The notes below the pieces were generated by a model. It saw nothing but the letters and a program-made list of their open reading frames with translations. It made no database searches and had not been told where the DNA came from. Made by a program: the position numbers and the translations under genes. Of a stretch of DNA of 64,000 nt, positions 1 through 64,000 are shown one piece after another. Source of the stretch: Oscarella lobularis (Eukaryota); assembly GCF_947507565.1 (NCBI RefSeq), contig NC_089179.1, positions 990,681-1,054,680 on the forward strand. Reading direction: 5' to 3'. Numbering within the stretch: position 1 is the stretch's first letter; every line of letters begins with the position of its first letter.

Positions 1-600
1 GGACGTAGCCTGGTAAAAAGAAAAATTCGCGCTAAACTAATTAGTTTTTTATGAATTGACCTTGAACAAATCCAAGGACGGGTCGAAAGCTTTCTTTATA
101 GTTTCCTCTAAAAATTCTTTAAATACGCCTTCCTGGTCAATTCCGGCTTCGTCTAGACCCTTTGATAATTCGGGAAGATAATGGAAAGTCCGATATTTTT
201 CTGCGCTCAACTTACGTGCGGATTAATGAACTTGACCCGTATGGTTCCCTTGAGACGTTCGGGCAAAAGTTGGCACAATTGTTCGTAAGCATCCTATCAA
301 ACAATTTGATTTTTTTTCGGCGGGAAGCGCCTTTTTCTGCAAACCTCCAAAAAACGAGCTCGGCGTATCCGAACGTACGTCGACGTGGGAGCCGAAGAAC
401 GAGTCTCTACCAGACCCAAAGCACACTTGTCGCCTTCGATTAGATCTCTCAGCATGTTGACTCTCTGTCGTCAGAACATTTTCATTGGGCGGCTGGAGAA
501 AATCCGTTAGACTTGCCATCATTCGAGGTATGACGTGGGGTATTTTTTCCGTGATCATCTTTGCTCGCGGTTTTCCGGATTTCAGCTCGGACACTATCGC
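1..600 (-). CDS. Partial HECT-domain E3 ubiquitin ligase exon(s); the gene continues off the left edge of the window.
   Basis: Minus-strand translation gives ...[33 protein letters not shown], which matches the HECT N-lobe motif (EGIDxGGVxKEFF...IFNPxxGLF). It is followed by AAG|GTCAAT, a plausible splice donor. Confidence 0.35.
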
Positions 601-3148
601 ACTAGGCTTGGGATCTCTGAAGTATAAAAGAAGCTAGTCGATGTGCTAAAAATTTCAAACTACTTCGCAAACGAACCTGATCGTCCAAACGTCCTGACTT
701 GAAAACGAACGACGACTGCTCTTTTCATAGAGCACCTTTAGAAGAGTGTGCACTGCCTCCAAGACTCTCAATTCAAGACACTCTCCAGTGGAGTCTAATT
801 AGATGGACATCATTTCAAAATATACTGTATAGCAGCAAACGTCTACCCAATAGCCGCGGAACGTCCCAAATGAGGCGAAAGACGAGCTGGTTAAGAAAAC
901 CCGACAACGACGCCAGGTCTTTCAAAGTGAATGGTTTCTCGTACTCGTATATTTCAACGTCATCGAGAATGCTAAAATGGAACGCAATGACTTCAGCAAT
1001 CTGAATCCCAAGCACGACTGACGTACGCCACGAGCTGATAGCAGCAGTGACAGAAGAGCACGAGAAGCAGAGAAAGAGATTCGTGCATGGGATTGTTCAA
1101 CTTCACAACGGCGTCGATAATCGATGCCGTTCCTCGACCCAAGAACTGAAGCGAATGCCACAGCTGCTGGAGAAGTTTTTCGTGAAAGCTGAGAGCTATT
1201 TAGCACTTACAATACAAAACTGCCACCTCGGATACTTATTTTTACCTGATAACAGGTCCGTTTTACATTCGAAAAGAGCTGACATCGCCAACTCGTATAA
1301 ACGACAGACGGCGTGCAGACGTTTCCACTCGCTCGAATTGAGCCGAAACGCCGAATCCGCTGATGACGATGACAAGGACGAGAATTTGAATACAACGTTG
1401 AGACGACGCTTCAAAAACGACACTAATAAAATAAGAAAATGTAAAAAAGGAGACGACCTTCGTGCCAGTGTACCAAAGCCTTTGGTGCCATCAGGCGGTT
1501 TACCACCAGATGATGCCTGTTCGGGCGTTGGCGATCGATCTATTATGACCGAGAACAAGGAACCGATTACAGATGAACGTCCCAGCATGTGAAGCTGTTT
1601 TGATACGGCGCCCATGCGTTTTATGTATCTGATGTAAGAGTAAGGGTATATATACTATTATTGTTTTTGGATCAGCTGGCTGGGCGACTACCTGTCGTCT
1701 TGCTTGTCTCTTACTAATCCCACTATTGGATGCCAGTGGGAAAGGCTAGATTCTTTTTTGGCTAGAAACAGTTTGACTCGATTGAGGCAATTAGATAAAC
1801 AGTCCTACAGAGAAACTAGTCAAGAGAATTAATGAGAAAAACGACGTACAGCGAAAAAGATCTGATTGTCCAGAAGTCGATTTTCTGAACATAAAACAGC
1901 CAATTCGATCAGATTACCTATTAGACTATCAGAGCAAAACGTAGAATACAGAAAAGGCAGATACCTGCTACACTGAGAGTCCAATTAACATCTGTATCAC
2001 CAGCCATAATGCTACATTTCACAATAATTTTCTCAAGGCCTTTCAAAAATTCGGACGACAGAGTCAGCGTTGTGAAGTGCTAAACACTTTAATTAAAATT
2101 CCGAGCAAAAATCAAAGGTCGCGTAAACAAAGCTTACCTTTTTATCTATGCTCGACAAAAGACCAGGCAAAGAGAAGATGTATTGAATAAATAAGACCAC
2201 CATTTCTTCGCTGGAAAGAACTGCTACCGGTCTACGGAACAACCAGCTGCAAAGGACTACCGAACACTGTATCTCGCACCTCCATGCCAGCGTAAAGAAG
2301 TCGTTGTATGAAATCAGGCGTTTGGTCAGCATTTGAGAGAAATAAACTTCCTAAGAAACCAATTATTTTTAGAGAGTCGGCGTTTCGACGCAAATCTTGC
2401 CTGTAGCATCTGATACAATCCATTCTGAACAGCATATTGCAAGAAGGAGGCGCACAGCTGACTGACAATGGGACGAACTGCACTGCCTCCCTTTGCGGTC
2501 AACATTCTCCAGCAAGAGCAGTCCGTAAATTCAGTCAGCTAAATGAAACAAAATATGTAATGCTGTGCCACGGCACCGGATAGGTTTCTACTTTACCACG
2601 CGAAAAAGAGCAAATGGCTTGGACGCGTTTCCTTTGCGTAGAAGCTTCATGCACAGAACGAGTATCGTTTGCATGTGATATATCCACGCTTTGAGATGCT
2701 GTTTCGAGAGGGCCAGCGAAGCGTACCAGACCTAGAGAGAAGTCGTTCTCGGATGGAATGAAAACTGGTGACGTACTTTCGCTGAAGATGCGCTCATCGA
2801 CTTCAAAATGTATTGGCAAAGAGAGACAAACCTCTGGAAGCACAAAAGATGTATGCTTGACAGGACTGAAGACAAGTAGTGTACCTCTGCATCAGCATGA
2901 CGGTACACTAAGAGGAGCCTTCTATTCGCCAGAAAACACTGAACAGCTGAGGCGAGAAATTAGCTAGTATGGTTTTCCGTTGTCAAAAAGAGCCTCAAAT
3001 TACCTGGAATCGTTAGGGGAGTCTCGTTGGACGAGCTCTTCCCGACTATTTCGTCAAATTCTCTCCTAAATAAAAAGGAACGGCACAGTTGAAAACGTCG
3101 AATAGCGGACACTTTGGCACTCTCAGGGACACCAAAGAGTAAAGCGGT

Positions 3149-3475
3149 CTACCTTGCACTTTGAATGATCCTTCTTCTTTGCAGGAAACCTCTCACGCGC
3201 GCCTGCAGTCGAGAAACAGACGAACCGTTCTGTACCAGTTCTATTTCTTTCTTTAGGCGTCTTGCCTGGATCTTGACGATCGCGACCTCTTTTCGTTTCG
3301 CCGCCTGGCGATTCTCCCGGGCGCTTCTTGCCTCCTGGAGAGCCTGAGACCGATTTCCTCCCTTAGAGAACATTGCCAACGCGCGCGCGAGGAAGAACGC
3401 GAGCCGCGAAGCGGGAAATTTGAATGAAGGTGACCATTCGCAAACGGCACCGTGACAGTCAAACAAAAATGTCAT
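3149..3475 (-). CDS. Exon of an IQ-motif protein (IQARRLKKEIELV..., LQARVRGFLQRRR).
   Basis: The ORF contains two IQ-like calmodulin-binding motifs. No further family assignment is possible. Confidence 0.25.
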   Translation of the reverse strand: MTFLFDCHGAVCEWSPSFKFPASRLAFFLARALAMFSKGGNRSQALQEARSARENRQAAKRKEVAIVKIQARRLKKEIELVQNGSSVSRLQARVRGFLQRRRIIQSAR

Positions 3476-6400
3476 TCCTATTTAGGTTATGGAGCTGAAG
3501 CTACACTAGACTACCAATACTTTACTAGGCTACAGTCCTGTCCCCGGAAACGTCCAAAAAGAAGAGCGGTGACTCGGTGCCAGTTGCAGTGTCATCGCCA
3601 TACTCCTCGTTTCGTTCTACTCGGCATTCTTCTTCATTGGCGTCTTCTGTTTCACTGCAAGCAAACTTAGAGAGAGAAAGCATCAACCGATCTATCATTT
3701 TTTCAGTGTAGACTACGTACTTGAATTAGATTTTCAATGTCTTTATCACTAGCTTGATCCAAGACGAAAGACAGAAATGCACATCCCTTTTTGTTTCTAA
3801 ATCTATACACGCAGACAAAGATTCGAAAGCGCCGCACAATACAATATTTTCTACTAACGCCTCTAGGGATTTTGTTGACTTGACGACGTCATCGAGCCCA
3901 CTAGGTGTAACGCAATCAAGGACAGCCTAGTGATTTAGACTACTCTTCAGAGTCACAATCAGGAAAACGCCCTACAGTTCGTATTTTCTGCTGATCCTTG
4001 AATGAAGAATCTTGTCCAGATGCTACGCCCCATTGAAGAAGCAGACGCGCAAAACCTAAAAATCTGAAAGCCATAGAAACGGTCTCAAAACAAAACATCT
4101 ATTTCTAACTTGACAAAAGATGGAAGCAAATGGGCAGCGGGCAACAGATAAAACAAGGGCTTCAGCGTCTTGTAGAGAACTTTAGGTGACTTTGAAGAGG
4201 TCACCTGCAAGGCAACATCAGCAATGTGCTGACGAGATTTGGCTAAATAATTATATGAAGAGCATCGGAATCCAACGGTGTTGACACGCACATAAAGAAA
4301 GGTATATCAAATGCGTCAATTGCTCCGTGTGAATTGTCGTCGCCGTCAAGTCAACCAGCACGGATAAGACGGCGGCGAGAACGTCATAGTAATGAGCACT
4401 CATTGGCTGTAAAACGATCAGAAATCTATATTTAAGATATGGTCTGGCTTGCTTTTACCTGATCAACTGTAGAGACAACAGATTGACTTTGTTGAATAAT
4501 TTTCCATAGGCTGTCATGAATCAATGTCGACCTATTTGACGAATCTTTCATCATCTACACAGCAAACAATTTCCCCCTCAATGTACTGTACTTGTCTTCT
4601 GGCAATGATAGGATATTCTCCAAACCACTGATACAACTATGCTCGTAGAATGAAATATCTAATCTTCTTAGACTAACTCGCTCACTTCAACACTTTCTCC
4701 ATAACGGCTTCAATCGTCTACATTCAAAACACAGGCTTTAGTAAAAATTTGCTCAGAAAAGATGAAACTCACAGAAACGTCGCGAATTCCAATCAAAGCC
4801 TGATTTAACCACGTAATTGCAGCCACTGCTTCTTCACAAGACGTCTTCCAAAAAAATTGGTTACAGACAATACAGTTAATTATAACAATCGGTACCAAAT
4901 CCGAGAACAGCCCGTCCAGCAAACGCCTAACATTTTCTAATGGCAAACACGCAGACATGAGGGTTAACCCTGAGCAGACTGCTTAGTATAACAATAGAGA
5001 AATTTGGAGACCAAATCTACCTAATCTAAGTTGATCATCTCGATTAGATCCAGCTATTTTCTTCAACGTTAAATCAAATCCATTTTCAGAAGTTAATAGA
5101 ACTACCAATGGTAATTCACTCGTGTCCACAACATCTGATTCTGTCTCCTACGTAATAAAAAAAACCATGCATTTACTAATCGACTCAAATTCAGGAACAT
5201 GCCAGAATTTTAGCCTTCTTTGACGAAGATTTGCTACGCGATGCTCTAGTAGACAGAGACCTACATTATATTGTCAATAATAGGATAGGAACCTCGCGGA
5301 CACATTGCTCACTCTTTCAGCTTATCGAAATAGAGCGCTGAGTGCTCTAGGAGTGTTTCTCTGAGTCGGTTTGAAGGCAAAGCGCCAATGGCATCGACGA
5401 AACGCTGCCTCAACTCGCCGTCAGACTCGGAGACGTCGGCCCAAGCTACAGAGAGACGATTTTCAGACGTATTCCAGCAAGTGGGCGCAGACTTACCATC
5501 GCGAAGCTGATTGGCAAGGAGCCGAACGAATCGATGGCACTCTTTTGCTTCCATCGCAGAGGGACGCCCGTATGAATTGTATTGGCCGCAATAAACAGGT
5601 GACACTATCCAATTATAATCTCGTAGAATTCCGGCGGCAAAAATCTCAAATGATCATCTTATCATCATTACAGAAAACGTGACTGTATATTAACTATGCA
5701 GCCCGGCTTATCTTCTCGTCATACGCTTCTTTTTCGAAGGATTTCTAAAGCGATTTATAAATTAGGCGTGCAGGTTACTTCATATGTCACTTACCCAAAG
5801 AGATTTTCCTCAGGCTCGGCGTCACTCTCTTCAGAACTTGACTGCAGAGCAGCCTATACATATAAGATAGCCCCTCCGATAAATAATACGACACAGACAA
5901 CTTTCTATCTTACACTATCACGAACGGAAGACGCTTTGTCTGGAACATAAACGTATGCTTTCAAGCTGAGTGACTGAGACGCCGTCTGCCTACGGTCAAG
6001 CGCCCTGGAAGACTATGACACAGACACTCCAGTAGATCGGCTCAACTAACAAGGTGTATTAGTACTACTGTACTACCTTTGAAAAAATCTTGACATTATT
6101 TGGAGCACTTTTTGCCGGAGAGGCACCAGCATGGGGAGAGAGCCTTTCTTGAACGACGAGTTTTACAAAGTTCCACTTCATGTGACACGACGGCGCTGGC
6201 AAACTGTCATCGGACGCAACAATTGCCGAAGACTCGTCTTTAACACTTTTGTTAGCAGACTCGGATTCCTACAGTATTTATTTCCTTTGTTCAATCGGCA
6301 AGGCAGAGAAGAAGCGCTCGTATACCGTACGTACCTTCGAAGGTTTGACGGCACCGTCTTTTGATTCCACAAAACGAGACTCTTCGAAGGCACAGGCAAC

Positions 6401-8421
6401 CGATAAGAATAATTTCAAATGCTAAAAATCAACCACCTGGGGCAGGAAGCGGTACTTCATGTCCGCCGCTTTTGCTTTCTTTCTCTGGGACGCGATGACT
6501 TGCACGGCGCTCATTGCGATCCTCCCTACAATAAATAAAATAGTCCTTAACTAGCAATAGTTCATGCTTTAGTACCTTTCAATTCCGCCGTCATCCTAAA
6601 CAAAGACATCAATTTAGTACTCCTATATCGTTGGTGTGCTCTCTGCATGCATACCGTTGCAGGTGTAGGCGTCGTCGTGGCGACTGGTGGCGACGCAACA
6701 GCGGCAACAGCATCATCTTTGACCGCGGGTTCAGTCAGATCTGCACGGCGGCGTTCCAATGGACAGTAGATACACCTGCCTAACGCTCACATGAATGCTT
6801 TATCAAATCTTCAACTGATACGTGCAGGACTGCAAGGCCAATTTCCGATTGACTCACAGGGCATCGACCGCGTCTACGACAATTCCTCTTCAATAACAGA
6901 CACTCGATCGTAAGCATACGTTTACCGAGCCAAATAGTCTTTCACGGTATGAATCCATCCTTTGTCCTTAGCGGCGTTGATTTTTGTCTCTTCCGGCTCG
7001 ACAACGAACGAATTCGGCTGTATCAGTTCATCCATGTTCTTCAAGTCCTCGGACGTGCACGCAAATTTGCAAGCACCCGATGCTCCGCGCACGACCCATT
7101 CAAATTTCCTCGCCTGCACAAGAGACGATGCAAGGAAACTTCGCAAAAGAATACAAAAGGTAACAGCTGTACCATGGAACTGTCAACTAAAAATATCAAC
7201 GTCAAATTTTTAAACATCGTCTTTCGCCTGTCATCGGGAGCAAACGAAATTTCATCAGAACGAAGTGATTCTTCAACCACCTCTGGCAAGAAACTGTCAG
7301 GAAAGGCTCGGAAGCTAAGAGAAACGCTAAATTCTAATATCTGATATCTACCGGTTTGGATCCGGAAGTGTGTCTCCGTGAGCGGCGACGACTTCGCAAG
7401 CCTCTTGGAGCCACTTTGGATGTACCACGTACTGACAGCTGATCAGAGCCTGAACAACCTAAAAATCATCAACTTTGCGTTGCTTGTTTAGACGTTGCTT
7501 TTAAAAGCGAATGACCTTGATGGTCACTGTGATGCTTTTCATCACTAAATGAGTGCAGTCTGCTTTCCATTCCTTTCGGAATACTCCACCTATAAATGAG
7601 TCAGTTGCACTCTCAAACGGTTATTCAATCGCCTGCATTTGAGTCTAACCTATTTTAGCTGCAACTGCTTTCAAGCTGGAATTTTCCATTCCTGAGCAGA
7701 CAAATACAAGAGGTTTGTGTATGATTCTTATGGAGAGCAGAGTATCAATTTATCAATGTACTAGAATTGGGAAAAGATACCGAAATTCACTTGATTGTGC
7801 GCCAAATTTGACGGCATCGCCGTCCTTGAGTTCAGTTTCAGAATTTTTCGTCAACTTCTGTCCATTCACATCAGTCCCGTGACGTGAGACGTCCGTTATA
7901 AAACAACGACTACTGGACTTCTGTTGCGATGCAGTGACTGAATTCTATGAAAAAATGATTTCGTTTGGGTGTCCTTTTTGGGTACGAGAACGTACGAATT
8001 TAACGGAAATTTCGGCGTGATTTCGACTCATAGTCTGATCACTCAGGCAAATGTGACAATCTATTCCAAGACAATGTGAAATTCTTCAATATAACACAGC
8101 AACTGAGACCTTTTCGGCCTATCTTGTAGACTTGGCCAGGCAAAAGCCACATGGACTTCACTTTGACTACAGAGTGCGCATATTCGAGCCTAACCAGACG
8201 TCGCAAAGGTCTTACCATCGCCCGTAGGCTCTATTCTCCACATTCAGGCAGCCGGACTTCACAGCTTCGTACAGCTCTGCAGTTGTTGATTTTCGACGAA
8301 GTGCCCGTACAATACCAGAAATTTTTCCCTATCGCTCATAGAGTCGCTGCAGCATAATGACCCTAAAACTGGCCGCAAGATCTGGTAAGCCTTTGGTGAA
8401 AATTTCCACGACGTCGACCTC

Positions 8422-10050
8422 TTGTTCCATCTAGCGCTTTGCTTTGCCGGACGCCGTGACCAAATCACGAACGTCTTCCCGACGCGACCAAATTTTGCCG
8501 CGTGCATCAGACTCGCAAGCGGAGTCGCGTCGGCGTCGAACGAAAGCTCGAAGAAGCCCAAAACGGGCATCGTTCTTTTGAACTTGGGCGGACCGGAAGT
8601 GACGGACGACGTGCACGAATTTCTATTGAGACTTTTCAGCGATCGCGATCTCATTCAGCTTCCCTTCAATCAAGCGTAAACTCGTAGATAACGCGATTCG
8701 TCTCGTCGGCATCGTTTCGCGCAGGCTCATGGCCAAGTGGATTGCTAAGCGACGAACTCCCAAGATTCAGGAACAGTATGAGAAAATCGGAGGCGGTTCT
8801 CCCATACGAAAATGGACCGATTTGCAAGGAGAGCAAATGGTTAGATTACTCGATAAGATGTCGCCAGAAACAGGTTGGCTGAGAGAAAATTCCCTAGTGA
8901 CCTGGCCAGAAACTCCTTCTTCGTCTTTAGCTCCTCACAAGCACTACGTTGGATTTCGATATGCCAAGCCGTTAACTGAAGATGCAATAGATCAAATGGA
9001 TAAGTAAGTATACGAGACTTGCATATACCGTATACAGGACACTGGTTACCTATAGGGACGGAATTGAGAGGGCCGTTGCCTTCACTCAGTATCCTCAATA
9101 TTCGTGCTCTACAACGGGAAGCAGTATTAATGCCATATACAGACACGCAACAAAGAATCCGAGCTCCATTCGTTGGAGCATTATCGATCGCTGGCCAACC
9201 CACCCAGGCCTCGTCAAGGCAAGTCCGCTAGCCTATGCATTTTTTTACCTACCGCGTATATTGCATACAGGCGTTCAGCGCTCTTATCAAAAAAGAACTT
9301 GAAAAATTTCCGGAAAACGTGCAAGACGACGTCGTCATATTGTTCTCAGCTCACTCTCTTCCAATGAAGGTACAGGATCGATGTACACTTCAATGTGACT
9401 AACTCCTGTATCAAGGTTGTCGATCGCGGCGATCCGTATCCGCAAGAGGTGAGCGCGACCGTGCAGGCAGTCATGAGCGAGCTCAACTTCTCCCATCCGT
9501 ATCGATTGGTTTGGCAGTCAAAGGTTTACTTACCCAACATAACGAACGTTCTCTTTGATTTCATTATTCCCTAATAGGTTGGCCCGCTGCCGTGGCTCGG
9601 GCCGCAGACGGACGCTGCCATCAAGGGTCTGTGCAAGAACGGACGAAAGAACATGATGGTCGTCCCCATCGCGTTCACGTCCGATCACATTGAAACTCTT
9701 CATGAGCTCGACATTGAATACTGCACGGAACTGGCTCACAAGGTAGACAACGAATTGGGTCTATGCGTCAGCGATGCAATGACTTATTTGCCAGTGTGGA
9801 GTTGAAAATATTCAAAGAGTAGAGGCACTCAATGACCATCCAGAATTTATCAAGGTACAACTCTGCTCTAACGGTTAGACTTATCAATCTTTTTTTTTCC
9901 CCCTTTCCCCAGGCTATGGCTGACCTTGTGACGACTCACCTGAAGACGTCGCAGCCGCATTCGATCCAATTCCCGCTACGCTGTCCGCTGTGCGTCAACG
10001 AAACGTGCGGAAAGGCTAGGGCATTCTTCAAAAACCAATTCGATAAATAG
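8422..10050 (+). CDS. FECH: Ferrochelatase (mitochondrial haem synthase), about 8 exons.
   Basis: Exon translations align to ferrochelatase: [135 protein letters not shown] and the C-terminal [16 protein letters not shown]. Introns are about 50 bp GT..AG. An N-terminal transit-peptide-like sequence is present. Confidence 0.9.
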
Positions 10051-10149
10051 CAGAGCCAGTTTTAGCCGCCACTCAAACAATACGCATATTGAGTGCATCC
10101 TATTTGAGCAGCGCCACCAACGCCGCGTGCAGGTCTCCCGCGTGCTCTC

Positions 10150-10584
10150 TGAGAGAGCGTTCCGCTTGATGCCGAGCCAGTTCGAGTTCATTCATCTAGA
10201 CGAGAACACAGAGATCGACTTCGACATACATAAACATTTGAGTGTTCTCTTACTATAAATTCTACGTCTTCTTTCTTTATGGGGACTTTTGCCAATTGCT
10301 TCTCCCTTCGGTCGAAATTTGAGCTGGGTTTTCGTGACTATCGTTTGCTGCTTACTTTCTTTTTCTTTCCTCGGCTTCTTTGGCTCGTCTTTCGGCCATC
10401 AAAGCGATTTGCTAGAGTCGAGCCTCTTGCCGTAGTTTTCGAGTGGTTTTTTCGTCTTGGATACCTGTTTTATGTCGCCGCCTTGGATTTCCGCGTCTTC
10501 GACGTAGTCCGTGACCTTTTCCAAGTCGGCTGCCGTTCCCTCTTCGTGTTTCTTTGGCTGCGGGTTTGCTGAGGCACTCGCCAT
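10150..10584 (-). CDS. HYPK: HYPK-like (huntingtin-interacting protein K) small gene.
   Basis: MASASANPQPKKHEEGTAADLEKVTDYVEDAEIQGGD matches the HYPK core ADLERVTDYAEEKEIQS. A downstream basic/acidic exon (AERRAKEAEERKRK) sits in another frame. Confidence 0.45.
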
Positions 10585-10791
10585 GCTGCCTCTAGAAAGA
10601 GACGTATTTACAAATACAAACAGAAAGCCTAATTACACGAATTGGAATCGGAAACGGTAGAAAAATCCAAGTGAATTTACTGTGAGAAGTGCGCTAGTAG
10701 AAGCTCCGAGCTCACGTGCATCGATCAATACATCAATGAGATTGAACGCCTTGTGCATGCATAAACAAAAAGCAGCAAAATCATGAGGGCA

Positions 10792-11400
10792 TTAAGAACG
10801 TTTCTTTTCCTCTATTGCTTCTGCACCAAACACTGTAGACGGTATGGCTAATCTTGCCGCAAATAGGATAGGAAATACAACATAGGGAAGGTAGCCCAGA
10901 AGACACAGTGTCACATTCTTTGTTGTGTGCGTTCCAGCGAATTGCTCCGCAAGTATAGGAATCATAACTAAAACCATTCCCCATGCCCAACAAAGTCCTA
11001 GACAAAAAATTAAAATGCTAAGTAAGACTTACTGTAATAACTTATCAAGAGTAGTAGTACCTGGCGCTTTGATCCACTCCCGCTCATTAACAAAGGCATA
11101 GATTGCCAAAACGTAAAATGGCGCATACAGTAACGGGCTGGCTAGTGCCAATGTTTTGTACCTGTCAAAGTAATTTTTAATTTAGAAAAAGACAACTCAT
11201 ATTGTGTAGGAGCTCGCCAAAGTGGATTTGCTGCTAGCAAAGTATCAACTTCTTGACACCACCATAGATAAAGACGTCGAACTGCATCGGGAGGCCAGAT
11301 GCGATTTTCCAGAGCATCAGCAGTTAGGTTTTCTGTGAGGGTTGCTTGCAACAGGTCTGCACACAAAATACGACACTGGGCGTAACTCGCTAATCTCTCA
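10792..11400 (-). CDS. TMEM97 / sigma-2 receptor (MAC30, EXPERA) family gene, copy A.
   Basis: The C-terminal exon reads ...MIPILAEQFAGTHTTKNVTLCLLGYLPYVVFPILFAARLAIPS, which matches the TMEM97 C-terminus (LIPILSTFLFEDF...VSVYAPYLLIPFILLIFMLRSP). Upstream exons carry YAPFYVLAIYAF-type transmembrane segments. Confidence 0.5.
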
Positions 11401-11737
11401 GCAGCGTGCATAGATATAAGGGAAGGTTCACAGCGGCTGGATGTTGTTGTGTACCTATAAAAATTGCAATCACAAGAAAAGAAGCAAACGTGAGCACAAT
11501 AAGGCAGTCCAAAGGACGAGAAGTTATCGCCATCCTGCAACTTTGATCTCTAGCGCGCGCAAGCCCAGATGCTCTTTACGCACTAATACGCAGGCTTTAC
11601 GCGGTGTCTACAGTAGTGAATACATGTATGCCGACATACTCACTAGGCGCAGTAAATAAGTTATAATAAAGAGTACAAACGTCTCTTCTACAGCAGCATT
11701 TTTGAAAACAGTAGTAGTAATTACACCTCTCTACCCA

Positions 11738-12400
11738 CTATGAACGTTTTTTCACGAGTGAAGAGTCTGGACTAAAAACCGTGGATGGTATGGCCAACCT
11801 TGCCGCAAAGAGTAGTGGAAAAACAACGTAAGGAAGATAGGCAACAAGAAACAGCCCCACATGCTTTGTTGCATGTTCTCCAGCCAATTGCTCCGCAAAT
11901 GTAGGAAACATTACCAAAATCAAGCCCCATGACCAGCAAAGGCCTATACAAACGAAAGGTGTACTGTAATCATGAAAAAAAATCAAGTGCCACTATGGCA
12001 GTCACTGGGACATGGAGGATGTGGCCAAAAATATATCCGCTTACCAGGAATCTTAATCCATTCCCGTTCGTTGATAAAGGCGTAGATTGCCAAGACGTAA
12101 AATGGCGCATACAGAAAGGGACTTGTTAGTGCCAGTGCTCTGTACCTGCAACAAAATCTGACATCTGCCTTCTGCCAATGGCTTTCTTTTGTGCTTTACC
12201 AAAGAGGATTCGCTTCGACTAAGGTGTCAACCTCTGTACACCACCAGAGAAAAGACCGTCGAATCCATTCAGGAGGCCATGTACGATCTGATACAGCGTC
12301 AGCTGTAATATCTTCGGTGAGACTTGCCTGCAGTATGTCTGAACAGCGTCAGATCGGATCACTGAAGAAGGTGAGATAATATGACCATACCAATGGTAAC
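11738..12400 (-). CDS. TMEM97 / sigma-2 receptor family gene, copy B (tandem paralog of copy A).
   Basis: The exon MFPTFAEQLAGEHATKHVGLFLVAYLPYVVFPLLFAARLAIPSTVF is paralogous to copy A. Both copies are on the same strand, about 950 bp apart. Confidence 0.5.
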
Positions 12401-12919
12401 TGCAATGACAAAGAAACAGCCGAATGAGGCAACAATGAGCAGATCAAGAGGACGGGCGGTAATAACCACCATCTTTGCGAACAGTACGGGTACTGTCGAA
12501 GTTCACAACCACATCCTGTGTCGTTGACGTCATACAGGGAACTACATCCTTTTTGTCACCAGGTAACCAAGGCATGACGATATCGTGACAACAGCCTTAA
12601 AATCATGCAATCATCAAATGATAAAAGGCATCTTGTCCCGCCTCAGCTGACTGCCAAAGCAGAGGCGGTAGTTGACGCTCTCCATTGAAAAGGAATTAAG
12701 CCAGCGAACGTTTGACGCATTATGACGCGTTAGATCTTCCCCAAGATAAAAAATTTAGTGCGATAAAAACCAGTTTCCAGCAGATAGAGCCAGATGGGAA
12801 AGTCCGACGTTGGGGTGATACTGGCATGATGTCTCATCGGTTGACACTTGGGCCCTATATAATACTTGCCTCAAACGAGACAAACTTCAAACCCGCCCGG
12901 AGTCGTACAAAGTCCCGCT

Positions 12920-14559
12920 ATGAACGTCTTCATCAAGCTTCTCTTCTTTGGTGCCTCAATTCTTTCTGTCAAAGGACAAGGCACTTATGTTTATCCAGAA
13001 TCAACGCGAAACGGTAACGAAAACTGGACCATCGTGCATTTACCGCTAATGTCTCTGTTTAATTGTCCAGTGGTAGCTGATTACGGCGTGCAGAACACTA
13101 TCAACAATCGCTACCTTTCAGAGCTGAACGCGTATGTCGCTTGGAAAAACGAAGCAAACGCTGCTCTCAAACCTCTTGAAGACACGGTCGTCTCTACTAA
13201 TGCCACCTATAGGGCGGCTATCGATGCGTACAAGGCCTCCTACGTAACATACGAAGCTGAGAAAACTGTGTGCACTAGAAAGGTCGACGAGTACATTCTG
13301 AATGAGTGCGTTCCGTGCATCGAACGGAAGTGCGAAGAGCGCGCCTACAACTGCCTGGACGATTTCAGCAAATTTCTTGTCGACACGCAAACTTTTTTCA
13401 CTGACAGCCTTCCCGATGCTTTCAAACCGGGCGTTGACGGCATAGAAAACTTCTTTACCTCGTCCATCCCATCGTTTGGCGGTACGTTCTTCGAAGGCAC
13501 CGTTGGCCTCGGCGTAACGATCGGCGAAGGCACCGTCGACCTCGGCAAAAAGATCGGCGGGGGCATCGTCGACTTCCACACAACGATCGGCGAAGGTGCC
13601 GTCGACGTCGGCGAAGACGTAGGCATAGCGATCGGCGAAGGCACCGTTGACCTTGGAAAAACGATCGGCGAAGGCACCGTCGACCTTGGAAAAACGATCG
13701 GCGAAGGCACCGTCGACCTTGGAAAAACGATCGGCGAAGGCACCGTTGACGTCGGAAAAACGATCGGCGAAGGCACCGTTGACGTCGGCAAAAAGATCGG
13801 CGAAGGCACCATTGACGTCGGCAAAAAGATCGGCGAAGGCACCGTCGACCTCGGCAAAAAGATCGGCGAGGGCCTCGGCGGTCTTCTTGGTCGTAAGCGT
13901 CGGGCCGTCCTGTTGGCGCGAATACGTCGCGACGAGGCCAATTGTAATGATTTGGAGAAGAACCCCACGGATGCGTGTCTGAAAGCCTATCAACATAGCT
14001 GCCCTTGCGAGGCCAACCTTGATACGCGTAAGTGCGCACAGAAGGAACTTCAGTAGGAATATGACTAAGATCTTCTTCTTCTTCCTTGCTAGTTTGCCCA
14101 GCTTATGTTGCGGCGAGAAACGACGTGCTTGCTAAGGAGAAAGAATACAACGAATCGCGTGACGCATACATTGCGGCGTACAATGCATATGCCGCCGCTG
14201 CCGACCCTATCCGGGCCGAACAGGCAACTAGACTAAAGAACTTCTGTTGGGGACAGGACTTCAGACGTCATTTCGGGAATGCTGAAACTAGTCGGTGGTG
14301 GAAAATTAACGAGGTAAGTTAGTAAATAGAATTTTGAGTTGAAGTAGCACTGAACGTCCAAAAACAGATGACTATCACTTGGTCTGCTACTGAGTACACC
14401 AACTTGGACTTGGTCTTGGAAATGGGCTCTCCTAGCCATCGCCGAACGGGAAGAATCGTCAGAAAGCCAGGAGACAAACCTACTACAGTTGGCGGCAACG
14501 CAGAGCTGTCCAACGTGGTCGTTGATTGGTTTCAGGAGCAGATAAAAGACACGTGCTAG
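12920..14559 (+). CDS. Secreted protein with a signal peptide, two clusterin-like Cys-pattern segments and about 11 tandem 11-aa repeats (GEGTVDLGKTI). Four exons.
   Basis: The signal peptide is MNVFIKLLFFGASILSVKGQ. The 33-bp nucleotide repeats at 13480-13870 are nearly perfect. Cys spacing is C-x9-C-x2-C-x4-C-x6-C. Donors GTAGGA (14057) and GTAAGT (14323) plus acceptors extend the ORF to a stop at 14559. Confidence 0.5.
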
Positions 14560-14954
14560 ATCCAGCACCCCATAGGAAGCGCTTGAAACTAGAAGCCTTC
14601 CTCTCTTGCTGTTTGCTGACTGTCCTGTTTGCATGGCTTGTCGTTTTCTTGTCTTCTTGTCTTTGTCTCGTCCGCGTTGTTCAAGCAAAAAAAACACATG
14701 CATTGAGAATGGGCTATAGATGGGAAGAGCAGCATAGTGAAACGAATACAGCCTTACCCTTCTAGTAGTTGTTTCTTCCAGCTGCAATTCATTAATTAAT
14801 AAGCACAATAACCTCCACCACGTCAGATATCTTCCTTTATTTTACTTTCCCCATACAGTGAGCAATATACAAAGAGTCCACTGCAACTGCACTCGCACAC
14901 AAAGATCTCACTAGAATAACACCGGAAAAAATGAAAGAATGATCGTAAACGAAT

Positions 14955-15850
14955 TCAGCCGGTCTACCTTTTTCTTTCCTGCGCCAACTTTGGCCTTCTT
15001 CGTCCCGCGCACTTTCTTCTGCCGATTCTTCTTTTCTTTCCTCTGCTTTCTAGACTTCTTAGTCTTCTCAATGTATCCTCTCTATAAAGATCACACAGTG
15101 TAGCATCTCTTTCCCCAATCAGCAACCAAATACTACTACTGTATAGAGGGAAGAAGAGCCATTTTAAAATCTACTCCCCTAGACACCCCCACAGCTCAAT
15201 AAGAGGAAACGGTGAGGTACTTTGTAGGGAGATTCTCAAGACAGGACATTTTTCTTACTCTGACGAGCCGATACTTGGGCTCGAATTTTTTCGCTACGTC
15301 TAGGCTGTCGTAGATCAAAGCGAATCCGCTGCTCTTTCCGCCGCCAAATGCCGTTCGGAATCCGAAGCAGAAGACGTTGTCCGGCGCCGTTTTGTACATC
15401 TTGCCCAATTTTTCGCGGACCTCCGTCTTGGGAACGTTCGCTTTGCCGGGATGGAGAATGTCGACGATCTGGGGGGAGGGGGGAGGAAAAGGATGGAGTG
15501 TAGCGTTCGGGATTGGGTGAAAAATCACGGGACATTAGGAAAGAGGTCCTAAATCTTTCACGCCACCCAGCCGAACGTTCGTTTATCTGCCTCTCTTGGA
15601 CGACCCCGCAGGTCAGCGACGTCCCGCGCCGTCGATGGCGCGAGTTTCGTCTCGAGCGGGGTGCTTTTGAAGGAGGGGGGACGAGGCGCGAGGACAACGC
15701 GCACGCGATCGACGCTTACCATCTGCTTTCGCTGAAGTAGACGGTTCGTCATGAACTTCCGCGTTCGAATTGTTGCCGTTCCTTCGCTCTGAGAGGGAAA
15801 ACGAACGATTAGCAAGTCGGATCGTCGGGATTCGACCAGATCTTTACCAT
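14955..15850 (-). CDS. RPS24: 40S ribosomal protein S24 (eS24), 4-5 exons.
   Basis: The spliced translation is M|[23 protein letters not shown]|[70 protein letters not shown]|[38 protein letters not shown], near-colinear with human RPS24. The ATG is immediately followed by GTAAAG. Confidence 0.85.
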
Positions 15851-15981
15851 GTTGGTCCGACGCTAATTGGAAGTATTTGCGCGTGCGCCGCGTAAGTATC
15901 ATATCTCCTTTTCACATTCCGCGACTGCCTGTTTCGCATCACACAGTGCAGCACTTCGTCCAGCGCATTTGACCAGAGAAC

Positions 15982-17624
15982 ATGGCAACGGACTACGTCT
16001 TCGACATTGTTCTGATGAACGGGCCCCCATGGGGATTCACAATGGCCGGCGGAAAAGATTTTCAGTCTCCGCTGCAAATCGCCCAGGTAGATGCAACGCG
16101 AATTCGTGCAACGTACACTAGAGAAAAATGTAGAAAAACTACGATACGACGTCGCTAGCGAACGCGCCACCGTACAGTAGCACAGTATCGTAGGTACTCC
16201 CACACACGTCTACGCGAGAGCACAAACGCGTACGATACAAACAGCGTGCACTCGTTTGTATCGTCTCGACGTTTGTGCTCTTCTTCGCACGCCTAGCGAC
16301 CGTGGACCACACAACGCTAGAGCGCCCACGACGTCTAATAATTAACGAAGCATCTCTGTGGAAATGTACGGAATTGTTTTCTGTGTGACGCTATCGGCGA
16401 AATAGTTGGCATACCGTCCAACTTTGTCGGTTTTTTCCCTCCTTCTGTCTGCCGTCATTTTTGTCAAGAAACTCGAGATCCGTATCTAAGAAACAGTGGA
16501 CGGTTGAAAATACGGTAGTACTCTATGATTTCTCTATGCTGCAGGTGTTGTCCGGAGGTCAAGCGGAAGATCAGCAGATAGTTGTCGGCGATCACATCTT
16601 GGAGATAAACGGCTCGGATACGATGGCATTGACTCAAGCTGAAGCTGAAAAGGAAATCTCATTAGCTGGGCAAACACTGATGCTCACATTAGCGCGAGAC
16701 ATGGCAGGTGGCAATCAGCCAAGAGTCCAGTATGAGATGAAAGCGCACAGAGAGTATCGTCCACCCGTCCAAGAAGACCCGGAAGCCGATCCAGATAGGA
16801 TTGCACTTCCTGGTCTGGCCGCCGCCGCCACCAGACTCTCGTTGTCGCCGTCGCGCGAAGACGGATCCGAAGAAGGAGACGGCATCATTCAAGGTCGGAC
16901 ATTTAAGTTGCTTCAAAAGGCTACGGAGAGCCCCGATGGACCGTCGTGGCCGTCGAAACTCGCCGGCGAAACGACGTCGTCGCCCGTCGCCGGTGCCGGC
17001 CACCTACGCAAGGCCGTCATTCAAATGAAGCCGATTGGTACCGAGCAGACGACGATTCTCATGTCGTCGCCGACGGAAAGTAAACTACCGCCGGTGACGA
17101 AGCCTGAGACGCCGACGGAAAGTAAGGTTCCGCCGGTGACGAAGTCTGAGACGCCGAAGGCGAAGGCACCGCCGGCGAGACGAACGAGCGAGGTGGAAAT
17201 CATTTGCAAGTCGCCGACGTCCAGTCAGGGAGTCGGCTCATTTACGGTTGCTACGAAAGCGAAAGGCCCCGCTGCAGCTCCGACCAGCCCGCCAGCCGTG
17301 ACAACGACAACAACGACGACGACTGTCACGGTGGTGAGATCGACGGCGTCCGTTGTTTCGACTCACGCGCCGAGCGGCAGCAGCACTTCTAGTCCTGCAA
17401 AAGGCGAAAGTGGCAGCGGTAATTTGCGCAGGACAACGAGAAATACGTCTGTGAGCGAAGAAGCGTCGCCGTGGTTGGGAGGGAAGCAGGAAAATGTTGA
17501 GAAGTCGCCGAGTCCTCAGATCAACGACGACGATGACGACGACGACGACGACGACGACGACATTCAGGCTATCCGTCAGTCGCGCACATTTCGCAAGCTC
17601 GCCCAAGCAACAAAGAAGAAGTGA
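15982..17624 (+). CDS. PDZ-domain protein of the PDLIM/ALP type with a long disordered Thr/Pro-rich tail and a 12-Asp run. No LIM domain is visible in this window.
   Basis: Exon 1 reads MATDYVFDIVLMNGPPWGFTMAGGKDFQSPLQIAQ (PWGF...GGKDF is the PDLIM PDZ start). After a 450-bp intron the exon continues VLSGGQAEDQQIVVGDHILEINGSDTMALTQAEAEKEI...LTLAR, completing the PDZ fold. The ORF runs to a stop at 17624. Confidence 0.65.
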
Positions 17625-17736
17625 ACAGGATTGCGAGACGCTGTGTAGTAGTACTAGAATTATTATTACCTCTTTGACGATAAAATTTTTGCTGTGTCGA
17701 TTGGACCCTTTTTGTCTCTTGCAACGAAGCTCCTTC

Positions 17737-19062
17737 CTAGGCGTCTCGTTCCTGTTGTTGGCGAGCGAATTCTCTCGCCGCCTTCTTTGCCCGCTGTCTC
17801 TTCCGTCGCTGGTGCCCGCGCGACGCGAGATGAACCGTCCATTCGTGATCGCCGTGCACGACGCGTCCGTCGCATATATCGCACACGTGCTTCGTCCACG
17901 TCTCGGGCGCGTTTTCGAGTCGATCGAGCGGGGCGACGGGAGGATCTTCGCCCGACGATTTCGCGACTAAAACATCGATCGCTCGACTCAAAACAACGCG
18001 ATCCCACTCGCCGACATTCGACGTATCCAATCCGAAAACGTCCGGTGCCGCCTGGCCTCGTCGCCTCAAGAAACGATTGCGTATCCACGTCGTTTGCTTG
18101 CGAGCGTAACTCTTCGTCGCACTCTTCAATTTCTCCGCGCACGCTTCGAACATGGCCTCGCTCTCCCTCCCGTCGTCGACGCAAGTCAAATACGGCACAA
18201 ATTCCTTGTACCCAATCGCTTGAAATATTCCCTTTGTGCGTTCCGCCAGCGGCTGATTCGCCGATTCCCTATGCAACCAGTGCAATTCGTCTCTCAAGCC
18301 GCCGCGTATCATCTCATCGACCCGAGCGTCCAATCTGGGATCAAGGACGCTGTAGTCGCACTGCAACCAAAATACGGTTGCGTCGGGAAAGCGCATTCCG
18401 CCGCCTTGCGCTCCGCCGCCCGCCTCCTTTCTCTGCTCGGCCAAAATGTCGCTGTGCGGTCGACCGCACTGGGCGTGTACTTCCAAACTCCGTCGAATTC
18501 GTCGAACGTCGTTCGGATGCAGTCTCGCCGCTCGATCAGGATCGATTTCTTTCAATTTAGCGTAAATTTCGTCGTCCGGAAGTCGAGTCAGCCAATCAAA
18601 TTGCTCCGAGGCCTCCTCACGTGAAGCCTCCTTACGGCAATCTACCAAAATATTCCATAGCAGCGATTCGATGTAATAGTTCGTTCCGCCGACGACGATC
18701 GGCAATTTTCCGTCGTCGCGCAGACGATCGATGAGCGGGAGCGCGGCGTCGCGAAATTCGACGACCGAGTACTCGTGAAACGGCGGCACGGAGCCGACGA
18801 AGTGATGGCGACACTGTCGACGTTCGCTCGGCGTCACTTTGTTCGTTACGACGTCGAGACCGGCGTAGATCTGCATCGAATCGGCGCTTATTATTTCGCC
18901 GTCGAAGCGACGAGCCAACTCAATGGCGAGCTTGGACTTTCCGACGCCGGTGCAGCCCAAGATGACGACGAGAGGAATCTTTCTGAGAGTAGCCAGATCT
19001 CTGTCTAACGCACGGTAACCCAAGTGAATGTACACTGACACACCGACTACAGGGATGCACAC
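17737..19062 (-). CDS. TRIT1: tRNA dimethylallyl (isopentenyl) transferase with a C-terminal C2H2 zinc finger.
   Basis: P-loop LVVILGCTGVGKSKLAIELARRFDGEIISADSMQIYAGLDVVTNK, conserved core motifs, and C-terminal CDICDGRVVHGDHEWTVHLASRGH. One intronless 441-aa ORF. Confidence 0.9.
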   Translation of the reverse strand: MCIPVVGVSVYIHLGYRALDRDLATLRKIPLVVILGCTGVGKSKLAIELARRFDGEIISADSMQIYAGLDVVTNKVTPSERRQCRHHFVGSVPPFHEYSVVEFRDAALPLIDRLRDDGKLPIVVGGTNYYIESLLWNILVDCRKEASREEASEQFDWLTRLPDDEIYAKLKEIDPDRAARLHPNDVRRIRRSLEVHAQCGRPHSDILAEQRKEAGGGAQGGGMRFPDATVFWLQCDYSVLDPRLDARVDEMIRGGLRDELHWLHRESANQPLAERTKGIFQAIGYKEFVPYLTCVDDGRESEAMFEACAEKLKSATKSYARKQTTWIRNRFLRRRGQAAPDVFGLDTSNVGEWDRVVLSRAIDVLVAKSSGEDPPVAPLDRLENAPETWTKHVCDICDGRVVHGDHEWTVHLASRGHQRRKRQRAKKAAREFARQQQERDA

Positions 19063-19112
19063 ATACGTAATAGAAAGGTGCCGTCAGAACAATAAATATT
19101 CGGCAAAAAATC

Positions 19113-20894
19113 AAACGTCAACGTTGAGCTTTTTTGGCGTTTCCCACATAAATTGATCTCTGCCAAAGTGACCGTATTTCGCTGTTTCTTTATAAACCGC
19201 TTTTGTCAAATTCAAAGATCTAATAGAAAAATAAGTTTTGACCCTGTTCTTAATTAACATTCTACGCCATACTTCATAATAGCTCCCGGTCTCAAATCAA
19301 AGTTCTTCTTAATGATCTTCAGCAAAGTTTTGTCATCGCCCGTGCCGTAAGAGTTGACATGTATAGAGAGGGGTTCAGCAATTCCAATTGCATAGGAAAC
19401 CTGCCGGCATCAACTGACTCCATCCAAATACTCTGAACTTTTCTCGTTCACCTGCACAAGGACTCTTCTGCACAGCTTAGCAGCAACCAGTGATTTGGCC
19501 ACCCAGCGAGCAGCATAAGCTCCCGAACGATCGACCTATAAAAATTGCAATACACTGTGCTTACTGCTACAATCCCATCCTTTATATTTCACCTTTGTCG
19601 GATCTTTTCCAGAGAAAGCTCCGCCACCGTGAGCTCCCCATCCACCGTATGTGTCAACTATGATCTTCCTTCCAGTCAATCCAGCATCTCCCTGAATAGA
19701 AGAAGCAGAGTCTGATATCTCTATTTGGTATCGTATTTGGCATGCCTGTGGGCCTCCGATGATAAAACGGCCAGATGGCTGTAAATGGTATATAGTCTTG
19801 TCGTCTAGATACTTGCTAGGAACCACAGGCTACATATGTGCACAAGTCATAGAATCAATTCGATCTGCATTGGCTTTAGATGTGTTCCACCTTTATCACG
19901 TGCTCTTTCAAGTCCTTTTGCATTTGTTCAGTTGAAATCTCAGGCGAGTGCTGCACGGAAATTACAATTGTGTGAACTCGAATAGGAACAACAGCTCCGC
20001 TATCGGCCTTGTACTCAATTGTGACCTAACGTGAATCGTGTCACATAGGCCAACTTCTATCTTGATTGAATAACCTGAGTCTTTGAATCGGGACGAAGCC
20101 AATTCAACTTGCCACTTCTACGCAATTCGCTCATTCGATAGTTCATCTTATGAGCCAAGATGATAGTCAATGGCATGTAGTCCTCGTTTTCATCAGTAGC
20201 ATAACCAAACATAAGCCCCTGAGACCCCTCAATTAGAAGTACACAGAAAAACAAAAGAAGATAACCTGATCTCCAGCTCCAACATCTTCATCTATCCTAC
20301 CCTCGTGGACACCTTGTGCTATGTCCGGACTCTGCTGTTCGATAGCAACAAGAACGTTGCACGTCTTGTAATCGAATCCTGCACTCGGTCACATTCCAAT
20401 TAGCTTATTATTATTAATTTATTCATGCTTGACCTTTGCTTGAATCGTCGAAGCCTATTTCTTTAACCGTTTCGCGAACGATTCGTTGATAGTCGATGTT
20501 TCCCTTCGTCGTTATTTCGCCGAGTACCATTATCATGCCCGTTTTTGTTGCCGTTTCTGTCGAAAAACGAGAGCCACGTGAAATAGCCGGTCACTGCCCC
20601 TCCCACTCGCGTCCGGAGACAAAAAACTAGTGCTGTAGCATGTCTTTGTAGCTTCGTACCGCACGCAACTTTGGAGAGAGGATCGCTTCGAAGGCATTCG
20701 TCCAATATGGCGTCGGAAATCTGATCGCACATCTTGTCTTCAAATTTTTCCCAAAAAAAACAAGACGTCGCGAATAGGCACCTAAGATGTCGTCTTAAAC
20801 TCACCGGGATGACCTTCTCCGACCGATTCAGACGTAAAAAGAAACGTGTCATTGCTAGAAGCCGACATTTCGATCCTGCGCCTGCGTAGACTCG
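19113..20894 (-). CDS. MAT: S-adenosylmethionine synthetase (methionine adenosyltransferase), about 7 exons.
   Basis: Exons give [13 protein letters not shown]|[13 protein letters not shown]..., [156 protein letters not shown] and ...[25 protein letters not shown], followed by a stop. Confidence 0.9.
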
Positions 20895-21028
20895 CCTGCG
20901 TATCCTCGTGACGCTCGTGACCACAGTTTAACGTGCGTTCTCGCCCTTCTACGCGAGTCCACGACGATCGACCCTTGTCATGGTATCCTCTCTCTGATCG
21001 CCTCGAAACAGCGAGTGAACCGTCAGCG

Positions 21029-22032
21029 ATGAGTTTTTGGTTGTAAGTATACCCGTCGTCTCCCCCGCCCAATCCCCCCGTCCGCATATCGTCTCGCGAT
21101 CGAAAAAACGCGACAAAACGAATCCGCTCCCAACCGTCCCGTTTCCCTCGCGTCGCAGCGCCAAATCGGCGAAGACATTCAAGCCGAAAAAGAACATTCC
21201 GGAAGGAACGCACCAGTACGATCTGATGAAACACGCCGCGGCGACGCTGGGCAGCGGCAATCTTCGTCTCGCCGTCATGCTTCCAGAAGGCGAGGACCTA
21301 AACGAGTGGATCGCAGTCAATAGTGAGAAAAAGGAGGGCGCCCTTCGTCGTCAAAAGAGAGGGGGGCGCGGTCTATTTATATTTACTCTCCTTTCGGTTT
21401 TTCTTCTAGCCGTCGACTTTTTCAATCAGATCAATATGCTTTACGGCACGATAACGGAGTTTTGTACGCCGGAAAATTGCCCAGTCATGTCGGCCGGACC
21501 CAAGTGAGGAGTCGAACTTTTCTTCCGGTTGTGATGACGACTGTATGGCGACTTCCTCCTCTTAGATACGAGTATCATTGGGCCGACGGAAAGACGGTGA
21601 AAAAGCCGATCAAATGTTCGGCGCCCAAATACGTCGATTACCTCATGAATTGGGTGCAGGAACAGCTCGACGACGAGACGATGTTTCCGTCCAAAGTCGG
21701 TAAGAAGAAAGAAAACGAATAATAAGCGTTTTTTGTTTAATTAATTAAAAATCTTACCTAACCGAACCTTTTTCTTTTTAGGTATTCGTTTTCCGAAAGA
21801 CTTTCTTCAGAGCGCCAAAGTGATTTTGAAGCGACTATTTCGCGTTTACGCGCACGTTTATCACCAGCACTTTCCCCACATTGTCAGTCTCGGCGAGGAG
21901 GCTCATCTCAACACGTCCTTCAAGCACTTCATCTACTTCGTACAGGAATTCGGTCTGATTGAAAAACGCGAGCTTGCCCCACTTCAGGATCTCATCGACA
22001 GGCTGACGAACAAAGACTCTAGCCGTTCATGA
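21029..22032 (+). CDS. MOB1: MOB kinase activator 1 (Mps-one-binder), 5 exons.
   Basis: KTFKPKKNIPEGTHQYDLMKHAAATLGSGNLRLAVMLPEGEDLNEWIAVN|TVDFFNQINMLYGTITEFCTPENCPVMSAGP|KYEYHWADGKTVKKPIKCSAPKYVDYLMNWVQEQLDDETMFPSKVG|VFPKDFLQSAKVILKRLFRVYAHVYHQHF...APLQDLIDRLT is near-identical to MOB1A/B. Confidence 0.9.
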
Positions 22033-22237
22033 TGTGTGATGTTTTAGTTGCCTCGGTCAAGTATGCGTATGGGGTGCTGCCTCTCCCCCATATATCTATG
22101 TACTGTAGAGACGCAGAGTGAATAAATTTTTATTGAACCAAACCCCTTGTTTAATTAGCACTCACACGTTCAGTCGCGCCGCATTGGAAAATGAGCTAGT
22201 AGTAATTACGGATAGACGAAACGTGATCATCTCAGTT

Positions 22238-23200
22238 ATCGTTTTCGTTTTCATCGGCTTGAGCCGCTTGACCTTGTCCAGCATTATTATTACCCCAAAG
22301 GAATCCGCCTGGTCGTTCGTCTTCATTCACGTCCGCCCCTACGTCCTCGTCATTTTCAACGGGATCCAACAACGTTTTTCTATATGAATAGTGAAATTTT
22401 CTTGAGTACGCATAATAGATCAAAGCAAATTTACAAGAATTGGGGCGTTCGCAGCAATCTAAGGCCTCCTTGCCGAGTAGGAAAAACGTCTTCCAAAAAA
22501 TAATACGTATGGCCAACGACAATTCCTTAATTAAATATTAATCAAACAACATCTACACCCATCCTCTTCATCTCTTATACCTAGTACGTCAACGGTGATG
22601 GAGTTTCCAAGGAGAAGAGAAAAGCCAAGCAAAACCCAGGGAAGATAGGGCGCTTGAAATGTGAAAAATCCAAAAAAGCTCATACGAACGTACGGATTGC
22701 GTCGACTCCAAACGTACACAAGCATTATAGTAAACGCCTGTCCAAGGAAGACTATATCGACAAAGAGACCAACTGCCTTAGAAAGAGAGAAAAGAGAAAT
22801 AGAGTCACTAAATAGAACGAAGGAATATCAAATTACTGTCAATATGAGTCCTCCAAAGAAAAACATGAAAAAGAAGTCGGCTGTTCGTCCTCGAAAGGAG
22901 CCCTCTTCGAGCATTCGGCAATATCGATAACTGGGACCGGAGGCGAGATTTAGCCACATTTGCTAGAAGGAAACATCTCCTCACGTGAATATCATATTGA
23001 AGAAGAAGTTGAATCCGATTGGACCAAAAAAGAGAAAATTAGTAACAAGCCTCCAAACCTGACAAAAATTATTAGGATCGGTTCTATCTCGCTAGCTTTG
23101 TCTCGCCTCATAGCGTTTGAATATTAGAGTGGGATTGAAGTAGAGTTGAAACGGCGTCACGATGTCTAGTTGCTTTAGAAACGTTGCGTTAGTCGTTTTC
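22238..23200 (-). CDS. DERL: Derlin (ER-associated degradation membrane protein, Der1-like). The 5' end is approximate.
   Basis: [49 protein letters not shown]|...[12 protein letters not shown]...|[29 protein letters not shown] matches derlin-2/3 ([13 protein letters not shown]...[20 protein letters not shown]...ERPGGFAWG). Confidence 0.75.
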
Positions 23201-23529
23201 GGCTCGAAGAGGGAAATGGGCTCGAATTTCTCACCACGGCTAGCGTCGTGAGTACACACGACGTCGTATAAGCTCTCGTTATTGCGGGAATTTGGGCAAA
23301 TTCCTGCTGGAAGGACTGGTACGCCATTCTTTCGGTGACGTGGCTATGGAGACGTGCGCTAGACAGGAGATGTTGACTTGATACGCTTTGTTAGCGACAG
23401 GCAATCGGTAGTCTTATGAATTAAACGGTATTCAGTCGGCTAGCTGACGTTTTGCGCATTCCAACGTGTTTTGAAGTAGCATTGCAATTGTCATGGGGCC
23501 AACGCCTTAATTAAATAATTAATTAAATA

Positions 23530-24700
23530 AACAAATTCAGCTATTTCTTCTATATTCACCTTTTGGAACTGGAGTGATCCAAGACGCAACTGGCTTACAG
23601 CTCTCATAATCAACATCCCCAACCAAACGATAGCCCTTTGACTTAGTAGCATCTAGAGAAAACATTCATTTGATTTTACAACGTACTCCTTTCTGACCCT
23701 TTATGTCGTTAATGCCACAGTCGATTACAATAGCTCCAGGTTTCAGCCAGTCTCCCTAAAACGAATATTAGCAATTTCATCATGACGTGATATTTTTTTG
23801 TTTACTTTGACCATCTGAGGCTGTCTGGCCGCAACAACAATAATATCAGCTCTTCTAACCTAAATGAAGAAATGAAGAAGAAGAGCTAGATAGACAAGAT
23901 CTTACACTGACCATATCCTGCATGTCTTTCGTTTTGGAATGACACACGGTGACCGTGGCATTTCTGTTCTGAAGCAAGTCTCTCATAGGGGATCCCACGA
24001 TTTTGCTGCGTCCAATGACAACAGCATTTGAGCCAGCAATATCAGTACCTACAAAGTACAGAAACGCGTTTGCCGTTGATAGTACATAGTCACAGCAATA
24101 GTATTCAGTAAATAACACTGCTGCATTATCTGTACCTGTTCTCTCGATTAGTTCCAAACAACCACGAGGCGTACAAGGAATGACCGTTCCTCCCATTTCA
24201 CCACGAGCTAGCCTGCCTGAGTTGACAGCTGTCAGGCTAAAGGAGAAGAGCAACGCTTGTAGAGAAGACTAACAGAGGTGATGATGATGATGATTCTACT
24301 GTACCCATCAACGTCTTTCTGAGGATGAATCCTGTTGATGCAATAATCAGTGTCTACACTTTGCAATACATCCAATGGCAACTGTTTAGCATCCGATTGC
24401 GTTCACGGTCTGATGCAATGATATACACTGTGTACCTGCAAGAGTATTCCATTCACGTCATTGCGTCTGTTCAGTTCGTCAATGGCGTCCACCACTTCAG
24501 CCTCCCCCACTGCATTTGGCAATTTAATAGAACGCGTTTCCATGCCAATCTGTATCAAACACAAAGTAGAATTAATGAATGAATGAAAAGCAGAGCCAAT
24601 CTTTAGTTCCTGACTTCGGCAGCTGCTTTGAGCTTGTTTCGAACGTACACGTTCGAATCTTCTCTGTGACCAACCTTCACATGTCAATGACTCCATAGAA
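23530..24700 (-). CDS. MTHFD: Methylenetetrahydrofolate dehydrogenase/cyclohydrolase (FolD/MTHFD-type).
   Basis: Exons give [13 protein letters not shown]|[92 protein letters not shown], and downstream ...[13 protein letters not shown]...GDVDY... motifs. Confidence 0.7.
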
Positions 24701-25055
24701 TTGCGACTGTATTGATTTTACAAAAATTTGACGTCACCTGAATAACTGCGAGGCAGGGCCCGAATTTCGAGTCCGTTTTTGACTTTAGATCAGATATTTC
24801 CTTCTTCAAGTTCTTCCTTATCGAACTAAGCACAGGAAGTTCGATTGATTGATCTTCGACTTGCTCGCCACCTGGCTATTGCTTTTCCATCCAAAATTTG
24901 CCCGCGCGAATCACTAAACGGTCGTTGCCGTTGCCGTAGCAGCGCAATGCAGCGCGACGTGACGCTGAGAAGTCGTTTCGCCATTGCCTCTTCGCGTTCA
25001 ACGTGCGCTAACGCTTCCTGAGCTACTGTGTTGCTTTGCTCTTTGCTAGCGGCCG

Positions 25056-26130
25056 ATGGACATCGAGAAAGATCACCCAGGCATCGTCGGTCGCAACGGA
25101 ATACATTGCTCATCGGAATCGGACGAAGGTAGGAAAGATCTCGGTCCCGGTCTCCGTTCTTTTTACCCCTTTTCCGACGCAGACACGGAGGAGGCGAGTG
25201 AAACCGACGTAGGAAGGGGTGACGGTGAGAGGTGCGTCTTGTCAAAGTGGCGGGGAGAAATGTCCATTCACTCCGCTGCTCCTACGTGCCATTAGACCTC
25301 GATCGGAAAGCGTCCAGTCGTACAGAGACCAGCTGAGAAAACTCGACGAAGGAACGAACGTCGAATATCTGAAAAAAGTGGAGAAATTGCGAGAATCGAA
25401 ACTCGTGATGCTAGCGAGCGCAGGTGACGTCAGAAATCGAATAGTGACGTTGCGTAGTTAATTTAATTAACGATTTCTGTTATTCGACTCAGAGGCCTTT
25501 AGGGACTACGAGGTAAAGCCCGTAAACGTGCCTAAATAACCAATAGTTATTCTCTGTAGATAGGTGTCGTCGAGCACGAGTACCTTCATGAGAAGTCAGC
25601 TGTCAAAAGAGAATATGAGGTTTGGCTTTGTGTTTGGAAGATTCTTGCTATCCTCTCGCTGCAGATCAAGAAAGTTGAAATGAAGGACAATTTGATTCAC
25701 GACTTGTTAGAAGAGAAGAAAAAGGTGGAGACTGAACGCCAGACAATAGAACTCACTGGAGGTGGACCACCGTGATCGCGTTGCTACTGTTTTTTGTTGA
25801 ACGCATCCGCGCAGACTCGATGGACGTGAAGCCCGTTGTGACACGAAAATTGCGCCGACGGCCCAATGATCCCTTACCAGTGCAAGACAAGAGACCAAAG
25901 AAATCAGCTGATATCCGTCATTCCTTTGCAGCTTGAAAGCGAATTAACGAGTGCTAAGCCCTTTCTTTCCTTGACAGTATCTCTAGAGATTGGACAGCTG
26001 CTTGATGAGGAAGACATCCTAGATGATCTGAAAGCAATATACAAAGTAAACGAAATGATAAACATTCATACAGGAGTCCCTTCATTTATTCAAAAAAGAG
26101 GGACTCTGTATTATATAACATTTAATTAAT
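25056..26130 (+). CDS. Sin3-HDAC corepressor subunit SDS3/BRMS1-like coiled-coil protein. Gene ends are approximate.
   Basis: [35 protein letters not shown] and [33 protein letters not shown] match SUDS3/BRMS1L ([30 protein letters not shown]). Confidence 0.45.
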
Positions 26131-26971
26131 GCAGGGAAAAACTTTTCCACAAAAACGACCTCTCCCAGTCATCTCAGCTGCAACCACGTTGCTGTCAAGT
26201 GAAAACTATATCTCAAAATGTTTAAAAATTGTCTTAGCTTGACTGTGTGAAGGTGACGTTCTATCCGATAATCCAGTTTTTGAAGCGCGCATCGATGAGA
26301 ACAAACTCATTTACGAACGCAAAGTGTATGATTACACGCACACGTTAATTAACGCATTTCTTATGCGCCAATCACTTTGCAGTTATCAACGAGGGCAACA
26401 GATCGTTTTAGAATCAGATATGACGGGGAAAATCAAGTACGTCGTCGCTTAACTGTACAAACATTGTCATTGTCTCTGTCGTTCTTTAGCTGTATTGTTC
26501 ATTCAGTTGGACAGACAGAGGTAATTTCTTTTCAATTGCCCATTCAATGGACTTAATTTTAGCGGGCGTTTTTCTCAAGATAATTGTTAAGAAAAACATG
26601 GATCAAATGAAACTAAGGATATTTCTATCGCAGTTGCGTGCCGGGAAATATGTTATCAGAAAACGATCGAACTAGACGTATATAGTAGCTGTAATTCTAA
26701 TAGATAGACAGTCTCGTGGTCGTGATAATTATCTCACCAACAAAGACTCGCTCTTCTCCCGATTGGTCTTTAAAATAGAATAAGTTCTTGTTGACTCCAC
26801 GGCACGTTGTGACAACCATGCAATCTAAAAATGCGTACCTAATCTACAAGGAAAGGAAACACGTCAGCTCGGTACGTATAGTATTATTGCAGTTGACCTT
26901 CATAGTTTTTCATCAAAGAGAGCGGTTTCGTATACAATATAGAAATAGAAAAAAATACAAAGCCAATAGCA

Positions 26972-29900
26972 TTAATGCTCAACGCCATTTTTGACGCTCT
27001 CGTCATGGTAACCTCCCAGTTTGTCATAGCAGACTTTGCAGACTCTAACCGGTTCATAAAGCTGTTCGGAAGGAACTGGGTGATAATGGTCCGAACAATA
27101 GTGGCAGAACAACTTTCCGCACGACCTATGAAAGAGAAAATTAAAATTCGTAGCGTTTAATCCGTTTTTTTTTCGCTCTTTGACCTGCAATGATGACGTC
27201 GTTTTGCAAGCCAAAAGTAAGCATGGCAACCCGAACATCGAGTCTGCGCATGGTCCGGCACCCAACGCGTCGGCGTTGCTTCGTCTTTATCAACGGCTTC
27301 CCAAGGGGAACTATCAATTGGCGATGATTCACTTTCAGTACTCTAGATATGCGAGTATTTTTAACATAGCGCCGGCGGTGCACCGGGTCAATTTTACCCC
27401 ACTGTCTTGATCATCGTAAGCGCGTGAGTAACCTCCATTCACCCCATTCACTTCACGTTGCAGACGTTCGATTTCACGTCGTAAACGTCCGTTTTCACGT
27501 TCTAAATTCTTGCTCTTAGAGAAGAAAATCGAGACCAGAGGATCGACGACGCGCACGAGCCCGTCATAATCACAATGGTGCAAAAGGGAACCATTGGGTG
27601 TCGTTGATAGCGATTCGCCAAAGCTATGCAGTGCAGGATTATATGGCGGCGCCGTGGGAGCGACAGCCGGTTCCTCAAGGACGCTAGGAGCGCGTACGGC
27701 ATTTCTATAGCCGCCAATCCACTTTACAACGGAAACAACGCTCCCTATGCTCGCTGTGAGCTGCGGAGCGGACGGCGCGACCGCTGAAGGATTTGGGAAT
27801 TTGGGCTTTGATTCGTCTCGCGCACTATGCGTCATCATCATGTCCGTTTCGCTTTTGCTTCGCACCAGTTGACCAACATTTCTGTCGCCAAGTGACGAAG
27901 ACTCGAATTGACTTACAGTTTTAGCTGGTCGGCAATTAAATCCGCAGTACGTGTTTCGGTAGAAGTCAATCCAAAGGCGTAGTCTACCAACGCAAGGATC
28001 AACTAAAATCGCCTACAAGAGAAAATACAATTAACAGACTCATAGCAATGTGTTGGACTAGCACTTGCCGAATCGTTTCGCATATAGAAAGGATTGTAAA
28101 ATTGTTTTTTAGCAAGAAACGTCCAAATACTGGAAAGAGGCTGAGTGCTCTCGCGTTTTCTTTCTCGATCGTTGTCCCAGAGGAACTCCCCAAACAGACA
28201 AGAGTACACATGCAAACCGAGTTTGACCTGAACAAGTTGAAAGGAGACCTTGAATTTCTTGATTATTCCTTACCAGAAGAGCTTCGCTGAATTCAAAGTC
28301 GGACGGATACTGGAGCATGAGCTGATGCACGCAATCTAGCCACTGGAGAAAGACGGGTGATATCTGACTGGGATTCTCTGTCCCGATTCTGTGTCCGCAT
28401 CGCGTTCCAAAGCGATGTCCATAGGCTAGCCACTCTTTTTGAATCAAAATTTGAAAACCCTATGTAAATACGTTTTTACACGAACTGTACTGTACGCATT
28501 TGAGCTTTCCTTTCGCGTTCGGTAAAAGGGATCGAGCATCAGTTGAGCTAGCGATGTGATCTGCGGCGTGCGGTCCCATCCGTCACTGCAGTGAACCAAG
28601 ACCGGTCGACCGTTTTGGAGAACGTTTGCCACCTGACAGGCCGACTCCAGCAACAAAGACAAGTAGTTCATCCAAAGCGTCGATTCCAGGGCAGAAAGAA
28701 AACTGGAGAAGGGAAAATAAACGTTTGAGAGATATACGTTCACGGAACGGTGGGAGATAGGACTGCGTGTACGCTACTACATGTATGTCGCCTCTATACC
28801 TCGCATTGTCAACTGACGAATTCAAAAGACCGCACACGGCTTTGAAACTCTTTCTCACGGAATGAATATTCGGCAAGTTCATGAATTGAATTTCGCAATT
28901 GGTGTAATACTCTAGAAAGACCGATTACCAATCAAAAAAACGAAACCTTTCTCTTCAAAAACCTTTCGACTCGCACCCTCCTCCCTTGGCTCGATTCGCC
29001 AACGCTGCCGGATACGATCGCGCGTCAACGACCAATAACTGCTGCCGCGACAATTCTCCGGTAGCGTTCCCAGACCCTTTCTCTTTGAACAAGCGTCGCC
29101 TGTCTCGCGTGCAAGCCTCCAACAGAGCCAACATAAAATGCTCGTCGGTGGAATTGCGCCATCCAAGCAAGCCGACGAGAGGTTGACTGGACCGGGCAAG
29201 TACAGCCCCATTGTGTTTATTCCTAAAAATATATGAATACACGACGTGGCAATTAGTTAAATAGCCGTCTTCGTACCTCCAAACGACACTTGGAAATCTC
29301 TCTGATGATCGAAACGTCGCTATTTTTGCTACGTCACCGTCCCCAATGCCGGCTGGAAGAATGACTATTTCAGGATAGCTCTTACAGATACTAGTTAGAC
29401 AGAGACGTTTTCTCGTTCATTCAGCGCGATAGTTGCTACCCCGCGTTACCTATAATTCCGATTGACATTTGATCGAGCCCACACTTTCGATCTCGCAAAA
29501 TCCATTCGATCAAATTCAAGAATCATAACGGGATCTACGGTAATCCTAATTCTTTGCACATATACTCGCATTTTGGGTATATACCTTCCACGTCTTCATT
29601 CACAATGTGCGGGCTTTGCAGTGACATTGCGTCATGTTCAAAAGCAGCGTGCCTGAATGCAAAGAGACCCTTTGGATCGTTCGGCAATTTCAGTTTGCAG
29701 TTGAAACGATGAAGCCACCTATCAGCCGCCTCTCTGCTATCAAAACGAATACTGCAAAAAAAAATAAACAAGAAGTACACGCTCTCAATCTTTCACAAGA
29801 ACAGAGAAAAAAGACCTACGTCACACCAGTGGCATGTTTACATGACAGCAGGAGACTATAAGGATCAACGGAAGCAACGGCCTCAATTAAACCCAAAGGA

Positions 29901-30323
29901 AGCTAAGAGGAAACAGTCTTTATTATTTAATTAATTAATTAATTAAAACGTCATGACTGAGTACAGTAATCACATGATCAACATTTCACCTCCTCGCCAC
30001 CCCGCCCTGTTCCCTCCCACTTCCCAATCCCAACTCACATTGACGACGATTTCCGAGCGGAACAGCAAGAGGACTCGGTAATTCGTAATAGCTAACGTGC
30101 CGTTTTTGCTTCGACCTATCAACTCCCACGCTTCGCCGTCGATCAAGCGAAAGAAGTCGACGCTAATCGATTCGTCGTCTAAGAAGCGAGAGATCGCGGC
30201 TCGGCAGCCGGAAATCCAAGCGAATTCCTCACCCTTGACGACTTCCTTTGCCGGAAACGCTTCGCTGCGGCGAATCACGTCTACAGCGGCGTCGACGGAC
30301 AGCGAAGGGCAATTTCTTTCCAT
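26972..30323 (-). CDS. MTMR: Myotubularin-related lipid phosphatase of the MTMR3/4 type: PH-GRAM domain, active-site phosphatase domain, coiled coil and C-terminal FYVE zinc finger. Multi-exon.
   Basis: N-terminal PH-GRAM exon ([11 protein letters not shown]...[11 protein letters not shown]). Catalytic CX5R loop [33 protein letters not shown], then [14 protein letters not shown]. Coiled coil [23 protein letters not shown] core [13 protein letters not shown]...[10 protein letters not shown]. Confidence 0.8.
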
Positions 30324-30480
30324 GGCAAAACGGGAAATAGTCCTCGCGCACGCGTCGATATGAAAACTTACGTCATTTGTGACCTAAGCTAGAGCGCGTT
30401 AACCCACGTTCATCATGGTGGTCAGTAAACGCCTCGTTTTCGAGACGAACGAAGCATTCAGTTCCTTGTTTTTGATCTAG

Positions 30481-31329
30481 TTGGTATTAGTAATTGGAGA
30501 TCTTCACATTCCTCACCGATCGAACAGCCTACCGCCAAAATTCAAGAAATTACTCGTAAAGAATTTCCCTTCCACTCGCCCATCCTTAGCAAATTGCCTC
30601 GTTCTGTCGAAAGGTACCGGGAAAGATCCAACACATCCTGTGCACGGGCAATCTGTGCACGAAGGAGTCGTTCGACTATCTCAAAACGCTAGCAAGCGAC
30701 GTTCACATAGTGCGAGGCGATTTCGACGAGGTAAGCACGCGAAAGGCGCGACGAACGTCGTCTTTTTAACCGTCGATGCGCAGAACACCTCGTGGCCCGA
30801 ACAAAAAGTCGTTACGGTCGGACAATTTCGCATCGGATTGTGCCACGGTCATCAGATCGTTCCGTGGGGAGACGTCGAAAGTTTGGGATTGGTGAGAACA
30901 GCGATCGTCTCAAAAATCAATGAGAATTATAACGGGGGGCGTGGTCTTTCTAGGTACAGCGACAACTTGACGTGGATATATTGATTTACGGTCACACTCA
31001 CAAGGTTTCGATTTGCTCTTGATTGATTGATTGATTGATTGATTTCTCGCTGAGCTGATTCGCTCTTTTGCAGTTTGAAGCTTTCGACCGAGAGGGAAAG
31101 TTCTACATCAATCCCGGAAGTGCAACAGGAGCCTACAATGCACTGCAAAGGTGGCTACTACGTGGAAATCATTTTCTGGTTCTGGTGTAGTGGCTCCTTC
31201 TTCTCTAGTTCTCTCGTACCGTCTTTCGTCTTGATGGACATCCAATCGGCGTCAGTTGTCACGTATGTGTATCAGTTGCAGGGAGACGACGTCAAAGTAG
31301 AAAGAATAGAGTTCAAGAAGACGGTTTAG
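30481..31329 (+). CDS. VPS29: Retromer subunit VPS29 (metallophosphoesterase fold), about 4 exons.
   Basis: [64 protein letters not shown]...[25 protein letters not shown]...[41 protein letters not shown]...[33 protein letters not shown] is near-identical to VPS29. Confidence 0.9.
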
Positions 31330-31503
31330 AAGAAAAGGAACAACGCTTTGTATTGACGCACCTTTTTCTCTTTTCCTGTGTTGTTATTTTGTTCACGTGT
31401 GACGTAAAAATTTACCCCCCCTTCGCTGATTTGTTTCACATTGCACCCCTGCAAGAAACACGCCACAAGTGATGTACACTCCCACGCAAACACGTTTGAT
31501 CAT

Positions 31504-32418
31504 TCAGCTCATATAGTATTGTGTCCATTTAGAACACTTTTTAAATTTTTCTACTATGTACTCCATACCTTTATCCACAATCGTCATATTCAAAACCTCG
31601 GGCGTATCCTTACCCCAGTTCTGCAGTCGAGCGCCCCAATAGTGATTGAGCCTCAGCTCCGCATCAGGCGCATCCATGCTCCTTCCTTTCAACGGATGGT
31701 TGTGATGAACTTGAGCTCGTACATTTGCAGTCCTATAGATCGGCTTAACCAGTTGATTCGACCGTTTTGGCGTGCGTCGCCACAGTCGATCAATCAACAA
31801 TTCGCGCTCCCACAACGGCCAGCCCAAAAACAAATAATTCTGCATGCAAATCTCCGACACTTGCTCGGCGTCAAACTTGCGCACATACCGCGACAAGAAT
31901 CCTGGATCTCGATCGACAGGCGAAAACGGATACTCGTCAATATCTATAGCAACCTGCCACTCGGTCTCTGTCTTGTAATGATCGATGCAGTGTTGATAAG
32001 CGGCAACTTGAGTGCCTTGAATCGTATAGGGATTGTGCTCGTGCCAATCAACGTACGTCACAAAACCGTTGTCAATGAACTTGCTCACGTTCGCTCGTTG
32101 CGATTCGTTCGCGTACAAATAGGCATCGTACAGGTACACGTGCTCAATGCCCATGTAGCGTTGATAGACAAGCCATTGACGTAGTTCGCGTGACGTCAAC
32201 TTCGCCTTGTCTCCTATAACATGCGAAGGAGAATGACCGAGGTCAAAAAGTACGGCGGGCGAGCTGACGCATATGGGAATGTCCACGCTTCGCACGCGGC
32301 GCGATCGGATTCCACCCATTGAGTCGGAGAAGGCGAAGGGTCGCCTCTTGTTTCGCGGCGCGTTAGCGGAGCCACGGATAGTAGTATCCGTGGCGGAGCT
32401 GAGCCTCCGTTTTTCCAA
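31504..32418 (-). CDS. Type-II membrane glycosyltransferase of the GT92 (DUF23) family, copy A.
   Basis: An N-terminal signal anchor is followed by ...YLYDAYLYANE...GTQVAAYQHCIDHYKTETEWQVAIDIDEYPFSPVD, which matches the GT92 signature (YNxCL...WVAFxDxDEFxxP). 304-aa ORF. Confidence 0.55.
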   Translation of the reverse strand: MEKRRLSSATDTTIRGSANAPRNKRRPFAFSDSMGGIRSRRVRSVDIPICVSSPAVLFDLGHSPSHVIGDKAKLTSRELRQWLVYQRYMGIEHVYLYDAYLYANESQRANVSKFIDNGFVTYVDWHEHNPYTIQGTQVAAYQHCIDHYKTETEWQVAIDIDEYPFSPVDRDPGFLSRYVRKFDAEQVSEICMQNYLFLGWPLWERELLIDRLWRRTPKRSNQLVKPIYRTANVRAQVHHNHPLKGRSMDAPDAELRLNHYWGARLQNWGKDTPEVLNMTIVDKGMEYIVEKFKKCSKWTQYYMS

Positions 32419-32892
32419 AGAAGAAACGCCGCAAAAGCGAAAGCGACGAGTACAAAAATTTTAGTGCCGCGGAGCCTCATCTCGGAAGAATCACGGCACA
32501 ACGGGAACCGGACATTAATTAAACGAGGTATTTACGACCCGTATGAGACGTAGTTTGAGACCGACTGAGACCGACTGAGACGGAAAGACTTATTGAGACG
32601 TGGTGTGAGACTAATCGAGACTCATTGACACGTAGTCCGAGAGTAATCGAGACGGAATTTGAGTTGTGATTTCGTCACATCTAGTAGTACGTACATGCCG
32701 CTCACCTACTCACCCACGCCCCGACGCGTTCATATGGGGATGCATGGCGTTTGCTGGCGTAGGCTCGCTCAGGCCTGCAAGAAACACGCCACAAGTGATG
32801 TACAGTCCCATGCAAACACGTTCGAGGCCCATTATTATAGACAAATAGACAGGATTCCAAGAAAATAATTGCAGCTCATATCAAAAAAATGT

Positions 32893-33879
32893 TCAGCTCA
32901 TATAGTATTGTGTCCATTTAGCACACTTTTTAAATTTTTGTACTATGTACTCCATACCTTTATCCACAATCGTCATATTCAAAACCTCGGGCGTATCCTT
33001 ACCCCAGTTCTGCAGTCGAGCGCCCCAATAGTGATTGAGCCTCAGCTCCGCATCAGGCGCATCCATGCTTCTTCCTTTCAACGCATAATTGTGATGAACT
33101 TGAGCTTGTACATTCGCAGTCCTATAGATCGGCTTAACCAGTTGATTCGACCGTTTTGGCGTGCGTCGCCACAGTCGATCAATCAACAATTCGCGCTCCC
33201 ACAACGGCCAGCCCAAAAACAAATAATTCTGCATGCAAATCTCCGACACTTTCTCGTGCTCGACGTCAAACTTGCGCACATACCGCGACAAGAATCCTGG
33301 ATCTCGATCGACAGGCGAAAACGGATACTCGTCAATATCTATAGCAACCTGCCACTCGGTCTCTGTCTTGTAATGATCGATGCAGTGTTGATAAGCGGCA
33401 ACTTGAGTGCCTTGAATCGTATAGGGATTGTGCTCGTGCCAATCAACGTACGTCACAAAACCGTTGTCAATGAACTTGCTCACGTTCGCTCGCTGCGATT
33501 CGTTCGCGTACAAATAGGCATCGTACAGGTACACGTGCTCAATGCCCATGTAGCGTTGATAGAAAAGCCATTGTCGTAGTTCGCGTGACGTCAATTTCGC
33601 CTTGCTTCTTTTATGTATGCGAAGGAGGATGACCGAGGTCAAAAAGTACGGCGGGCGAGCTGATGCATATGGGAATGTCCACGCTTCGCACGCGGCGCGA
33701 TCGGATTCCGCCCATTGAGTCGGAGAAGGCGAAGGGTCGCCTCTTTTTTCGCGGCGCGTTAGCGGAGCTGAGCCTCCGTTTTTCCAAAGGAGAAACGCCG
33801 CAAAAGCGAAAGCGACGAGCGCAAAGAGGAATCGATTCCAGCTACTTGTAGTGCCGCGGAGCTTCATCATTGCAAACAA
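32893..33879 (-). CDS. GT92 (DUF23) family glycosyltransferase, copy B. Tandem near-identical paralog of copy A with an intact signal anchor.
   Basis: 328-aa ORF that is over 90% identical to copy A across the catalytic region. Same strand. The duplicated unit is about 1.37 kb, including flanks (31441-32760 and 32760-33890). Confidence 0.55.
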   Translation of the reverse strand: MFAMMKLRGTTSSWNRFLFALVAFAFAAFLLWKNGGSAPLTRREKRGDPSPSPTQWAESDRAACEAWTFPYASARPPYFLTSVILLRIHKRSKAKLTSRELRQWLFYQRYMGIEHVYLYDAYLYANESQRANVSKFIDNGFVTYVDWHEHNPYTIQGTQVAAYQHCIDHYKTETEWQVAIDIDEYPFSPVDRDPGFLSRYVRKFDVEHEKVSEICMQNYLFLGWPLWERELLIDRLWRRTPKRSNQLVKPIYRTANVQAQVHHNYALKGRSMDAPDAELRLNHYWGARLQNWGKDTPEVLNMTIVDKGMEYIVQKFKKCAKWTQYYMS

Positions 33880-33897
33880 CGGAAACTCCGCCCAGTT

Positions 33898-34453
33898 GTG
33901 AGTCGTGAGACGGGACCCTGGATCACGAGCACACCAACGGCACCAACGACGATGGGCCGATCGAAGCGCTCAAAAAGAACCAACGAGGTGAAGGCAGCTG
34001 AAGAAAGCTCGTCAGAATGCAAGAAGGAAAGACGAGACTCCGAGAGTGAGTCACTCTCGAAGCCGATCACCTTCAGAATAGAGCACTGGTAAAGAAACTT
34101 TCTGCTGCAATGAAACGAACTCAGGAATGCAATTTTAGTGTAAGCTGAAGTAGATTCAAAAGAGAAGCCAAGAAATTGGCTTCTGAGTTGGAGGAAGCGT
34201 TTCCAGAATGTTCAATTGAAATCAATCCGGACAAACCGCGCCGAGGTTCCTTCGAGTGCTCTTTGGTTAAGGAAGACGGAGAAGGTAATGCACTAAGTAC
34301 GAGACGTAGAGCAACGAATATTTTGTGCTTATAATAATAGTTGAATTGATTTGGTCTGGGCACAAGAAGGGGCCACCACGAAAGTTGAAATTTCCTGAGG
34401 ATGGAGTTGTTGCGGATGAGGCGAGAAATTTCTTGAAAACGGATAAGAATTAG
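33898..34453 (+). CDS. SELENOH: Selenoprotein H (Rdx/SelW-fold), 3 exons, with an in-frame UGA selenocysteine codon at 34146-34148 inside a CVSU motif.
   Basis: Exon 1 is basic: ...KPITFRIEHC (donor CACTG|GTAAAG). Exon 2 starts CVS-TGA-SRFKREAKKLASELEEAFPECSIEINPDKPRRGSFECSLVKEDGEG. Exon 3 reads VELIWSGHKKGPPRKLKFPEDGVVADEARNFLK. Compare human SELENOH: VIEHCTSURVYG...VNPSKPRRGSFEVTLLRSDNSRVELWTGIKKGPPRKLKFPEP. Confidence 0.75.
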
Positions 34454-34489
34454 AAGTAAGAGTAGCTAGAACTTTGTTGTTGCATGTTT

Positions 34490-34550
34490 CGTGCCTACCG
34501 TGATGATGGCAAATTGACTAAAGCTTAGACGTCAAATGCTTGACTGTGTG
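34490..34550 (+). ncRNA. Candidate SECIS element in the SELENOH 3'UTR (cgtgATGAtggcaaattgactAAAgcttagacgtcaaatgcttGActg).
   Basis: An ATGA quartet, an unpaired AAA about 13 nt downstream, and a 3' GA capable of forming the non-Watson-Crick core. It sits 40-100 nt after the stop and before an AATAAA at about 34556. The stem pairing is only partly convincing by eye. Confidence 0.35.
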
Positions 34551-34635
34551 TAGCACGAATAAAGAAAATTCTTCTTACGCCTTTGACAATAGTATCCATG
34601 CTTTGAAGCGCCAATTGAGCATCCGGGATCGCGAG

Positions 34636-35206
34636 ATGGCTCGTACTTTCCAGACAAAGAAAAAGCCGAAGAATCAGAAGAAGGATCGCCGCCCGAAGCC
34701 TAGCGGTCCTTACAGAGGAAACACATTTAGAATTGAAAAGGCCAAGGGGTACGTACAGTGTAGAAATGGAGCGTTTTTAGAACTATGCGAACCGAGATCA
34801 TAGATCTAAGGAAGACGAGGTGCAGAGACTGATGACGGGGCTAAAGACGTCTTTTCCGGGATGCAAAATTGACCTCCGAAGGCATCCGCGTGAAGGAGCG
34901 TTCCTTTGCACTCTCGTCCGAAAAGATCAAGATGGTAGCGTTGTTTGTGGTCGATTAACTGCATGAATGGTCGATCTTCCGAACAGATGTCTTACTTTGG
35001 ACTGGCAGTGATAAAGAAAGCAAATACCCCGGAGAAGGCGAGGTTGAGGCCGAGGCTCAACGACACGTAGAAAAGATTGAGGAAGATAAAGAGGAGAAGG
35101 ATGATAAAGAGGCTGATAAAGAGGCTGATAAAGAAGTTGATAAAGAGAAAGGCGTCGATAAAGAAGCTGATGAAGAAACTGATGCCAAAGGTAAGGATGA
35201 ATAATA
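34636..35206 (+). CDS. SelH-like tandem paralog with no obvious Sec/CxxU codon and an acidic lysine/aspartate-rich C-terminal tail.
   Basis: MARTFQTKKKPKNQKKDRRPKPSGPYRGNTFRIEKAKG parallels the SELENOH N-terminal exon. EDEVQRLMTGLKTSFPGCKIDLRRHPREGAFLCTLVRKDQDGS parallels exon 2. DVLLWTGSDKESKYPGEGE... parallels exon 3. Confidence 0.45.
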
Positions 35207-35227
35207 GAGAAATGGGCTATTTGATCT

Positions 35228-35750
35228 GACTTGCTTGCATATTGTGTGTTCTGAGTAAAATGAGTTTGTGTTGACTGGAACAGATAGTTATAGCTAATTC
35301 TAATCCAAAATGAAAATACTCAAGTATACTTACTGAAAACGTCGGTTTATGTGATTGCGTCATATGGTACCAAAAGATCCATATTGTAGCCTGAGGCGCT
35401 TGGCTCGTCATACGCGGAGAAGCAGATGGATGGAAGCTGATTTTTCATCAGGTCAGACGTCAGGGCAAAGTCAAAAACGTTAATCGTTCCTCGTACTCTA
35501 CGAGAAAGAACATAAATTCAAATAAAGATACTCATACTGAGACGTACGAAGATTTTAGAATGACATCCTCGTCGCTTTCATACCACGTCCAATCTTTGCC
35601 AGCTGGAACATTACCAACAATCAGTTTAGTATCAAAAAAGGAGCACAGCTCAACGGGATGCCTAAATAAAACACGAGACGAGATACAGTAGCTGCCGAGC
35701 AACAAAAGACGGGAAACTAACCTACTACTTGTTTCCCATAATAAAACTTC
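35228..35750. repeat. Dispersed segment, copy 1 of a roughly 0.5-kb direct duplication. It is re-found at 63231-63735 and carries the phosphatase 3' exon.
   Basis: 35235-35750 and 63238-63727 are near-identical by direct reading, including the ORF ...HPVELCSFFDTKLIVGNVPAGKDWTWYESDEDVILKSSYVS on the minus strand. Confidence 0.85.
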
Positions 35751-36036
35751 CTCATTAAAAGGATCCGACCAGAGCAGATCGCAGAACAAGCCGGTAAGAG
35801 GAGGCTCCCGAAATCGATCCAGCGCTCGAATATCGTCAACAGAATGCAAATGAGGACCTACAAGAAAAAATAATAAATAGACATAGTAGGAATTCTAATA
35901 CGTGCACTCACTTATTCCACCATGCAAACAGAGCCATTTCCCAATAGGTGACGTAGCGAGACAAGCAATAGGTAGACAATCAAAACACGCCATAAAACGC
36001 TCATACAAGACACTCCTCCCGAAAATTTTGCTCCTC
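35532..36036 (-). pseudogene. Middle and C-terminal exons of a PPP-family Ser/Thr protein phosphatase (PPEF-like, calcineurin-like fold). It is truncated at its 5' side by the satellite array.
   Basis: ...SKIFGRSVLYERFMACFDCLPIACLATSPIGKWLCLHGGIS matches the PPP motif FxDCFxxLP...HGG, and DIRALDRFREPPLTGLFCDLLWSDP matches the PPP (L/V)DLLWSDP motif. Reading 5'-ward, the exon runs straight into satellite sequence at 36037. Confidence 0.6.
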
Positions 36037-39000
36037 GTCGTACGTACTCCGCCGGCAGGCGATGTATATATTCCGGCAAGTGGTGCACGTATACTCAGCC
36101 GGCAGGCGATGTATATATTCCTGCAAGTGGTGTACGTATACTCAGCCGGCAGGCGAAGTACATATTCCGTCAAGTGGTGTACGTACTCCGCCGGCAGGCG
36201 GTGTATATATTCCGGCAAGCGGTGTACGTACTACGCCGGCAGGCGATGTACATATTCCGGCAAGTGGTGTACGTACTCCGCAGGCAGGCGATGTATATAT
36301 TCCGGCAAGCGGTGTACGTACTCCGCCGGCAGGCGATGTATATATTCCGGCAAGTGGTGTACGAACTCCGCCGGAGGCGGTGTGTATATTCCGGCAAGCG
36401 GTGTACGTACTCCGCCTGCAGGCGGTGTATATAATCCGGCAAGTGGTGTACTCCGCCGGCAGGCGGTGTATATATTCCGGCAAGTGGTGTACGTACTCCG
36501 CCGGAGGGCGATGTATATATTCCGGCAAGTGGTGTACGTACTCCGCCGGCAGGCGATGAATATATTCCGGCAAGAGGTGTACGTACTCCACAGGCAGGCG
36601 GTGCATATATTCCGGCAGGCGGTGCATATATTCCAGCAAGTGGTGTACGTTCTCCGCCGGCAGGCGATGTATATATTCCGGCAAGTGGTGTACGTACTCC
36701 GCCGGCAGGCGGTGTATACATTACGGCAGGCGGTGCATATATTCCGGCAAGTGGTGTACGTACTCCGCCGGCAGGCGATGAATATATTCCGGCAAGAGGT
36801 GTACGTACTCCACAGGCAGGCGGTGCATATATTCCGGCAGGCGGTGCATATATTCCAGCAAGTGGTGTACGTTCTCCGCCGGCAGGCGATGTATATATTC
36901 CGGCAAGTGGTGTACGTACTCCGCCGGCAGGCGGTGTATACATTCCGGCAGGCGGTGCATATATTCCGGCAAGTGGTGTACGTACTCCGCCGGCAGGCGA
37001 TGTATATATTCCGGAAAAAGGTGTATATATTCCGGCAAGAGGTGTACGTACTCCGCCGGCAGGCGATGTATATATTCCGACAAGTGGTGTACGTACTCCG
37101 CCGGAAGGCGGTGTATATATTCCGGAGAGTGGTGAACGTACTCCGCCGGCTGGCGGTGTATATATTCCAAAAAGAGGTGTATATATTCCGGCAAGGTGTG
37201 TACGTACTCCGCCGGCAGGCGGTGTATATATTCCGGCAGGTGGTGTACGTGCTCTGCCGGCAGGCGGTGTATATATTCGGGCAAGCGGTGTATATATTCC
37301 GGAAGGCAGTGTACCTACTCCGCCGGGAGGCGGTGTATATATTCCTGCAGGCGTGTACGTACTCTGCCAGCAGGCGGTGTATATATTACAGAAAGCGAGT
37401 ATATATTCCGGAAGGCAGGTTACGTACTACGCCGGCAGGCGGTGTATATATTACGGAGAGCGGTGTACGTACTCCGCCTGCAGGCGGTGTATATATTACG
37501 GCAAGCGGTGTACGTATACTCAGCCGGCAGGCGATGTATATATTCCGGGGAGATGTGTATATATTCCGGCAAGAGGTGTACGTACTCCGCCGGTAGGCGA
37601 TGTATATATTCCGACAAGTGGTGTACGTACTCCGCCGGCTGGCGGTGTATATATTCCAGCAAAGAGGCGTATATATTCCGGCAAGGGGTGTACGCACTCC
37701 GCCGGCAGGCGGTGTATATATTCCGGTGAGTGGTGTACGTACTCCGCCGGCTGGCGGTGTATATATTCCGGCAAGAGGTGTATATAATCCGGCAAAGGGT
37801 GTACGTACTCCGCCGGTAGGCGGAGTATATATTCCGCCAAGTGGTGTACGTATACTCCACCGGAAGGCGGTGTATATATTCCGGCAAGCGGTGTACGTAC
37901 TCCGCGGGCAGGCGGTGTATATATTCCGGAAGGCAGTGTACGTACTCCGCCGGCAGGCGGTGTATATGATCCGGCAAGCGGTGTACGTACTCCGGAGGCA
38001 GGCGGTGTATATATTCCGGAAAACGTGTACGTACTCCGCCGGCAGGCGGTGTATATATTCCGGCAAGCGAGTATATATTCCGGATAGCAGTGTACGTACT
38101 CCGCCGGCAGGCGGTGTGTATATTCGGGCAAGCGGTAAATATATTCCGGAAGGCAGTGTACCTACTCCGCCGGGAGGCGGTGTATATATTCCTGCAGGCG
38201 TGTACGTACTCTGCCAGCAGGCGGTGTATATATTACAGAAAGCGAGTATATATTCCGGAAGGCAGGTTACGTACTACGCCGGCAGGCGGTGTATATATTA
38301 CGGAGAGCGGTGTACGTACTCCGCCTGCAGGCGGTGTATATATTACGGCAAGCGGTGTACGTATACTCAGCCGGCAGGCGATGTATATATTCCGGGGAGA
38401 TGTGTATATATTCCGGCAAGAGGTGTACGTACTCCGCCGGTAGGCGATGTATATATTCCGACAAGTGGTGTACGTACTCCGCCGGCTGGCGGTGTATATA
38501 TTCCGGCAAGAGGTGTATATAATCCGGCAAAGGGTGTACGTACTCCGCCGGTAGGCGGAGTATATATTCCGCCAAGTGGTGTACGTATACTCCACCGGAA
38601 GGCGGTGTATATATTCCGGCAAGCGATGTACGTACTCCGCAGGCAGGCGATGTATATATTCCGGCAAGTGGTGTATGTACTCCGCCGGCAGGCGATGTAT
38701 ATACTCCGGCAAGTGGAGTACGTACTCCGCCGGCAGGCGGTGTATATATTCCGGCAAGCGGTGTACGTACTCCGCAAGCAGGCGATGTATATATTCCGGC
38801 AAGTGGAGTACGTACTCCGCCGGCAGGCGGTGTATATATTCCGGCAAGCGGTGTACGTACTCCGCAAGCAGGCGATGTATATATTCCGGCAAGAGGTGTA
38901 CGTACTCCGCAGGCAGGCGATGTATATATTCGGGCAAGAGGTGTACGTACTCCGCCGGGTGGCGGTGTATATATTCCGGCAGGTGGTGTACGTATACTCA

Positions 39001-42000
39001 GCCGGCAGGCGGTGTATATATTCCGGCAAGCGGTGTACGTACTCCGCAGGCAGGCGATGTATATATTCCGGCAAGAGGTGTATATATTCCGGCAAGTGGT
39101 GTATGTACTCCGCCGGCAGGCGATGTATATACTCCGGCAAGTGGAGTACGTACTCCGCCGGCAGGCGGTGTATATATTCCGGCAAGTGGAGTACGTACTC
39201 CGCAAGCAGGCGATGTATATATTCCGGCAAGAGGTGTACGTACTCCGCAGGCAGGCGATGTATATATTCCGGGAAGTGTTGTACGTACTCCGCCGGCAGG
39301 CGGTGTGTATATTCCGGCAAGAGGTGTACGTACCCCGCCGGCAGGCGATGTATATATTCCGGCAAGTGGTGTATATATTCCGGCAAGAGGTGTAGGCGAT
39401 GTATATATTCCGGCAAAACGTGTACGTACTCCGCCGGCAGGCGGTGTATATATTCCGGCAAGAGGTGTACGTACTCCGCCGGCAGGCGATGTATATATTC
39501 CGGCAAGACGTGTACGTACTCCGCCTGCAGGCGGTGTATATTTTCCGGCAAGTGGCGTACGTACTCCGCCGGCAGGTGATGTATATATTCCGGGCAGGGG
39601 TGTACGTATACTCCGCCGGCAGGCGATGTATATATTCCGGCAAGCGGTGTACGTACTCCGCCGGCAGGCGATGTATATATTCGAGCAAGTGGTCTACGTA
39701 CTCCGACGGCAGGCGGTGGATATATTCCGGCAAGTGGTGTACGTACTCCGCCGGCTGGCGGTGTATATATTCCGGCAAGAGGTGTACGTACTCGGCAGGC
39801 AGGCGATGTATATATTCAGGCAAGAGGTGTATATATTCCGGCAAGAGGTGTACGTACTCCGCCGGCAGGCGATGTATATATTCCGGCAAGACGTGTACGT
39901 ACTTCGCCGGCAGGCGGTGTATATATTCCGGCAAGCGAGTATATATTCCGGAAGGCAGGTTACGTACTACGCCGGCAGGCGGTGTATATATTCCGGCAAG
40001 CGGTGTATATATTACGGAGAGCGGTGTACGTACTCCGCCGGCAGGCGATGTATATATTCCGACAAGTGGTGTACGTACTCCGCCGGAAGGCGGTGTATAT
40101 ATTCCGGAGAGTGGTGTACGTACTCCGCCGGCAGGCGGTGTATATATTCCGGGAAGCGGTGTATATATTACGGCAAGCGGTGTACGTACTCCGCGGGCAG
40201 GCGGTGTATATATTCCGGCAGGCGTGTACATACTCCGCCGGCGAGCGGTGTATATATTCCGGAAGGCAGTGTACGTACTCCGCCGGCAGGCGGTGTATAT
40301 GATCCGGCAAGCGGTGTACGTACTCCGGAGGCAGGCGGTGTATATATTCCGGAAAACGTGTACGTACTCCGCCGGCAGGCGGTGTATATATTCCGGCAAG
40401 CGAGTATATATTCCGGATAGCAGTGTACGTACTCCGCCGGCAGGCGGTGTATATATTCCGGAGGGCCGTGTATATATTCGGGCAAGCGGTGTATATATTC
40501 CGGAGGGCAGTGTACCTACTCCGCCGGGAGGCGGTGTATATATTCCTGCAGGCGTGTACGTACTCTGCCAGCAGGCGGTGTATATATTACAGCAAGCGAG
40601 TATATATTCCGGAAGGCAGGTTACGTACTACGCCGGCAGGCGGTGTATATATTCCGGCAAGCGGTGTATATATTACGGAGAGCGGTGTACGTACTCCGCC
40701 TGCAGGCGGTGTATATATTACGGCAAGCGGTGGGTATATTCCGGCAAGCAGTGTATATATTCCGGAAGGCATTGTACGTACTCCGCCGGCAGGCGGTGTA
40801 TATATTCTGGAGAGCGGTGTACATATTCCGGCAGGCGGTGCACGTACTCCGCCGGCAGGCGATGTATATATTCCGGCAAGTGGTGTACGTATACTCCGCC
40901 GGGTGGCGGTGTATATATTCCGGCAGGTGGTGTACGTATACTCAGCCGGCAGGCGATGTATATACTCCGGCAAGTGGTGTACGTATACTCCGCCGGCAGG
41001 CGATGTATATACTCCGGCAAGTGGTGTACGTATACTCCGCCGGCAGGCGATGTATATATTCCGGCAAGTGGTGTACGTATACTCCGCCAGTAGGCGGTGT
41101 ATATATTCCGGCAAGTGGTGTACGTACTCCGCCGGCAGGCGATGTATATATTCCGGCAAGTGGTGCACGTATACTCAGCCGGCAGGCGATGTATATATTC
41201 CTGCAAGTGGTGTACGTATACTCAGCCGGCAGGCGATGTACATATTCCGTCAAGTGGTGTACGTACTCCGCCGGCAGGCGGTGTATATATTCCGGCAAGC
41301 GGTGTACGTACTACGCCGGCAGGCGATGTACATATTCCGGCAAGTTGTGTACGTACTCCGCAGGCAGGCGATGTATATATTCCGGCAAGTGGTGTACGTA
41401 CTCAGCCGGCAGGCGGTGTATATATTCCGGCAGGCGATGTATATATTCAGGCAAGAGGTGCACGTACTCCGCAGGAAGGCGATGTATATATTCCGGGGAG
41501 ATGTGTATATATTCCGGCAAGAGGTGTACGTACTCCGCCGGTAGGCGATGTATATATTCCGACAAGTGGTGTACGTACTCCGCCGGCTGGCCGTGTATAT
41601 ATTCCAGCAAAGAGGTGTATATATTCCGGCAAGGGGTGTACGCACTCCGCCGGCAGGCGGTGTATATATTCCGGTAAGTGGTGTACGTACTCCGCCGGCT
41701 GGCGGTGTATATATTCCGGCAGGCGGTGTATATATTCCGGCAAGCGGTGTATATATTCCGGCAAGCGGTGTATATATTCCGGCAGGCGGTGTATATATTC
41801 CGGCAGGCGGTGTATATATTCCGGCAGGCGTGTACGTACACCGCCGGCAGGCGGTGTATATATTCCGGCAGGCGTGTACGTACTCCGCCGGCAAGCGGTG
41901 TATATATTCCGGCAGGCGGTGTATATATTCCGGCAGGCGGTGTATATATTCCGGCAGGCGGTGTACGTACTCCGCCGGCAAGCGGTGTATATATACCGGC

Positions 42001-42111
42001 AGGCGTGTACGTACACCGCCGGCAAGCGGTGTATATATTCCGGCAGGCGGTGTATATATTACGGCAGGCGGTGTATATATTCCGGCAAGCGGTGTATATA
42101 TTCCGGCAGGC

Positions 42112-42281
42112 GGCTACAACGACTACAATGACTGCAACGGCTACAATGACTACAACGACTACAACGACTACAACGGCTACAACGGCTACAACGGCTACAA
42201 CGACTACAACGGCTACAACGACTACAACGGCTACAACGACTACAACGGCTACAATGGCTACAACGACTACAATGACTGCAG
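42112..42281. repeat. Short tract of an 18-bp (9+9) minisatellite, GGCTACAAC GACTACAAC, embedded in the satellite.
   Basis: Direct reading. It is flanked on both sides by the 21/24-bp satellite. Confidence 0.9.
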
Positions 42282-42694
42282 GCGGTGTATATATTCCGGC
42301 AGGCGGTGTACGTACTCCGCCGGCAAGCGGTGTATATATTCCGGCAGGCGGTGTACGTACTCCGCCGGCAAGCGGTGTATATATACCGGCAGGCGTGTAC
42401 GTACACCGCCGGCAAGCGGTGTATATATTCCGGCAGGCGGTGTATATATTCCGGCAAGCGGTGTAAATATACCGGCAAGCATGTACTCCGCCGGGGGGCG
42501 GTGTATATATTCCGGCAAGCGGTGTACGTACTCCGCTGGCAGGCGTGTACGTTCTCCGCCGGCAGGCGGTGTATATATTCCGGCAAACAGTGTATATATT
42601 CCGGCAAGCGGTGTATATATTCCGGCAGGCGTGTACGTACTCCGCCGGCAGGCGGTGTATATATTCCGGCAGGCGGTGTATATATTCTGGCAAG

Positions 42695-44883
42695 AAACTA
42701 CAACGGCTACAACTACAACAACTACCACAACGGCTACAATGACTACAACGACTACAACGGCTACAATGACTACAATGACTACAATGACTGCAACGGCTAC
42801 AATGACTACAACGACTACAACGGCTACAATGACTACAATGACTGCAACGGCTACAATGACTACAACGACTACAACGACTACAACGGCTACAACGACTACA
42901 ACGACTACAACGGCTACAACGACTACAACGGCTACAACGGCTACAACGACTACAACGGCTACAACGACTACAACGGCTACAACGACTACAATGACTACAA
43001 TGACTACAATGACTGCAACGACTACAACGGCTACAACGACTACAACGGCTACAACGGCTACAACGACTACAACGGCTACAACGACTACAATGACTACAAT
43101 GACTACAATGACTGCAACGGCTACAATGACTATAACGACTACAACGACTACAACGGCTACAACGACTACAACGGCTACAACGGCTACAACGGCTACAACG
43201 ACTACAACGGCTACAACAACTACAACGGCTACAACGACTACAACGGCTACAACGACTACAACGGCTACAACGACTACAATGACTACAATGACTACAATGA
43301 CTGCAACGGCTACAATGACTACAACGACTACAATGACTACAACGGCTACAACGACTACAACGGCTACAACGACTACAACGGCTACAACGACTACAACGGC
43401 TACAACGACTACAACGGCTACAACGGCTACAACGACTACAACGGCTACAACGACTACAATGACTACAATGACTACAATGACTGACACGGCTACAATGACT
43501 ACAACGACTACAACGACTACAACGGCTACAACGGCTACAACGGCTACAACGGCTACAACGACTACAACGGCTACAACGACTACAACGGCTACAACGACTA
43601 CAACGGCTACAACGACTACAACGGCTACAACGACTACAATGACTACAATGACTACAATGACTGCAACGGCTACAATGACTACAACGACTACAACGACTAC
43701 AACGGCTACAACGACTACAACGGCTACAACGACTACAACGGCTACAACGGCTACAACGACTACAACGGCTACAACGACTACAATGACTACAATGACTACA
43801 ATGACTGCAACGGCTACAATGACTACAACGACTACAATGACTACAACGGCTACAACGACTACAACGGCTACAACGACTACAACGGCTACAACGACTACAA
43901 CGGCTACAACGACTACAACGGCTACAACGGCTACAACGACTACAACGGCTACAACGACTACAATGACTACAATGACTACAATGACTGACACGGCTACAAT
44001 GACTACAACGACTACAACGACTACAACGGCTACAACGGCTACAACGGCTACAACGGCTACAACGACTACAACGGCTACAACGACTACAACGGCTACAACG
44101 ACTACAACGGCTACAACGACTACAACGGCTACAACGACTACAACGACTGCAACGGCTACAACGACTACAATGACTGCAATGACTACAATGACTGCAACGG
44201 CTACAACGACTACAACGACTACAACGGCTACAACGGCTACAACGACTACAACGGCTACAACGACTACAACGGCTACAACGGCTACAACGGCTACAACGAC
44301 TACAACGACTACAACGACTACAATGACTACAATGACTACAATGACTGCAACGGTTACAATGACTACAACGACTACAACGACTACAACGGCTACAACGACT
44401 ACAACGGCTACAACGACTACAACGGCTACAACGACTACAACGGCTACAACGACTACAACGGCTACAACGACTACAATGACTACAATGACTACAACGACTG
44501 CAACGGCTACAACGACTACAACGACTACAACGGCTACAACGACTACAACGGCTACAACGACTACAACGGCTACAACGACTACAACGGCTACAACGACTAC
44601 AACGGCTACAACGGCTACAACGGCTACAACGACTACAATGACTACAATGACTACAATGACTGCAACGGCTACAATGACTACAACGACTACAACGACTACA
44701 ACGGCTACAACGACTACAACGGCTACAACGACTACAACGGCTACAACGACTACAACGGCTACAACGACTACAACGGCTACAACGACTACAACGACTACAA
44801 CGGCTACAATGACTACAATGACTGCAACGGCTACAATGACTACAACGACTACAACGGCTACAACGACTACATCGGCTACAACG
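42695..44883. repeat. A 2.2-kb minisatellite of 9-bp units (GGCTACAAC / GACTACAAC / GACTACAAT / GACTGCAAC) with a supra-periodicity of about 150-190 bp.
   Basis: The marker variant GACTGCAACGGCTACAATGAC recurs at roughly 42840, 43011, 43104, 43296, 43477, 43656, 43803, 43981, 44155, 44343, 44497, 44651 and 44821. Confidence 0.9.
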
Positions 44884-46559
44884 GTGTATATATTCCGGAA
44901 GGCAGTGTACGTACTTTGCCGACAGGCAGTGTATATATTACGGAAGCGGTGTACATACTCCGCGGGCAGGCGGTGTATATATTCCGGCAAGCGGTGTATA
45001 TATTCCGGAAGGCAGTGTACGTACTTTGCCGGCAGGCGGTGTATATATTCCGGCAGGCGGTGTATATATTCCGGCAAGCGGTGTATATATTACGGCAAGC
45101 GGTGTATATATTCCGGCAGGCGGTGTATATATTCCGGCAGGTGTATACATACTCCGCCGGCAGGCGGTGTATATATTCCGGCAAGCGGTGCATATATTCC
45201 GGCAGGCGGTGTACGTACACCGCCGGCAGGCGGTGTATATATACCGGCAGGCGTGTACGTACTCCGCCGGCAAGCGGTGTATATATTCCGGCAGGCGTGT
45301 ACGTACTCCGCCGGCAAGCGGTGTATATATTCCGGCAGGCGTGTACGTACTCCGCCGGCAAGCGGTGTATATATTCCGGCAGGCGGTGTATATATTCCGG
45401 CAGGCGGTGTATATATTCCGGCAGGCGGTGTATATATTCCGGCAGGCGTGTACGTACTCTGCCAGCAGGCGGTGTATATATTCCGGCAGGCGGTGTATAT
45501 ATTCCGGCAGGCGGTGTATATATTCCGGCAGGCGTGTACGTACACCGCCGGTAGGCGGTGTATATATTCCGGCAGGCGTGTACGTACACCGCCGGCAGGC
45601 GGTGTATATATTCCGGCAGGCGGTGTATATATTCCGGCAGGCGTGTACGTACTCCGCCGGCAAGCGGTGTATATATTCCGGCAGGCGGTGTATATATTCC
45701 GGCAGGCGGTGTATATATTCCGGCAGGCGGTGTATATATTCCGGCAGGCGTGTACGTACTCCGCCGGCAAGCGGTGTATATATTCCGGCAGGCGTGTACG
45801 TACTCCGCCGGCAGGCGGTGTATATATTCCGGCAGGCGTGTACGTACTCTGCCAGCAGGCGGTGTATATATTCCGGCAGGCGGTGTATATATTCCGGCAA
45901 GCGGTGTATATATACCGGCAGGCGTGTACGTACTCCGCCGGCAAGCGGTGTATATATTCCGGCAGGCGGTGTATATATTCCGGCAGGCGTGTACGTACTC
46001 CGCCGGCAAGCGGTGTATATATTCCGGCAGGCGGTGTATATATTCCGGCAAGCGGTGTATATATTCCGGCAGGCGTGTACGTACTCCGCCGGCAAGCGGT
46101 GTATATATTCCGGCAGGCGGTGTATATATTCCGGCAGGCGGTGTATATATTCCGGCAAGCGGTGTATATATTCCGGCAGGCGGTGTACGTACACCGCCGG
46201 CAGGCGGTGTAGATATACCGGCAGGCGTGTACGTACTCCGCCGGCAAGCGGTGTATATATTCCGGCAGGCGGATTATATATTCCGGCAGGCGGTGTATAT
46301 ATTCCGGCAAGCGGTGTACGTATCCGCTGGCAGGCGGTGTATATATTCCGGAAGGCAGTGTATATGTGTATATATTCCGGCAGGCGTTGTATATATTCCG
46401 GCAAGCGGTGTATATATTCCGGCAGGCGTGTACGTACTCCGCCGGCAAGCGGTGTATATATTCCGGCAGGCGGTGTATATATTTCGGCAAGCGGTGTATA
46501 TATACCGGCAAGCGTGTACGTACTCCTTATGAATAGTCTTACCTTCGGGTGGACGATCT

Positions 46560-47600
46560 AGGGTGTACCAAAGCTTGAAGTTTGGATTATCTGCTGCTAT
46601 TTTTTTCTAGTTCAGGACGAAGGAGAATGTCGTCTTCGGTCTATGGTATACATTATTGGTCGGAGGGTATTATCTATTCATTTATTTATTTATTTATACC
46701 TGATTGGCAAATATGAGTGACATTTCTGTTCTGTCGTATGGGTCTTTTAGAATTGCTTGTACGATTTGAAGTATTGGGGTGATGCCTTGCGCACGAAAAT
46801 ATTGTCTAATGATAATACATTATTATTAAATACCGGAGCCTCCAGCTATCATTCCAATGTGAGTGCATTGTCGAGATTCTTCCTTTTTGCCTTCCTTGAT
46901 GTGCATTTTGCCTTGGTGAAGAGAACACGTGTCTCTGTCTCTCTCTCTCTCTCTTATTAATTACCTTTGCCCAGATAGGTCAGATGACCTGATGGCCCAC
47001 GCACGTCAATTGCATCCCCAATTTCAAGGGATTCCAAGTGCTGAGTCATTTTACTGCCATCAGGAAAACGCGGATGAACATTGGCAAAATAGACCTAAAA
47101 TAAATAAATAATTAAATACATCACATGACCCATAAGTATCCATAGCTACCTTGATGACTAAATCAAAGTAGCCAATTTCATCGTCAGAGGTCACGGGGGT
47201 ATATGGACGAATGACGAGATCGTCTTTGATACGGGCGCTCAAGTACATGTGTTTCCCTGAGAGAAATGATTTCATGAAGGGGTCCCGGTCCCCCCTCTTC
47301 GAAGACTCACCGATTGGTAAGCCGAGAATCATGTCCGAGCGAAGCGAAAGCGTCGCGTGTCGTGACTCACGATCTACGTGCGAAAAATTTCGACGCGGCT
47401 CTCTAGTCACGTGGTTTTGTCTCGTTTCGCGTTTTCTTTCGGCTACCTCCTTTTCGATTAGCTTCATTGGGATCTTCATTGTTGGATCCAAGCATTTTTC
47501 GTGTTTCGGTGGCGTTGGGGACCCCGCTTTGCCTGTCGTTCCCCAGAACGTTCGGTAGGACGACGGGAACGATTGCCGCCACGACTAGACCAATCTAAAA
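46560..47600 (-). pseudogene. CYB5R: NADH-cytochrome b5 reductase gene (FAD/NAD-binding ferredoxin-reductase fold) missing its C-terminal exon(s). The coding sequence runs into satellite at about 46527.
   Basis: [12 protein letters not shown]..., ...[80 protein letters not shown], ...[71 protein letters not shown]. The expected WDYxxGF...CGPPPM...F tail is absent. Confidence 0.7.
46939..46960. repeat. (CT)11 dinucleotide microsatellite inside a CYB5R intron.
   Basis: ctctctctctctctctctctct read directly. Confidence 0.95.
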
Positions 47601-49137
47601 TGCATTAGAGAGACGACGTAATCGGCGAGCGAAGACGTCCTTTGGCTTACCATTTCGACCTCAGCGCACGTGGTGACGTCAAATAATCCCGGACAACCAC
47701 TATAAAAAAATTGAAAAAATTGGTCACATACAAAATGATGGCATAAAAAACTAAAAAGGAAGTTAATTAAATTCGTATCAAGAAATAAAATAGCCATTCC
47801 GTTTCACGATATCCTTGAGTTGACCTGCAATCTGAATGGCAATACACGCATCAACAACTTTGTTACGTCCTTCTCTTGAATCTCCATTCTCCTCGACATA
47901 TTTTGCGAATGCACTCTTACTCCTTAGATGTCGTAAAAGTGTTCCATAATTGATACGCCACGCCCTTCACCTAGACCGGAATTGCGCCTAAACGAATGAA
48001 CGGATTGAAACCAGCGATTGATAGTATTATTGACCGATGATAGGGCTTTCAAACGAGCTATGGCACGTCTAGATACGTGCCGGCATCGCGGAGGTCGGTT
48101 CTATCATCAGTACGTGCGTTCCATCATGTGTGACGCGTACAGTACCACTTCCGCTTTACCCGCCCCTCACTCCGCGAACGCGGAGCCGCTAGAGCTGATA
48201 TTGCACACGCTAGTTTGTGAATAATGGAGCCGACCACCAGAGTTGTACGGGTGGAGCCCGTATAACGGCGGAGGGAGGCTCTCTCAAACGTGATCTTAGG
48301 GCCGGAAGTGTCTGTCTGTCTGTATGTCTGTTCGTCACGCTCGGTATTGTGACGTAACATAAAAACCCGTTTTTTCGTACAGCGCATGCGCGACATAGGG
48401 CTCGAAACGGTGACCCGAAAAAGGCGATTTACGGCGCGAAAAAAGCGTTTTTTCTATGACAAACAGAAAAAATGCTTAGAAACCCTTATTTCCAATTGAT
48501 CTGTGCTATTTTCCGTGTTATAAATGCCCTGAGAAACCGAAACGACAGTTTTGATTGTCACGCTCTGACGTCACAATCAAAAGTATCCACTCATGCCGTA
48601 TGTGCGTGGGTATGTACGCGTGTACGGGTAACAGGAAATATGACCCGTACACATGCATAGGTCCCCCTCAAATACAGAATACAGAGCACATTATCAAATA
48701 CACTACGTCAGAAAAGCGCCTAATTAGGAAAACATTGCAGTCATGCAAGTATTTACAGTATGTACGTAGGAGTCAGCTGTAGTAGCTAACGGCTGTAAGG
48801 ACCACGTGAATATGTAACAACATAAAAAATTATGACGTCACACTATGGTATGCACTCTCGTACGGTAAGCGGTGGGAGGCTCTGCATGATGGCAACACGG
48901 TGAACACCGGGCCATCATTCTCTAGTGTAGGTATGTATTCGTGAAAAAGCCGCTTCGCAATCTCTCTTCGTTTGGCCGGGACAGGTGTTCTATAGTACAT
49001 GTCGTTACGGGACTCTATCCAGGTCTACGCCCACTGCCACCAGTTGACGTCTGGCTACGACCAAAGCCGCATATACGCTCTGGCTACGACAATAGAAAGC
49101 GTCTAGCACATTCGGTCGTCGTCGTTTCTTCTTTCTA

Positions 49138-51125
49138 ATGGGTCGAAATCTCTCTATCGTCTTCCTCATCGTCGTTTTCGTTCGATTTGCGCACGGTAGG
49201 CGACGTCACTCGAGCGTTCTTCGTCGCCGTGAGCTCCCCTTTGTTTTGTTTCTTGTCGTAGCCTGCCCATCGATCGATTTCGAGTGCGACAACGGGCTCT
49301 GCATTCCGAAAGAGTGGCAGTGCGACGGCGATTGGGATTGTCGCGACGGCGAGGACGAATTCGGCTGTCCCGGTTAGCGAGAGAACGCGTTTTTCCTCCC
49401 CTGCGCTGCACACAGCGCTGTAGTGTCGTAGTTTTTCCGCTCGGGGGCCCCCCTTTCTCGCTCCCACGCCTACATGTGTACCTTTCTTCTTTTGCTTCCG
49501 GGGAATCCCCCAGCGAGCCGGAATTGTAGCGCGGGCGAATTTCGGTGCGCGAACGGTCACTGCATACGTCCGACGTGGAAGTGCGATCAGGACAACGATT
49601 GCGGCGACGGCAGCGACGAATCGAATTGTCGTAAGTTTTAGAGATTTCATATCTCCGGCTTTTTTGTTTCGGAAACGTAAAGTAAAAAAAGCGGGCCACC
49701 AGAGTAACTTTATTATCTCTGATGGCACGTGCGTTTTTCGTTATACAGTATCCTTTTTTTGAAGAGTCACTCTCGTATGATAACCTATAGCTCATTGACG
49801 ATGCACTGAATCTCCTGCATAAATATTTTGCCCTTATATAGGTCGATCGTGCAATGCCTAAAATACAAGACTTAGAGCACGCAGTAATGTATTATTTTTT
49901 TCTTGTAGCGCTTAAAAATTGCACGTCTTCCGAGTTCAAGTGCGACCAGGGTAAGTGCATTCGAGCGAGCTGGCAGTGCGACGGCCATAACGACTGCAGC
50001 GATTCGTCGGACGAGAGAAATTGCAGTAAGTTACGATGCCATACGGCAAAAAGGAAAGAGTCGTTTCTTCGTCTCCTAGCGGGCGTCACCTGTTCGGCGG
50101 TCGAATTCCAATGCGTCGGAACGTCCGAGTGCATCGCGCAAAGTTGGAAATGCGATGGCGAATCCGATTGCGGTAATGGAGCGGACGAAAAAGATTGCCG
50201 TAAGTATTAGAGGGAGGGTAATCGCAGAGAGGAGGTCGTTTTCTCACAGCTCCCACAACGAATTGCTCCGCGAATCAGTTTCTCTGCGCATCAAAGCGCT
50301 GCATTCCGGCAAGCTACGTGTGCGATCGCGACAACGACTGCGGCGATTGGTCAGACGAATCGTCGTGCCGTAAGAATAGAGTAGTACCAATGGTACCCCC
50401 ATCTCACGCGTCGATTAGGTGCGCCCGGCAATTGCGCCGCAGACGAGTTGAAATGCCGCAGCGGCTTGTGCATTCCGTCCTTGTGGCGTTGCGACAGCGA
50501 TTACGACTGCGAATTGAATTCCGACGAAGAGAACTGCAGTACGTGGGGAATTAGTAGAAATCTCCTCTCCCCCTCTCCCCCCTCCCCAAAAAAAATTTTT
50601 ATGGGACTTGTCAAACTTATAGACAAAGGCTATTCACTGAAAACTCTAATTTATAGCCTAAGGAAAATGTTTGGTTTGATTGATCGGGATGATTACAATG
50701 CGGTGCTTCGCTTGGAAAGAGTCTAGGACTCTTAGCTAGCCTAATTAGTGCAATCTTCTAGGAACTTCACTTAGAAGGAGGAGACTTAATTTTCCGTATA
50801 GAAAACTCTAAAATGGGGAGACTCCCAATATTTGCCGGTTTTTAATTCGCCTTTTTTTAAAAAATTAGCCTGTCTTCCTGGCGAGTTTCACTGCGCCAAT
50901 TATCGTTGCATTCCGATGAGCAAAAGATGCGACGGGACGGACGATTGCGGCGACGGCTCGGACGAAAGCAATTGTCGTAAGCGACTTATTAGAGACCCCT
51001 AACGAGATGATGAAGAGAAACAGGCGCTTTTTTTAGCTACGCCTACTCCGACAGTTCCGCCCTGCCCTCAGAACGAGTTCACGTGTGGCGATGGGCAGTG
51101 CATAGCGCAAAAGTCGGTGTGCGAT
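49138..51125 (+). pseudogene. Gene with a signal peptide followed by eight LDL-receptor class A (LDLa) cysteine-rich modules, one module per phase-1 exon. The eighth module is cut mid-domain by the satellite array.
   Basis: Signal peptide [20 protein letters not shown]. Modules: [35 protein letters not shown]; [35 protein letters not shown]; CTSSEFKCDQGKCIRASWQCDGHNDCSDSSDERNC; CSAVEFQCVGTSECIAQSWKCDGESDCGNGADEKDC; [35 protein letters not shown]; [35 protein letters not shown]; [35 protein letters not shown]; CPQNEFTCGDGQCIAQKSVCD|satellite. Every exon ends ...C|GTAAG and starts after a ...AG acceptor in phase 1. Confidence 0.8.
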
Positions 51126-54100
51126 ATTCCGGCAAGAGGTGTACGTACTCCGCCGGTAGGCGATGTATATATTCCGACAAGTGGTGTACGTACTCCGCCG
51201 GCTGGCGGTGTATATATTCCAGCAAAGAGGTGTATATATTCCGGCAAGGGGTGTACGCACTCCGCCGGCAGGCGGTGTATATATTCCGGTAAGTGGTGTA
51301 CGTACTCCGCCGGCTGGCGGTGTATATATTCCAGCAAAGAGGTGTATATATTCCGGCAAGGGGTGTACGCACTCCGCCGGCAGGCGGTGTATATATTCCG
51401 GTAAGTGGTGTACGTACTCCGCCTGAGGCGGTGTATATATTCCGGCAAGTGGTGTACTCCGCCGGCAGGCGGTGTATATATTCCGGCAGGCGGTGTATAT
51501 ATTCCGGCAAGAGGTGTACGTACTCAGCCGGCAGGCGGTGTATATATTCCGGCAAGTGGTGTACGTACTCCGCCGGAGGGCGATGTATATATTCCGGCAA
51601 GTGGTGTACGTACTCCGCCGGCAGGCGATGAATATATTCCGGCAAGAGGTGTACGTACTCCACAGGCAGGCGGTGCATATATTCCGGCAGGCGGTGCATA
51701 TATTCCAGCAAGTGGTGTACGTTCTCCGCCGGCAGGCGATGTATATATTCCGGCAAGTGGTGTACATACTCCGCCCGCTGTATACATTCCGGCAGGCGGT
51801 GCATATATTCCGGCAAGTGGTGTACGTACTCCGCCGGCAGGCGATGTATATATTCCGGAAAAAGGTGTATATATTCCGGCAAGAGGTGTACGTACTCCGC
51901 CGGCAGGCGATGTATATATTCCGACAAGTGGTGTACGTACTCCGCCGGCTGGCGGTGTATATATTCCAGCAAAGAGGCGTATATATTCCGGCAAGGTGTG
52001 TACGTACTCCGCCGGCAGGCGGTGTATATATTCCGGCAGGTGGTGTACGTGCTCCGCCGGCAGGCGGTGTATATATTACGGCAAGCGGTGGGTATATTCC
52101 GGCAAGCAGTGTATATATTCCGGAAGGCATTGTACGTACTCCGCCGGCAGGCGGTGTATATATTCCGGAGAGCGGTGTACATATTCCGGCAGGCGGTGCA
52201 CGTACTCCGCCGGCAGGCGATGTATATATTCCGGCAAGACGTGTACGTACTCCGCCGGCAGGCGGTGTATATATTCCGGCAAGAGGTGTACGTACTTCGC
52301 CGGCAGGCGGTGTATATATTCCGGCAAGAGGTGTACGTTCTCCGCCGGAAGGCGGTGAATATATTCCGGCAAGTGATGAACGTACTCCGCCGGCAGGCGA
52401 TGTATATATTCCGGCAAGTGGTGTACTTACTCCGCCGGCAGGCGATGTATATATTCCGGCAAGTGGTGTACGTATACTCCGCCGGGTGGCGGTGTATATA
52501 TTCCGGCAAGTGGTGTACGTATACTCAGCCGGCAGGCGATGTATATATTCCGGCAAGTGGTGTACGCACTCCGCCGGGAGGCGGTGTATACATTCCGGTA
52601 AGTGGTGTACGTACTCCGCCGGCTGGCGGTGTATATATTCCAGCAAAGAGGTGTATATATTCCGGCAAGGGGTGTACGCATTCCGCCGGCAGGCGGTGTA
52701 TATATTCCGGTAAGTGGTGTACATAATCCGGCAAGGGGTGTACGTACTCCGCCGGTAGGCGGAGTATATATTCGGCCAAGTGGTGTACGTATACTCCACC
52801 GGCAGGCGGTGTATATATTCCGGCAAGCGGTGTACGTACTCCGCAGGCAGGCGATGTATATATTCCGGCAAGAGGTGTATATATTCCGGCAAGTGGTGTA
52901 TGTACTCCGCCGGCAGGCGATGTATATACTCCGGCAAGTGGAGTACGTACTCCGCAGGCAGGCGATGTATATATTCCGGCAAGAGGTGTATATATTCCGG
53001 CAAGTGGTGTATGTACTCCGCCGGCTGGCGGTGTATATATTCCAGCAAAGAGGTGTATATATTCCGGCAAGGGGTGTACGCACTCCGCCGGCAGGCGGTG
53101 TATATATTCCGGTAAGTGGTGTACATAATCCGGCAAGGGGTGTACGTACTCCGCCGGTAGGCGGAGTATATATTCGGCCAAGTGGTGTACGTATACTCCA
53201 CCGGCAGGCGGTGTATATATTCCGGCAAGAGGTGTATATATTCCGGCAAGTGGTGTATGTACTCCGCCGGCAGGCGATGTATATACTCCGGCAAGTGGAG
53301 TACGTACTCCGCAGGCAGGCGATGTATATATTCCGGCAAGAGGTGTATATATTCCGGCAAGTGGTGTATGTACTCCGCCGGCTGGCGGTGTATATATTCC
53401 AGCAAAGAGGTGTATATATTCCGGCAAGGGGTGTACGCACTCCGCCGGCAGGCGGTGTATATATTCCGGTAAGTGGTGTACATAATCCGGCAAGGGGTGT
53501 ACGTACTCCGCCGGTAGGCGGAGTATATATTCGGCCAAGTGGTGTACGTATACTCCACCGGCAGGCGGTGTATATATTCCGGCAAGCGGTGTACGTACTC
53601 CGCAGGCAGGCGATGTATATATTCCGGCAAGAGGTGTATATATTCCGGCAAGTGGTGTATGTACTCCGCCGGCAGGCGATGTATATACTCCGGCAAGTGG
53701 AGTACGTACTCCGCCGGCAGGCGGTGTATATATTCCGGCAAGCGGTGTACGTACTCCGCAAGCAGGCGATGTATATATTCCGGCAAGAGGTGTACGTACT
53801 CCGCCGGCAAGCGGTGTATATATTCCGGGAAGCGGTGTACGTACTCCGCCGGCAGGCGGTGTATATATTCCGGCAGGCGCTGTATATATTCCGGTGAGTT
53901 GTGTAGGTACTCCGCCGGCAGGCGATGTATATATTTCGGAAAGTGGTGTACGTACTGCGCAGGCAGGCGATGTATGTATTCCGGGAAGTGTTGTACGTAC
54001 TCCGCCGGCAGGCGGTGTGTATATTCCGGCAAGAGGTGTACGTACCCCGCCGGCAGGCGATGTATATATTCCGGCAAGTGGTGTATATATTCCGGCAAGA

Positions 54101-57100
54101 GGTGTACGTACTCCGCAGGCAGGCGATGTATATATTCCGGCAAGAGGTGTATATATTCCGGCAAGTGGTGTATGTACTCCGCCGGCAGGCGATGTATATA
54201 CTCCGGCAAGTGGAGTACGTACTCCGCCGGCAGGCGGTGTATATATTCCGGCAAGCGGTGTACGTACTCCGCAAGCAGGCGATGTATATATTCCGGCAAG
54301 AGGTGTACGTACTCCGCCGGAAGGCGGTGTATATATTCCGGCAAGCGGTGTACGTACTCCGCAAGCAGGCGATGTATATATTCGGGCAAGAGGTGTACGT
54401 ACTCCGCCGGCAGGCGATGTATATATTCCGACAAGTGGTGTACGTACTCCGCCGGCAGGCGGTGTATATATTCCGGCAGGCGCTGTATATATTCCGGCGA
54501 GTGGTGTAGGTACTCCGCCGGCAGGCGATGTATATATTCCGGCAAGAGGTGTACGTACTCCGCCGGAAGGCGGTGTATATATTCCGGCAAGCGGTGTACG
54601 TACTCCGCAAGCAGGCGATGTATATATTCGGGCAAGAGGTGTACGTACTCCGCCGGCAGGCGATGTATATATTCCGGCAAGTGGTGTACGTACTTCGCCG
54701 GCAGGCGGTGTGTATATTCCGGCAAGAGGTGTACGTACTCCGCCGGAAGGCGGTGTATATATTCCGGCAAGCGGTGTACGTACTCCGCAAGCAGGCGATG
54801 TATATATTCGGGCAAGAGGTGTACGTACTCCGCCGGCAGGCGATGTATATATTCCGACAAGTGGTGTACGTACTCCGCCGGCAGGCGGTGTATATATTCC
54901 GGCAGGCGCTGTATATATTCCGGCGAGTGGTGTAGGTACTCCGCCGGCAGGCGATGTATATATTCCGGCAAGTGGTGTACGTACTTCGCCGGCAGGCGGT
55001 GTGTATATTCCGGCAAGAGGTGTACGTACTCCGCCGGTAGGCGATGTATATATTCCGGCAAGACGTGTACGTACTCCGCCGGCAGGCGGTGTATATATTC
55101 CGGCAAGAGGTGTACGTTCTCCGCCGGAAGGCGGTGAATATATTCCGGCAAGCGGTGTACGTACTCCGCAGGCAGGCGATGTATATATTCCGGCAAGAGG
55201 TGTACGTACTCCGCCGGCAGGCGGTGTATATATTCCGGGAAGCGGTGTACGTACTCCGCCGGCAGGCGGTGTATATATTCCGGCAGGCGCTGTATATATT
55301 CCGGTGAGTTGTGTAGGTACTCCGCCGGCAGGCGATGTATATATTCCGACAAGTCGTGTACGTACTCCGCCGGAAGGCGGTGTATATATTCCGGAGAGTG
55401 GTGTACGTACTCCGCCGGCTGGCGGTGTATATATTCCGGCAAGAGGTGTATATATTCCGGCAAGATGTGTACGTACTCCGCCTGCAGGCGGTGTATATAT
55501 TCCGGCAGGTGGTGTACGTGCTCCGCCGGCAGGCGGTGTATATATTCCGGCAAGCGGTGTACGTACTCCGCCGGCAGGCGGTGTATATATTCCGGCAGGC
55601 GATCTATATATTCCGGCAAGTGATGAACGTACTCCGCCGGCATGCGGTGTCTATATTCGGGCAAGTGGTGTACGTACTCCGCCGGCAGGCGGTGTATATA
55701 TTCCGGCAAGTGGTGCACGTATACTCAGCCGGCAGGCGATGTATATATTCCTGCAAGTGGTGTACGTATACTCAGCCGGCAGGCGAAGTACATATTCCGT
55801 CAAGTGGTGTACGTACTCCGCCGGCAGGCGATGTACATATTCCGGCAAGTGGTGTACGTACTCCGCAGGCAGGCGATGTATATATTCCGGCCAGCGGTGT
55901 ACGTACTCCGCCGGCAGGCGATGTATATATTCCGGCAAGTGGTGTACGTACTTCGCCGGCAGGCGGTGTGTATATTCCGGCAAGAGGTGTACGTACTCCG
56001 CCGGAAGGCGGTGTATATATTCCGGCAAGCGGTGTACGTACTCCGCAAGCAGGCGATGTATATATTCGGGCAAGAGGTGTACGTACTCCGCCGGCAGGCG
56101 ATGTATATATTCCGACAAGTGGTGTACGTACTCCGCCGGCAGGCGGTGTATATATTCCGGCAGGCGCTGTATATATTCCGGCGAGTGGTGTAGGTACTCC
56201 GCCGGCAGGCGATGTATATATTCCGGCAAGTGGTGTACGTACTTCGCCGGCAGGCGGTGTGTATATTCCGGCAAGAGGTGTACGTACTCCGCCGGTAGGC
56301 GATGTATATATTCCGGCAAGACGTGTACGTACTCCGCCGGCAGGCGGTGTATATATTCCGGCAAGAGGTGTACGTTCTCCGCCGGAAGGCGGTGAATATA
56401 TTCCGGCAAGCGGTGTACGTACTCCGCAGGCAGGCGATGTATATATTCCGGCAAGAGGTGTACGTACTCCGCCGGCAGGCGGTGTATATATTCCGGGAAG
56501 CGGTGTACGTACTCCGCCGGCAGGCGGTGTATATATTCCGGCAGGCGCTGTATATATTCCGGTGAGTTGTGTAGGTACTCCGCCGGCAGGCGATGTATAT
56601 ATTCCGACAAGTCGTGTACGTACTCCGCCGGAAGGCGGTGTATATATTCCGGAGAGTGGTGTACGTACTCCGCCGGCTGGCGGTGTATATATTCCGGCAA
56701 GAGGTGTATATATTCCGGCAAGATGTGTACGTACTCCGCCTGCAGGCGGTGTATATATTCCGGCAGGTGGTGTACGTGCTCCGCCGGCAGGCGGTGTATA
56801 TATTCCGGCAAGCGGTGTACGTACTCCGCCGGCAGGCGGTGTATATATTCCGGCAGGCGATCTATATATTCCGGCAAGTGATGAACGTACTCCGCCGGCA
56901 TGCGGTGTCTATATTCGGGCAAGTGGTGTACGTACTCCGCCGGCAGGCGGTGTATATATTCCGGCAAGTGGTGCACGTATACTCAGCCGGCAGGCGATGT
57001 ATATATTCCTGCAAGTGGTGTACGTATACTCAGCCGGCAGGCGAAGTACATATTCCGTCAAGTGGTGTACGTACTCCGCCGGCAGGCGATGTACATATTC

Positions 57101-60100
57101 CGGCAAGTGGTGTACGTACTCCGCAGGCAGGCGATGTATATATTCCGGCCAGCGGTGTACGTACTCCGCCGGCAGGCGATGTATATATTCCGGCAAGTGG
57201 TGTACGAACTCCGCCGGAGGCGGTGTGTATATTCCGGCAAGCGGTGTACGTACTCCGCCTGCAGGCGGTGTATATATTCCGGCAAGTGGTGTACTCCGCC
57301 GGCAGGCGGTGTATATATTCCAGCAAAGAGGCGTAAATATTCCGGCAAGCGGTGTACGTACTCCGCCTGCAGGCGGTGTATATATTCCGGTAAGTGGTGT
57401 ACGTACTCCGCCGGCTGGCGGTGTATATATTCCAGCAAAGAGGCGTATATATTCCGGCAAGGGGTGTACGCACTCCGCCGGCAGGCGGTGTATATATTCC
57501 GGCAAGAGGTGTATATAATCCGGCAAGGGGTGTACGTACTCCGCCGGTAGGCGGAGTATATATTCCGCCAAGTGGTGTACGTATACTCCACCGGAAGGCG
57601 GTGTATATATTCAGGCAAGCGGTGTACGTACTCCGCAGGCAGGCGATGTATATATTCCGGCAAGAGGTGTATATATTCCGGCAAGTGGTGTATGTACTCC
57701 GCCGGCAGGCGATGTATATACTCCGGCAAGTGGAGTACGTACTCCGCCGGCAGGCGGTGTATATATTCCGGCAAGCGGTGTACGTACTCCGCAAGCAGGC
57801 GATGTATATATTCCGGCAAGTGGAGTACGTACTCCGCCGGCAGGCGGTGTATATATTCCGGCAAGCGGTGTACGTACTCCGCAAGCAGGCGATGTATATA
57901 TTCCGGCAAGAGGTGTACGTACTCCGCAGGCAGGCGATGTATATATTCCGGGAAGCGGTGTACGTACTCCGCCGGCAGGCGATGTATATATTCGGGCAAG
58001 AGGTGTATATATTCCGGCAAGTGGTGTACGTACTCCGCCGGCAGGCGATGAATATATTCCGGCAAGAGGTGTACGTACTCCACAGGCAGGCGGTGCATAT
58101 ATTCCGGCAGGCGGTGCATATATTCCAGCAAGTGGTGTACGTTCTCCGCCGGCAGGCGATGTATATATTCCGGCAAGTGGTGTACGTACTCCGCCGGCAG
58201 GCGATGTATATATTCCGGAAAAAGGTGTATATATTCCGGCAAGAGGTGTACGTACTCCGCCGGAAGGCGGTGTATATATTCCGGAGAGTGGTGAACGTAC
58301 TCCGCCGGCTGGCGGTGTATATATTCCGGAAAGAGGTGTATATATTCCGGCAAGGTGTGTACGTACTCCGCCGGCAGGCGGTGTATATATTCCGGCAGGT
58401 GGTGTACGTGCTCCGCCGGCAGGCGGTGTATATATTCTGGGAAGCGGTGTACGTACTCCGCCGGCAGGCGGTGTATATATTCCGGCAGGCGATCTATATA
58501 TTCCGGCAAGTGATGTACGTACTCCGCCGGCATGCGATGTATATATTCCGGCAAGTGGAGTATGTACTCCGCCGGCAAGCGGTGTATATATTTCGGCAAG
58601 CGGTGTATATATTCCGGAAGGAAGTCTACTTACTCCGCCGGCAGGCGGTGTATATATTCCTGCAGACGTGTACGTACTCCGCCGGCAGGCGGTGTATATA
58701 TTCCGGCAAGCGGTGTATATATTACGGCAAGCGGTGTACGTACTCCGCGGGCAGGCGGTGTATATATTCCGGCAGGCGTGTACATACTCCGCCGGCGAGC
58801 GGTGTATATATTCCGGAAGGCAGTGTACGTACTCCGCCGGCAGGCGGTGTATATGATCCGGCAAGCGGTGTACGTACTCCGCAGGCAGGCGATGTATATA
58901 TTCGGGCAAGCGGTGTACGTACTCCGCCGGCAGGCGGTGTATATATTCCGGCAGGCGCTGTATATATTCCGGTGAGTTGTGTAGGTACTCCGCCGGCAGG
59001 CGATGTATATATTTCGGCAAGTGGTGTACGTACTCCGCCGGCAGGCGGTGTATATATTCCGGAAGGCGGTGTATATATTCCGGAGAGCGGTGTACGTACT
59101 CCGCCGGCAGGCGAAGAATATAATCCGGCAAGAGGTGTACGTACTCCGCAGGCAGGCGGTGTATATATTCCGGCAGGCGGTGTATATTTTCCGGCAAGTG
59201 GCGTACGTACTCCGCCGGCAGGTGATGTATATATTCCGGGCAGGGGTGTACGTATACTCCGCCGGCAGGCGATGTATATATTCCGGCAAGCGGTGTACGT
59301 ATACTCCGCCGGCAGGCGATGTATATATTCGGGCAAGTGGTCTACGTACTCCGACGGCAGGCGGTGGATATATTCCGGCAAGTGGTGTACGTACTCCGCC
59401 GGCAGGCGGTGTATATATTACGGCAAGCCGTGTACGTACTCCGGAGGCAGGCGCTGTATATATTACGGCAAGCGGTGTACGTACCCCGCCGGCAGGCAGT
59501 GTATATATTACGGAAGCGGTGTACATAGTCCGCGGGCAGGCGGTGTTTATATTCCGGCAGGCGTATACGTACTCCGCCGGGAGGCGGTGTATATATTCCG
59601 GAAAGCGGTGTATATATTCCGGAAGGCAGTGTACGTACTCCGCCGGAAGGCGGTGTATATATACCGGCAGGCGTGTACGTACTCCGCCGGCAGGCGGTGT
59701 ATATACTCCGGAGAGCGGTGTATATATTCCGGAGGGCAGTGTACGTACTCCGCCGGCAGGCGGTGTATATATTACGGCAAGCGGTGTACGTACTCCGCCG
59801 GCAGGCGGTGGATATATTACGGCAAGTGGTGTACATACTCCGGAGGCAGGCGGTGTATATAATACGGCAGGCGGTGTATATATTCCGGAAGGCAGTGTAC
59901 GTACTCCGCCGGCAGGCGGTGTATATATTCCGGCAAGCGGTGTATATATTCCTGCAGGCGTGTACGTACTCCGCCGGCAGGCGGTGTATAGATACCGGCA
60001 GGCGCGTACGTACTCCGCCGGCACGATTACAACGGCTACAACGGCTACAACGACAACAACGGCTACAACGGCTACAACGGCCACAACGACTACAACGGCT

Positions 60101-61239
60101 ACAACGGTGTATATATTCCGGAAGGCAGTGTACGTACTCCGCCGGCAAGCGGTGTATATATTACGGCAAGCGGTGTACGTATTCCGCCTGCAGGCGGTGT
60201 ATATATTACGGCAAGTGGTGTACGTACTCCGCCGGCAGGTGGTGTATATGTATCGGCAGGCGTGTACGTACTCCGCCGGCAGGCGGTGTATATATTCCTG
60301 CAGGCGTGTACGTACTCCGCCGGCAGGCGGTGTATATATTCCGGCAGGCGTGTACGTACTCTGCCAGCAGGCGGTGTATATATTCCGGCAAGCGGTGTAT
60401 ATATTCCGGAAGGCAGTGTACGTACTCCGCCGGCAGGCGGTGTATATATTCCGGAAGGCGTGTACGTATTCCGCCGGCAGGCGGTGTATATATTCCGGCA
60501 AGCGGTGTATATATTCCGGAAGGCAGTGTACGTACTTTGCCGACAGGCAGTGTATATATTCCGGCAAGTGGTGTACGCACTCCGCCGGCAGGCGGTGTAT
60601 ACATTCCGGCAGGCGGTGCATATATTCCGGCAAGTGGTGTACGTACTCCGCCGGCAGGCGATGTATATATTCCGGAAAAAGGTGTATATATTCCGGCAAG
60701 AGGTGTACGTACTCCGCCGGCAGGCGATGTATAAATTCCGACAAGTGGTGTACGTACTCCGCCGGAAGGCGGTGTATATATTCCGGAGAGTGGTGTACGT
60801 ACTCCGCCGGCTGGCGGTGTATATATTCCGGAAAGAGGTGTATATATTCCGGCAAGGTGTGTACGTACTCCGCCGGCAGGCGGTGTATATATTCCGGCAG
60901 GTGGTGTACGTGCTCCGCCGGCAGGCGGTGTATATATTCTGGGAAGCGGTGTACGTACTCCGCCGGCAGGCGGTGTATATATTCCGGCAGGCGATCTATA
61001 TATTCCGGCAAGTGATGTACGTACTCCGCCGGCATGCGATGTATATATTCCGGCAAGTGGAGTATGTACTCCGCCGGCAAGCGGTGTATATATTTCGGCA
61101 AGCGGTGTATATATTCCGGAAGGAAGTCTACTTACTCCGCCGGCAGGCGGTGTATATATTCCTGCAGACGTGTACGTACTCCGCCGGCAGGCGGTGTATA
61201 TATTCCGGCAAGCGGTGTATATATTACGGCAAGCGGTGT
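51126..61239. repeat. Satellite array block 2 (about 10.1 kb). Same 21/24/45-bp family and orientation as block 1, with clear higher-order repeats.
   Basis: Direct reading. The higher-order periods are about 400 bp (52.5-53.8 kb) and about 1.26 kb (55.3-56.6 kb versus 56.6-57.9 kb). Confidence 0.95.
60026..60107. repeat. Third small tract of the GGCTACAAC-type 9-bp minisatellite.
   Basis: Direct reading. Confidence 0.85.
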
Positions 61240-61244
61240 TTCCT

Positions 61245-61520
61245 CGACGTCATGCATCGGCACTCGTGATTGCCTCAAAGCAAGAATATTCGCTCGGGAA
61301 ACGCGCCCTTTAACGCTAATAGATATATCATGCAGGTGAACGAATCGGGGCCGCGATCGACGTGGTCGCCGAGGAAGAGAAACGTCGAGTTGTTTCGCGG
61401 CTCGGCTTTGAGACCGCGGAGAATGCGATCGGGAAGACGGCGCGTTTGGGACGGCGTTTTCGGCGTGTCGTGCAGGAGACCGCCGCCGGCGGCGGTACGA
61501 AACAATTTAATCAGATCTAA
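61245..61520 (-). pseudogene. N-terminal catalytic exon of a PPP-family Ser/Thr phosphatase (GDxHG, GDxVDRG, GNHE motifs) with an in-frame TGA in place of the Arg of LLRGNHE. It abuts the satellite at its 3' side.
   Basis: The minus-strand translation is [23 protein letters not shown]-(about 25-aa insert)[44 protein letters not shown], followed directly by satellite. The 61776-62201 minus ORF upstream may be its N-terminal region. Confidence 0.6.
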
Positions 61521-63230
61521 AAATTGGCCGTGAACGTCACCACAAATCTAAAAATAAAATAAATAAAAATTTATTATAATCTTCCATCCGCCCACATGGA
61601 CTAGCGTCCATAGGAAGTCTTATATCTACGTATGTTGTACCGTCACTGGTGCGTCGAGTTCGAGCACATTCGGCTCGCTTTTCACGGCTTCTTCAGCTTC
61701 GGCGATTATAGCAAAAACAGTCGATTCGTCGATGAGCTTCGCCTAATAGAAATCCATGGGGGGGGGGCGTAAAGGCTATCGGGTTGCTAGGAGCGAGTTT
61801 CGCGAGTTTCTTCGTCGAATGCACGCGCGATTGGCCCCAAGCGCTTGTCTGTTTCGCTTCGAGGTGGTTTCGTTATGAAGTTTTACCGTTTCGATGCGGG
61901 GATCGATCGCAGACGCGAGTGCGGCGTCTTTTTGCGTCGATTCGTTTCGTGTTTTCGCTACCGCGTTGACGAGCGTCGCGTAGATGTCTTCGAGTCGTAC
62001 GCGCCGGTCGAGAACGTCCGTCTTCTCCATAAGAACGAGTCGCGGAAATACGCCTTGATACGGGCACTCGGACGAATGTACGATAAACATTTGATCAAAA
62101 CATACGTGTCGATGTGAAAAGAGAGCAAACGAACATCGATAATGGAAAGAAAACGAAGGACCACGAGGAGCCGCCATTGTTTTAGCGCCAATTTCGACCA
62201 CGGTACGTCACCGTAAAGAACACGTGAAAAATTGGCGCGAATTTTCTCGACGAACCAGCGACTCGTTGCCCCGGTGAATCCAAGACAATGCCGTCACCAA
62301 CGGATATTGCATAACGATTGCATCAGCTTTCGTATAAAAGCGGCTGCACGCGGCGCACAGCTTCAGTTCTGGCTAGGTGGGGAAAGCCTAAAGGGCGGAA
62401 CCCTGGAGGTCGTCGGCGTTGGGAAAGCCATGGTCATGTCAACATCAAACGTGCTCAGCCGGTTGCCAATCCTTGCTGAAGCTGTAAGGTGCAGTGGATG
62501 AGCGTCGCGCGAGTTCTTCTCGTGGCGCGCGATTGGCACTGGGAAAGTCATAAAAGGTCCGTTGGATGGCTTGGGTCGCGAAGTCTGGCGTCCGCGTTAT
62601 ACCGAGTTGGCGTCAGGCTCAGATCAGTTCACTTTCCCGCCAAAGAAACGTGTGGGGGGCCCAGTGTCTCGTGGCTGTTTCTCACTCGGCTTAGTGACCT
62701 ATAGCCTAAGATGACCTGACTTCCCAGACCAAAATCAAAGCACGTACAAGTTGACCTCTGGCTGTGTGTGGACTCGCGTTCGGCGCCTTCCCTCAACCCG
62801 GTAGTCCCGCTTCCTCTTAAGCGAAGGACTATGGCCCCATGGGTCGCGGTGCAACGAGGTCGGGGGGACGGTGTGGGAGAGCCGTTCTCGATCCTAGGCC
62901 GCACCGTCGTGGTTGAGCCTATGATGCTACGGCTCGCTCTCAAATATTTTTGGGCTACTCAGCGTTCGAACCTCCACGCGGTGTAGCCTGGATTACGCCA
63001 ATACGAACGCAGGACTACAAGGTACGTACACGGATTAATCGAACAGATAATGTCTTTTGTTTTTTTAGGTGCTTTACTTGACTGAAGGAATACGAAGGCC
63101 TTTTTTGAAATCGCGGAACACTGCATGACGTTGTCTAGTTTACTGAACGCATTTACGTGCGTGGATAAATAAATAAATGCGCGGCTTTTTTTGCGAACAA
63201 AACGATACTAAGAAAATATGTACAGTACGA

Positions 63231-63735
63231 ACGAGTAAAATGACTTTGTGTTGACTGGAACAGATAGTTATAGCTAATTCTAATCCAAAATGAAAATACT
63301 CAAGTATACTTACTGAAAACGTCGGTTTATGTGATTGTGTCATATGGTACCAAAAGATCCATATTGTAGCCTGAGGCGCTTGGCTCGTCATACGCGGAGA
63401 AGCAGATGGATGGAAGCTGATTTTTCATCAGGTCAGACGTCAGGGCAAAGTCAAAAACGTTAATCGTTCCTCGTACTCTACGAGAAAGAACATAAATTCA
63501 AATAAAGATACTCACTCATACTAACGTACGAAGATTTTAGAATGACATCCTCGTCGCTTTCATACCACGTCCAATCTTTGCCAGCTGGAACATTACCAAC
63601 AATCAGTTTAGTATCAAAAAAGGAGCACAGTTCAACGGGATGCCTAAATAAAACACGAGACGAGATACAGTAGCTGTCAAGCAACAAAAGACGGGAAACT
63701 AACCTACTACTTGTTTCCCATAATAAAGTGTTTTT
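63231..63735. repeat. Copy 2 of the 0.5-kb duplicated segment (a partial, truncated copy of the phosphatase 3' exon region).
   Basis: Near-identical to 35228-35750. It diverges at about 63727 where copy 1 continues into further phosphatase exons. Confidence 0.85.
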
Positions 63736-64000
63736 CCGTCTATCCCACACTAAGACAGTTCCATGTAAACTAAACACACAAAAACAGCCCCTTGCGTATT
63801 ACTTTAGGTGTGTTTCTACTGGTGAACACTTACCATCCACTGACGACTTTCCACTCATCCATCTGAACCTGTTTCACCGGTGCTAAATGACCCTTTAACC
63901 TACCAACGCAGCCGTTGCTCCTCAAGTCAAAAATTTGAACGCTACAGCACTCAAATAACAAACTGAACCAGTCGTTCATCCTTCTTCTCGCCTTTTGTCC

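What the first reader, a model, noticed from the sequence alone, without database searches (positions are those of the whole stretch)
33898..35206. Selenoprotein H with an in-frame UGA (CVSU) next to a tandem paralog that appears to have lost the selenocysteine motif
The first gene has the canonical Rdx-fold CxxU motif (C-V-S-TGA) at the exon1/exon2 junction. It conserves KPRRGSFE...VELW.GxKKGPPRKLKFPE with vertebrate SELENOH. Gene predictors and the ORF track terminate at this TGA. The neighbouring paralog retains the three-exon layout and the C-terminal motifs, but I cannot find a Cys-x-x-Sec or Cys-x-x-Cys at the equivalent position. It also has a long acidic tail. A Sec/Sec-less tandem pair could reflect subfunctionalisation. 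I could place a SECIS candidate only for copy 1.
Basis: partly seen in the sequence, partly recalled or inferred. Interest (0 to 1): 0.6.

Follow-up and report, generated by a model that had tools for sequence, protein, structure and literature searches.

The report
Sponge selenoprotein H plus redox-dead paralog
This stretch of the sponge Oscarella lobularis genome holds an ordinary selenoprotein H gene whose UGA "stop" codon encodes selenocysteine, followed by a fast-evolving tandem duplicate that has lost the whole redox motif, so it is real but of modest interest.

Summary
The window is Oscarella lobularis, a homoscleromorph sponge.

**Copy 1 (33952-34453, three exons)** is a typical selenoprotein H.
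- It has an in-frame TGA at 34146-34148 inside C-V-S-U. The Cys codon is split TG|T by a 50-nt intron.
- It matches Pfam Rdx and TIGR02174 above their cut-offs.
- It carries the KPRRGSFE and WSGHKKGPPRKLKFPE signatures.
- Four SelH transcripts from other organisms have TGA at the same position.
- A form-1 SECIS-like hairpin (34488-34559) starts 35 nt after the stop codon and is followed by AATAAA. It passes my own SECISearch-style scan. Rfam's SECIS_1 model aligns in register but scores only 13.3 bits, below its 35-bit threshold.

**Copy 2 (34636-35204, three exons)** is a true paralog: BLASTP E=1e-13, with both intron phases conserved.
- It has no CxxU or CxxC under any of 37 in-frame splice combinations.
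- It has lost GPPR, has no SECIS, and matches no family profile.
- It has a basic N-terminus and a 57-residue acidic tail.
- No relative was found anywhere.

Copy 2's open three-exon frame suggests it still codes for a protein, but neither expression nor function has been shown. Sec/non-Sec SelH pairs are already known in Drosophila. Interest is modest.

The parts
33952..34088 (+). Copy 1 (SelH) exon 1: a basic, Ser/Glu-rich N-terminus plus strand beta-1 (TFRIEH). It ends with TG, the first two bases of the CxxU cysteine codon.
   Evidence: Spliced translation; tblastn 100%
34089..34138 (+). Copy 1 intron 1: 50 nt, GTAAAG...TTTTAG, phase 2, inside the Cys codon.
34139..34284 (+). Copy 1 exon 2: completes Cys, then V-S-U (TGA 34146-34148), helix alpha-1 and KPRRGSFE.
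   Evidence: TGA at the homologous position in L003-L006
34146..34148 (+). In-frame TGA, read as the selenocysteine codon (residue 49) of the C-V-S-U motif.
   Evidence: conserved IEHC[KT]S-TGA in four homologous transcripts
34285..34340 (+). Copy 1 intron 2: 56 nt, GTAATG...TAATAG, phase 1.
34341..34453 (+). Copy 1 exon 3: VELIWSGHKKGPPRKLKFPE...DKN, ending in the TAG stop.
34488..34559 (+). SECIS-like form-1 hairpin in the copy-1 3'UTR. Helix I is 34488-34498/34550-34559 (10 bp with one bulge). The internal loops are CGUG and CUGUGU. The core is AUGA 34503-34506 and GA 34542-34543. Helix II has 9 bp. The 12-nt apical loop is UAAAGCUUAGAC, with AAA at 34520-34522.
   Evidence: Own SECISearch-style scan at -18.5 kcal/mol. 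The unconstrained MFE is the same structure. Rfam SECIS_1 aligns full length in register at 13.3 bits, below threshold. The null rate is 0.019 hits per kb per strand.
34558..34563 (+). AATAAA poly(A) signal, directly after the SECIS.
34636..34748 (+). Copy 2 exon 1: a basic N-terminus (11 K/R in 29 residues) plus beta-1 (TFRIEKAKG). There is no Cys.
34749..34803 (+). Copy 2 intron 1: 55 nt, GTACGT...TCATAG, phase 2, the same phase as copy-1 intron 1.
34804..34934 (+). Copy 2 exon 2: SKEDEVQRLMTGLKTSFPGCKIDLRRHPREGAFLCTLVRKDQD. It has no CxxU or CxxC.
34935..34986 (+). Copy 2 intron 2: 52 nt, GTAGCG...GAACAG, phase 1, the same as copy 1. In the alternate haplotig a 937-bp TIR element sits after its third base.
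34987..35204 (+). Copy 2 exon 3: DVLLWTGSDKESKYP (GPPR deleted), then the 57-residue acidic tail (35031-35201) and the TAA stop.

Best explanation
**Copy 1** is the selenoprotein H (SELENOH, Rdx family) gene of Oscarella lobularis. Its mRNA carries UGA as codon 49, inside a C-V-S-U redox motif between strand beta-1 and helix alpha-1 of a thioredoxin-like fold. A form-1 SECIS hairpin lies in the 3'UTR, with its AUGA core about 300 nt downstream of the UGA in the spliced mRNA (49 nt between the stop codon and that core). By inference it recruits the standard eukaryotic Sec machinery (SBP2, eEFSec, Sec-tRNA), so the UGA is read as selenocysteine and a 131-residue protein is made.

**Copy 2**, which starts 182 nt after copy 1's stop codon, is a lineage-specific tandem duplicate. 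It kept the gene architecture and the beta-alpha-beta-beta-beta-alpha core. It lost both redox residues, the GPPR signature and any SECIS. It gained an acidic, repeat-derived tail and has evolved much faster than copy 1. It therefore cannot act as a CxxU oxidoreductase.

The most likely reading is that copy 2 is still a translated, non-catalytic SelH derivative. With a basic N-terminus and an acidic tail, it resembles a nuclear or chromatin-associated protein.

**Shown:** the gene structures, the homology, the motif loss and the SECIS-like structure.

**Inferred:** Sec insertion itself, and the expression, localisation and function of copy 2.
For: **Organism.** The IPPT ORF in the window is 379/379 identical to RefSeq XP_065830928.1 of Oscarella lobularis.

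**Copy 1**
- The spliced frame is open apart from TGA 34146.
- Pfam Rdx scores 39.1 bits against a cut-off of 22.6. TIGR02174 CXXU_selWTH scores 51.7 against 34.2.
- It is 55% identical to Magallana gigas selenoprotein H.
- Transcripts L003-L006 read IEHC[KT]S-TGA-[QS]V[YF]K in frame.

**SECIS**
- My scan gives 3 hits in 128 kb, and one of them is 34503/34542.
- The scan recovers the SECIS in 2 of the 3 SelH transcripts whose 3'UTR is complete.
- The null rate of 0.019 per kb gives roughly 0.002 expected hits in the about 100 nt between the stop codon and AATAAA.
- The unconstrained MFE is the same fold, and Rfam SECIS_1 aligns AUGA, AAA and UGA in register.

**Copy 2**
- BLASTP to copy 1 gives E=1e-13.
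- Both intron phases are identical to copy 1.
- Two Cys residues (FPxC and F[EL]C) are shared only by the two sponge copies and not by other SelH sequences, which points to a duplication within the lineage.
- Copy 1 is 42-50% identical to the outgroup SelH sequences, while copy 2 is 21-27% identical. Divergence is therefore asymmetric.
- The 153-codon frame is intact across three exons and all gaps are in frame. Only 1.8% of neutral substitution-only simulations keep 87 codons open at this level of divergence.
- The AlphaFold model gives E30-34, H41-54, E59-63, E71-76, E83-88 and H98-122, with core pLDDT of 73-84.
Against: **SECIS.** Rfam SECIS_1 is far below its gathering score (13.3 against 35 bits; E=6.4 even in a 147-nt search) and was not reported in the 1.7-kb or whole-window scans. 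The hairpin's energy is not exceptional: z=-1.57, and 15 of 200 shuffles fold as well.

**Expression.** No transcript or protein evidence exists for either gene. Neither gene model is in the 15-billion-protein collection.

**Copy 2**
- It matches no Pfam or NCBIfam profile.
- It retains only 8 of 19 SelH-invariant columns. That is not significantly more than it retains at variable columns (p=0.27).
- It has no homologue in 1.84 billion representative proteins or in JGI metagenomes.
- Downstream it has only a variant AGTAAA poly(A) signal.
- One haplotype carries a 937-bp transposon 3 nt into intron 2.
- Foldseek finds no significant structural match. Mouse SelW (2npb) scores only E=0.19.
Confidence: 0.8

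Rival explanations
1. Copy 2 is a decaying or non-expressed pseudogene. After the duplication it lost the Sec codon, the redox Cys and the SECIS. It now drifts, and its open frame is partly a by-product of a GA-rich repeat expansion.
For: - There is no family-profile match.
- CxxU and GPPR are lost.
- Retention of SelH-invariant columns is not significantly enriched (p=0.27).
- There is no orthologue or annotated protein anywhere.
- A transposon insertion at the intron-2 donor is polymorphic.
- Only 182 nt separate copy 2 from the upstream stop codon, and there is no canonical AATAAA.
Against: - The 153 codons are intact over three exons, with canonical GT-AG sites, conserved intron phases and only in-frame indels.
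- Neutral simulations keep the core open in about 2% of runs, even when indels are ignored.
- Fold-critical residues P66, G69, F71, W86, G88 and P96 are kept.
- The predicted fold is kept.
- There are zero differences across three haplotypes, although overall diversity is low at about 0.5%.
Confidence: 0.35
2. The TGA at 34146 is a genuine stop codon or a gene-model artefact. On this reading copy 1 encodes only a 48-residue peptide, or is spliced differently, and the downstream similarity to SelH is a relic.
For: ORF and gene callers stop there, and no full-length protein is in the databases. The calibrated Rfam SECIS model is sub-threshold.
Against: - The best-conserved SelH signatures lie downstream of the TGA, in the same frame, across two further exons.
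- Four homologous transcripts carry TGA at exactly this position.
- Family profiles span the TGA, covering residues 42-118.
- A SECIS-like hairpin lies where one is expected.
- The third haplotype differs in copy 1's coding sequence only by an in-frame 12-nt deletion and one D>E change.
Confidence: 0.04
3. Copy 2 does carry a redox motif, through a splice pattern other than the one modelled here.
For: The exon 1-2 junction of copy 2 is predicted, not observed. The unspliced read-through contains C-R-N-G.
Against: All 37 in-frame GT/GC-AG combinations were enumerated and none yields CxxC or CxxU. The only C-x-x-TGA (34821) is out of frame with exon 2 and is followed by further stops.
Confidence: 0.03

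Closest known systems
Selenoprotein H (SELENOH/SelH; Drosophila BthD), Rdx family of thioredoxin-like selenoproteins
   Same: Copy 1 shares these features with the family:
- The IEHCxSU redox motif with Sec encoded by UGA.
- The KPRRGSFE and WSGxKKGPPRKLKFP signatures.
- A small size of 131 aa.
- A basic N-terminus.
- A 3'UTR SECIS.
- Family-profile matches above cut-off.

Reviews describe SELENOH as a 14-kDa nucleolar protein with Cys-x-x-Sec, an N-terminal RKRK motif and an AT-hook (PMC10650576).
   Different: It comes from a homoscleromorph sponge. An earlier survey listed no SelH for the demosponge Amphimedon (PMC3473315, Table 1). Two extra Cys residues (FPEC and FECS) are not seen in the other SelH sequences I aligned. 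No AT-hook or RKRK motif was tested or seen verbatim. The N-terminus reads GRSKRSKR.
Sec/Cys paralog pairs and duplications of SelH: the Drosophila melanogaster SelH Cys-paralog, the D. grimshawi SelH duplication, two SelH genes in Trichoplax, and salmonid SELENOHb/c
   Same: These are duplicated SelH genes in which one copy no longer uses Sec (PMC2500217), or lineage-specific SelH duplications (PMC3473315, PMC13134290).
   Different: The published non-Sec copies are described as Cys homologues, meaning the redox motif is kept with Cys in place of Sec. Copy 2 here has lost both the Cys and the Sec (AKGS in place of HCVSU). It has also lost GPPR, gained an acidic tail, and no longer matches the family profiles.
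Redox-inactive thioredoxin-fold proteins, such as PDI b/b' domains and the mitoribosomal thioredoxin-like subunits
   Same: The copy-2 model has a thioredoxin-like beta-alpha-beta-beta-beta-alpha core without catalytic Cys or Sec. Its weak Foldseek hits are to proteins of this kind and to mouse SelW.
   Different: No hit is significant (best E=8.6e-3; SelW E=0.19). Copy 2 is a recent derivative of SelH and not a member of those families.

Membership tests
Selenoprotein H / Rdx family - copy 1 | Rdx (SelT/SelW/SelH) thioredoxin-like domain recognised by the curated profiles | tested here: met
   Pfam PF10262: 39.1 bits against cut-off 22.6, E=8.5e-10, residues 42-118. TIGR02174 CXXU_selWTH: 51.7 bits against cut-off 34.2.
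Selenoprotein H / Rdx family - copy 1 | Cys-x-x-Sec motif with Sec encoded by an in-frame UGA between beta-1 and alpha-1 | tested here: met
   C-V-S-TGA at 34146-34148 in the spliced frame. IEHC[KT]S-TGA occurs at the same position in four homologous transcripts.
Selenoprotein H / Rdx family - copy 1 | SelH-specific signatures KPRRGSFE and WSGxKKGPPRKLKFP | tested here: met
   Both are present. Copy 1 is 55% identical to oyster selenoprotein H K1QN44 and 47-53% identical to three more SelH fragments.
Selenoprotein H / Rdx family - copy 1 | SECIS element in the 3'UTR, judged by structural criteria: AUGA...AA...GA, helix I, internal loop, helix II, and energy thresholds | tested here: met
   The hairpin at 34488-34559 passes my SECISearch-1-style scan at -18.5 kcal/mol overall and -6.2 for the upper stem. 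Positive controls were recovered in 2 of 3 cases, and the null rate is 0.019 per kb. The unconstrained MFE is the same fold.
Selenoprotein H / Rdx family - copy 1 | SECIS recognised by a calibrated model (Rfam RF00031 gathering score) | tested here: not met
   The full-length, in-register alignment scores only 13.3 bits against a gathering score of 35, with E=6.4 in a 147-nt search. It was not listed in the larger searches. SECISearch3 and Seblastian were not available.
Selenoprotein H / Rdx family - copy 1 | Actual selenocysteine incorporation | not testable with these tools
   This needs 75Se labelling, mass spectrometry or ribosome profiling.
Selenoprotein H / Rdx family - copy 2 | Sequence homology to SelH | tested here: met
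   BLASTP against copy 1 gives E=1e-13 with 34% identity over 87 aa. The reciprocal tblastn hit within the window gives 5e-5. Both intron phases are conserved.
Selenoprotein H / Rdx family - copy 2 | Recognition by the Rdx / CXXU_selWTH profiles | tested here: not met
   No Rdx hit at E<=10 in Pfam and none at E<=1 in NCBIfam.
Selenoprotein H / Rdx family - copy 2 | CxxU or CxxC redox motif | tested here: not met
   E-K-A-K-G-S replaces E-H-C-V-S-U. None of 37 in-frame splice alternatives restores the motif.
Selenoprotein H / Rdx family - copy 2 | SelH C-terminal signature GPPRKLKFP | tested here: not met
   GPPR is deleted, leaving WTGSDKESKYP.
Selenoprotein H / Rdx family - copy 2 | Thioredoxin-like beta-alpha-beta-beta-beta-alpha fold | tested here: inconclusive
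   The AlphaFold2 model shows that topology. Mean pLDDT is 66.8 and the core is 73-84, from a 7-sequence alignment. Foldseek against the PDB gives no hit at E<=1e-3. Thioredoxin-like proteins appear among the weak hits, with mouse SelW at E=0.19.
Selenoprotein H / Rdx family - copy 2 | SECIS in the 3'UTR | tested here: not met
   The scan finds nothing downstream of 35204. None is needed, because the frame has no TGA.

The most novel reading that the evidence does not exclude
Copy 2 is an expressed, selectively maintained 'pseudo-oxidoreductase'. It would be a sponge-specific SelH derivative that kept the Rdx scaffold and a basic N-terminus but replaced the Cys-x-x-Sec centre with a non-redox loop and acquired an acidic tail of the HMG or nucleoplasmin type. 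It would act in the nucleus or nucleolus as a non-catalytic partner, competitor or chromatin-binding relative of SelH. That would be a case of neofunctionalisation after complete loss of selenium chemistry, as opposed to the usual Sec-to-Cys swap.
Probability: 0.2. Interest if true: 0.45.

Novelty: new member of a known kind. Interest (0 to 1): 0.25.

Why it matters
**Annotation.** Neither gene appears in the protein collections I searched. Copy 1 is a standard example of a selenoprotein lost to annotation because its UGA is read as a stop.

**Distribution of SelH.** It documents SelH with Sec in a homoscleromorph sponge. A 2012 survey found no SelH in the demosponge Amphimedon, so this refines the picture of the ancestral animal selenoproteome. 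It does not change that picture, because SelH is already known from placozoans, cnidarians, bilaterians and algae.

**Copy 2.** If the redox-dead tandem paralog is expressed, it would be a natural experiment that separates the scaffold or binding role of the SelH fold from its selenium chemistry. That would be of some use, since the molecular function of SelH is still poorly defined.

Tried and rejected
- **Rfam on the window.** The whole window at gathering thresholds gave nothing. The 1.7-kb region at E<=10 gave only chance snoRNA-like hits. SECIS_1 appeared only in a 147-nt search and was sub-threshold.
- **Other hits of my SECIS scan.** The hits at 23864(+) and 2650(-) have no selenoprotein-like ORF beside them. 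They match the expected background of about 2.4 per 128 kb.
- **Within-species comparison.**
  - The alternate haplotig L001 is identical across both genes, apart from the transposon insertion in copy-2 intron 2 listed under 'noticed in passing'.
  - The third contig L007 differs by 3 SNPs and 2 indels over 1.8 kb, with none in copy 2 or the SECIS.
  - That is too little variation for dN/dS or covariation analysis.
- **Search for copy-2 relatives.** All of these were negative:
  - the word-indexed search of 5.8 billion proteins;
  - exhaustive phmmer against 1.84 billion representatives;
  - exact look-ups;
- **Synteny walk.** I looked in two other homoscleromorph assemblies, one of them Corticium candelabrum, around the IPPT orthologue. 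No SelH lies within +/-10 kb.
- **DNA alignment of the two copies.** I looked for a relic of CxxU in or near copy-2 intron 1. The sequences are too diverged for anything convincing.
- **PDB sequence search with copy 1.** No hit.
- **Enrichment test.** Copy 2 does not retain SelH-invariant columns significantly more than variable ones (p=0.27).
Full report
**Source**

The window is eukaryotic, with short introns of about 50-56 nt.
- A single-exon tRNA isopentenyltransferase ORF (17737-19062, minus strand) is 379/379 identical to RefSeq XP_065830928.1 of Oscarella lobularis. It is 66% identical to the O. pearsei protein and 55% identical to the Corticium candelabrum protein. The sequence therefore comes from the homoscleromorph sponge O. 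lobularis.
- The window is 100% identical to contig ptg000012l of ENA assembly ERZ18545485.
- Two further contigs of that assembly cover the locus. These are the alternate haplotig atg000855l (L001) and ptg000374l (L007), which is 98.9% identical over the non-repeat 11.4 kb.

**Copy 1: observation**

- Joining 33952-34088, 34139-34284 and 34341-34453 through GT-AG introns of 50 and 56 nt gives a 396-nt frame. Its only internal stop is TGA at 34146-34148.
- The protein reads ...KPITFRIEH-C-V-S-U-SRFKREAKKL...NPDKPRRGSFECSLV...VELIWSGHKKGPPRKLKFPEDG...DKN.

**Copy 1: identity**

- With U replaced by C, the protein matches Pfam Rdx (39.1 bits; cut-off 22.6) and TIGR02174 CXXU_selWTH (51.7 bits; cut-off 34.2). 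Both matches cover residues 42-118 and so span the TGA.
- The best database hit is Magallana gigas selenoprotein H at 55% identity. Four other hits are SelH fragments that begin just after the Sec position, which is the usual annotation artefact.
- I fetched the contigs that encode those four fragments and read through. All four continue upstream in frame as ...IEHCKS-TGA-QVYKK......IDHCKS-TGA-SVFKR... or ...IEHCTS-TGA-QVFKR.... The TGA is therefore at the conserved Sec position of SelH.

**SECIS**

- Rfam found nothing at gathering thresholds or at E<=10 in 1.7 kb.
- In a 147-nt search, SECIS_1 aligned full length (model positions 1-64) to 34494-34554 with AUGA, AAA and UGA in register. It scored only 13.3 bits against a gathering score of 35, with E=6.4.
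- I wrote a SECISearch-1-style scan. It requires ATGA, then 10-13 nt, then AA or CC, then GA. It also requires helix II of at least 8 bp next to the core, helix I of at least 5 bp, bounded internal loops, and energies of -12.6 and -3.7 kcal/mol or lower.
- The scan gives three hits in both strands of the 64-kb window. One of them is ATGA 34503 / GA 34542 at -18.5 kcal/mol. Its features:
  - a 10-bp helix I;
  - internal loops of 4 and 6 nt;
  - a 9-bp helix II;
  - a 12-nt apical loop, UAAAGCUUAGAC.
- The unconstrained MFE of 34486-34561 is the same structure, although its energy is unremarkable (z=-1.57).
- The scan recovers the SECIS in two of the three SelH transcripts whose 3'UTR is complete. 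It fires at 0.019 hits per kb per strand on Markov-simulated sequence.
- About 0.002 hits are therefore expected by chance in the roughly 100 nt between the stop codon (34453) and the AATAAA at 34558. The other two window hits match the background expectation and have no selenoprotein-like ORF beside them.
- In the spliced mRNA, the SECIS core lies 298 nt after the UGA. The UGA lies 136 nt upstream of the last exon junction.
- I judge the SECIS well supported on structural and positional grounds. It has not been validated by a calibrated tool.

**Copy 2: observation**

- The best model is ATG 34636 with exons 34636-34748, 34804-34934 and 34987-35204. Introns are 55 and 52 nt, and the product is 153 aa.
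- BLASTP against copy 1 gives E=1e-13, with 34% identity over 87 aa.
- Intron phases match copy 1 (phase 2, then phase 1), and intron 2 sits at the same alignment position.
- Where copy 1 has E-H-C-V-S-U-S-R-F-K-R, copy 2 has E-K-A-K-G-S-K.
- I enumerated all 37 in-frame GT/GC-AG combinations for intron 1, allowing TGA. None gives CxxC or CxxU. The single C-x-x-TGA at 34821 is out of frame.
- Copy 2 has also lost GPPR (WTGSDK----ESKYP), and KPRRGSFE has become HPREGAFL.
- It matches no Pfam or NCBIfam family.
- No SECIS-like hairpin follows it.
- Residues 1-29 hold 11 K/R. Residues 97-153 hold 27 D/E and 12 K/R, encoded by short GA-rich repeats.

**Copy 2: origin and status**

- Two cysteines (FP[EG]C and F[EL]C) are shared by the two sponge copies but absent from the other SelH sequences aligned. 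This argues for a duplication within the sponge lineage.
- Copy 1 is 42-50% identical to the outgroup SelH sequences, and copy 2 is only 21-27% identical. Divergence has therefore been strongly asymmetric.

Evidence that copy 2 still codes for a protein:
- It has an intact three-exon frame, canonical splice sites and only in-frame gaps.
- In a neutral substitution-only simulation, 1.8% of runs kept 87 codons open at 34% identity or less.
- Fold residues P, G, F, W, G and P are retained.
- The AlphaFold2 model has the Rdx topology beta-alpha-beta-beta-beta-alpha, with core pLDDT of 73-84.

Evidence against, or neutral:
- Retention of SelH-invariant columns (8 of 19) is not significantly above retention of variable ones (14 of 46; p=0.27).
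- Foldseek finds no significant PDB match. Thioredoxin-like proteins and mouse SelW appear only among the weak hits.
- No relative exists in 5.8 billion or 1.84 billion protein sets, or in JGI metagenome contigs.
- Neither gene model is present by exact look-up.
- The alternate haplotig carries a 937-bp element with terminal inverted repeats and a TA duplication, inserted three bases into intron 2.
- Across the three haplotypes, copy 2 and the SECIS are invariant. Copy 1 shows an in-frame 12-nt deletion (removing SESE) and one D>E change. With about 0.5% diversity, these counts are uninformative.

**Mechanism**

Copy 1 should work as every eukaryotic selenoprotein gene does. The 3'UTR SECIS recodes the UGA at codon 49 as Sec, which yields a small thioredoxin-like CxxU oxidoreductase with a basic N-terminus. 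This step is inferred from established knowledge and is not shown here.

Copy 2 cannot perform CxxU chemistry. It is either a non-catalytic derivative or a decaying duplicate. A basic N-terminus together with an acidic tail suggests a nuclear or chromatin context, which would be in keeping with the nucleolar, DNA-binding SELENOH described in PMC10650576. I put the two readings at roughly 55:35, with the remainder undecided.

**Comparison with what is known**

- SelH is widespread. A 2012 survey listed 0 SelH genes in Amphimedon, 2 in Trichoplax, and 1 each in Nematostella, Capitella and amphioxus (PMC3473315).
- Drosophila melanogaster has a Sec SelH plus a Cys paralog, and D. grimshawi has two Sec copies (PMC2500217).
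- Salmonids have SELENOHb and SELENOHc (PMC13134290).
- A tandem pair of one Sec copy and one non-Sec copy is therefore not new in kind.
- What differs here is that the second copy has lost both redox residues, not exchanged Sec for Cys, and has drifted out of reach of the family profiles.

**Verdict**

This is a new, apparently unannotated member of a known selenoprotein family in a sponge, together with a degenerate or repurposed tandem paralog. Interest is modest.

Noticed in passing
window 36040-46518 and 51124-61239: Two very large minisatellite arrays built from a 21-nt unit (CCGGCAGGCGGTGTATATATT), with higher-order periods of 45, 66, 90 and 111 nt. One frame reads P-A-G-G-V-Y-I heptads, but the frame changes often. 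An (ACTACAACG)n block at 42114-44883 is embedded in the first array. I did not resolve whether this is a giant repetitive coding gene or a satellite.
   Followed up: partly
L001 997-1933 (alternate haplotig), inserted after window 34937: A 937-bp element with terminal inverted repeats (CAGTGCGTCCAGCGCT...) and a TA target-site duplication. It is present in one haplotype only and sits three bases into copy-2 intron 2. It looks like a Tc1/mariner-type non-autonomous transposon.
   Followed up: partly
window 31504-32418 (-) and 32893-33879 (-): A tandem pair of single-exon GT92-family glycosyltransferase genes, about 96.6% identical to each other. The second starts only about 80 nt from the copy-1 ATG on the opposite strand, so the two genes probably share a very short bidirectional promoter region.
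   Followed up: partly
window ~35345-36040 (-), with a 97.8% identical copy of 35253-35745 at 63233-63727: A fragment of a PPP-family Ser/Thr phosphatase-like gene (...CLHGGIS...DLLWSDP...) with short introns. It lies tail to tail with copy 2, leaving only about 140 nt between the two stop codons. Part of it is duplicated near the end of the window.
   Followed up: no
L007 (contig ptg000374l) against window 34039-34050 and 34581-34600: The third haplotype has an in-frame 12-nt deletion that removes S-E-S-E from the low-complexity N-terminus of SelH. It also has a 20-nt deletion in the 182-nt spacer between the two genes.
   Followed up: yes
protein collection, cluster of P0007: The 55-aa ORF fragment P0007 (copy-2 exon 1 read into its intron) is listed in the same 90% cluster as P0132, a 410-aa JGI 'cysteine desulfurase / selenocysteine lyase'. 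This looks like a clustering artefact, not biology.
   Followed up: no
P0001 (UniProt K1QN44, Magallana gigas selenoprotein H) against L003: The oyster reference protein model lacks the VIEHCKSU segment that is present in the closely related transcript L003. It is another example of a selenoprotein model built around the UGA.
   Followed up: partly

Follow-up and report, generated by a model that had tools for sequence, protein, structure and literature searches.

We found that the two phosphatase fragments on the minus strand of the window (64,000 nucleotides of Oscarella lobularis contig NC_089179.1, positions 990,681 to 1,054,680 of the forward strand) are very probably the two halves of a single partial duplicate, unprocessed and non-functional, of a calcineurin-like/EF-hand phosphatase gene of this sponge. 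The phosphatase copy is a pseudogene split by a 25-kb repetitive block, neither a working gene nor one with a giant intron, and the locus as a whole is an ordinary duplicated pseudogene within a rearrangement-prone satellite patch (Table 1).

Table 1. Features of the split phosphatase locus in window coordinates (L001, parent phosphatase locus; X, tail of the WD40-repeat gene).
Feature	Position	Strand	Basis or remark
X copy A, duplicated WD40-gene tail fused to phosphatase 3' piece	35253..35745	-	splice donor degraded
Phosphatase pseudogene, 3' piece	35745..36042	-	blastn to L001 10016-10051 and 10071-10327, 96-97%; tblastn P0241
3' piece structure	exon 3b 36042-35912; intron 35911-35858; exon 4 part 35857-35745	-	ends …LLWSDPFNEEV
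Satellite array 2, 21/24/45-bp family	36043..42696	.	TRF; 164-bp 9-mer patch at 42114-42277
9-bp (18-bp higher-order) tandem array CTACAACGA, ~243 copies	42697..44883	.	TRF, 91% matches
Satellite array, 21/24/45-bp family, mostly 21-bp units	44884..46526	.	TRF
NADH-cytochrome b5 reductase (CYB5R) pseudogene	46527..47800	-	tblastn; frame analysis, at least 3 frameshifts
LDL-receptor class A (LDLa) repeat gene fragment	49138..51123	+	Pfam Ldl_recept_a, 8 stretches, E=1e-92
Satellite array 1, 21 + 24 bp units forming a 45-bp dimer (CCGGCAGGCGGTGTATATATT / CCGGCAAGCGGTGTACGTACTCCG)	51124..61238	.	TRF, k-mer mask
Phosphatase pseudogene, 5' piece	61239..62030	-	tblastn P0241 residues 1-184; ends …CRCMTSRK
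5' piece exons	exon 1 62030-61887; exon 2 61742-61641; exon 3a 61547-61239	-	GT..AG introns kept
Premature TGA in LL(R)GNHE	61275..61277	-	parent codon 172 CGA; C->T at CpG (alignment)
Upstream (promoter) region of parent phosphatase, duplicated	62031..63232	-	blastn to L001 8056-9187, 94-96% identity
X copy B, native last exons, stop codon and 3' UTR of WD40-repeat gene	63233..63727	-	continues upstream to 64000

The intact parent gene encodes the 632-residue protein XP_065839702.1 and lies on a different chromosome (2.69-Mb contig versus 3.62 Mb for the window locus). This protein falls in the same 90% cluster as XP_065831290.1, the RefSeq model of the window copy. In the parent DNA, the spliced coding sequence translates into exactly residues 1-276 of XP_065839702.1, and the whole gene, which encodes this protein without a difference, occupies L001 9188-11773. 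Pfam analysis of the parent protein identified a Metallophos domain and a C-terminal EF-hand pair, as in calcineurin A (PP2B/PPP3C) and EF-hand PPP phosphatases of the PPEF/RdgC type, and PP2B catalytic subunits were the best hits of the catalytic part in the database search (42-44% identity). The parent itself has diverged, 30 residues being inserted after GDVHGQF…LF, and RefSeq labels it "uncharacterized"; the window copy cannot count as a working member of the group. The preliminary description had proposed that satellite DNA destroyed the functional locus; with an intact gene of 97-99% exon identity on another chromosome this does not hold, and the window copy is instead the dead duplicate that the same description had foreseen should a separate intact phosphatase exist.

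The copied segment is a 2.37-kb partial duplicate comprising 1.2 kb of upstream DNA and exons 1 to mid exon 4. Window 63142-61239 corresponds to L001 8056-10018, with weaker upstream homology (67%) reaching back to L001 ~7960 (window ~63232), only a few bases short of X copy B, and window 36042-35745 corresponds to L001 10016-10327. Identity to the parent is 97-99% in exons, 96% in the upstream region and 90-99% in introns. That exons resemble the parent more closely than the non-coding parts (introns and upstream DNA) is what one would expect when only one of the two lineages is constrained. As in other unprocessed pseudogenes and partial dispersed segmental duplications, a closely related intact parent exists elsewhere in the genome, and three introns and the upstream DNA are retained and homologous to the parent, which distinguishes the copy from a retrocopy. 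It ends mid exon and carries the disabling lesions typical of this class, namely a nonsense mutation (CGA to TGA), a frameshifting 20-bp deletion and a lost conserved motif residue (Y to H in GDYVDRG), and the copied segment is truncated at both ends. A functional PPP-family Ser/Thr phosphatase would carry GDxHG, GDxVDRG, GNHE, HGG, RG, His and SAPNY in one open reading frame; among these core motifs, the window copy keeps GDVHG and LHGG. The C-terminal ~57% of the phosphatase (codons 273-632, including RG…SAPNY) was not found anywhere in the window by tblastn. Since homology ends on both sides against a 494-bp duplicated WD40-gene tail, these codons were never present here. Two features set the copy apart from an ordinary unprocessed pseudogene: it is bracketed by this direct duplication of its target, and it is interrupted by a 25-kb satellite block carrying other pseudogene pieces.

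The catalytic motifs of both pieces could be located as previously described. GDVHG (61541-61527), GDHVDRG (61370-61350) and LL*GNHEC (61283-61260) lie on the minus strand of the 5' piece, and the Arg codon of RGNHE is indeed TGA, where the parent reads CGA. RefSeq models the 5' piece as a 190-residue protein, XP_065831290.1, which matches it at 100% and ends at this TGA. FMACFDCLP, LHGG and LLWSDP are present on the same strand at 36.0-35.76 kb; the range of 35.5-36.04 kb given earlier for these motifs was too wide at its lower limit, as the ~210 bp above 35532 belong to the duplicated WD40-gene tail and phosphatase homology ends at 35745. A tblastn search with canonical calcineurin A recovered both pieces (5' piece E=7e-21, 3' piece E=3e-16) in shared order and strand, in agreement with the claim that they fit a single gene. 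The two fragments belong to a single gene copy, and the satellite block that interrupts it holds pieces of other genes as well. Both fragments adjoin tandem-repeat DNA mid exon, again as first described.

One earlier claim about the junction had to be corrected. About 15 residues had been thought missing between the pieces, whereas comparison with the parent shows them to be contiguous to the base (…TCG AGG AAA | TAC GAC GAG…, SRK|YDE). Exon 3b reads YDEEQNFREECL, followed by the 20-bp deletion at ~36008/36007 and then YERFMACFDCLP…LHGGI, so that twelve of the "missing" residues (YDEEQNFREECL) are found in another frame at 36042-36007. The only residues lost are RLYNEDV, removed by the internal deletion 35 bp inside the 3' piece. 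The 25,196-bp block (61238-36043) lies precisely where two bases of parent exon 3 adjoin, with no target base lost or duplicated.

Beyond the phosphatase pieces, the two copies of the WD40-gene tail form a direct duplication of ~494-497 bp (97.8% identical) that brackets the phosphatase insert. In copy B, the GTTAGT splice donor is intact and the sequence reads on from the upstream WD40 exon (…GTVLVWDRRKNT|LLWETSSR). The junction of phosphatase and X copy A has a 1-2 nt overlap, and an open reading frame across it is present on two ENA contigs.

Using TRF and k-mer masking, the block between the phosphatase pieces was resolved into ~20.6 kb of tandem repeats and one unique island of 4.6 kb. 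Units of 21/24/45 bp account for ~18.4 kb and the 9-bp unit for ~2.4 kb, including a short 9-bp patch at 60028-60107 within array 1. This array shares its orientation with the others, and no inverted matches were found among block sequences. Kilobase-scale array segments are only 82-90% alike. Long head-to-tail arrays of short units occur at more than one locus, as expected of a satellite: a diverged relative, a variant with 74% identity, forms a 3.25-kb array at an unrelated locus, and no flanking sequence common to that locus and the block was found. The island carries two gene fragments arranged head to head. The LDLa fragment has an ATG, a signal peptide and seven complete LDLa exons, with the eighth repeat cut mid exon by array 1 (…CIAQKSVCD|). 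The CYB5R pseudogene breaks off 17 bp past the start of the intron that follows …FKLWYTLDRPPE and lacks residues 245-301; its RefSeq model XP_065830977.1 is frameshifted, and an intact 301-residue paralogue, XP_065836094.1, lies on a 3.31-Mb contig, a third chromosome. At the amino-acid level, the CYB5R and phosphatase copies have diverged from their parents to a similar extent, about 2.6-2.7%.

With regard to the origin of this arrangement, ~2.37 kb of the parent phosphatase locus was copied beside the WD40 gene, bracketed by the direct duplication of its tail, and this partial duplicate was presumably dead on arrival. The block may have arrived afterwards, already assembled as a single piece, and been joined into a double-strand break via 1-3 nt microhomology, and it might be re-integrated satellite-derived circular DNA. 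Spread of satellites into gene-rich euchromatin via microhomology-mediated repair, possibly by re-integration of eccDNA, has been described for Drosophila Rsp-like/1.688 (PMC7403614) and Tribolium (PMC11610590). Our locus resembles these cases in that 1-3 nt of microhomology mark the joins between array and unique DNA, where no target-site duplication is seen, and in that the satellite family has a second, diverged array at an unrelated locus. It differs in that the block is 25 kb long, contains a 4.6-kb host-gene island and lies in a pseudogene exon.

A circular origin is proposed for the block on account of its two ends, which are in monomer register. The block starts with CACCGC and ends with GTACG; block end, "TA" and block start together recreate a 22-mer found 29 times inside the arrays (181 internal matches with the 2-nt filler). 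This corresponds to the proposed signature of re-integrated circles, in which the truncated monomers at the two ends add up to a full unit (PMC7403614). Since 15% of random end pairs also pass, the ends lend a circular-DNA step weak support. Movement of the block in one piece, for example as a circle that left a larger satellite array in which the gene-pair fragment had already been captured and then re-integrated, is a tentative proposal at about one chance in five in our judgment, and growth of the array in situ could account for the block as well.

Rather unlikely is that the whole 28-kb mosaic (X, phosphatase 5' piece, satellite, island, satellite, phosphatase 3' piece, X) arose from a single replication-based template-switching event (MMBIR/FoSTeS-like) that involved at least three chromosomes and re-entered the WD40 tail. 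The microhomologies of 1-3 nt at the phosphatase junctions, 1-2 nt between phosphatase and X, and CGGTGT…ATATT between LDLa fragment and satellite would suit such an event, the 494-bp duplication would mark its re-entry point, and the similar divergence of the phosphatase and CYB5R copies would fit a single event. However, leaving a template and returning to its exact next base after 25 kb is improbable, and a nested insertion needs fewer assumptions.

It is highly improbable that the locus is an assembly chimera in which the unique/satellite junctions or the placement of pieces are repeat-assembly artefacts. In favour of an artefact, the arrays measure 6-10 kb, the alternate haplotig breaks off after 4.1 kb of array, and ENA contig ptg000012l has the same sequence as the window and is hence not independent of it. 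The upstream junction (61239/61238) and the block interior, with its order of array, island and array, are known from one assembly, and no second contig covering the upstream-junction side was found. On the other hand, when mapped on the parent the phosphatase sequence resumes after the block at the very base where it had left off, a fit that a random misjoin would not yield. Contig ptg000374l, representing the second haplotype, matches the window exactly at the satellite|phosphatase and phosphatase|X junctions and shares the 20-bp deletion; it differs from the window by one SNP at which it keeps the parental base. The haplotig (L003) has the same end of array 2 and the same junction, and the limited similarity of array segments means that HiFi reads can be placed uniquely.

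Similarly improbable is that this was the functional phosphatase locus and that the satellite destroyed it by inserting or expanding there. In favour of this reading, the exon is interrupted at a precise point by the block, and promoter region, ATG and introns are all preserved in the 5' piece. Against this stand the intact parent on another chromosome, the more parent-like exons, and the end of the copy mid exon 4 at the duplicated WD40 tail, so that more than half of the coding sequence is absent regardless of the satellite. The "extraordinary intron" considered earlier, a giant spliceosomal intron whose flanking pieces are spliced into a working mRNA, can be dismissed with near certainty: order and strand fit, and a cryptic GT (61247-61246) and AG (36035-36034) could join in frame, but the insertion point lies inside an uninterrupted parent exon (ORF P0242), the block termini are not GT…AG, the RefSeq model stops at the TGA, and any joined product keeps this TGA and the 20-bp frameshift without the 3' half. 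Insertion of a transposable element (DNA transposon, LTR element or Helitron) was rejected: although the block lies between host A and T without target duplication and carries host gene fragments, as a gene-capturing Helitron would, its termini are satellite monomers and not 5'-TC / CTRR-3', no terminal inverted repeats or lost target bases were found, the block holds no non-satellite sequence besides the island, and the candidate target-site duplication ACG[T/A]CGAGGA is a repeat internal to the phosphatase gene itself.

In conclusion, the main value of this analysis is corrective: what appeared to be a gene destroyed by a satellite, or one with a 25-kb intron, is a dead partial duplicate whose real gene is intact elsewhere, and two RefSeq protein models (XP_065831290.1 and XP_065830977.1) are flagged as pseudogene-derived. 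Within a compact sponge genome, the locus provides a well-resolved case, haplotype-confirmed at its downstream junctions, of a satellite that meets gene fragments from at least three chromosomes in joins exact to the base. The satellite biology of this early-branching animal is essentially undescribed in the literature, and the locus could help to decide between eccDNA re-integration and template switching as the way in which satellites and gene fragments move. If the block did move as a unit, sponge satellite arrays would be able to ferry host gene pieces between chromosomes with base precision and without transposon machinery.

The two phosphatase pieces lie on one strand and in the right order, as tblastn with canonical calcineurin A matched both of them (E=7e-21 upstream, 3e-16 downstream). 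Read on the minus strand, the sequence …ICGDVHGQF…ERIFLL*GNHECRCMTSRK of the upstream piece passes directly into tandem repeats, out of which the downstream piece emerges as …YERFMACFDCLP…LHGGIS, followed by an intron and PHLHS…LLWSDPFNEEV. Together with Tandem Repeats Finder and a k-mer mask, this confirmed the structure given in the preliminary description, except for its lower coordinate (35532) and a claim of missing residues. RefSeq has the 5' piece, with 100% identity, as the 190-aa model XP_065831290.1, which stops at a TGA and is titled 'protein phosphatase 3 catalytic subunit alpha-like [Oscarella lobularis]' (assembly ooOscLobu1.1, GCF_947507565.1; PMC13284214). Elsewhere in the databases the piece matches PP2B/calcineurin A (42-44% identity), which makes the gene calcineurin-like, not PP1-like.

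An intact parent gene exists elsewhere. The 90%-identity cluster of XP_065831290.1 includes XP_065839702.1 (632 aa), encoded on a different contig of 2.69 Mb (pseudogene locus: 3.62 Mb), and a 60-aa ORF from an ENA assembly, which led to L001, 20 kb of parent-locus DNA. Once spliced, the L001 CDS gives exactly residues 1-276 of XP_065839702.1, and the full gene occupies L001 9188-11773 (ENA ERZ18545485 ptg000340l). The view that the window holds a gene destroyed by satellite DNA thus had to be abandoned; an intact gene elsewhere was what the preliminary description had itself named as counting against that view. According to Pfam the parent protein carries a Metallophos domain and a C-terminal EF-hand pair. 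The gene is itself unusual in that a calcineurin-like catalytic domain, only ~43% identical to canonical PP2B and with a 30-residue insert, is fused to the EF-hands; RefSeq labels the protein 'uncharacterized'.

Features of the copied phosphatase segment and of the satellite block, in window positions
Feature	Position	Strand	Remarks
Upstream copied part	63142-61239		L001 8056-10018, by alignment
Downstream copied part	36042-35745		L001 10016-10327, by alignment
21/24-bp unit pairing into 45-bp dimer	36043-42696, 44884-46526, 51124-61238		Tandem Repeats Finder
9-bp (18-bp) array	42697-44883		Tandem Repeats Finder
Cytochrome-b5-reductase copy	46527-47800	minus	residues 2-244 of 301
LDLa-repeat gene	49138-51123	plus	one repeat per exon; head to head with cytochrome-b5-reductase copy

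About 2.37 kb was copied: exons 1-3 and the beginning of exon 4, their introns included, plus 1.2 kb of DNA upstream of the gene; weaker parent homology extends back to window position 63232 (L001 ~7960). At the other end homology already stops at 35745, in the middle of exon 4 (parent: …FNEEV|TETFND…), and tblastn found no sequence for phosphatase residues 273-632 anywhere in the window. Judged from its sequence, the copy was never complete: without the part of the catalytic core that contains RG, His and SAPNY it could not have worked, irrespective of the satellite. The premature TGA was verified as a change from parental CGA at 61277-61275. Some 15 residues had been thought missing after the upstream piece; this turned out to be a change of frame, since YDEEQNFREECL is present at 36042-36007 and is followed by a 20-bp deletion, which costs the copy RLYNEDV and moves it into the frame followed earlier. 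The copy further departs from the parent by Y143H in GDYVDRG and five more replaced amino acids, by an additional Ala codon and by five synonymous changes. Identity to the parent is 97-99% in exons, 96% in upstream DNA and 90-99% in introns, a pattern that fits a constrained parent and an unconstrained copy.

Beyond the 3' end of the phosphatase follow 493 bp (35745-35253) that repeat 63727-63233 with 97.8% identity. At 63727-63233 this sequence is native, forming the tail of a WD40-repeat gene and continuing from a WD40 exon at 63.8 kb; in the copy fused to the phosphatase the splice donor is degraded. The order along the minus strand is WD40 gene, tail, phosphatase duplicate (split by the block), tail, next gene: a dispersed partial duplication flanked by a 494-bp target duplication.

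The satellite block interrupts this copy with base precision. Across the insertion point the parent reads …ATGACGTCGAGGAAATACGACGAGGGGCAAAAT…; in the window the upstream piece ends in …GAGGAAA and the downstream piece begins with TACGACGAGGAG…. Since the parent is continuous over both breakpoints, the 25,196-bp block (61238-36043) separates two bases that are direct neighbours within a parent exon. The target neither lost nor gained a base, and 1-3 bases (A; TAC) are common to target and satellite at the breakpoints. An 'extraordinary intron', the alternative put forward in the preliminary description, fails, as a cryptic GT…AG intron with an in-frame join is ruled out by the parent sequence, the TGA and the frameshift. 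A target-site duplication was considered for the flanks ACGTCGAGGA and ACGACGAGGA, which look alike and are in the same frame; the parent shows both as adjacent gene parts, with nothing duplicated.

A chimeric assembly join at the junctions is very unlikely, judging from a second haplotype and the base-exact complementarity of the two breakpoints. The ORF across the junction of phosphatase and WD40-gene tail is present on two ENA contigs, ptg000012l (3.81 Mb) and ptg000374l (94.7 kb). The former is identical to the window over 20.3 kb and therefore not independent. The latter is a distinct haplotype (99.43% identity over 10.5 kb of unique DNA; 92.9%, with many indels, over 4.1 kb of satellite) which shares the satellite-phosphatase junction, the 20-bp deletion and the phosphatase-tail junction with the window, and at a SNP at 36032 (GGG vs GAG) it retains the parental base. 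Look-ups of window ORFs put no second contig on record over the upstream junction; this junction and the internal order of the block are seen in one assembly only.

On a 3.8-Mb contig the block is placed at about 72% of the length. The arrays of the block are uniform in orientation and, according to the k-mer mask, enclose exactly one non-repetitive island (46527-51123). In its cytochrome-b5-reductase copy the frame shifts at least three times, and the copy breaks off 17 bp into the intron after …DRPPE; a third contig (3.31 Mb) encodes an intact paralogue of 301 aa, XP_065836094.1. In the LDLa-repeat gene a start codon and a signal peptide are present and seven repeat exons are complete, the eighth repeat being cut mid exon by satellite at a satellite-like microhomology stretch (CGGTGT…ATATT). 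Gene fragments from at least three chromosomes are joined to satellite, two of them at points within exons and one at a point 17 bp into an intron. The RefSeq proteins XP_065830977.1 (251 aa, frameshifted), which models the cytochrome-b5-reductase copy, and XP_065831290.1 (61239-62140, minus strand) are better treated as pseudogenes.

The 9-bp repeat (CTACAACGA / TACAACGGC) occurs at three places in the 45-bp satellite; the largest patch (2.2 kb) has an 18-bp higher order, and the others lie at 42114-42277 and 60028-60107. A search with satellite ORF translations gave a single match, leading to L004, an unrelated locus (ENA ERZ18545485 atg000034l) with a 3.25-kb array (10412-13664) whose 45-bp unit, TCGTACTCCGCCTGCAGGCGGTATATATATTCCGTCAGGCGTTGT, is a variant with ~74% identity to the satellite of the window. 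This diverged variant indicates that the satellite family is dispersed. Six further minisatellite families lie in the 21 kb around that array. Between haplotypes, the satellite (positions 1-4092 of the ptg000374l sequence vs window 40059-36043) differs by 26 indel events and is roughly ten-fold more different than adjacent unique DNA, which shows that the array turns over fast; dating the arrays by unit divergence was dropped on these grounds. A long satellite 'target duplication' around the 9-mer-plus-island segment was likewise rejected, as 41.4-42.1 and 51.1-51.8 kb match no better than many other intra-array pairs.

Elsewhere in the window, a selenoprotein H/W-like gene (33900-34450, plus strand; Pfam Rdx, E=1e-9) has a TGA at 34146-34148 that probably encodes selenocysteine rather than a stop, because splicing IEHC|VSU places it in frame in a CxxU redox motif; an Rfam gathering scan returned no SECIS element for this gene. 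A glycosyltransferase family 92 (PF01697) gene is tandemly duplicated (31448-32450 / 32774-33819, minus strand, 96.6% identity), and a 33-bp tandem repeat spans 13492-13873 (~11 copies, 76-94% identity). A GC-rich stretch lies upstream of the phosphatase; neither there nor in the rest of the window was a structured RNA or tRNA found.

The simplest history would be a nested one, in which the partial duplicate arose first and a break in exon 3 afterwards took up the block. One replication event that drew on several templates is a credible alternative, favored by duplicates of similar age; the cytochrome-b5-reductase copy differs from its parent at ~2.7% of residues (frameshifted stretches excluded) and the phosphatase copy, similarly, at ~2.6%. 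As to the source of the block, its ends lie in monomer register, …GGAGTACG + TA + CACCGC… forming a 22-mer found 29 times inside the arrays. Such ends are a proposed signature of re-integrated satellite circles (Sproul et al., PMC7403614). Because 15% of random end pairs also pass this test, the register gives only a hint that the block may be such a circle, and in-situ growth from a small seed would leave an identical signature. The block lacks transposon hallmarks (target duplication, inverted repeats, Helitron termini). A Helitron or TIR element was rejected: insertion is at A^T, but TC/CTRR ends and inverted repeats are absent and the block shares no non-satellite flank with the L004 satellite locus.

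In conclusion, the locus holds a fragment of a duplicated, unprocessed pseudogene, embedded in a satellite patch prone to rearrangement. Both phenomena are familiar, and the spread of satellites in euchromatin by microhomology, possibly via eccDNA, is documented for Drosophila and Tribolium (PMC7403614, PMC11610590). What remains of interest is how a sponge came to carry a 25-kb satellite block with host gene pieces, inserted with base precision.

Follow-up and report, generated by a model that had tools for sequence, protein, structure and literature searches.

A satellite-bounded island of two truncated genes in Oscarella lobularis, the probable core of a recent segmental duplication

Pack-MULEs and Helitrons are transposons that capture gene fragments. 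Within the LDL-receptor family, receptors of the LRP4/MEGF7 type carry eight LDLa modules, then four YWTD propellers. As for satellite DNA, the Rsp-like and 1.688 satellites of Drosophila have spread through euchromatin by microhomology-mediated repair and eccDNA (PMC7403614), and the Cast satDNAs of Tribolium lie in gene-rich regions (PMC11610590).

The sponge satellite described here, like those of Drosophila and Tribolium, is found in gene-rich DNA, at no fewer than two loci. In the window (the whole 64,000-nucleotide stretch of Oscarella lobularis DNA that was analysed), two of its arrays enclose an island of unique sequence, which we consider to be, in all probability, the unique core of a segmental duplication that is very recent, about 25 kb long, non-processed and non-functional. 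This is ordinary genome turnover, yet a very clean example of it.

Two truncated genes between two satellite arrays

A sequence-only reading of this DNA had described a unique island between satellite arrays, with two truncated genes whose 3' ends face outward into the arrays, and all of this is present in the sequence: the island spans 46527-51125, between a left array at 36040..46526 and a right array at 51126..61240 (both delimited by TRF, no strand assigned). The two arrays share their orientation and their 21/24-bp units (GGTGTATATATTCCGGCAGGC / GGTGTACGTACTCCGCCGGCAGGC), and both contain patches of a 9-bp repeat, CTACAACGA, at 42114-42277 and 42697-44883 in the left array and at 60028-60107 in the right one. 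Within the left array, the units change phase once per 80-173 bp. The lengths of both arrays differ between haplotypes: the left array is about 11.2 kb in the alternate haplotig vs 10.5 kb in the window, and the right one 8.46 kb vs 10.1 kb.

On the minus strand, 46543..47653 holds exons 1-8 of an NADH-cytochrome b5 reductase 3-like (CYB5R) gene, as delimited by tblastn to human CYB5R3, frame analysis and Pfam. The exons, read from 47653 to 46543, align to the human protein as far as ...WYTLDRPPE, and the final one in the window closes at a canonical donor (GAAG/GTAAGA). What follows is a 16-bp 5' remnant of the last intron (46527..46542, minus strand; GTAAGACTATTCATAA, read from the sequence), which abuts the satellite; the sequence-only reading had put this distance at about 30 bp, and it was right that the NAD-binding tail is missing. 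The FAD-binding domain is present with its RxYTxxS motif (RPYTPVTS; PF00970, FAD_binding_6, positions 2-99 of 99, E = 6.6e-30), and the NAD-binding domain is incomplete, with positions 1-68 of 109 only of PF00175 (NAD_binding_1) matched. Neither a CGPPPM / CGPPxM segment nor the last CYB5R exon was found in any frame of the whole 64-kb window, and the exon was also not found in the 10 kb past its right end. The best protein matches are from O. lobularis, and an intact paralog on another contig (P0001, 301 aa) is 97% identical to the island gene. Set against this paralog and against conserved CYB5R sequence, the island copy shifts frame at three places: exon 2, exon 3 near 47330 and the A7 run at 46600-46606. 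It is therefore a pseudogene, despite the 251-aa NCBI model P0002, which tracks the frameshifts and terminates in ...ELEKNSSR. The frameshifts had been overlooked in the sequence-only reading.

The plus strand carries the 5' fragment of an LRP4-like receptor gene, with nine exons at 49138..51125 (exon model, Pfam). It opens with an ATG at 49138, its GT/AG sites are canonical for all nine exons, its introns are all of phase 1, and its ORF is undamaged as far as the breakpoint. The product would consist of a signal peptide, seven LDLa modules in full and an eighth up to its middle, which Ldl_recept_a (PF00057) matches as eight stretches, seven complete and one half (E = 3.8e-92). As had been noticed earlier, module 8 is severed; the cut lies within its exon, after ...SVCD, between 51125 and 51126. 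From there, the reading frame enters the satellite, runs through 92 satellite-encoded codons and meets a TAA at 51402-51404. EGF modules, YWTD beta-propellers and a TM anchor are not found in the window copy, where satellite follows 51125. The block itself has no function; at most, the fragment could give a secreted protein of seven LDLa modules ending in a tail of 92 satellite-encoded residues.

A collinear source locus

The source locus was reached via ORF P0331, which led to five contigs (L001-L005) of the HiFi assembly ERZ18545485 at ENA. Two of these, L002 and L003, are 100% identical to 46000-51600 of the window. The other three, L001, L004 and L005, match 46527-51125 collinearly except at indels, with 99.3-99.6% identity and 0.39-0.70% substitutions. 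The source contigs are 66-119 kb long. In these three, the reductase and LRP4-like genes are head-to-head neighbours, as they are in the island, and the order at the source reads as follows: last reductase exon, intronic satellite, pseudogene exons 8 to 1, shared promoter region and complete LRP4-like gene.

On the reductase side, the source satellite lies within the last intron of the pseudogene, in the same orientation as in the left array, and not one base of the left junction (...GTACGTACTCC / TTATGAATAG) differs among the five loci. Across the array, 2.85 kb off in L001 and 6.4 kb off in L005, stands the last CYB5R exon (DWKYSSGFVSEEMIREHLPP...CGPPPMIKYAC...), preceded in both by 63 bp of intron with a ccccag acceptor. 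On the receptor side, the LDLa exon of L001, L004 and L005 runs on as CDLRRDCADGSDEEPARIC, and EGF_CA comes after it, then four YWTD propellers and a TM segment; the gene is complete there, with all eight LDLa modules. Between the window and the source copies, only 3-4 nt and 2 aa of the receptor coding sequence are different. At the breakpoint, the source copies continue as ...GTGTGCGAT / CTCCGAAGGGATTGCGCGGACGGAAGCGACGAG, and the window turns to satellite; the switch point shows microhomology of 2 bp and, over 15 nt, an imperfect likeness to the satellite unit. The right array also agrees with the source arrays in polarity and layout, that is, a long stretch of the 45-bp type, a 9-bp patch after it, and finally 1.1-1.6 kb of the 21/44-bp type.

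The island is thus a copy, syntenic with the source locus and sharing its left junction, and only the right (LDLa) junction is a new breakpoint. A single duplication, diverged by 0.4-0.7%, explains both truncations. The sequence-only reading had treated the two truncations as losses from two independent genes, a view contradicted by the adjacency of the genes at the source and their collinearity with the island at 99.3-99.6% identity; it had also argued that the arrays are not simply intronic, and this fails for the left array, which is intronic in origin, with a base-identical junction in the source reductase intron. The missing CYB5R exon and the rest of the LDLa gene, which it had proposed to look for elsewhere in the genome, are both present at L001/L005. 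Its observation is confirmed, with minor corrections, and its interpretation partly supported.

The intergenic region between the two divergent genes (47654..49137, no strand assigned) is collinear with L001, L004 and L005 except for a 701-bp insertion at 48226-48926, which, in comparison with these three, only the window copy has. The divergence among the three source-type contigs, 0.31-0.59%, is of about the same size as their divergence from the island. Two deletions, of 10 bp and 4 bp, are common to all three and absent from the window copy, so that, as they now stand, none of them is the direct template. Among the source copies, L004 alone holds an evidently recent MITE (9-bp TSD, roughly 90-bp TIRs).

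The insertion site and the origin of the block

The whole block of satellite, island and satellite is 25.2 kb long and interrupts one exon of a calcineurin-like (PPP3C-like) pseudogene, in both haplotypes. The 5' part of this pseudogene lies at 61241..62032, minus strand, with the motifs GDVHG, GDHVDRG and LL*GNHEC (PF00149, E = 2.9e-26), and the rest of the cut exon, with the next exon (..SKIFGRSVLYERFMACFDCLPIAC..CLHGGIS), lies at 35746..36039 on the same strand; both were delimited by tblastn and frame analysis. A TGA at 61275-61277, where the NCBI model P0148 (190 aa) ends, takes the place of the Arg of LRGNHE, and the catalytic motifs GDxHG, GDxVDRG and GNHE are not in one open frame. The sequence is unchanged in the alternate haplotig. 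Once joined, the flanks align contiguously to the calcineurin P0149, with 43% identity and a 6-aa gap at the junction.

Two 10-bp direct repeats flank the block, TCCTCGTCGT at 36032..36041 and TCCTCGACGT at 61241..61250 (read from the sequence, no strand assigned); they match at 9 of 10 positions, stand in equal codon register and are identical in both haplotypes. They are a candidate target-site duplication, a reading under which the protein is 6 aa short; if both 10-mers are original, the spacing from GNHE to LPIA equals that of canonical calcineurin, and the repeat could be an original internal near-repeat instead. An empty-site allele of the pseudogene was looked for and not found.

The C-terminal half of the calcineurin-like sequence is replaced, by an in-exon fusion, with a duplicated 3' fragment of an F-box/WD40 gene (35253..35745, minus strand; frame analysis), which is 97.8% identical over 497 aligned columns to that gene's own 3' end at 63233-63727. 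An F-box-like ORF lies upstream in L006, and the WD40 Pfam matches are weak. The earlier description of a mosaic of fragments suits this wider region, with its fused pseudogene, and not the island itself.

How the block came about can be proposed from these comparisons. One end of the copied segment would have fallen inside the intronic array, leaving the reductase copy without its last exon and seemingly cut by satellite. The other end would have fallen within LDLa module 8, in the ninth exon of the LRP4-like gene, and been joined there to satellite of the same orientation; the array-island-array block would then have landed in one exon of a calcineurin-like pseudogene that had already decayed. 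As a possible route, we tentatively put forward a circular or tandem intermediate (array plus island): it would have arisen by a recombination or template switch that linked exon 9 to the upstream array, opened within its array part and been inserted at a staggered break. The ends of the block close into one satellite unit within 1-3 nt, with a chance probability of roughly 0.1. The unique 48-mers common to the two arrays scatter over many diagonals, so the array register gives no check of circular permutation or of a concatemer. The marks of a processed pseudogene are absent from the island, where the introns and the intergenic promoter region are all kept.

A transposable element, Pack-MULE-like or of another cut-or-copy kind, might also have brought the satellite and gene fragments into the calcineurin-like pseudogene, and both the flanking 10-bp repeat and the presence in the genome of the evidently recent MITE of L004 speak for it. 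We consider this unlikely, as both ends of the block consist of plain, directly oriented satellite, no TIRs, LTR-like unique ends, poly-A or Helitron termini were seen at them, and the island has no transposase or RT ORF. Helitrons have 5'-TC...CTRR-3' ends and a 3' hairpin and enter between an A and a T, leaving no TSD; here, the block ends read GTACGTACTCC... and ...GGCAAGCGGTGTT, and the flanks carry the 10-bp repeat. With regard to Pack-MULEs and other TIR elements, which make a TSD of 9-11 bp, the TSD-like 10-mer (9/10) is there, and the TIR is absent from the direct-orientation satellite ends.

Even less probable is the capture, by a pre-existing pericentromeric array, of two unrelated gene fragments one independently of the other, giving a mosaic island. 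The region does hold several gene fragments (CYB5R, LRP4-like, calcineurin-like and the F-box/WD40 3' piece), and the island does have arrays on either side. However, the two genes stand side by side at the source, collinear with the island, and so a single segment was copied; the left array and its junction travelled with them; and on either side of the block lies one half of the same exon. L001, L004 and L005 cannot be secondary copies of the island because the genes are complete there. Apparently normal genes (the GT92 pair and the F-box/WD40 gene) lie only 1-3 kb from the block, and the arrays are 10 kb each, where pericentromeric heterochromatin would have very long arrays in gene-poor DNA. 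The contig is 3.8 Mb long and has the block at about 2.73 Mb, a position uninformative on the centromere.

Three other explanations are barely credible. Chimeric assembly through the repeat is one of them: satellite arrays are where misassembly classically arises, but a primary contig and an alternate haplotig of the HiFi assembly agree to the base at the four block junctions despite unequal array lengths, so these are not assembly joins; the alternate haplotig has an additional insertion of about 937 bp of its own near the block, and there are no N gaps. That the satellite forms a giant repetitive coding exon (GGVYIPA/SGVRTPPA, poly-Thr), into which the LDLa gene reads in frame as a fusion, is scarcely conceivable either: the chief unit lengths (21, 24, 9 and 45 bp) are all divisible by three and it is in the GGVYIPA register that the LDLa frame runs into the array, but units of 20, 22, 23 and 26 bp cause 93 register shifts in about 18 kb (one per 80-265 bp), base composition keeps all six frames open, the LDLa frame stops after its 92 codons, the array at the source is intronic and on the strand opposite the gene, and the Pfam matches in the satellite are only spurious, low-complexity ones. 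The satellite is non-coding.

Finally, we give next to no credit to ordinary intronic arrays across which two intact genes are spliced to distant exons: the GTAAGA donor at the CYB5R exon end is canonical and the array is truly intronic at the source, but the LDLa break is mid-exon with a different continuation at the source, the last CYB5R exon is absent from the window and the 10 kb beyond, a calcineurin-like exon occupies the sequence past the left array, and the CYB5R copy bears its three frameshifts. The earlier view of the island as non-functional gene fragments, therefore, holds. What that reading had named as contrary evidence, missing exons correctly spliced from beyond the arrays, is nearly the situation at the sister locus, where the last CYB5R exon lies past the array, and is not that of the window.

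Comparison with known systems

The segmental duplication that we favour gives the island much in common with duplicated, non-processed pseudogenes: introns and promoter are kept, identity is 99.3-99.6%, the duplication took in adjacent genes and cut the copy short at its breakpoints, and there are disabling frameshifts. It differs from them in its breakpoints, one inside an intronic satellite and the other joined to that same satellite, so that the island is embedded between two 10-kb arrays, and in that the whole block sits inside a third pseudogene.

With Pack-MULE and Helitron capture, the locus shares the movement of gene fragments and a flanking direct repeat of a length typical of Mutator-like elements; unlike them, the block is without TIRs or Helitron termini and consists of one collinear segment plus satellite, not a patchwork. 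The source receptor gene resembles LRP4/MEGF7 in its eight LDLa modules, its EGF_CA and its four YWTD/Ldl_recept_b propellers split by EGF modules, and it also has a Ser/Thr-rich stalk and a TM helix; the window copy departs from this type by ending in module 8.

In comparison with the Drosophila and Tribolium satellites, the sponge unit is peculiar in carrying 4.6 kb of unique genic DNA. It resembles them in an array length that varies by haplotype and copy and in the short microhomology at a junction, and, as would be expected of an opened circle, the ends of the block close into one repeat unit.

Two truncated genes between the satellite arrays

The unique island lying between the two satellite arrays (46527-51125) carries two genes, and both indeed stop at the satellite, as had been noticed from the sequence alone. 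The minus-strand exons between 47653 and 46543 align with cytochrome b5 reductase (CYB5R) as far as ...WYTLDRPPE; the final exon in the window ends on a canonical donor (GAAG|GTAAGA), and 16 bases of intron separate this donor from the start of the satellite. Searching the whole window by tblastn, with motif regexes and by blastn with the last exon of the source locus (see below) returned no C-terminal exon with the CGPPPM motif, and Pfam recovers the FAD domain in full and only two thirds of the NAD domain. The best protein matches come from the sponge Oscarella lobularis itself. An intact paralog on a different contig (P0001, 301 aa), with a full C-terminus, is 97% identical to the window copy; comparison of the two reveals three frameshifts on the minus strand, located in exon 2 (VVIYIIYRTFWG region), in exon 3 (RFRFALPRSDMILG) and in a run of seven A at 46600-46606. 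The NCBI model of the window reductase (P0002, “reductase 1-like”), a protein of 251 aa from a 3.6-Mb contig, follows the window reading exactly, with its errors, and ends in ...ELEKNSSR. The window copy is a pseudogene. At the third frameshift, the A-run is seven bases long in the window and in contig L004 of the source locus, and one base longer in the source contigs L001 and L005; an intact gene would need six, and these differences are a homopolymer length polymorphism among pseudogene copies.

On the plus strand, the nine exons of the LDLa gene, all with canonical splice sites and separated by phase-1 introns, encode a signal peptide and seven LDLa modules. Its eighth module is broken within the exon after ...SVCD, at 51125|51126, where the sequence passes into the same satellite, in the same orientation as the left array. 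The break shows 2 bp of microhomology (AT), and the exon bases preceding it look like a satellite unit (AAGtCGGTGTgcgAT versus AAG-CGGTGTataAT). The doubt raised in the sequence-only reading as to whether the island genes are intact was well founded: one has three frameshifts and no last exon, and the other ends in the middle of an exon.

A separate source locus

A stop-free genomic stretch over LDLa exons 4-5 is 100% identical to P0331, a 118-aa ORF call found on five contigs, all in one HiFi assembly (ENA ERZ18545485). Two of them, the primary contig L003 (3.8 Mb) and the alternate haplotig L002, match window positions 46000-51600 at 100% identity. L001, L004, and L005 represent a separate locus, carried by the assembly contigs ptg000262l, atg000120l, and atg000179l. 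Over 46527-51125, they are collinear with the island except for indels, with a substitution divergence of 0.39-0.70% from the island and differences of 0.31-0.59% among themselves. The island is, thus, one collinear source segment and not the mosaic of independently captured gene fragments that had been proposed. The rest of the LDLa gene, suggested as a target for a genome search, is present in these three contigs: the broken exon runs on normally (...GTGTGCGAT|CTCCGAAGGGATTGCGCGGACGGAAGCGACGAG, encoding CDLRRDCADGSDEEPARIC), and calcium-binding EGF modules, four YWTD propellers, a Ser/Thr-rich stalk and a TM helix follow downstream, a predicted architecture that is LRP4-like. The window fragment differs from its source by 3-4 nt and 2 aa, too few differences to judge selection, and its ORF is intact.

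The reductase pseudogene is arranged head-to-head with the LRP4-like gene at the source locus, as it is in the window; on its 3' side, the junction with the satellite (...GTACGTACTCC|TTATGAATAG) does not differ by a single base among all five loci. Its missing last exon was also recovered, with additional frameshifts: it lies across the array, 2.85 kb away in L001 and 6.4 kb away in L005, and is preceded by 63 bp of intron with a ccccag acceptor. The shared junction and the exon beyond the array therefore place the satellite in the last intron of the pseudogene and make it older than the window copy; the view that the arrays are not simply intronic has to be abandoned for the left array, which is intronic in origin. 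Two deletions, of 10 bp and 4 bp, are common to the source copies and absent from the window copy. Conversely, the window copy alone has 701 bp inserted in the promoter region shared by the genes (48226-48926), with no clear TIR or TSD seen and no second copy in the window or the fetched loci. These differences make the window locus a lineage of its own rather than an allele of the source copies.

Other features were recorded around these loci. L004 contains a 558-bp MITE (7683-8240) with terminal inverted repeats of roughly 90 bp and a 9-bp target-site duplication (CTCTCTAGT); it sits in the reductase pseudogene of this one source copy and suggests a recently active Mutator-like family in the O. 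lobularis genome. An element of ~120 bp is common to the right flank in the window (62950-63066) and the far flank of the source (L001, 2534-2649), at 80% identity. No RNA genes were found across the window, whether as Rfam matches at gathering score or as tRNAs (ARAGORN).

The insertion site and the satellite arrays

The block formed by the island and its two arrays interrupts another gene. The N-terminal half of a divergent calcineurin-like phosphatase (62032-61241, minus strand; GDVHG, GDHVDRG, LL*GNHEC) abuts the right end of the right array directly, and its exon picks up again at 36039, directly left of the left array (...SKIFGRSVLYERFMACFDCLPIAC...CLHGGIS); once joined, the two halves give a contiguous alignment to calcineurin, with a gap of 6 aa where they meet. 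A TGA at 61275-61277 (minus strand) replaces the Arg of LRGNHE, is shared by the alternate haplotig and terminates the 190-aa NCBI model of the 5' part (P0148). At 35745 (...LLWE), the phosphatase fragment is fused within the exon to a copy of the 3' end of a neighbouring F-box/WD40 gene (35253-35745, 493 bp), a direct duplication of the last exons at 63233-63727 with 97.8% identity. The sequences flanking the block, TCCTCGTCGT (36032-36041) and TCCTCGACGT (61241-61250), differ at one position in 10 and share their codon register, and we read them as a probable target-site duplication left by staggered-break repair. Alternatively, both 10-mers would be original and about 6 bp would have been lost, a reading that would restore the canonical calcineurin spacing. 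Look-ups for an empty-site allele or a parent of this pseudogene gave the alternate haplotig only, or nothing, and there is no close paralog among proteins, the next best match being 44% identical.

The primary contig and the alternate haplotig have identical sequence at all four block junctions, while their arrays are of unequal length (10.5 versus about 11.2 kb on the left, 10.1 versus 8.46 kb on the right, primary versus alternate); as far as the assemblies show, this excludes assembly joins. The alternate haplotig (L007, about 7996-8934) has an extra insertion of ~937 bp at window position 34936, ~1.1 kb from the left edge of the block, which the window lacks. Further left, two glycosyltransferase family 92 genes in tandem (31503-32372 and 32892-33768) are 96.6% identical; ORF calls are 325 aa for both in the alternate haplotig, and 271 aa for the second in the primary contig.

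According to TRF, the left (36040-46526) and right (51126-61240) arrays consist of one satellite in the same orientation, with units of 21 and 24 bp (GGTGTATATATTCCGGCAGGC / GGTGTACGTACTCCGCCGGCAGGC) and patches of a 9-bp repeat (CTACAACGA). The main periods (9, 21, 24, 45, 66, and 90 bp) are multiples of three, and one register reads GGVYIPA/SGVRTPPA, the 9-bp repeat giving poly-Thr. A coding satellite was nevertheless ruled out: the register changes 93 times within about 18 kb (every 80-265 bp) owing to units of 20, 22, 23, and 26 bp; all six frames stay free of stops over hundreds of codons because of base composition; and the LDLa frame entering the right array meets a TAA after 92 codons. 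A coding minisatellite may have given rise to the arrays, as may the AT-rich intron sequence (...AATTATATATCCCC) adjoining the source-locus array. Elsewhere in the window, a long open frame on the plus strand (12863-14053) contains a 33-bp tandem repeat (13492-13873, about 11 copies, up to 94% matches), probably a coding minisatellite of an unrelated gene.

Origin and significance of the duplicate

Taken together, a contiguous source segment was copied with its intronic array, acquired one new exon breakpoint, and was inserted as a block in a pseudogene exon. A single duplication accounts for both truncations: the copied segment began inside the intronic array, took in the reductase pseudogene and the promoter region that the two genes share, and ended at a breakpoint in exon 9 of the LRP4-like gene. 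The reductase end appears cut by the satellite because the array was already in its intron, and the LDLa junction is the only new breakpoint. The structure is a young, dead segmental duplicate lying in its own satellite.

How the second array came to lie right of the island we can only infer. Array length varies from 2.9 to 11 kb across copies and haplotypes, and unique 48-mers and blastn place the left, right and source arrays on many diagonals, at 80-87% identity. The right array has the polarity of the source arrays and shares their layout, in which a long stretch of the 45-bp type is followed by a 9-bp patch and by 1.1-1.6 kb of the 21/44-bp type; the outer block ends (...AAGCGGTGT[T] and [GT]ACGTACTCCGCC...) close into one canonical unit within 1-3 nt (chance probability ~0.1). 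Layout and end closure are compatible with a circular or tandem (array + island) intermediate, which would have been opened inside the array; this evidence is weak, given the many diagonals of the shared 48-mers and the chance probability of the closure. Going further, we regard as rather improbable a scenario in which the satellite itself was the vehicle: a circle or rolling-circle concatemer of array, reductase pseudogene and LRP4-like 5' part would form through a switch, guided by microhomology, out of LRP4-like exon 9 and back to the upstream array, and would reintegrate at a staggered break, creating the 10-bp duplication. If so, satellites in this compact sponge genome would carry unique genic DNA to new chromosomal sites, here with an intact promoter and a signal-peptide/7-LDLa ORF, possibly expressed as a secreted decoy. 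Capture of the block by a transposon is unlikely, as its ends have no TIRs or Helitron termini, although a recent MITE with a 9-bp TSD does exist in this genome.

The main value of this case lies in annotation correction and in a well-kept source-and-copy pair for the study of sponge satellite mobility. Two NCBI models, P0002 (“cytochrome b5 reductase 1-like”) and P0148 (“protein phosphatase 3 catalytic subunit alpha-like”), represent truncated fragments of pseudogenes, and the LRP4-like fragment duplicates part of a gene that is complete elsewhere. The case is unusually well resolved and very young (<1% divergence), with source and derived locus both preserved: an intronic satellite was co-duplicated with its flanking genes and landed in another gene. 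We found no paper on both Oscarella and satellite DNA; satellite mobility, circle-mediated or replicative, becomes testable in an early-branching animal. The block is a fresh instance of known processes and reveals no new kind of element. The circular or tandem model put forward here is akin to the microhomology- and eccDNA-linked spread of euchromatic satellites in Drosophila (PMC7403614) and in Tribolium (PMC11610590).
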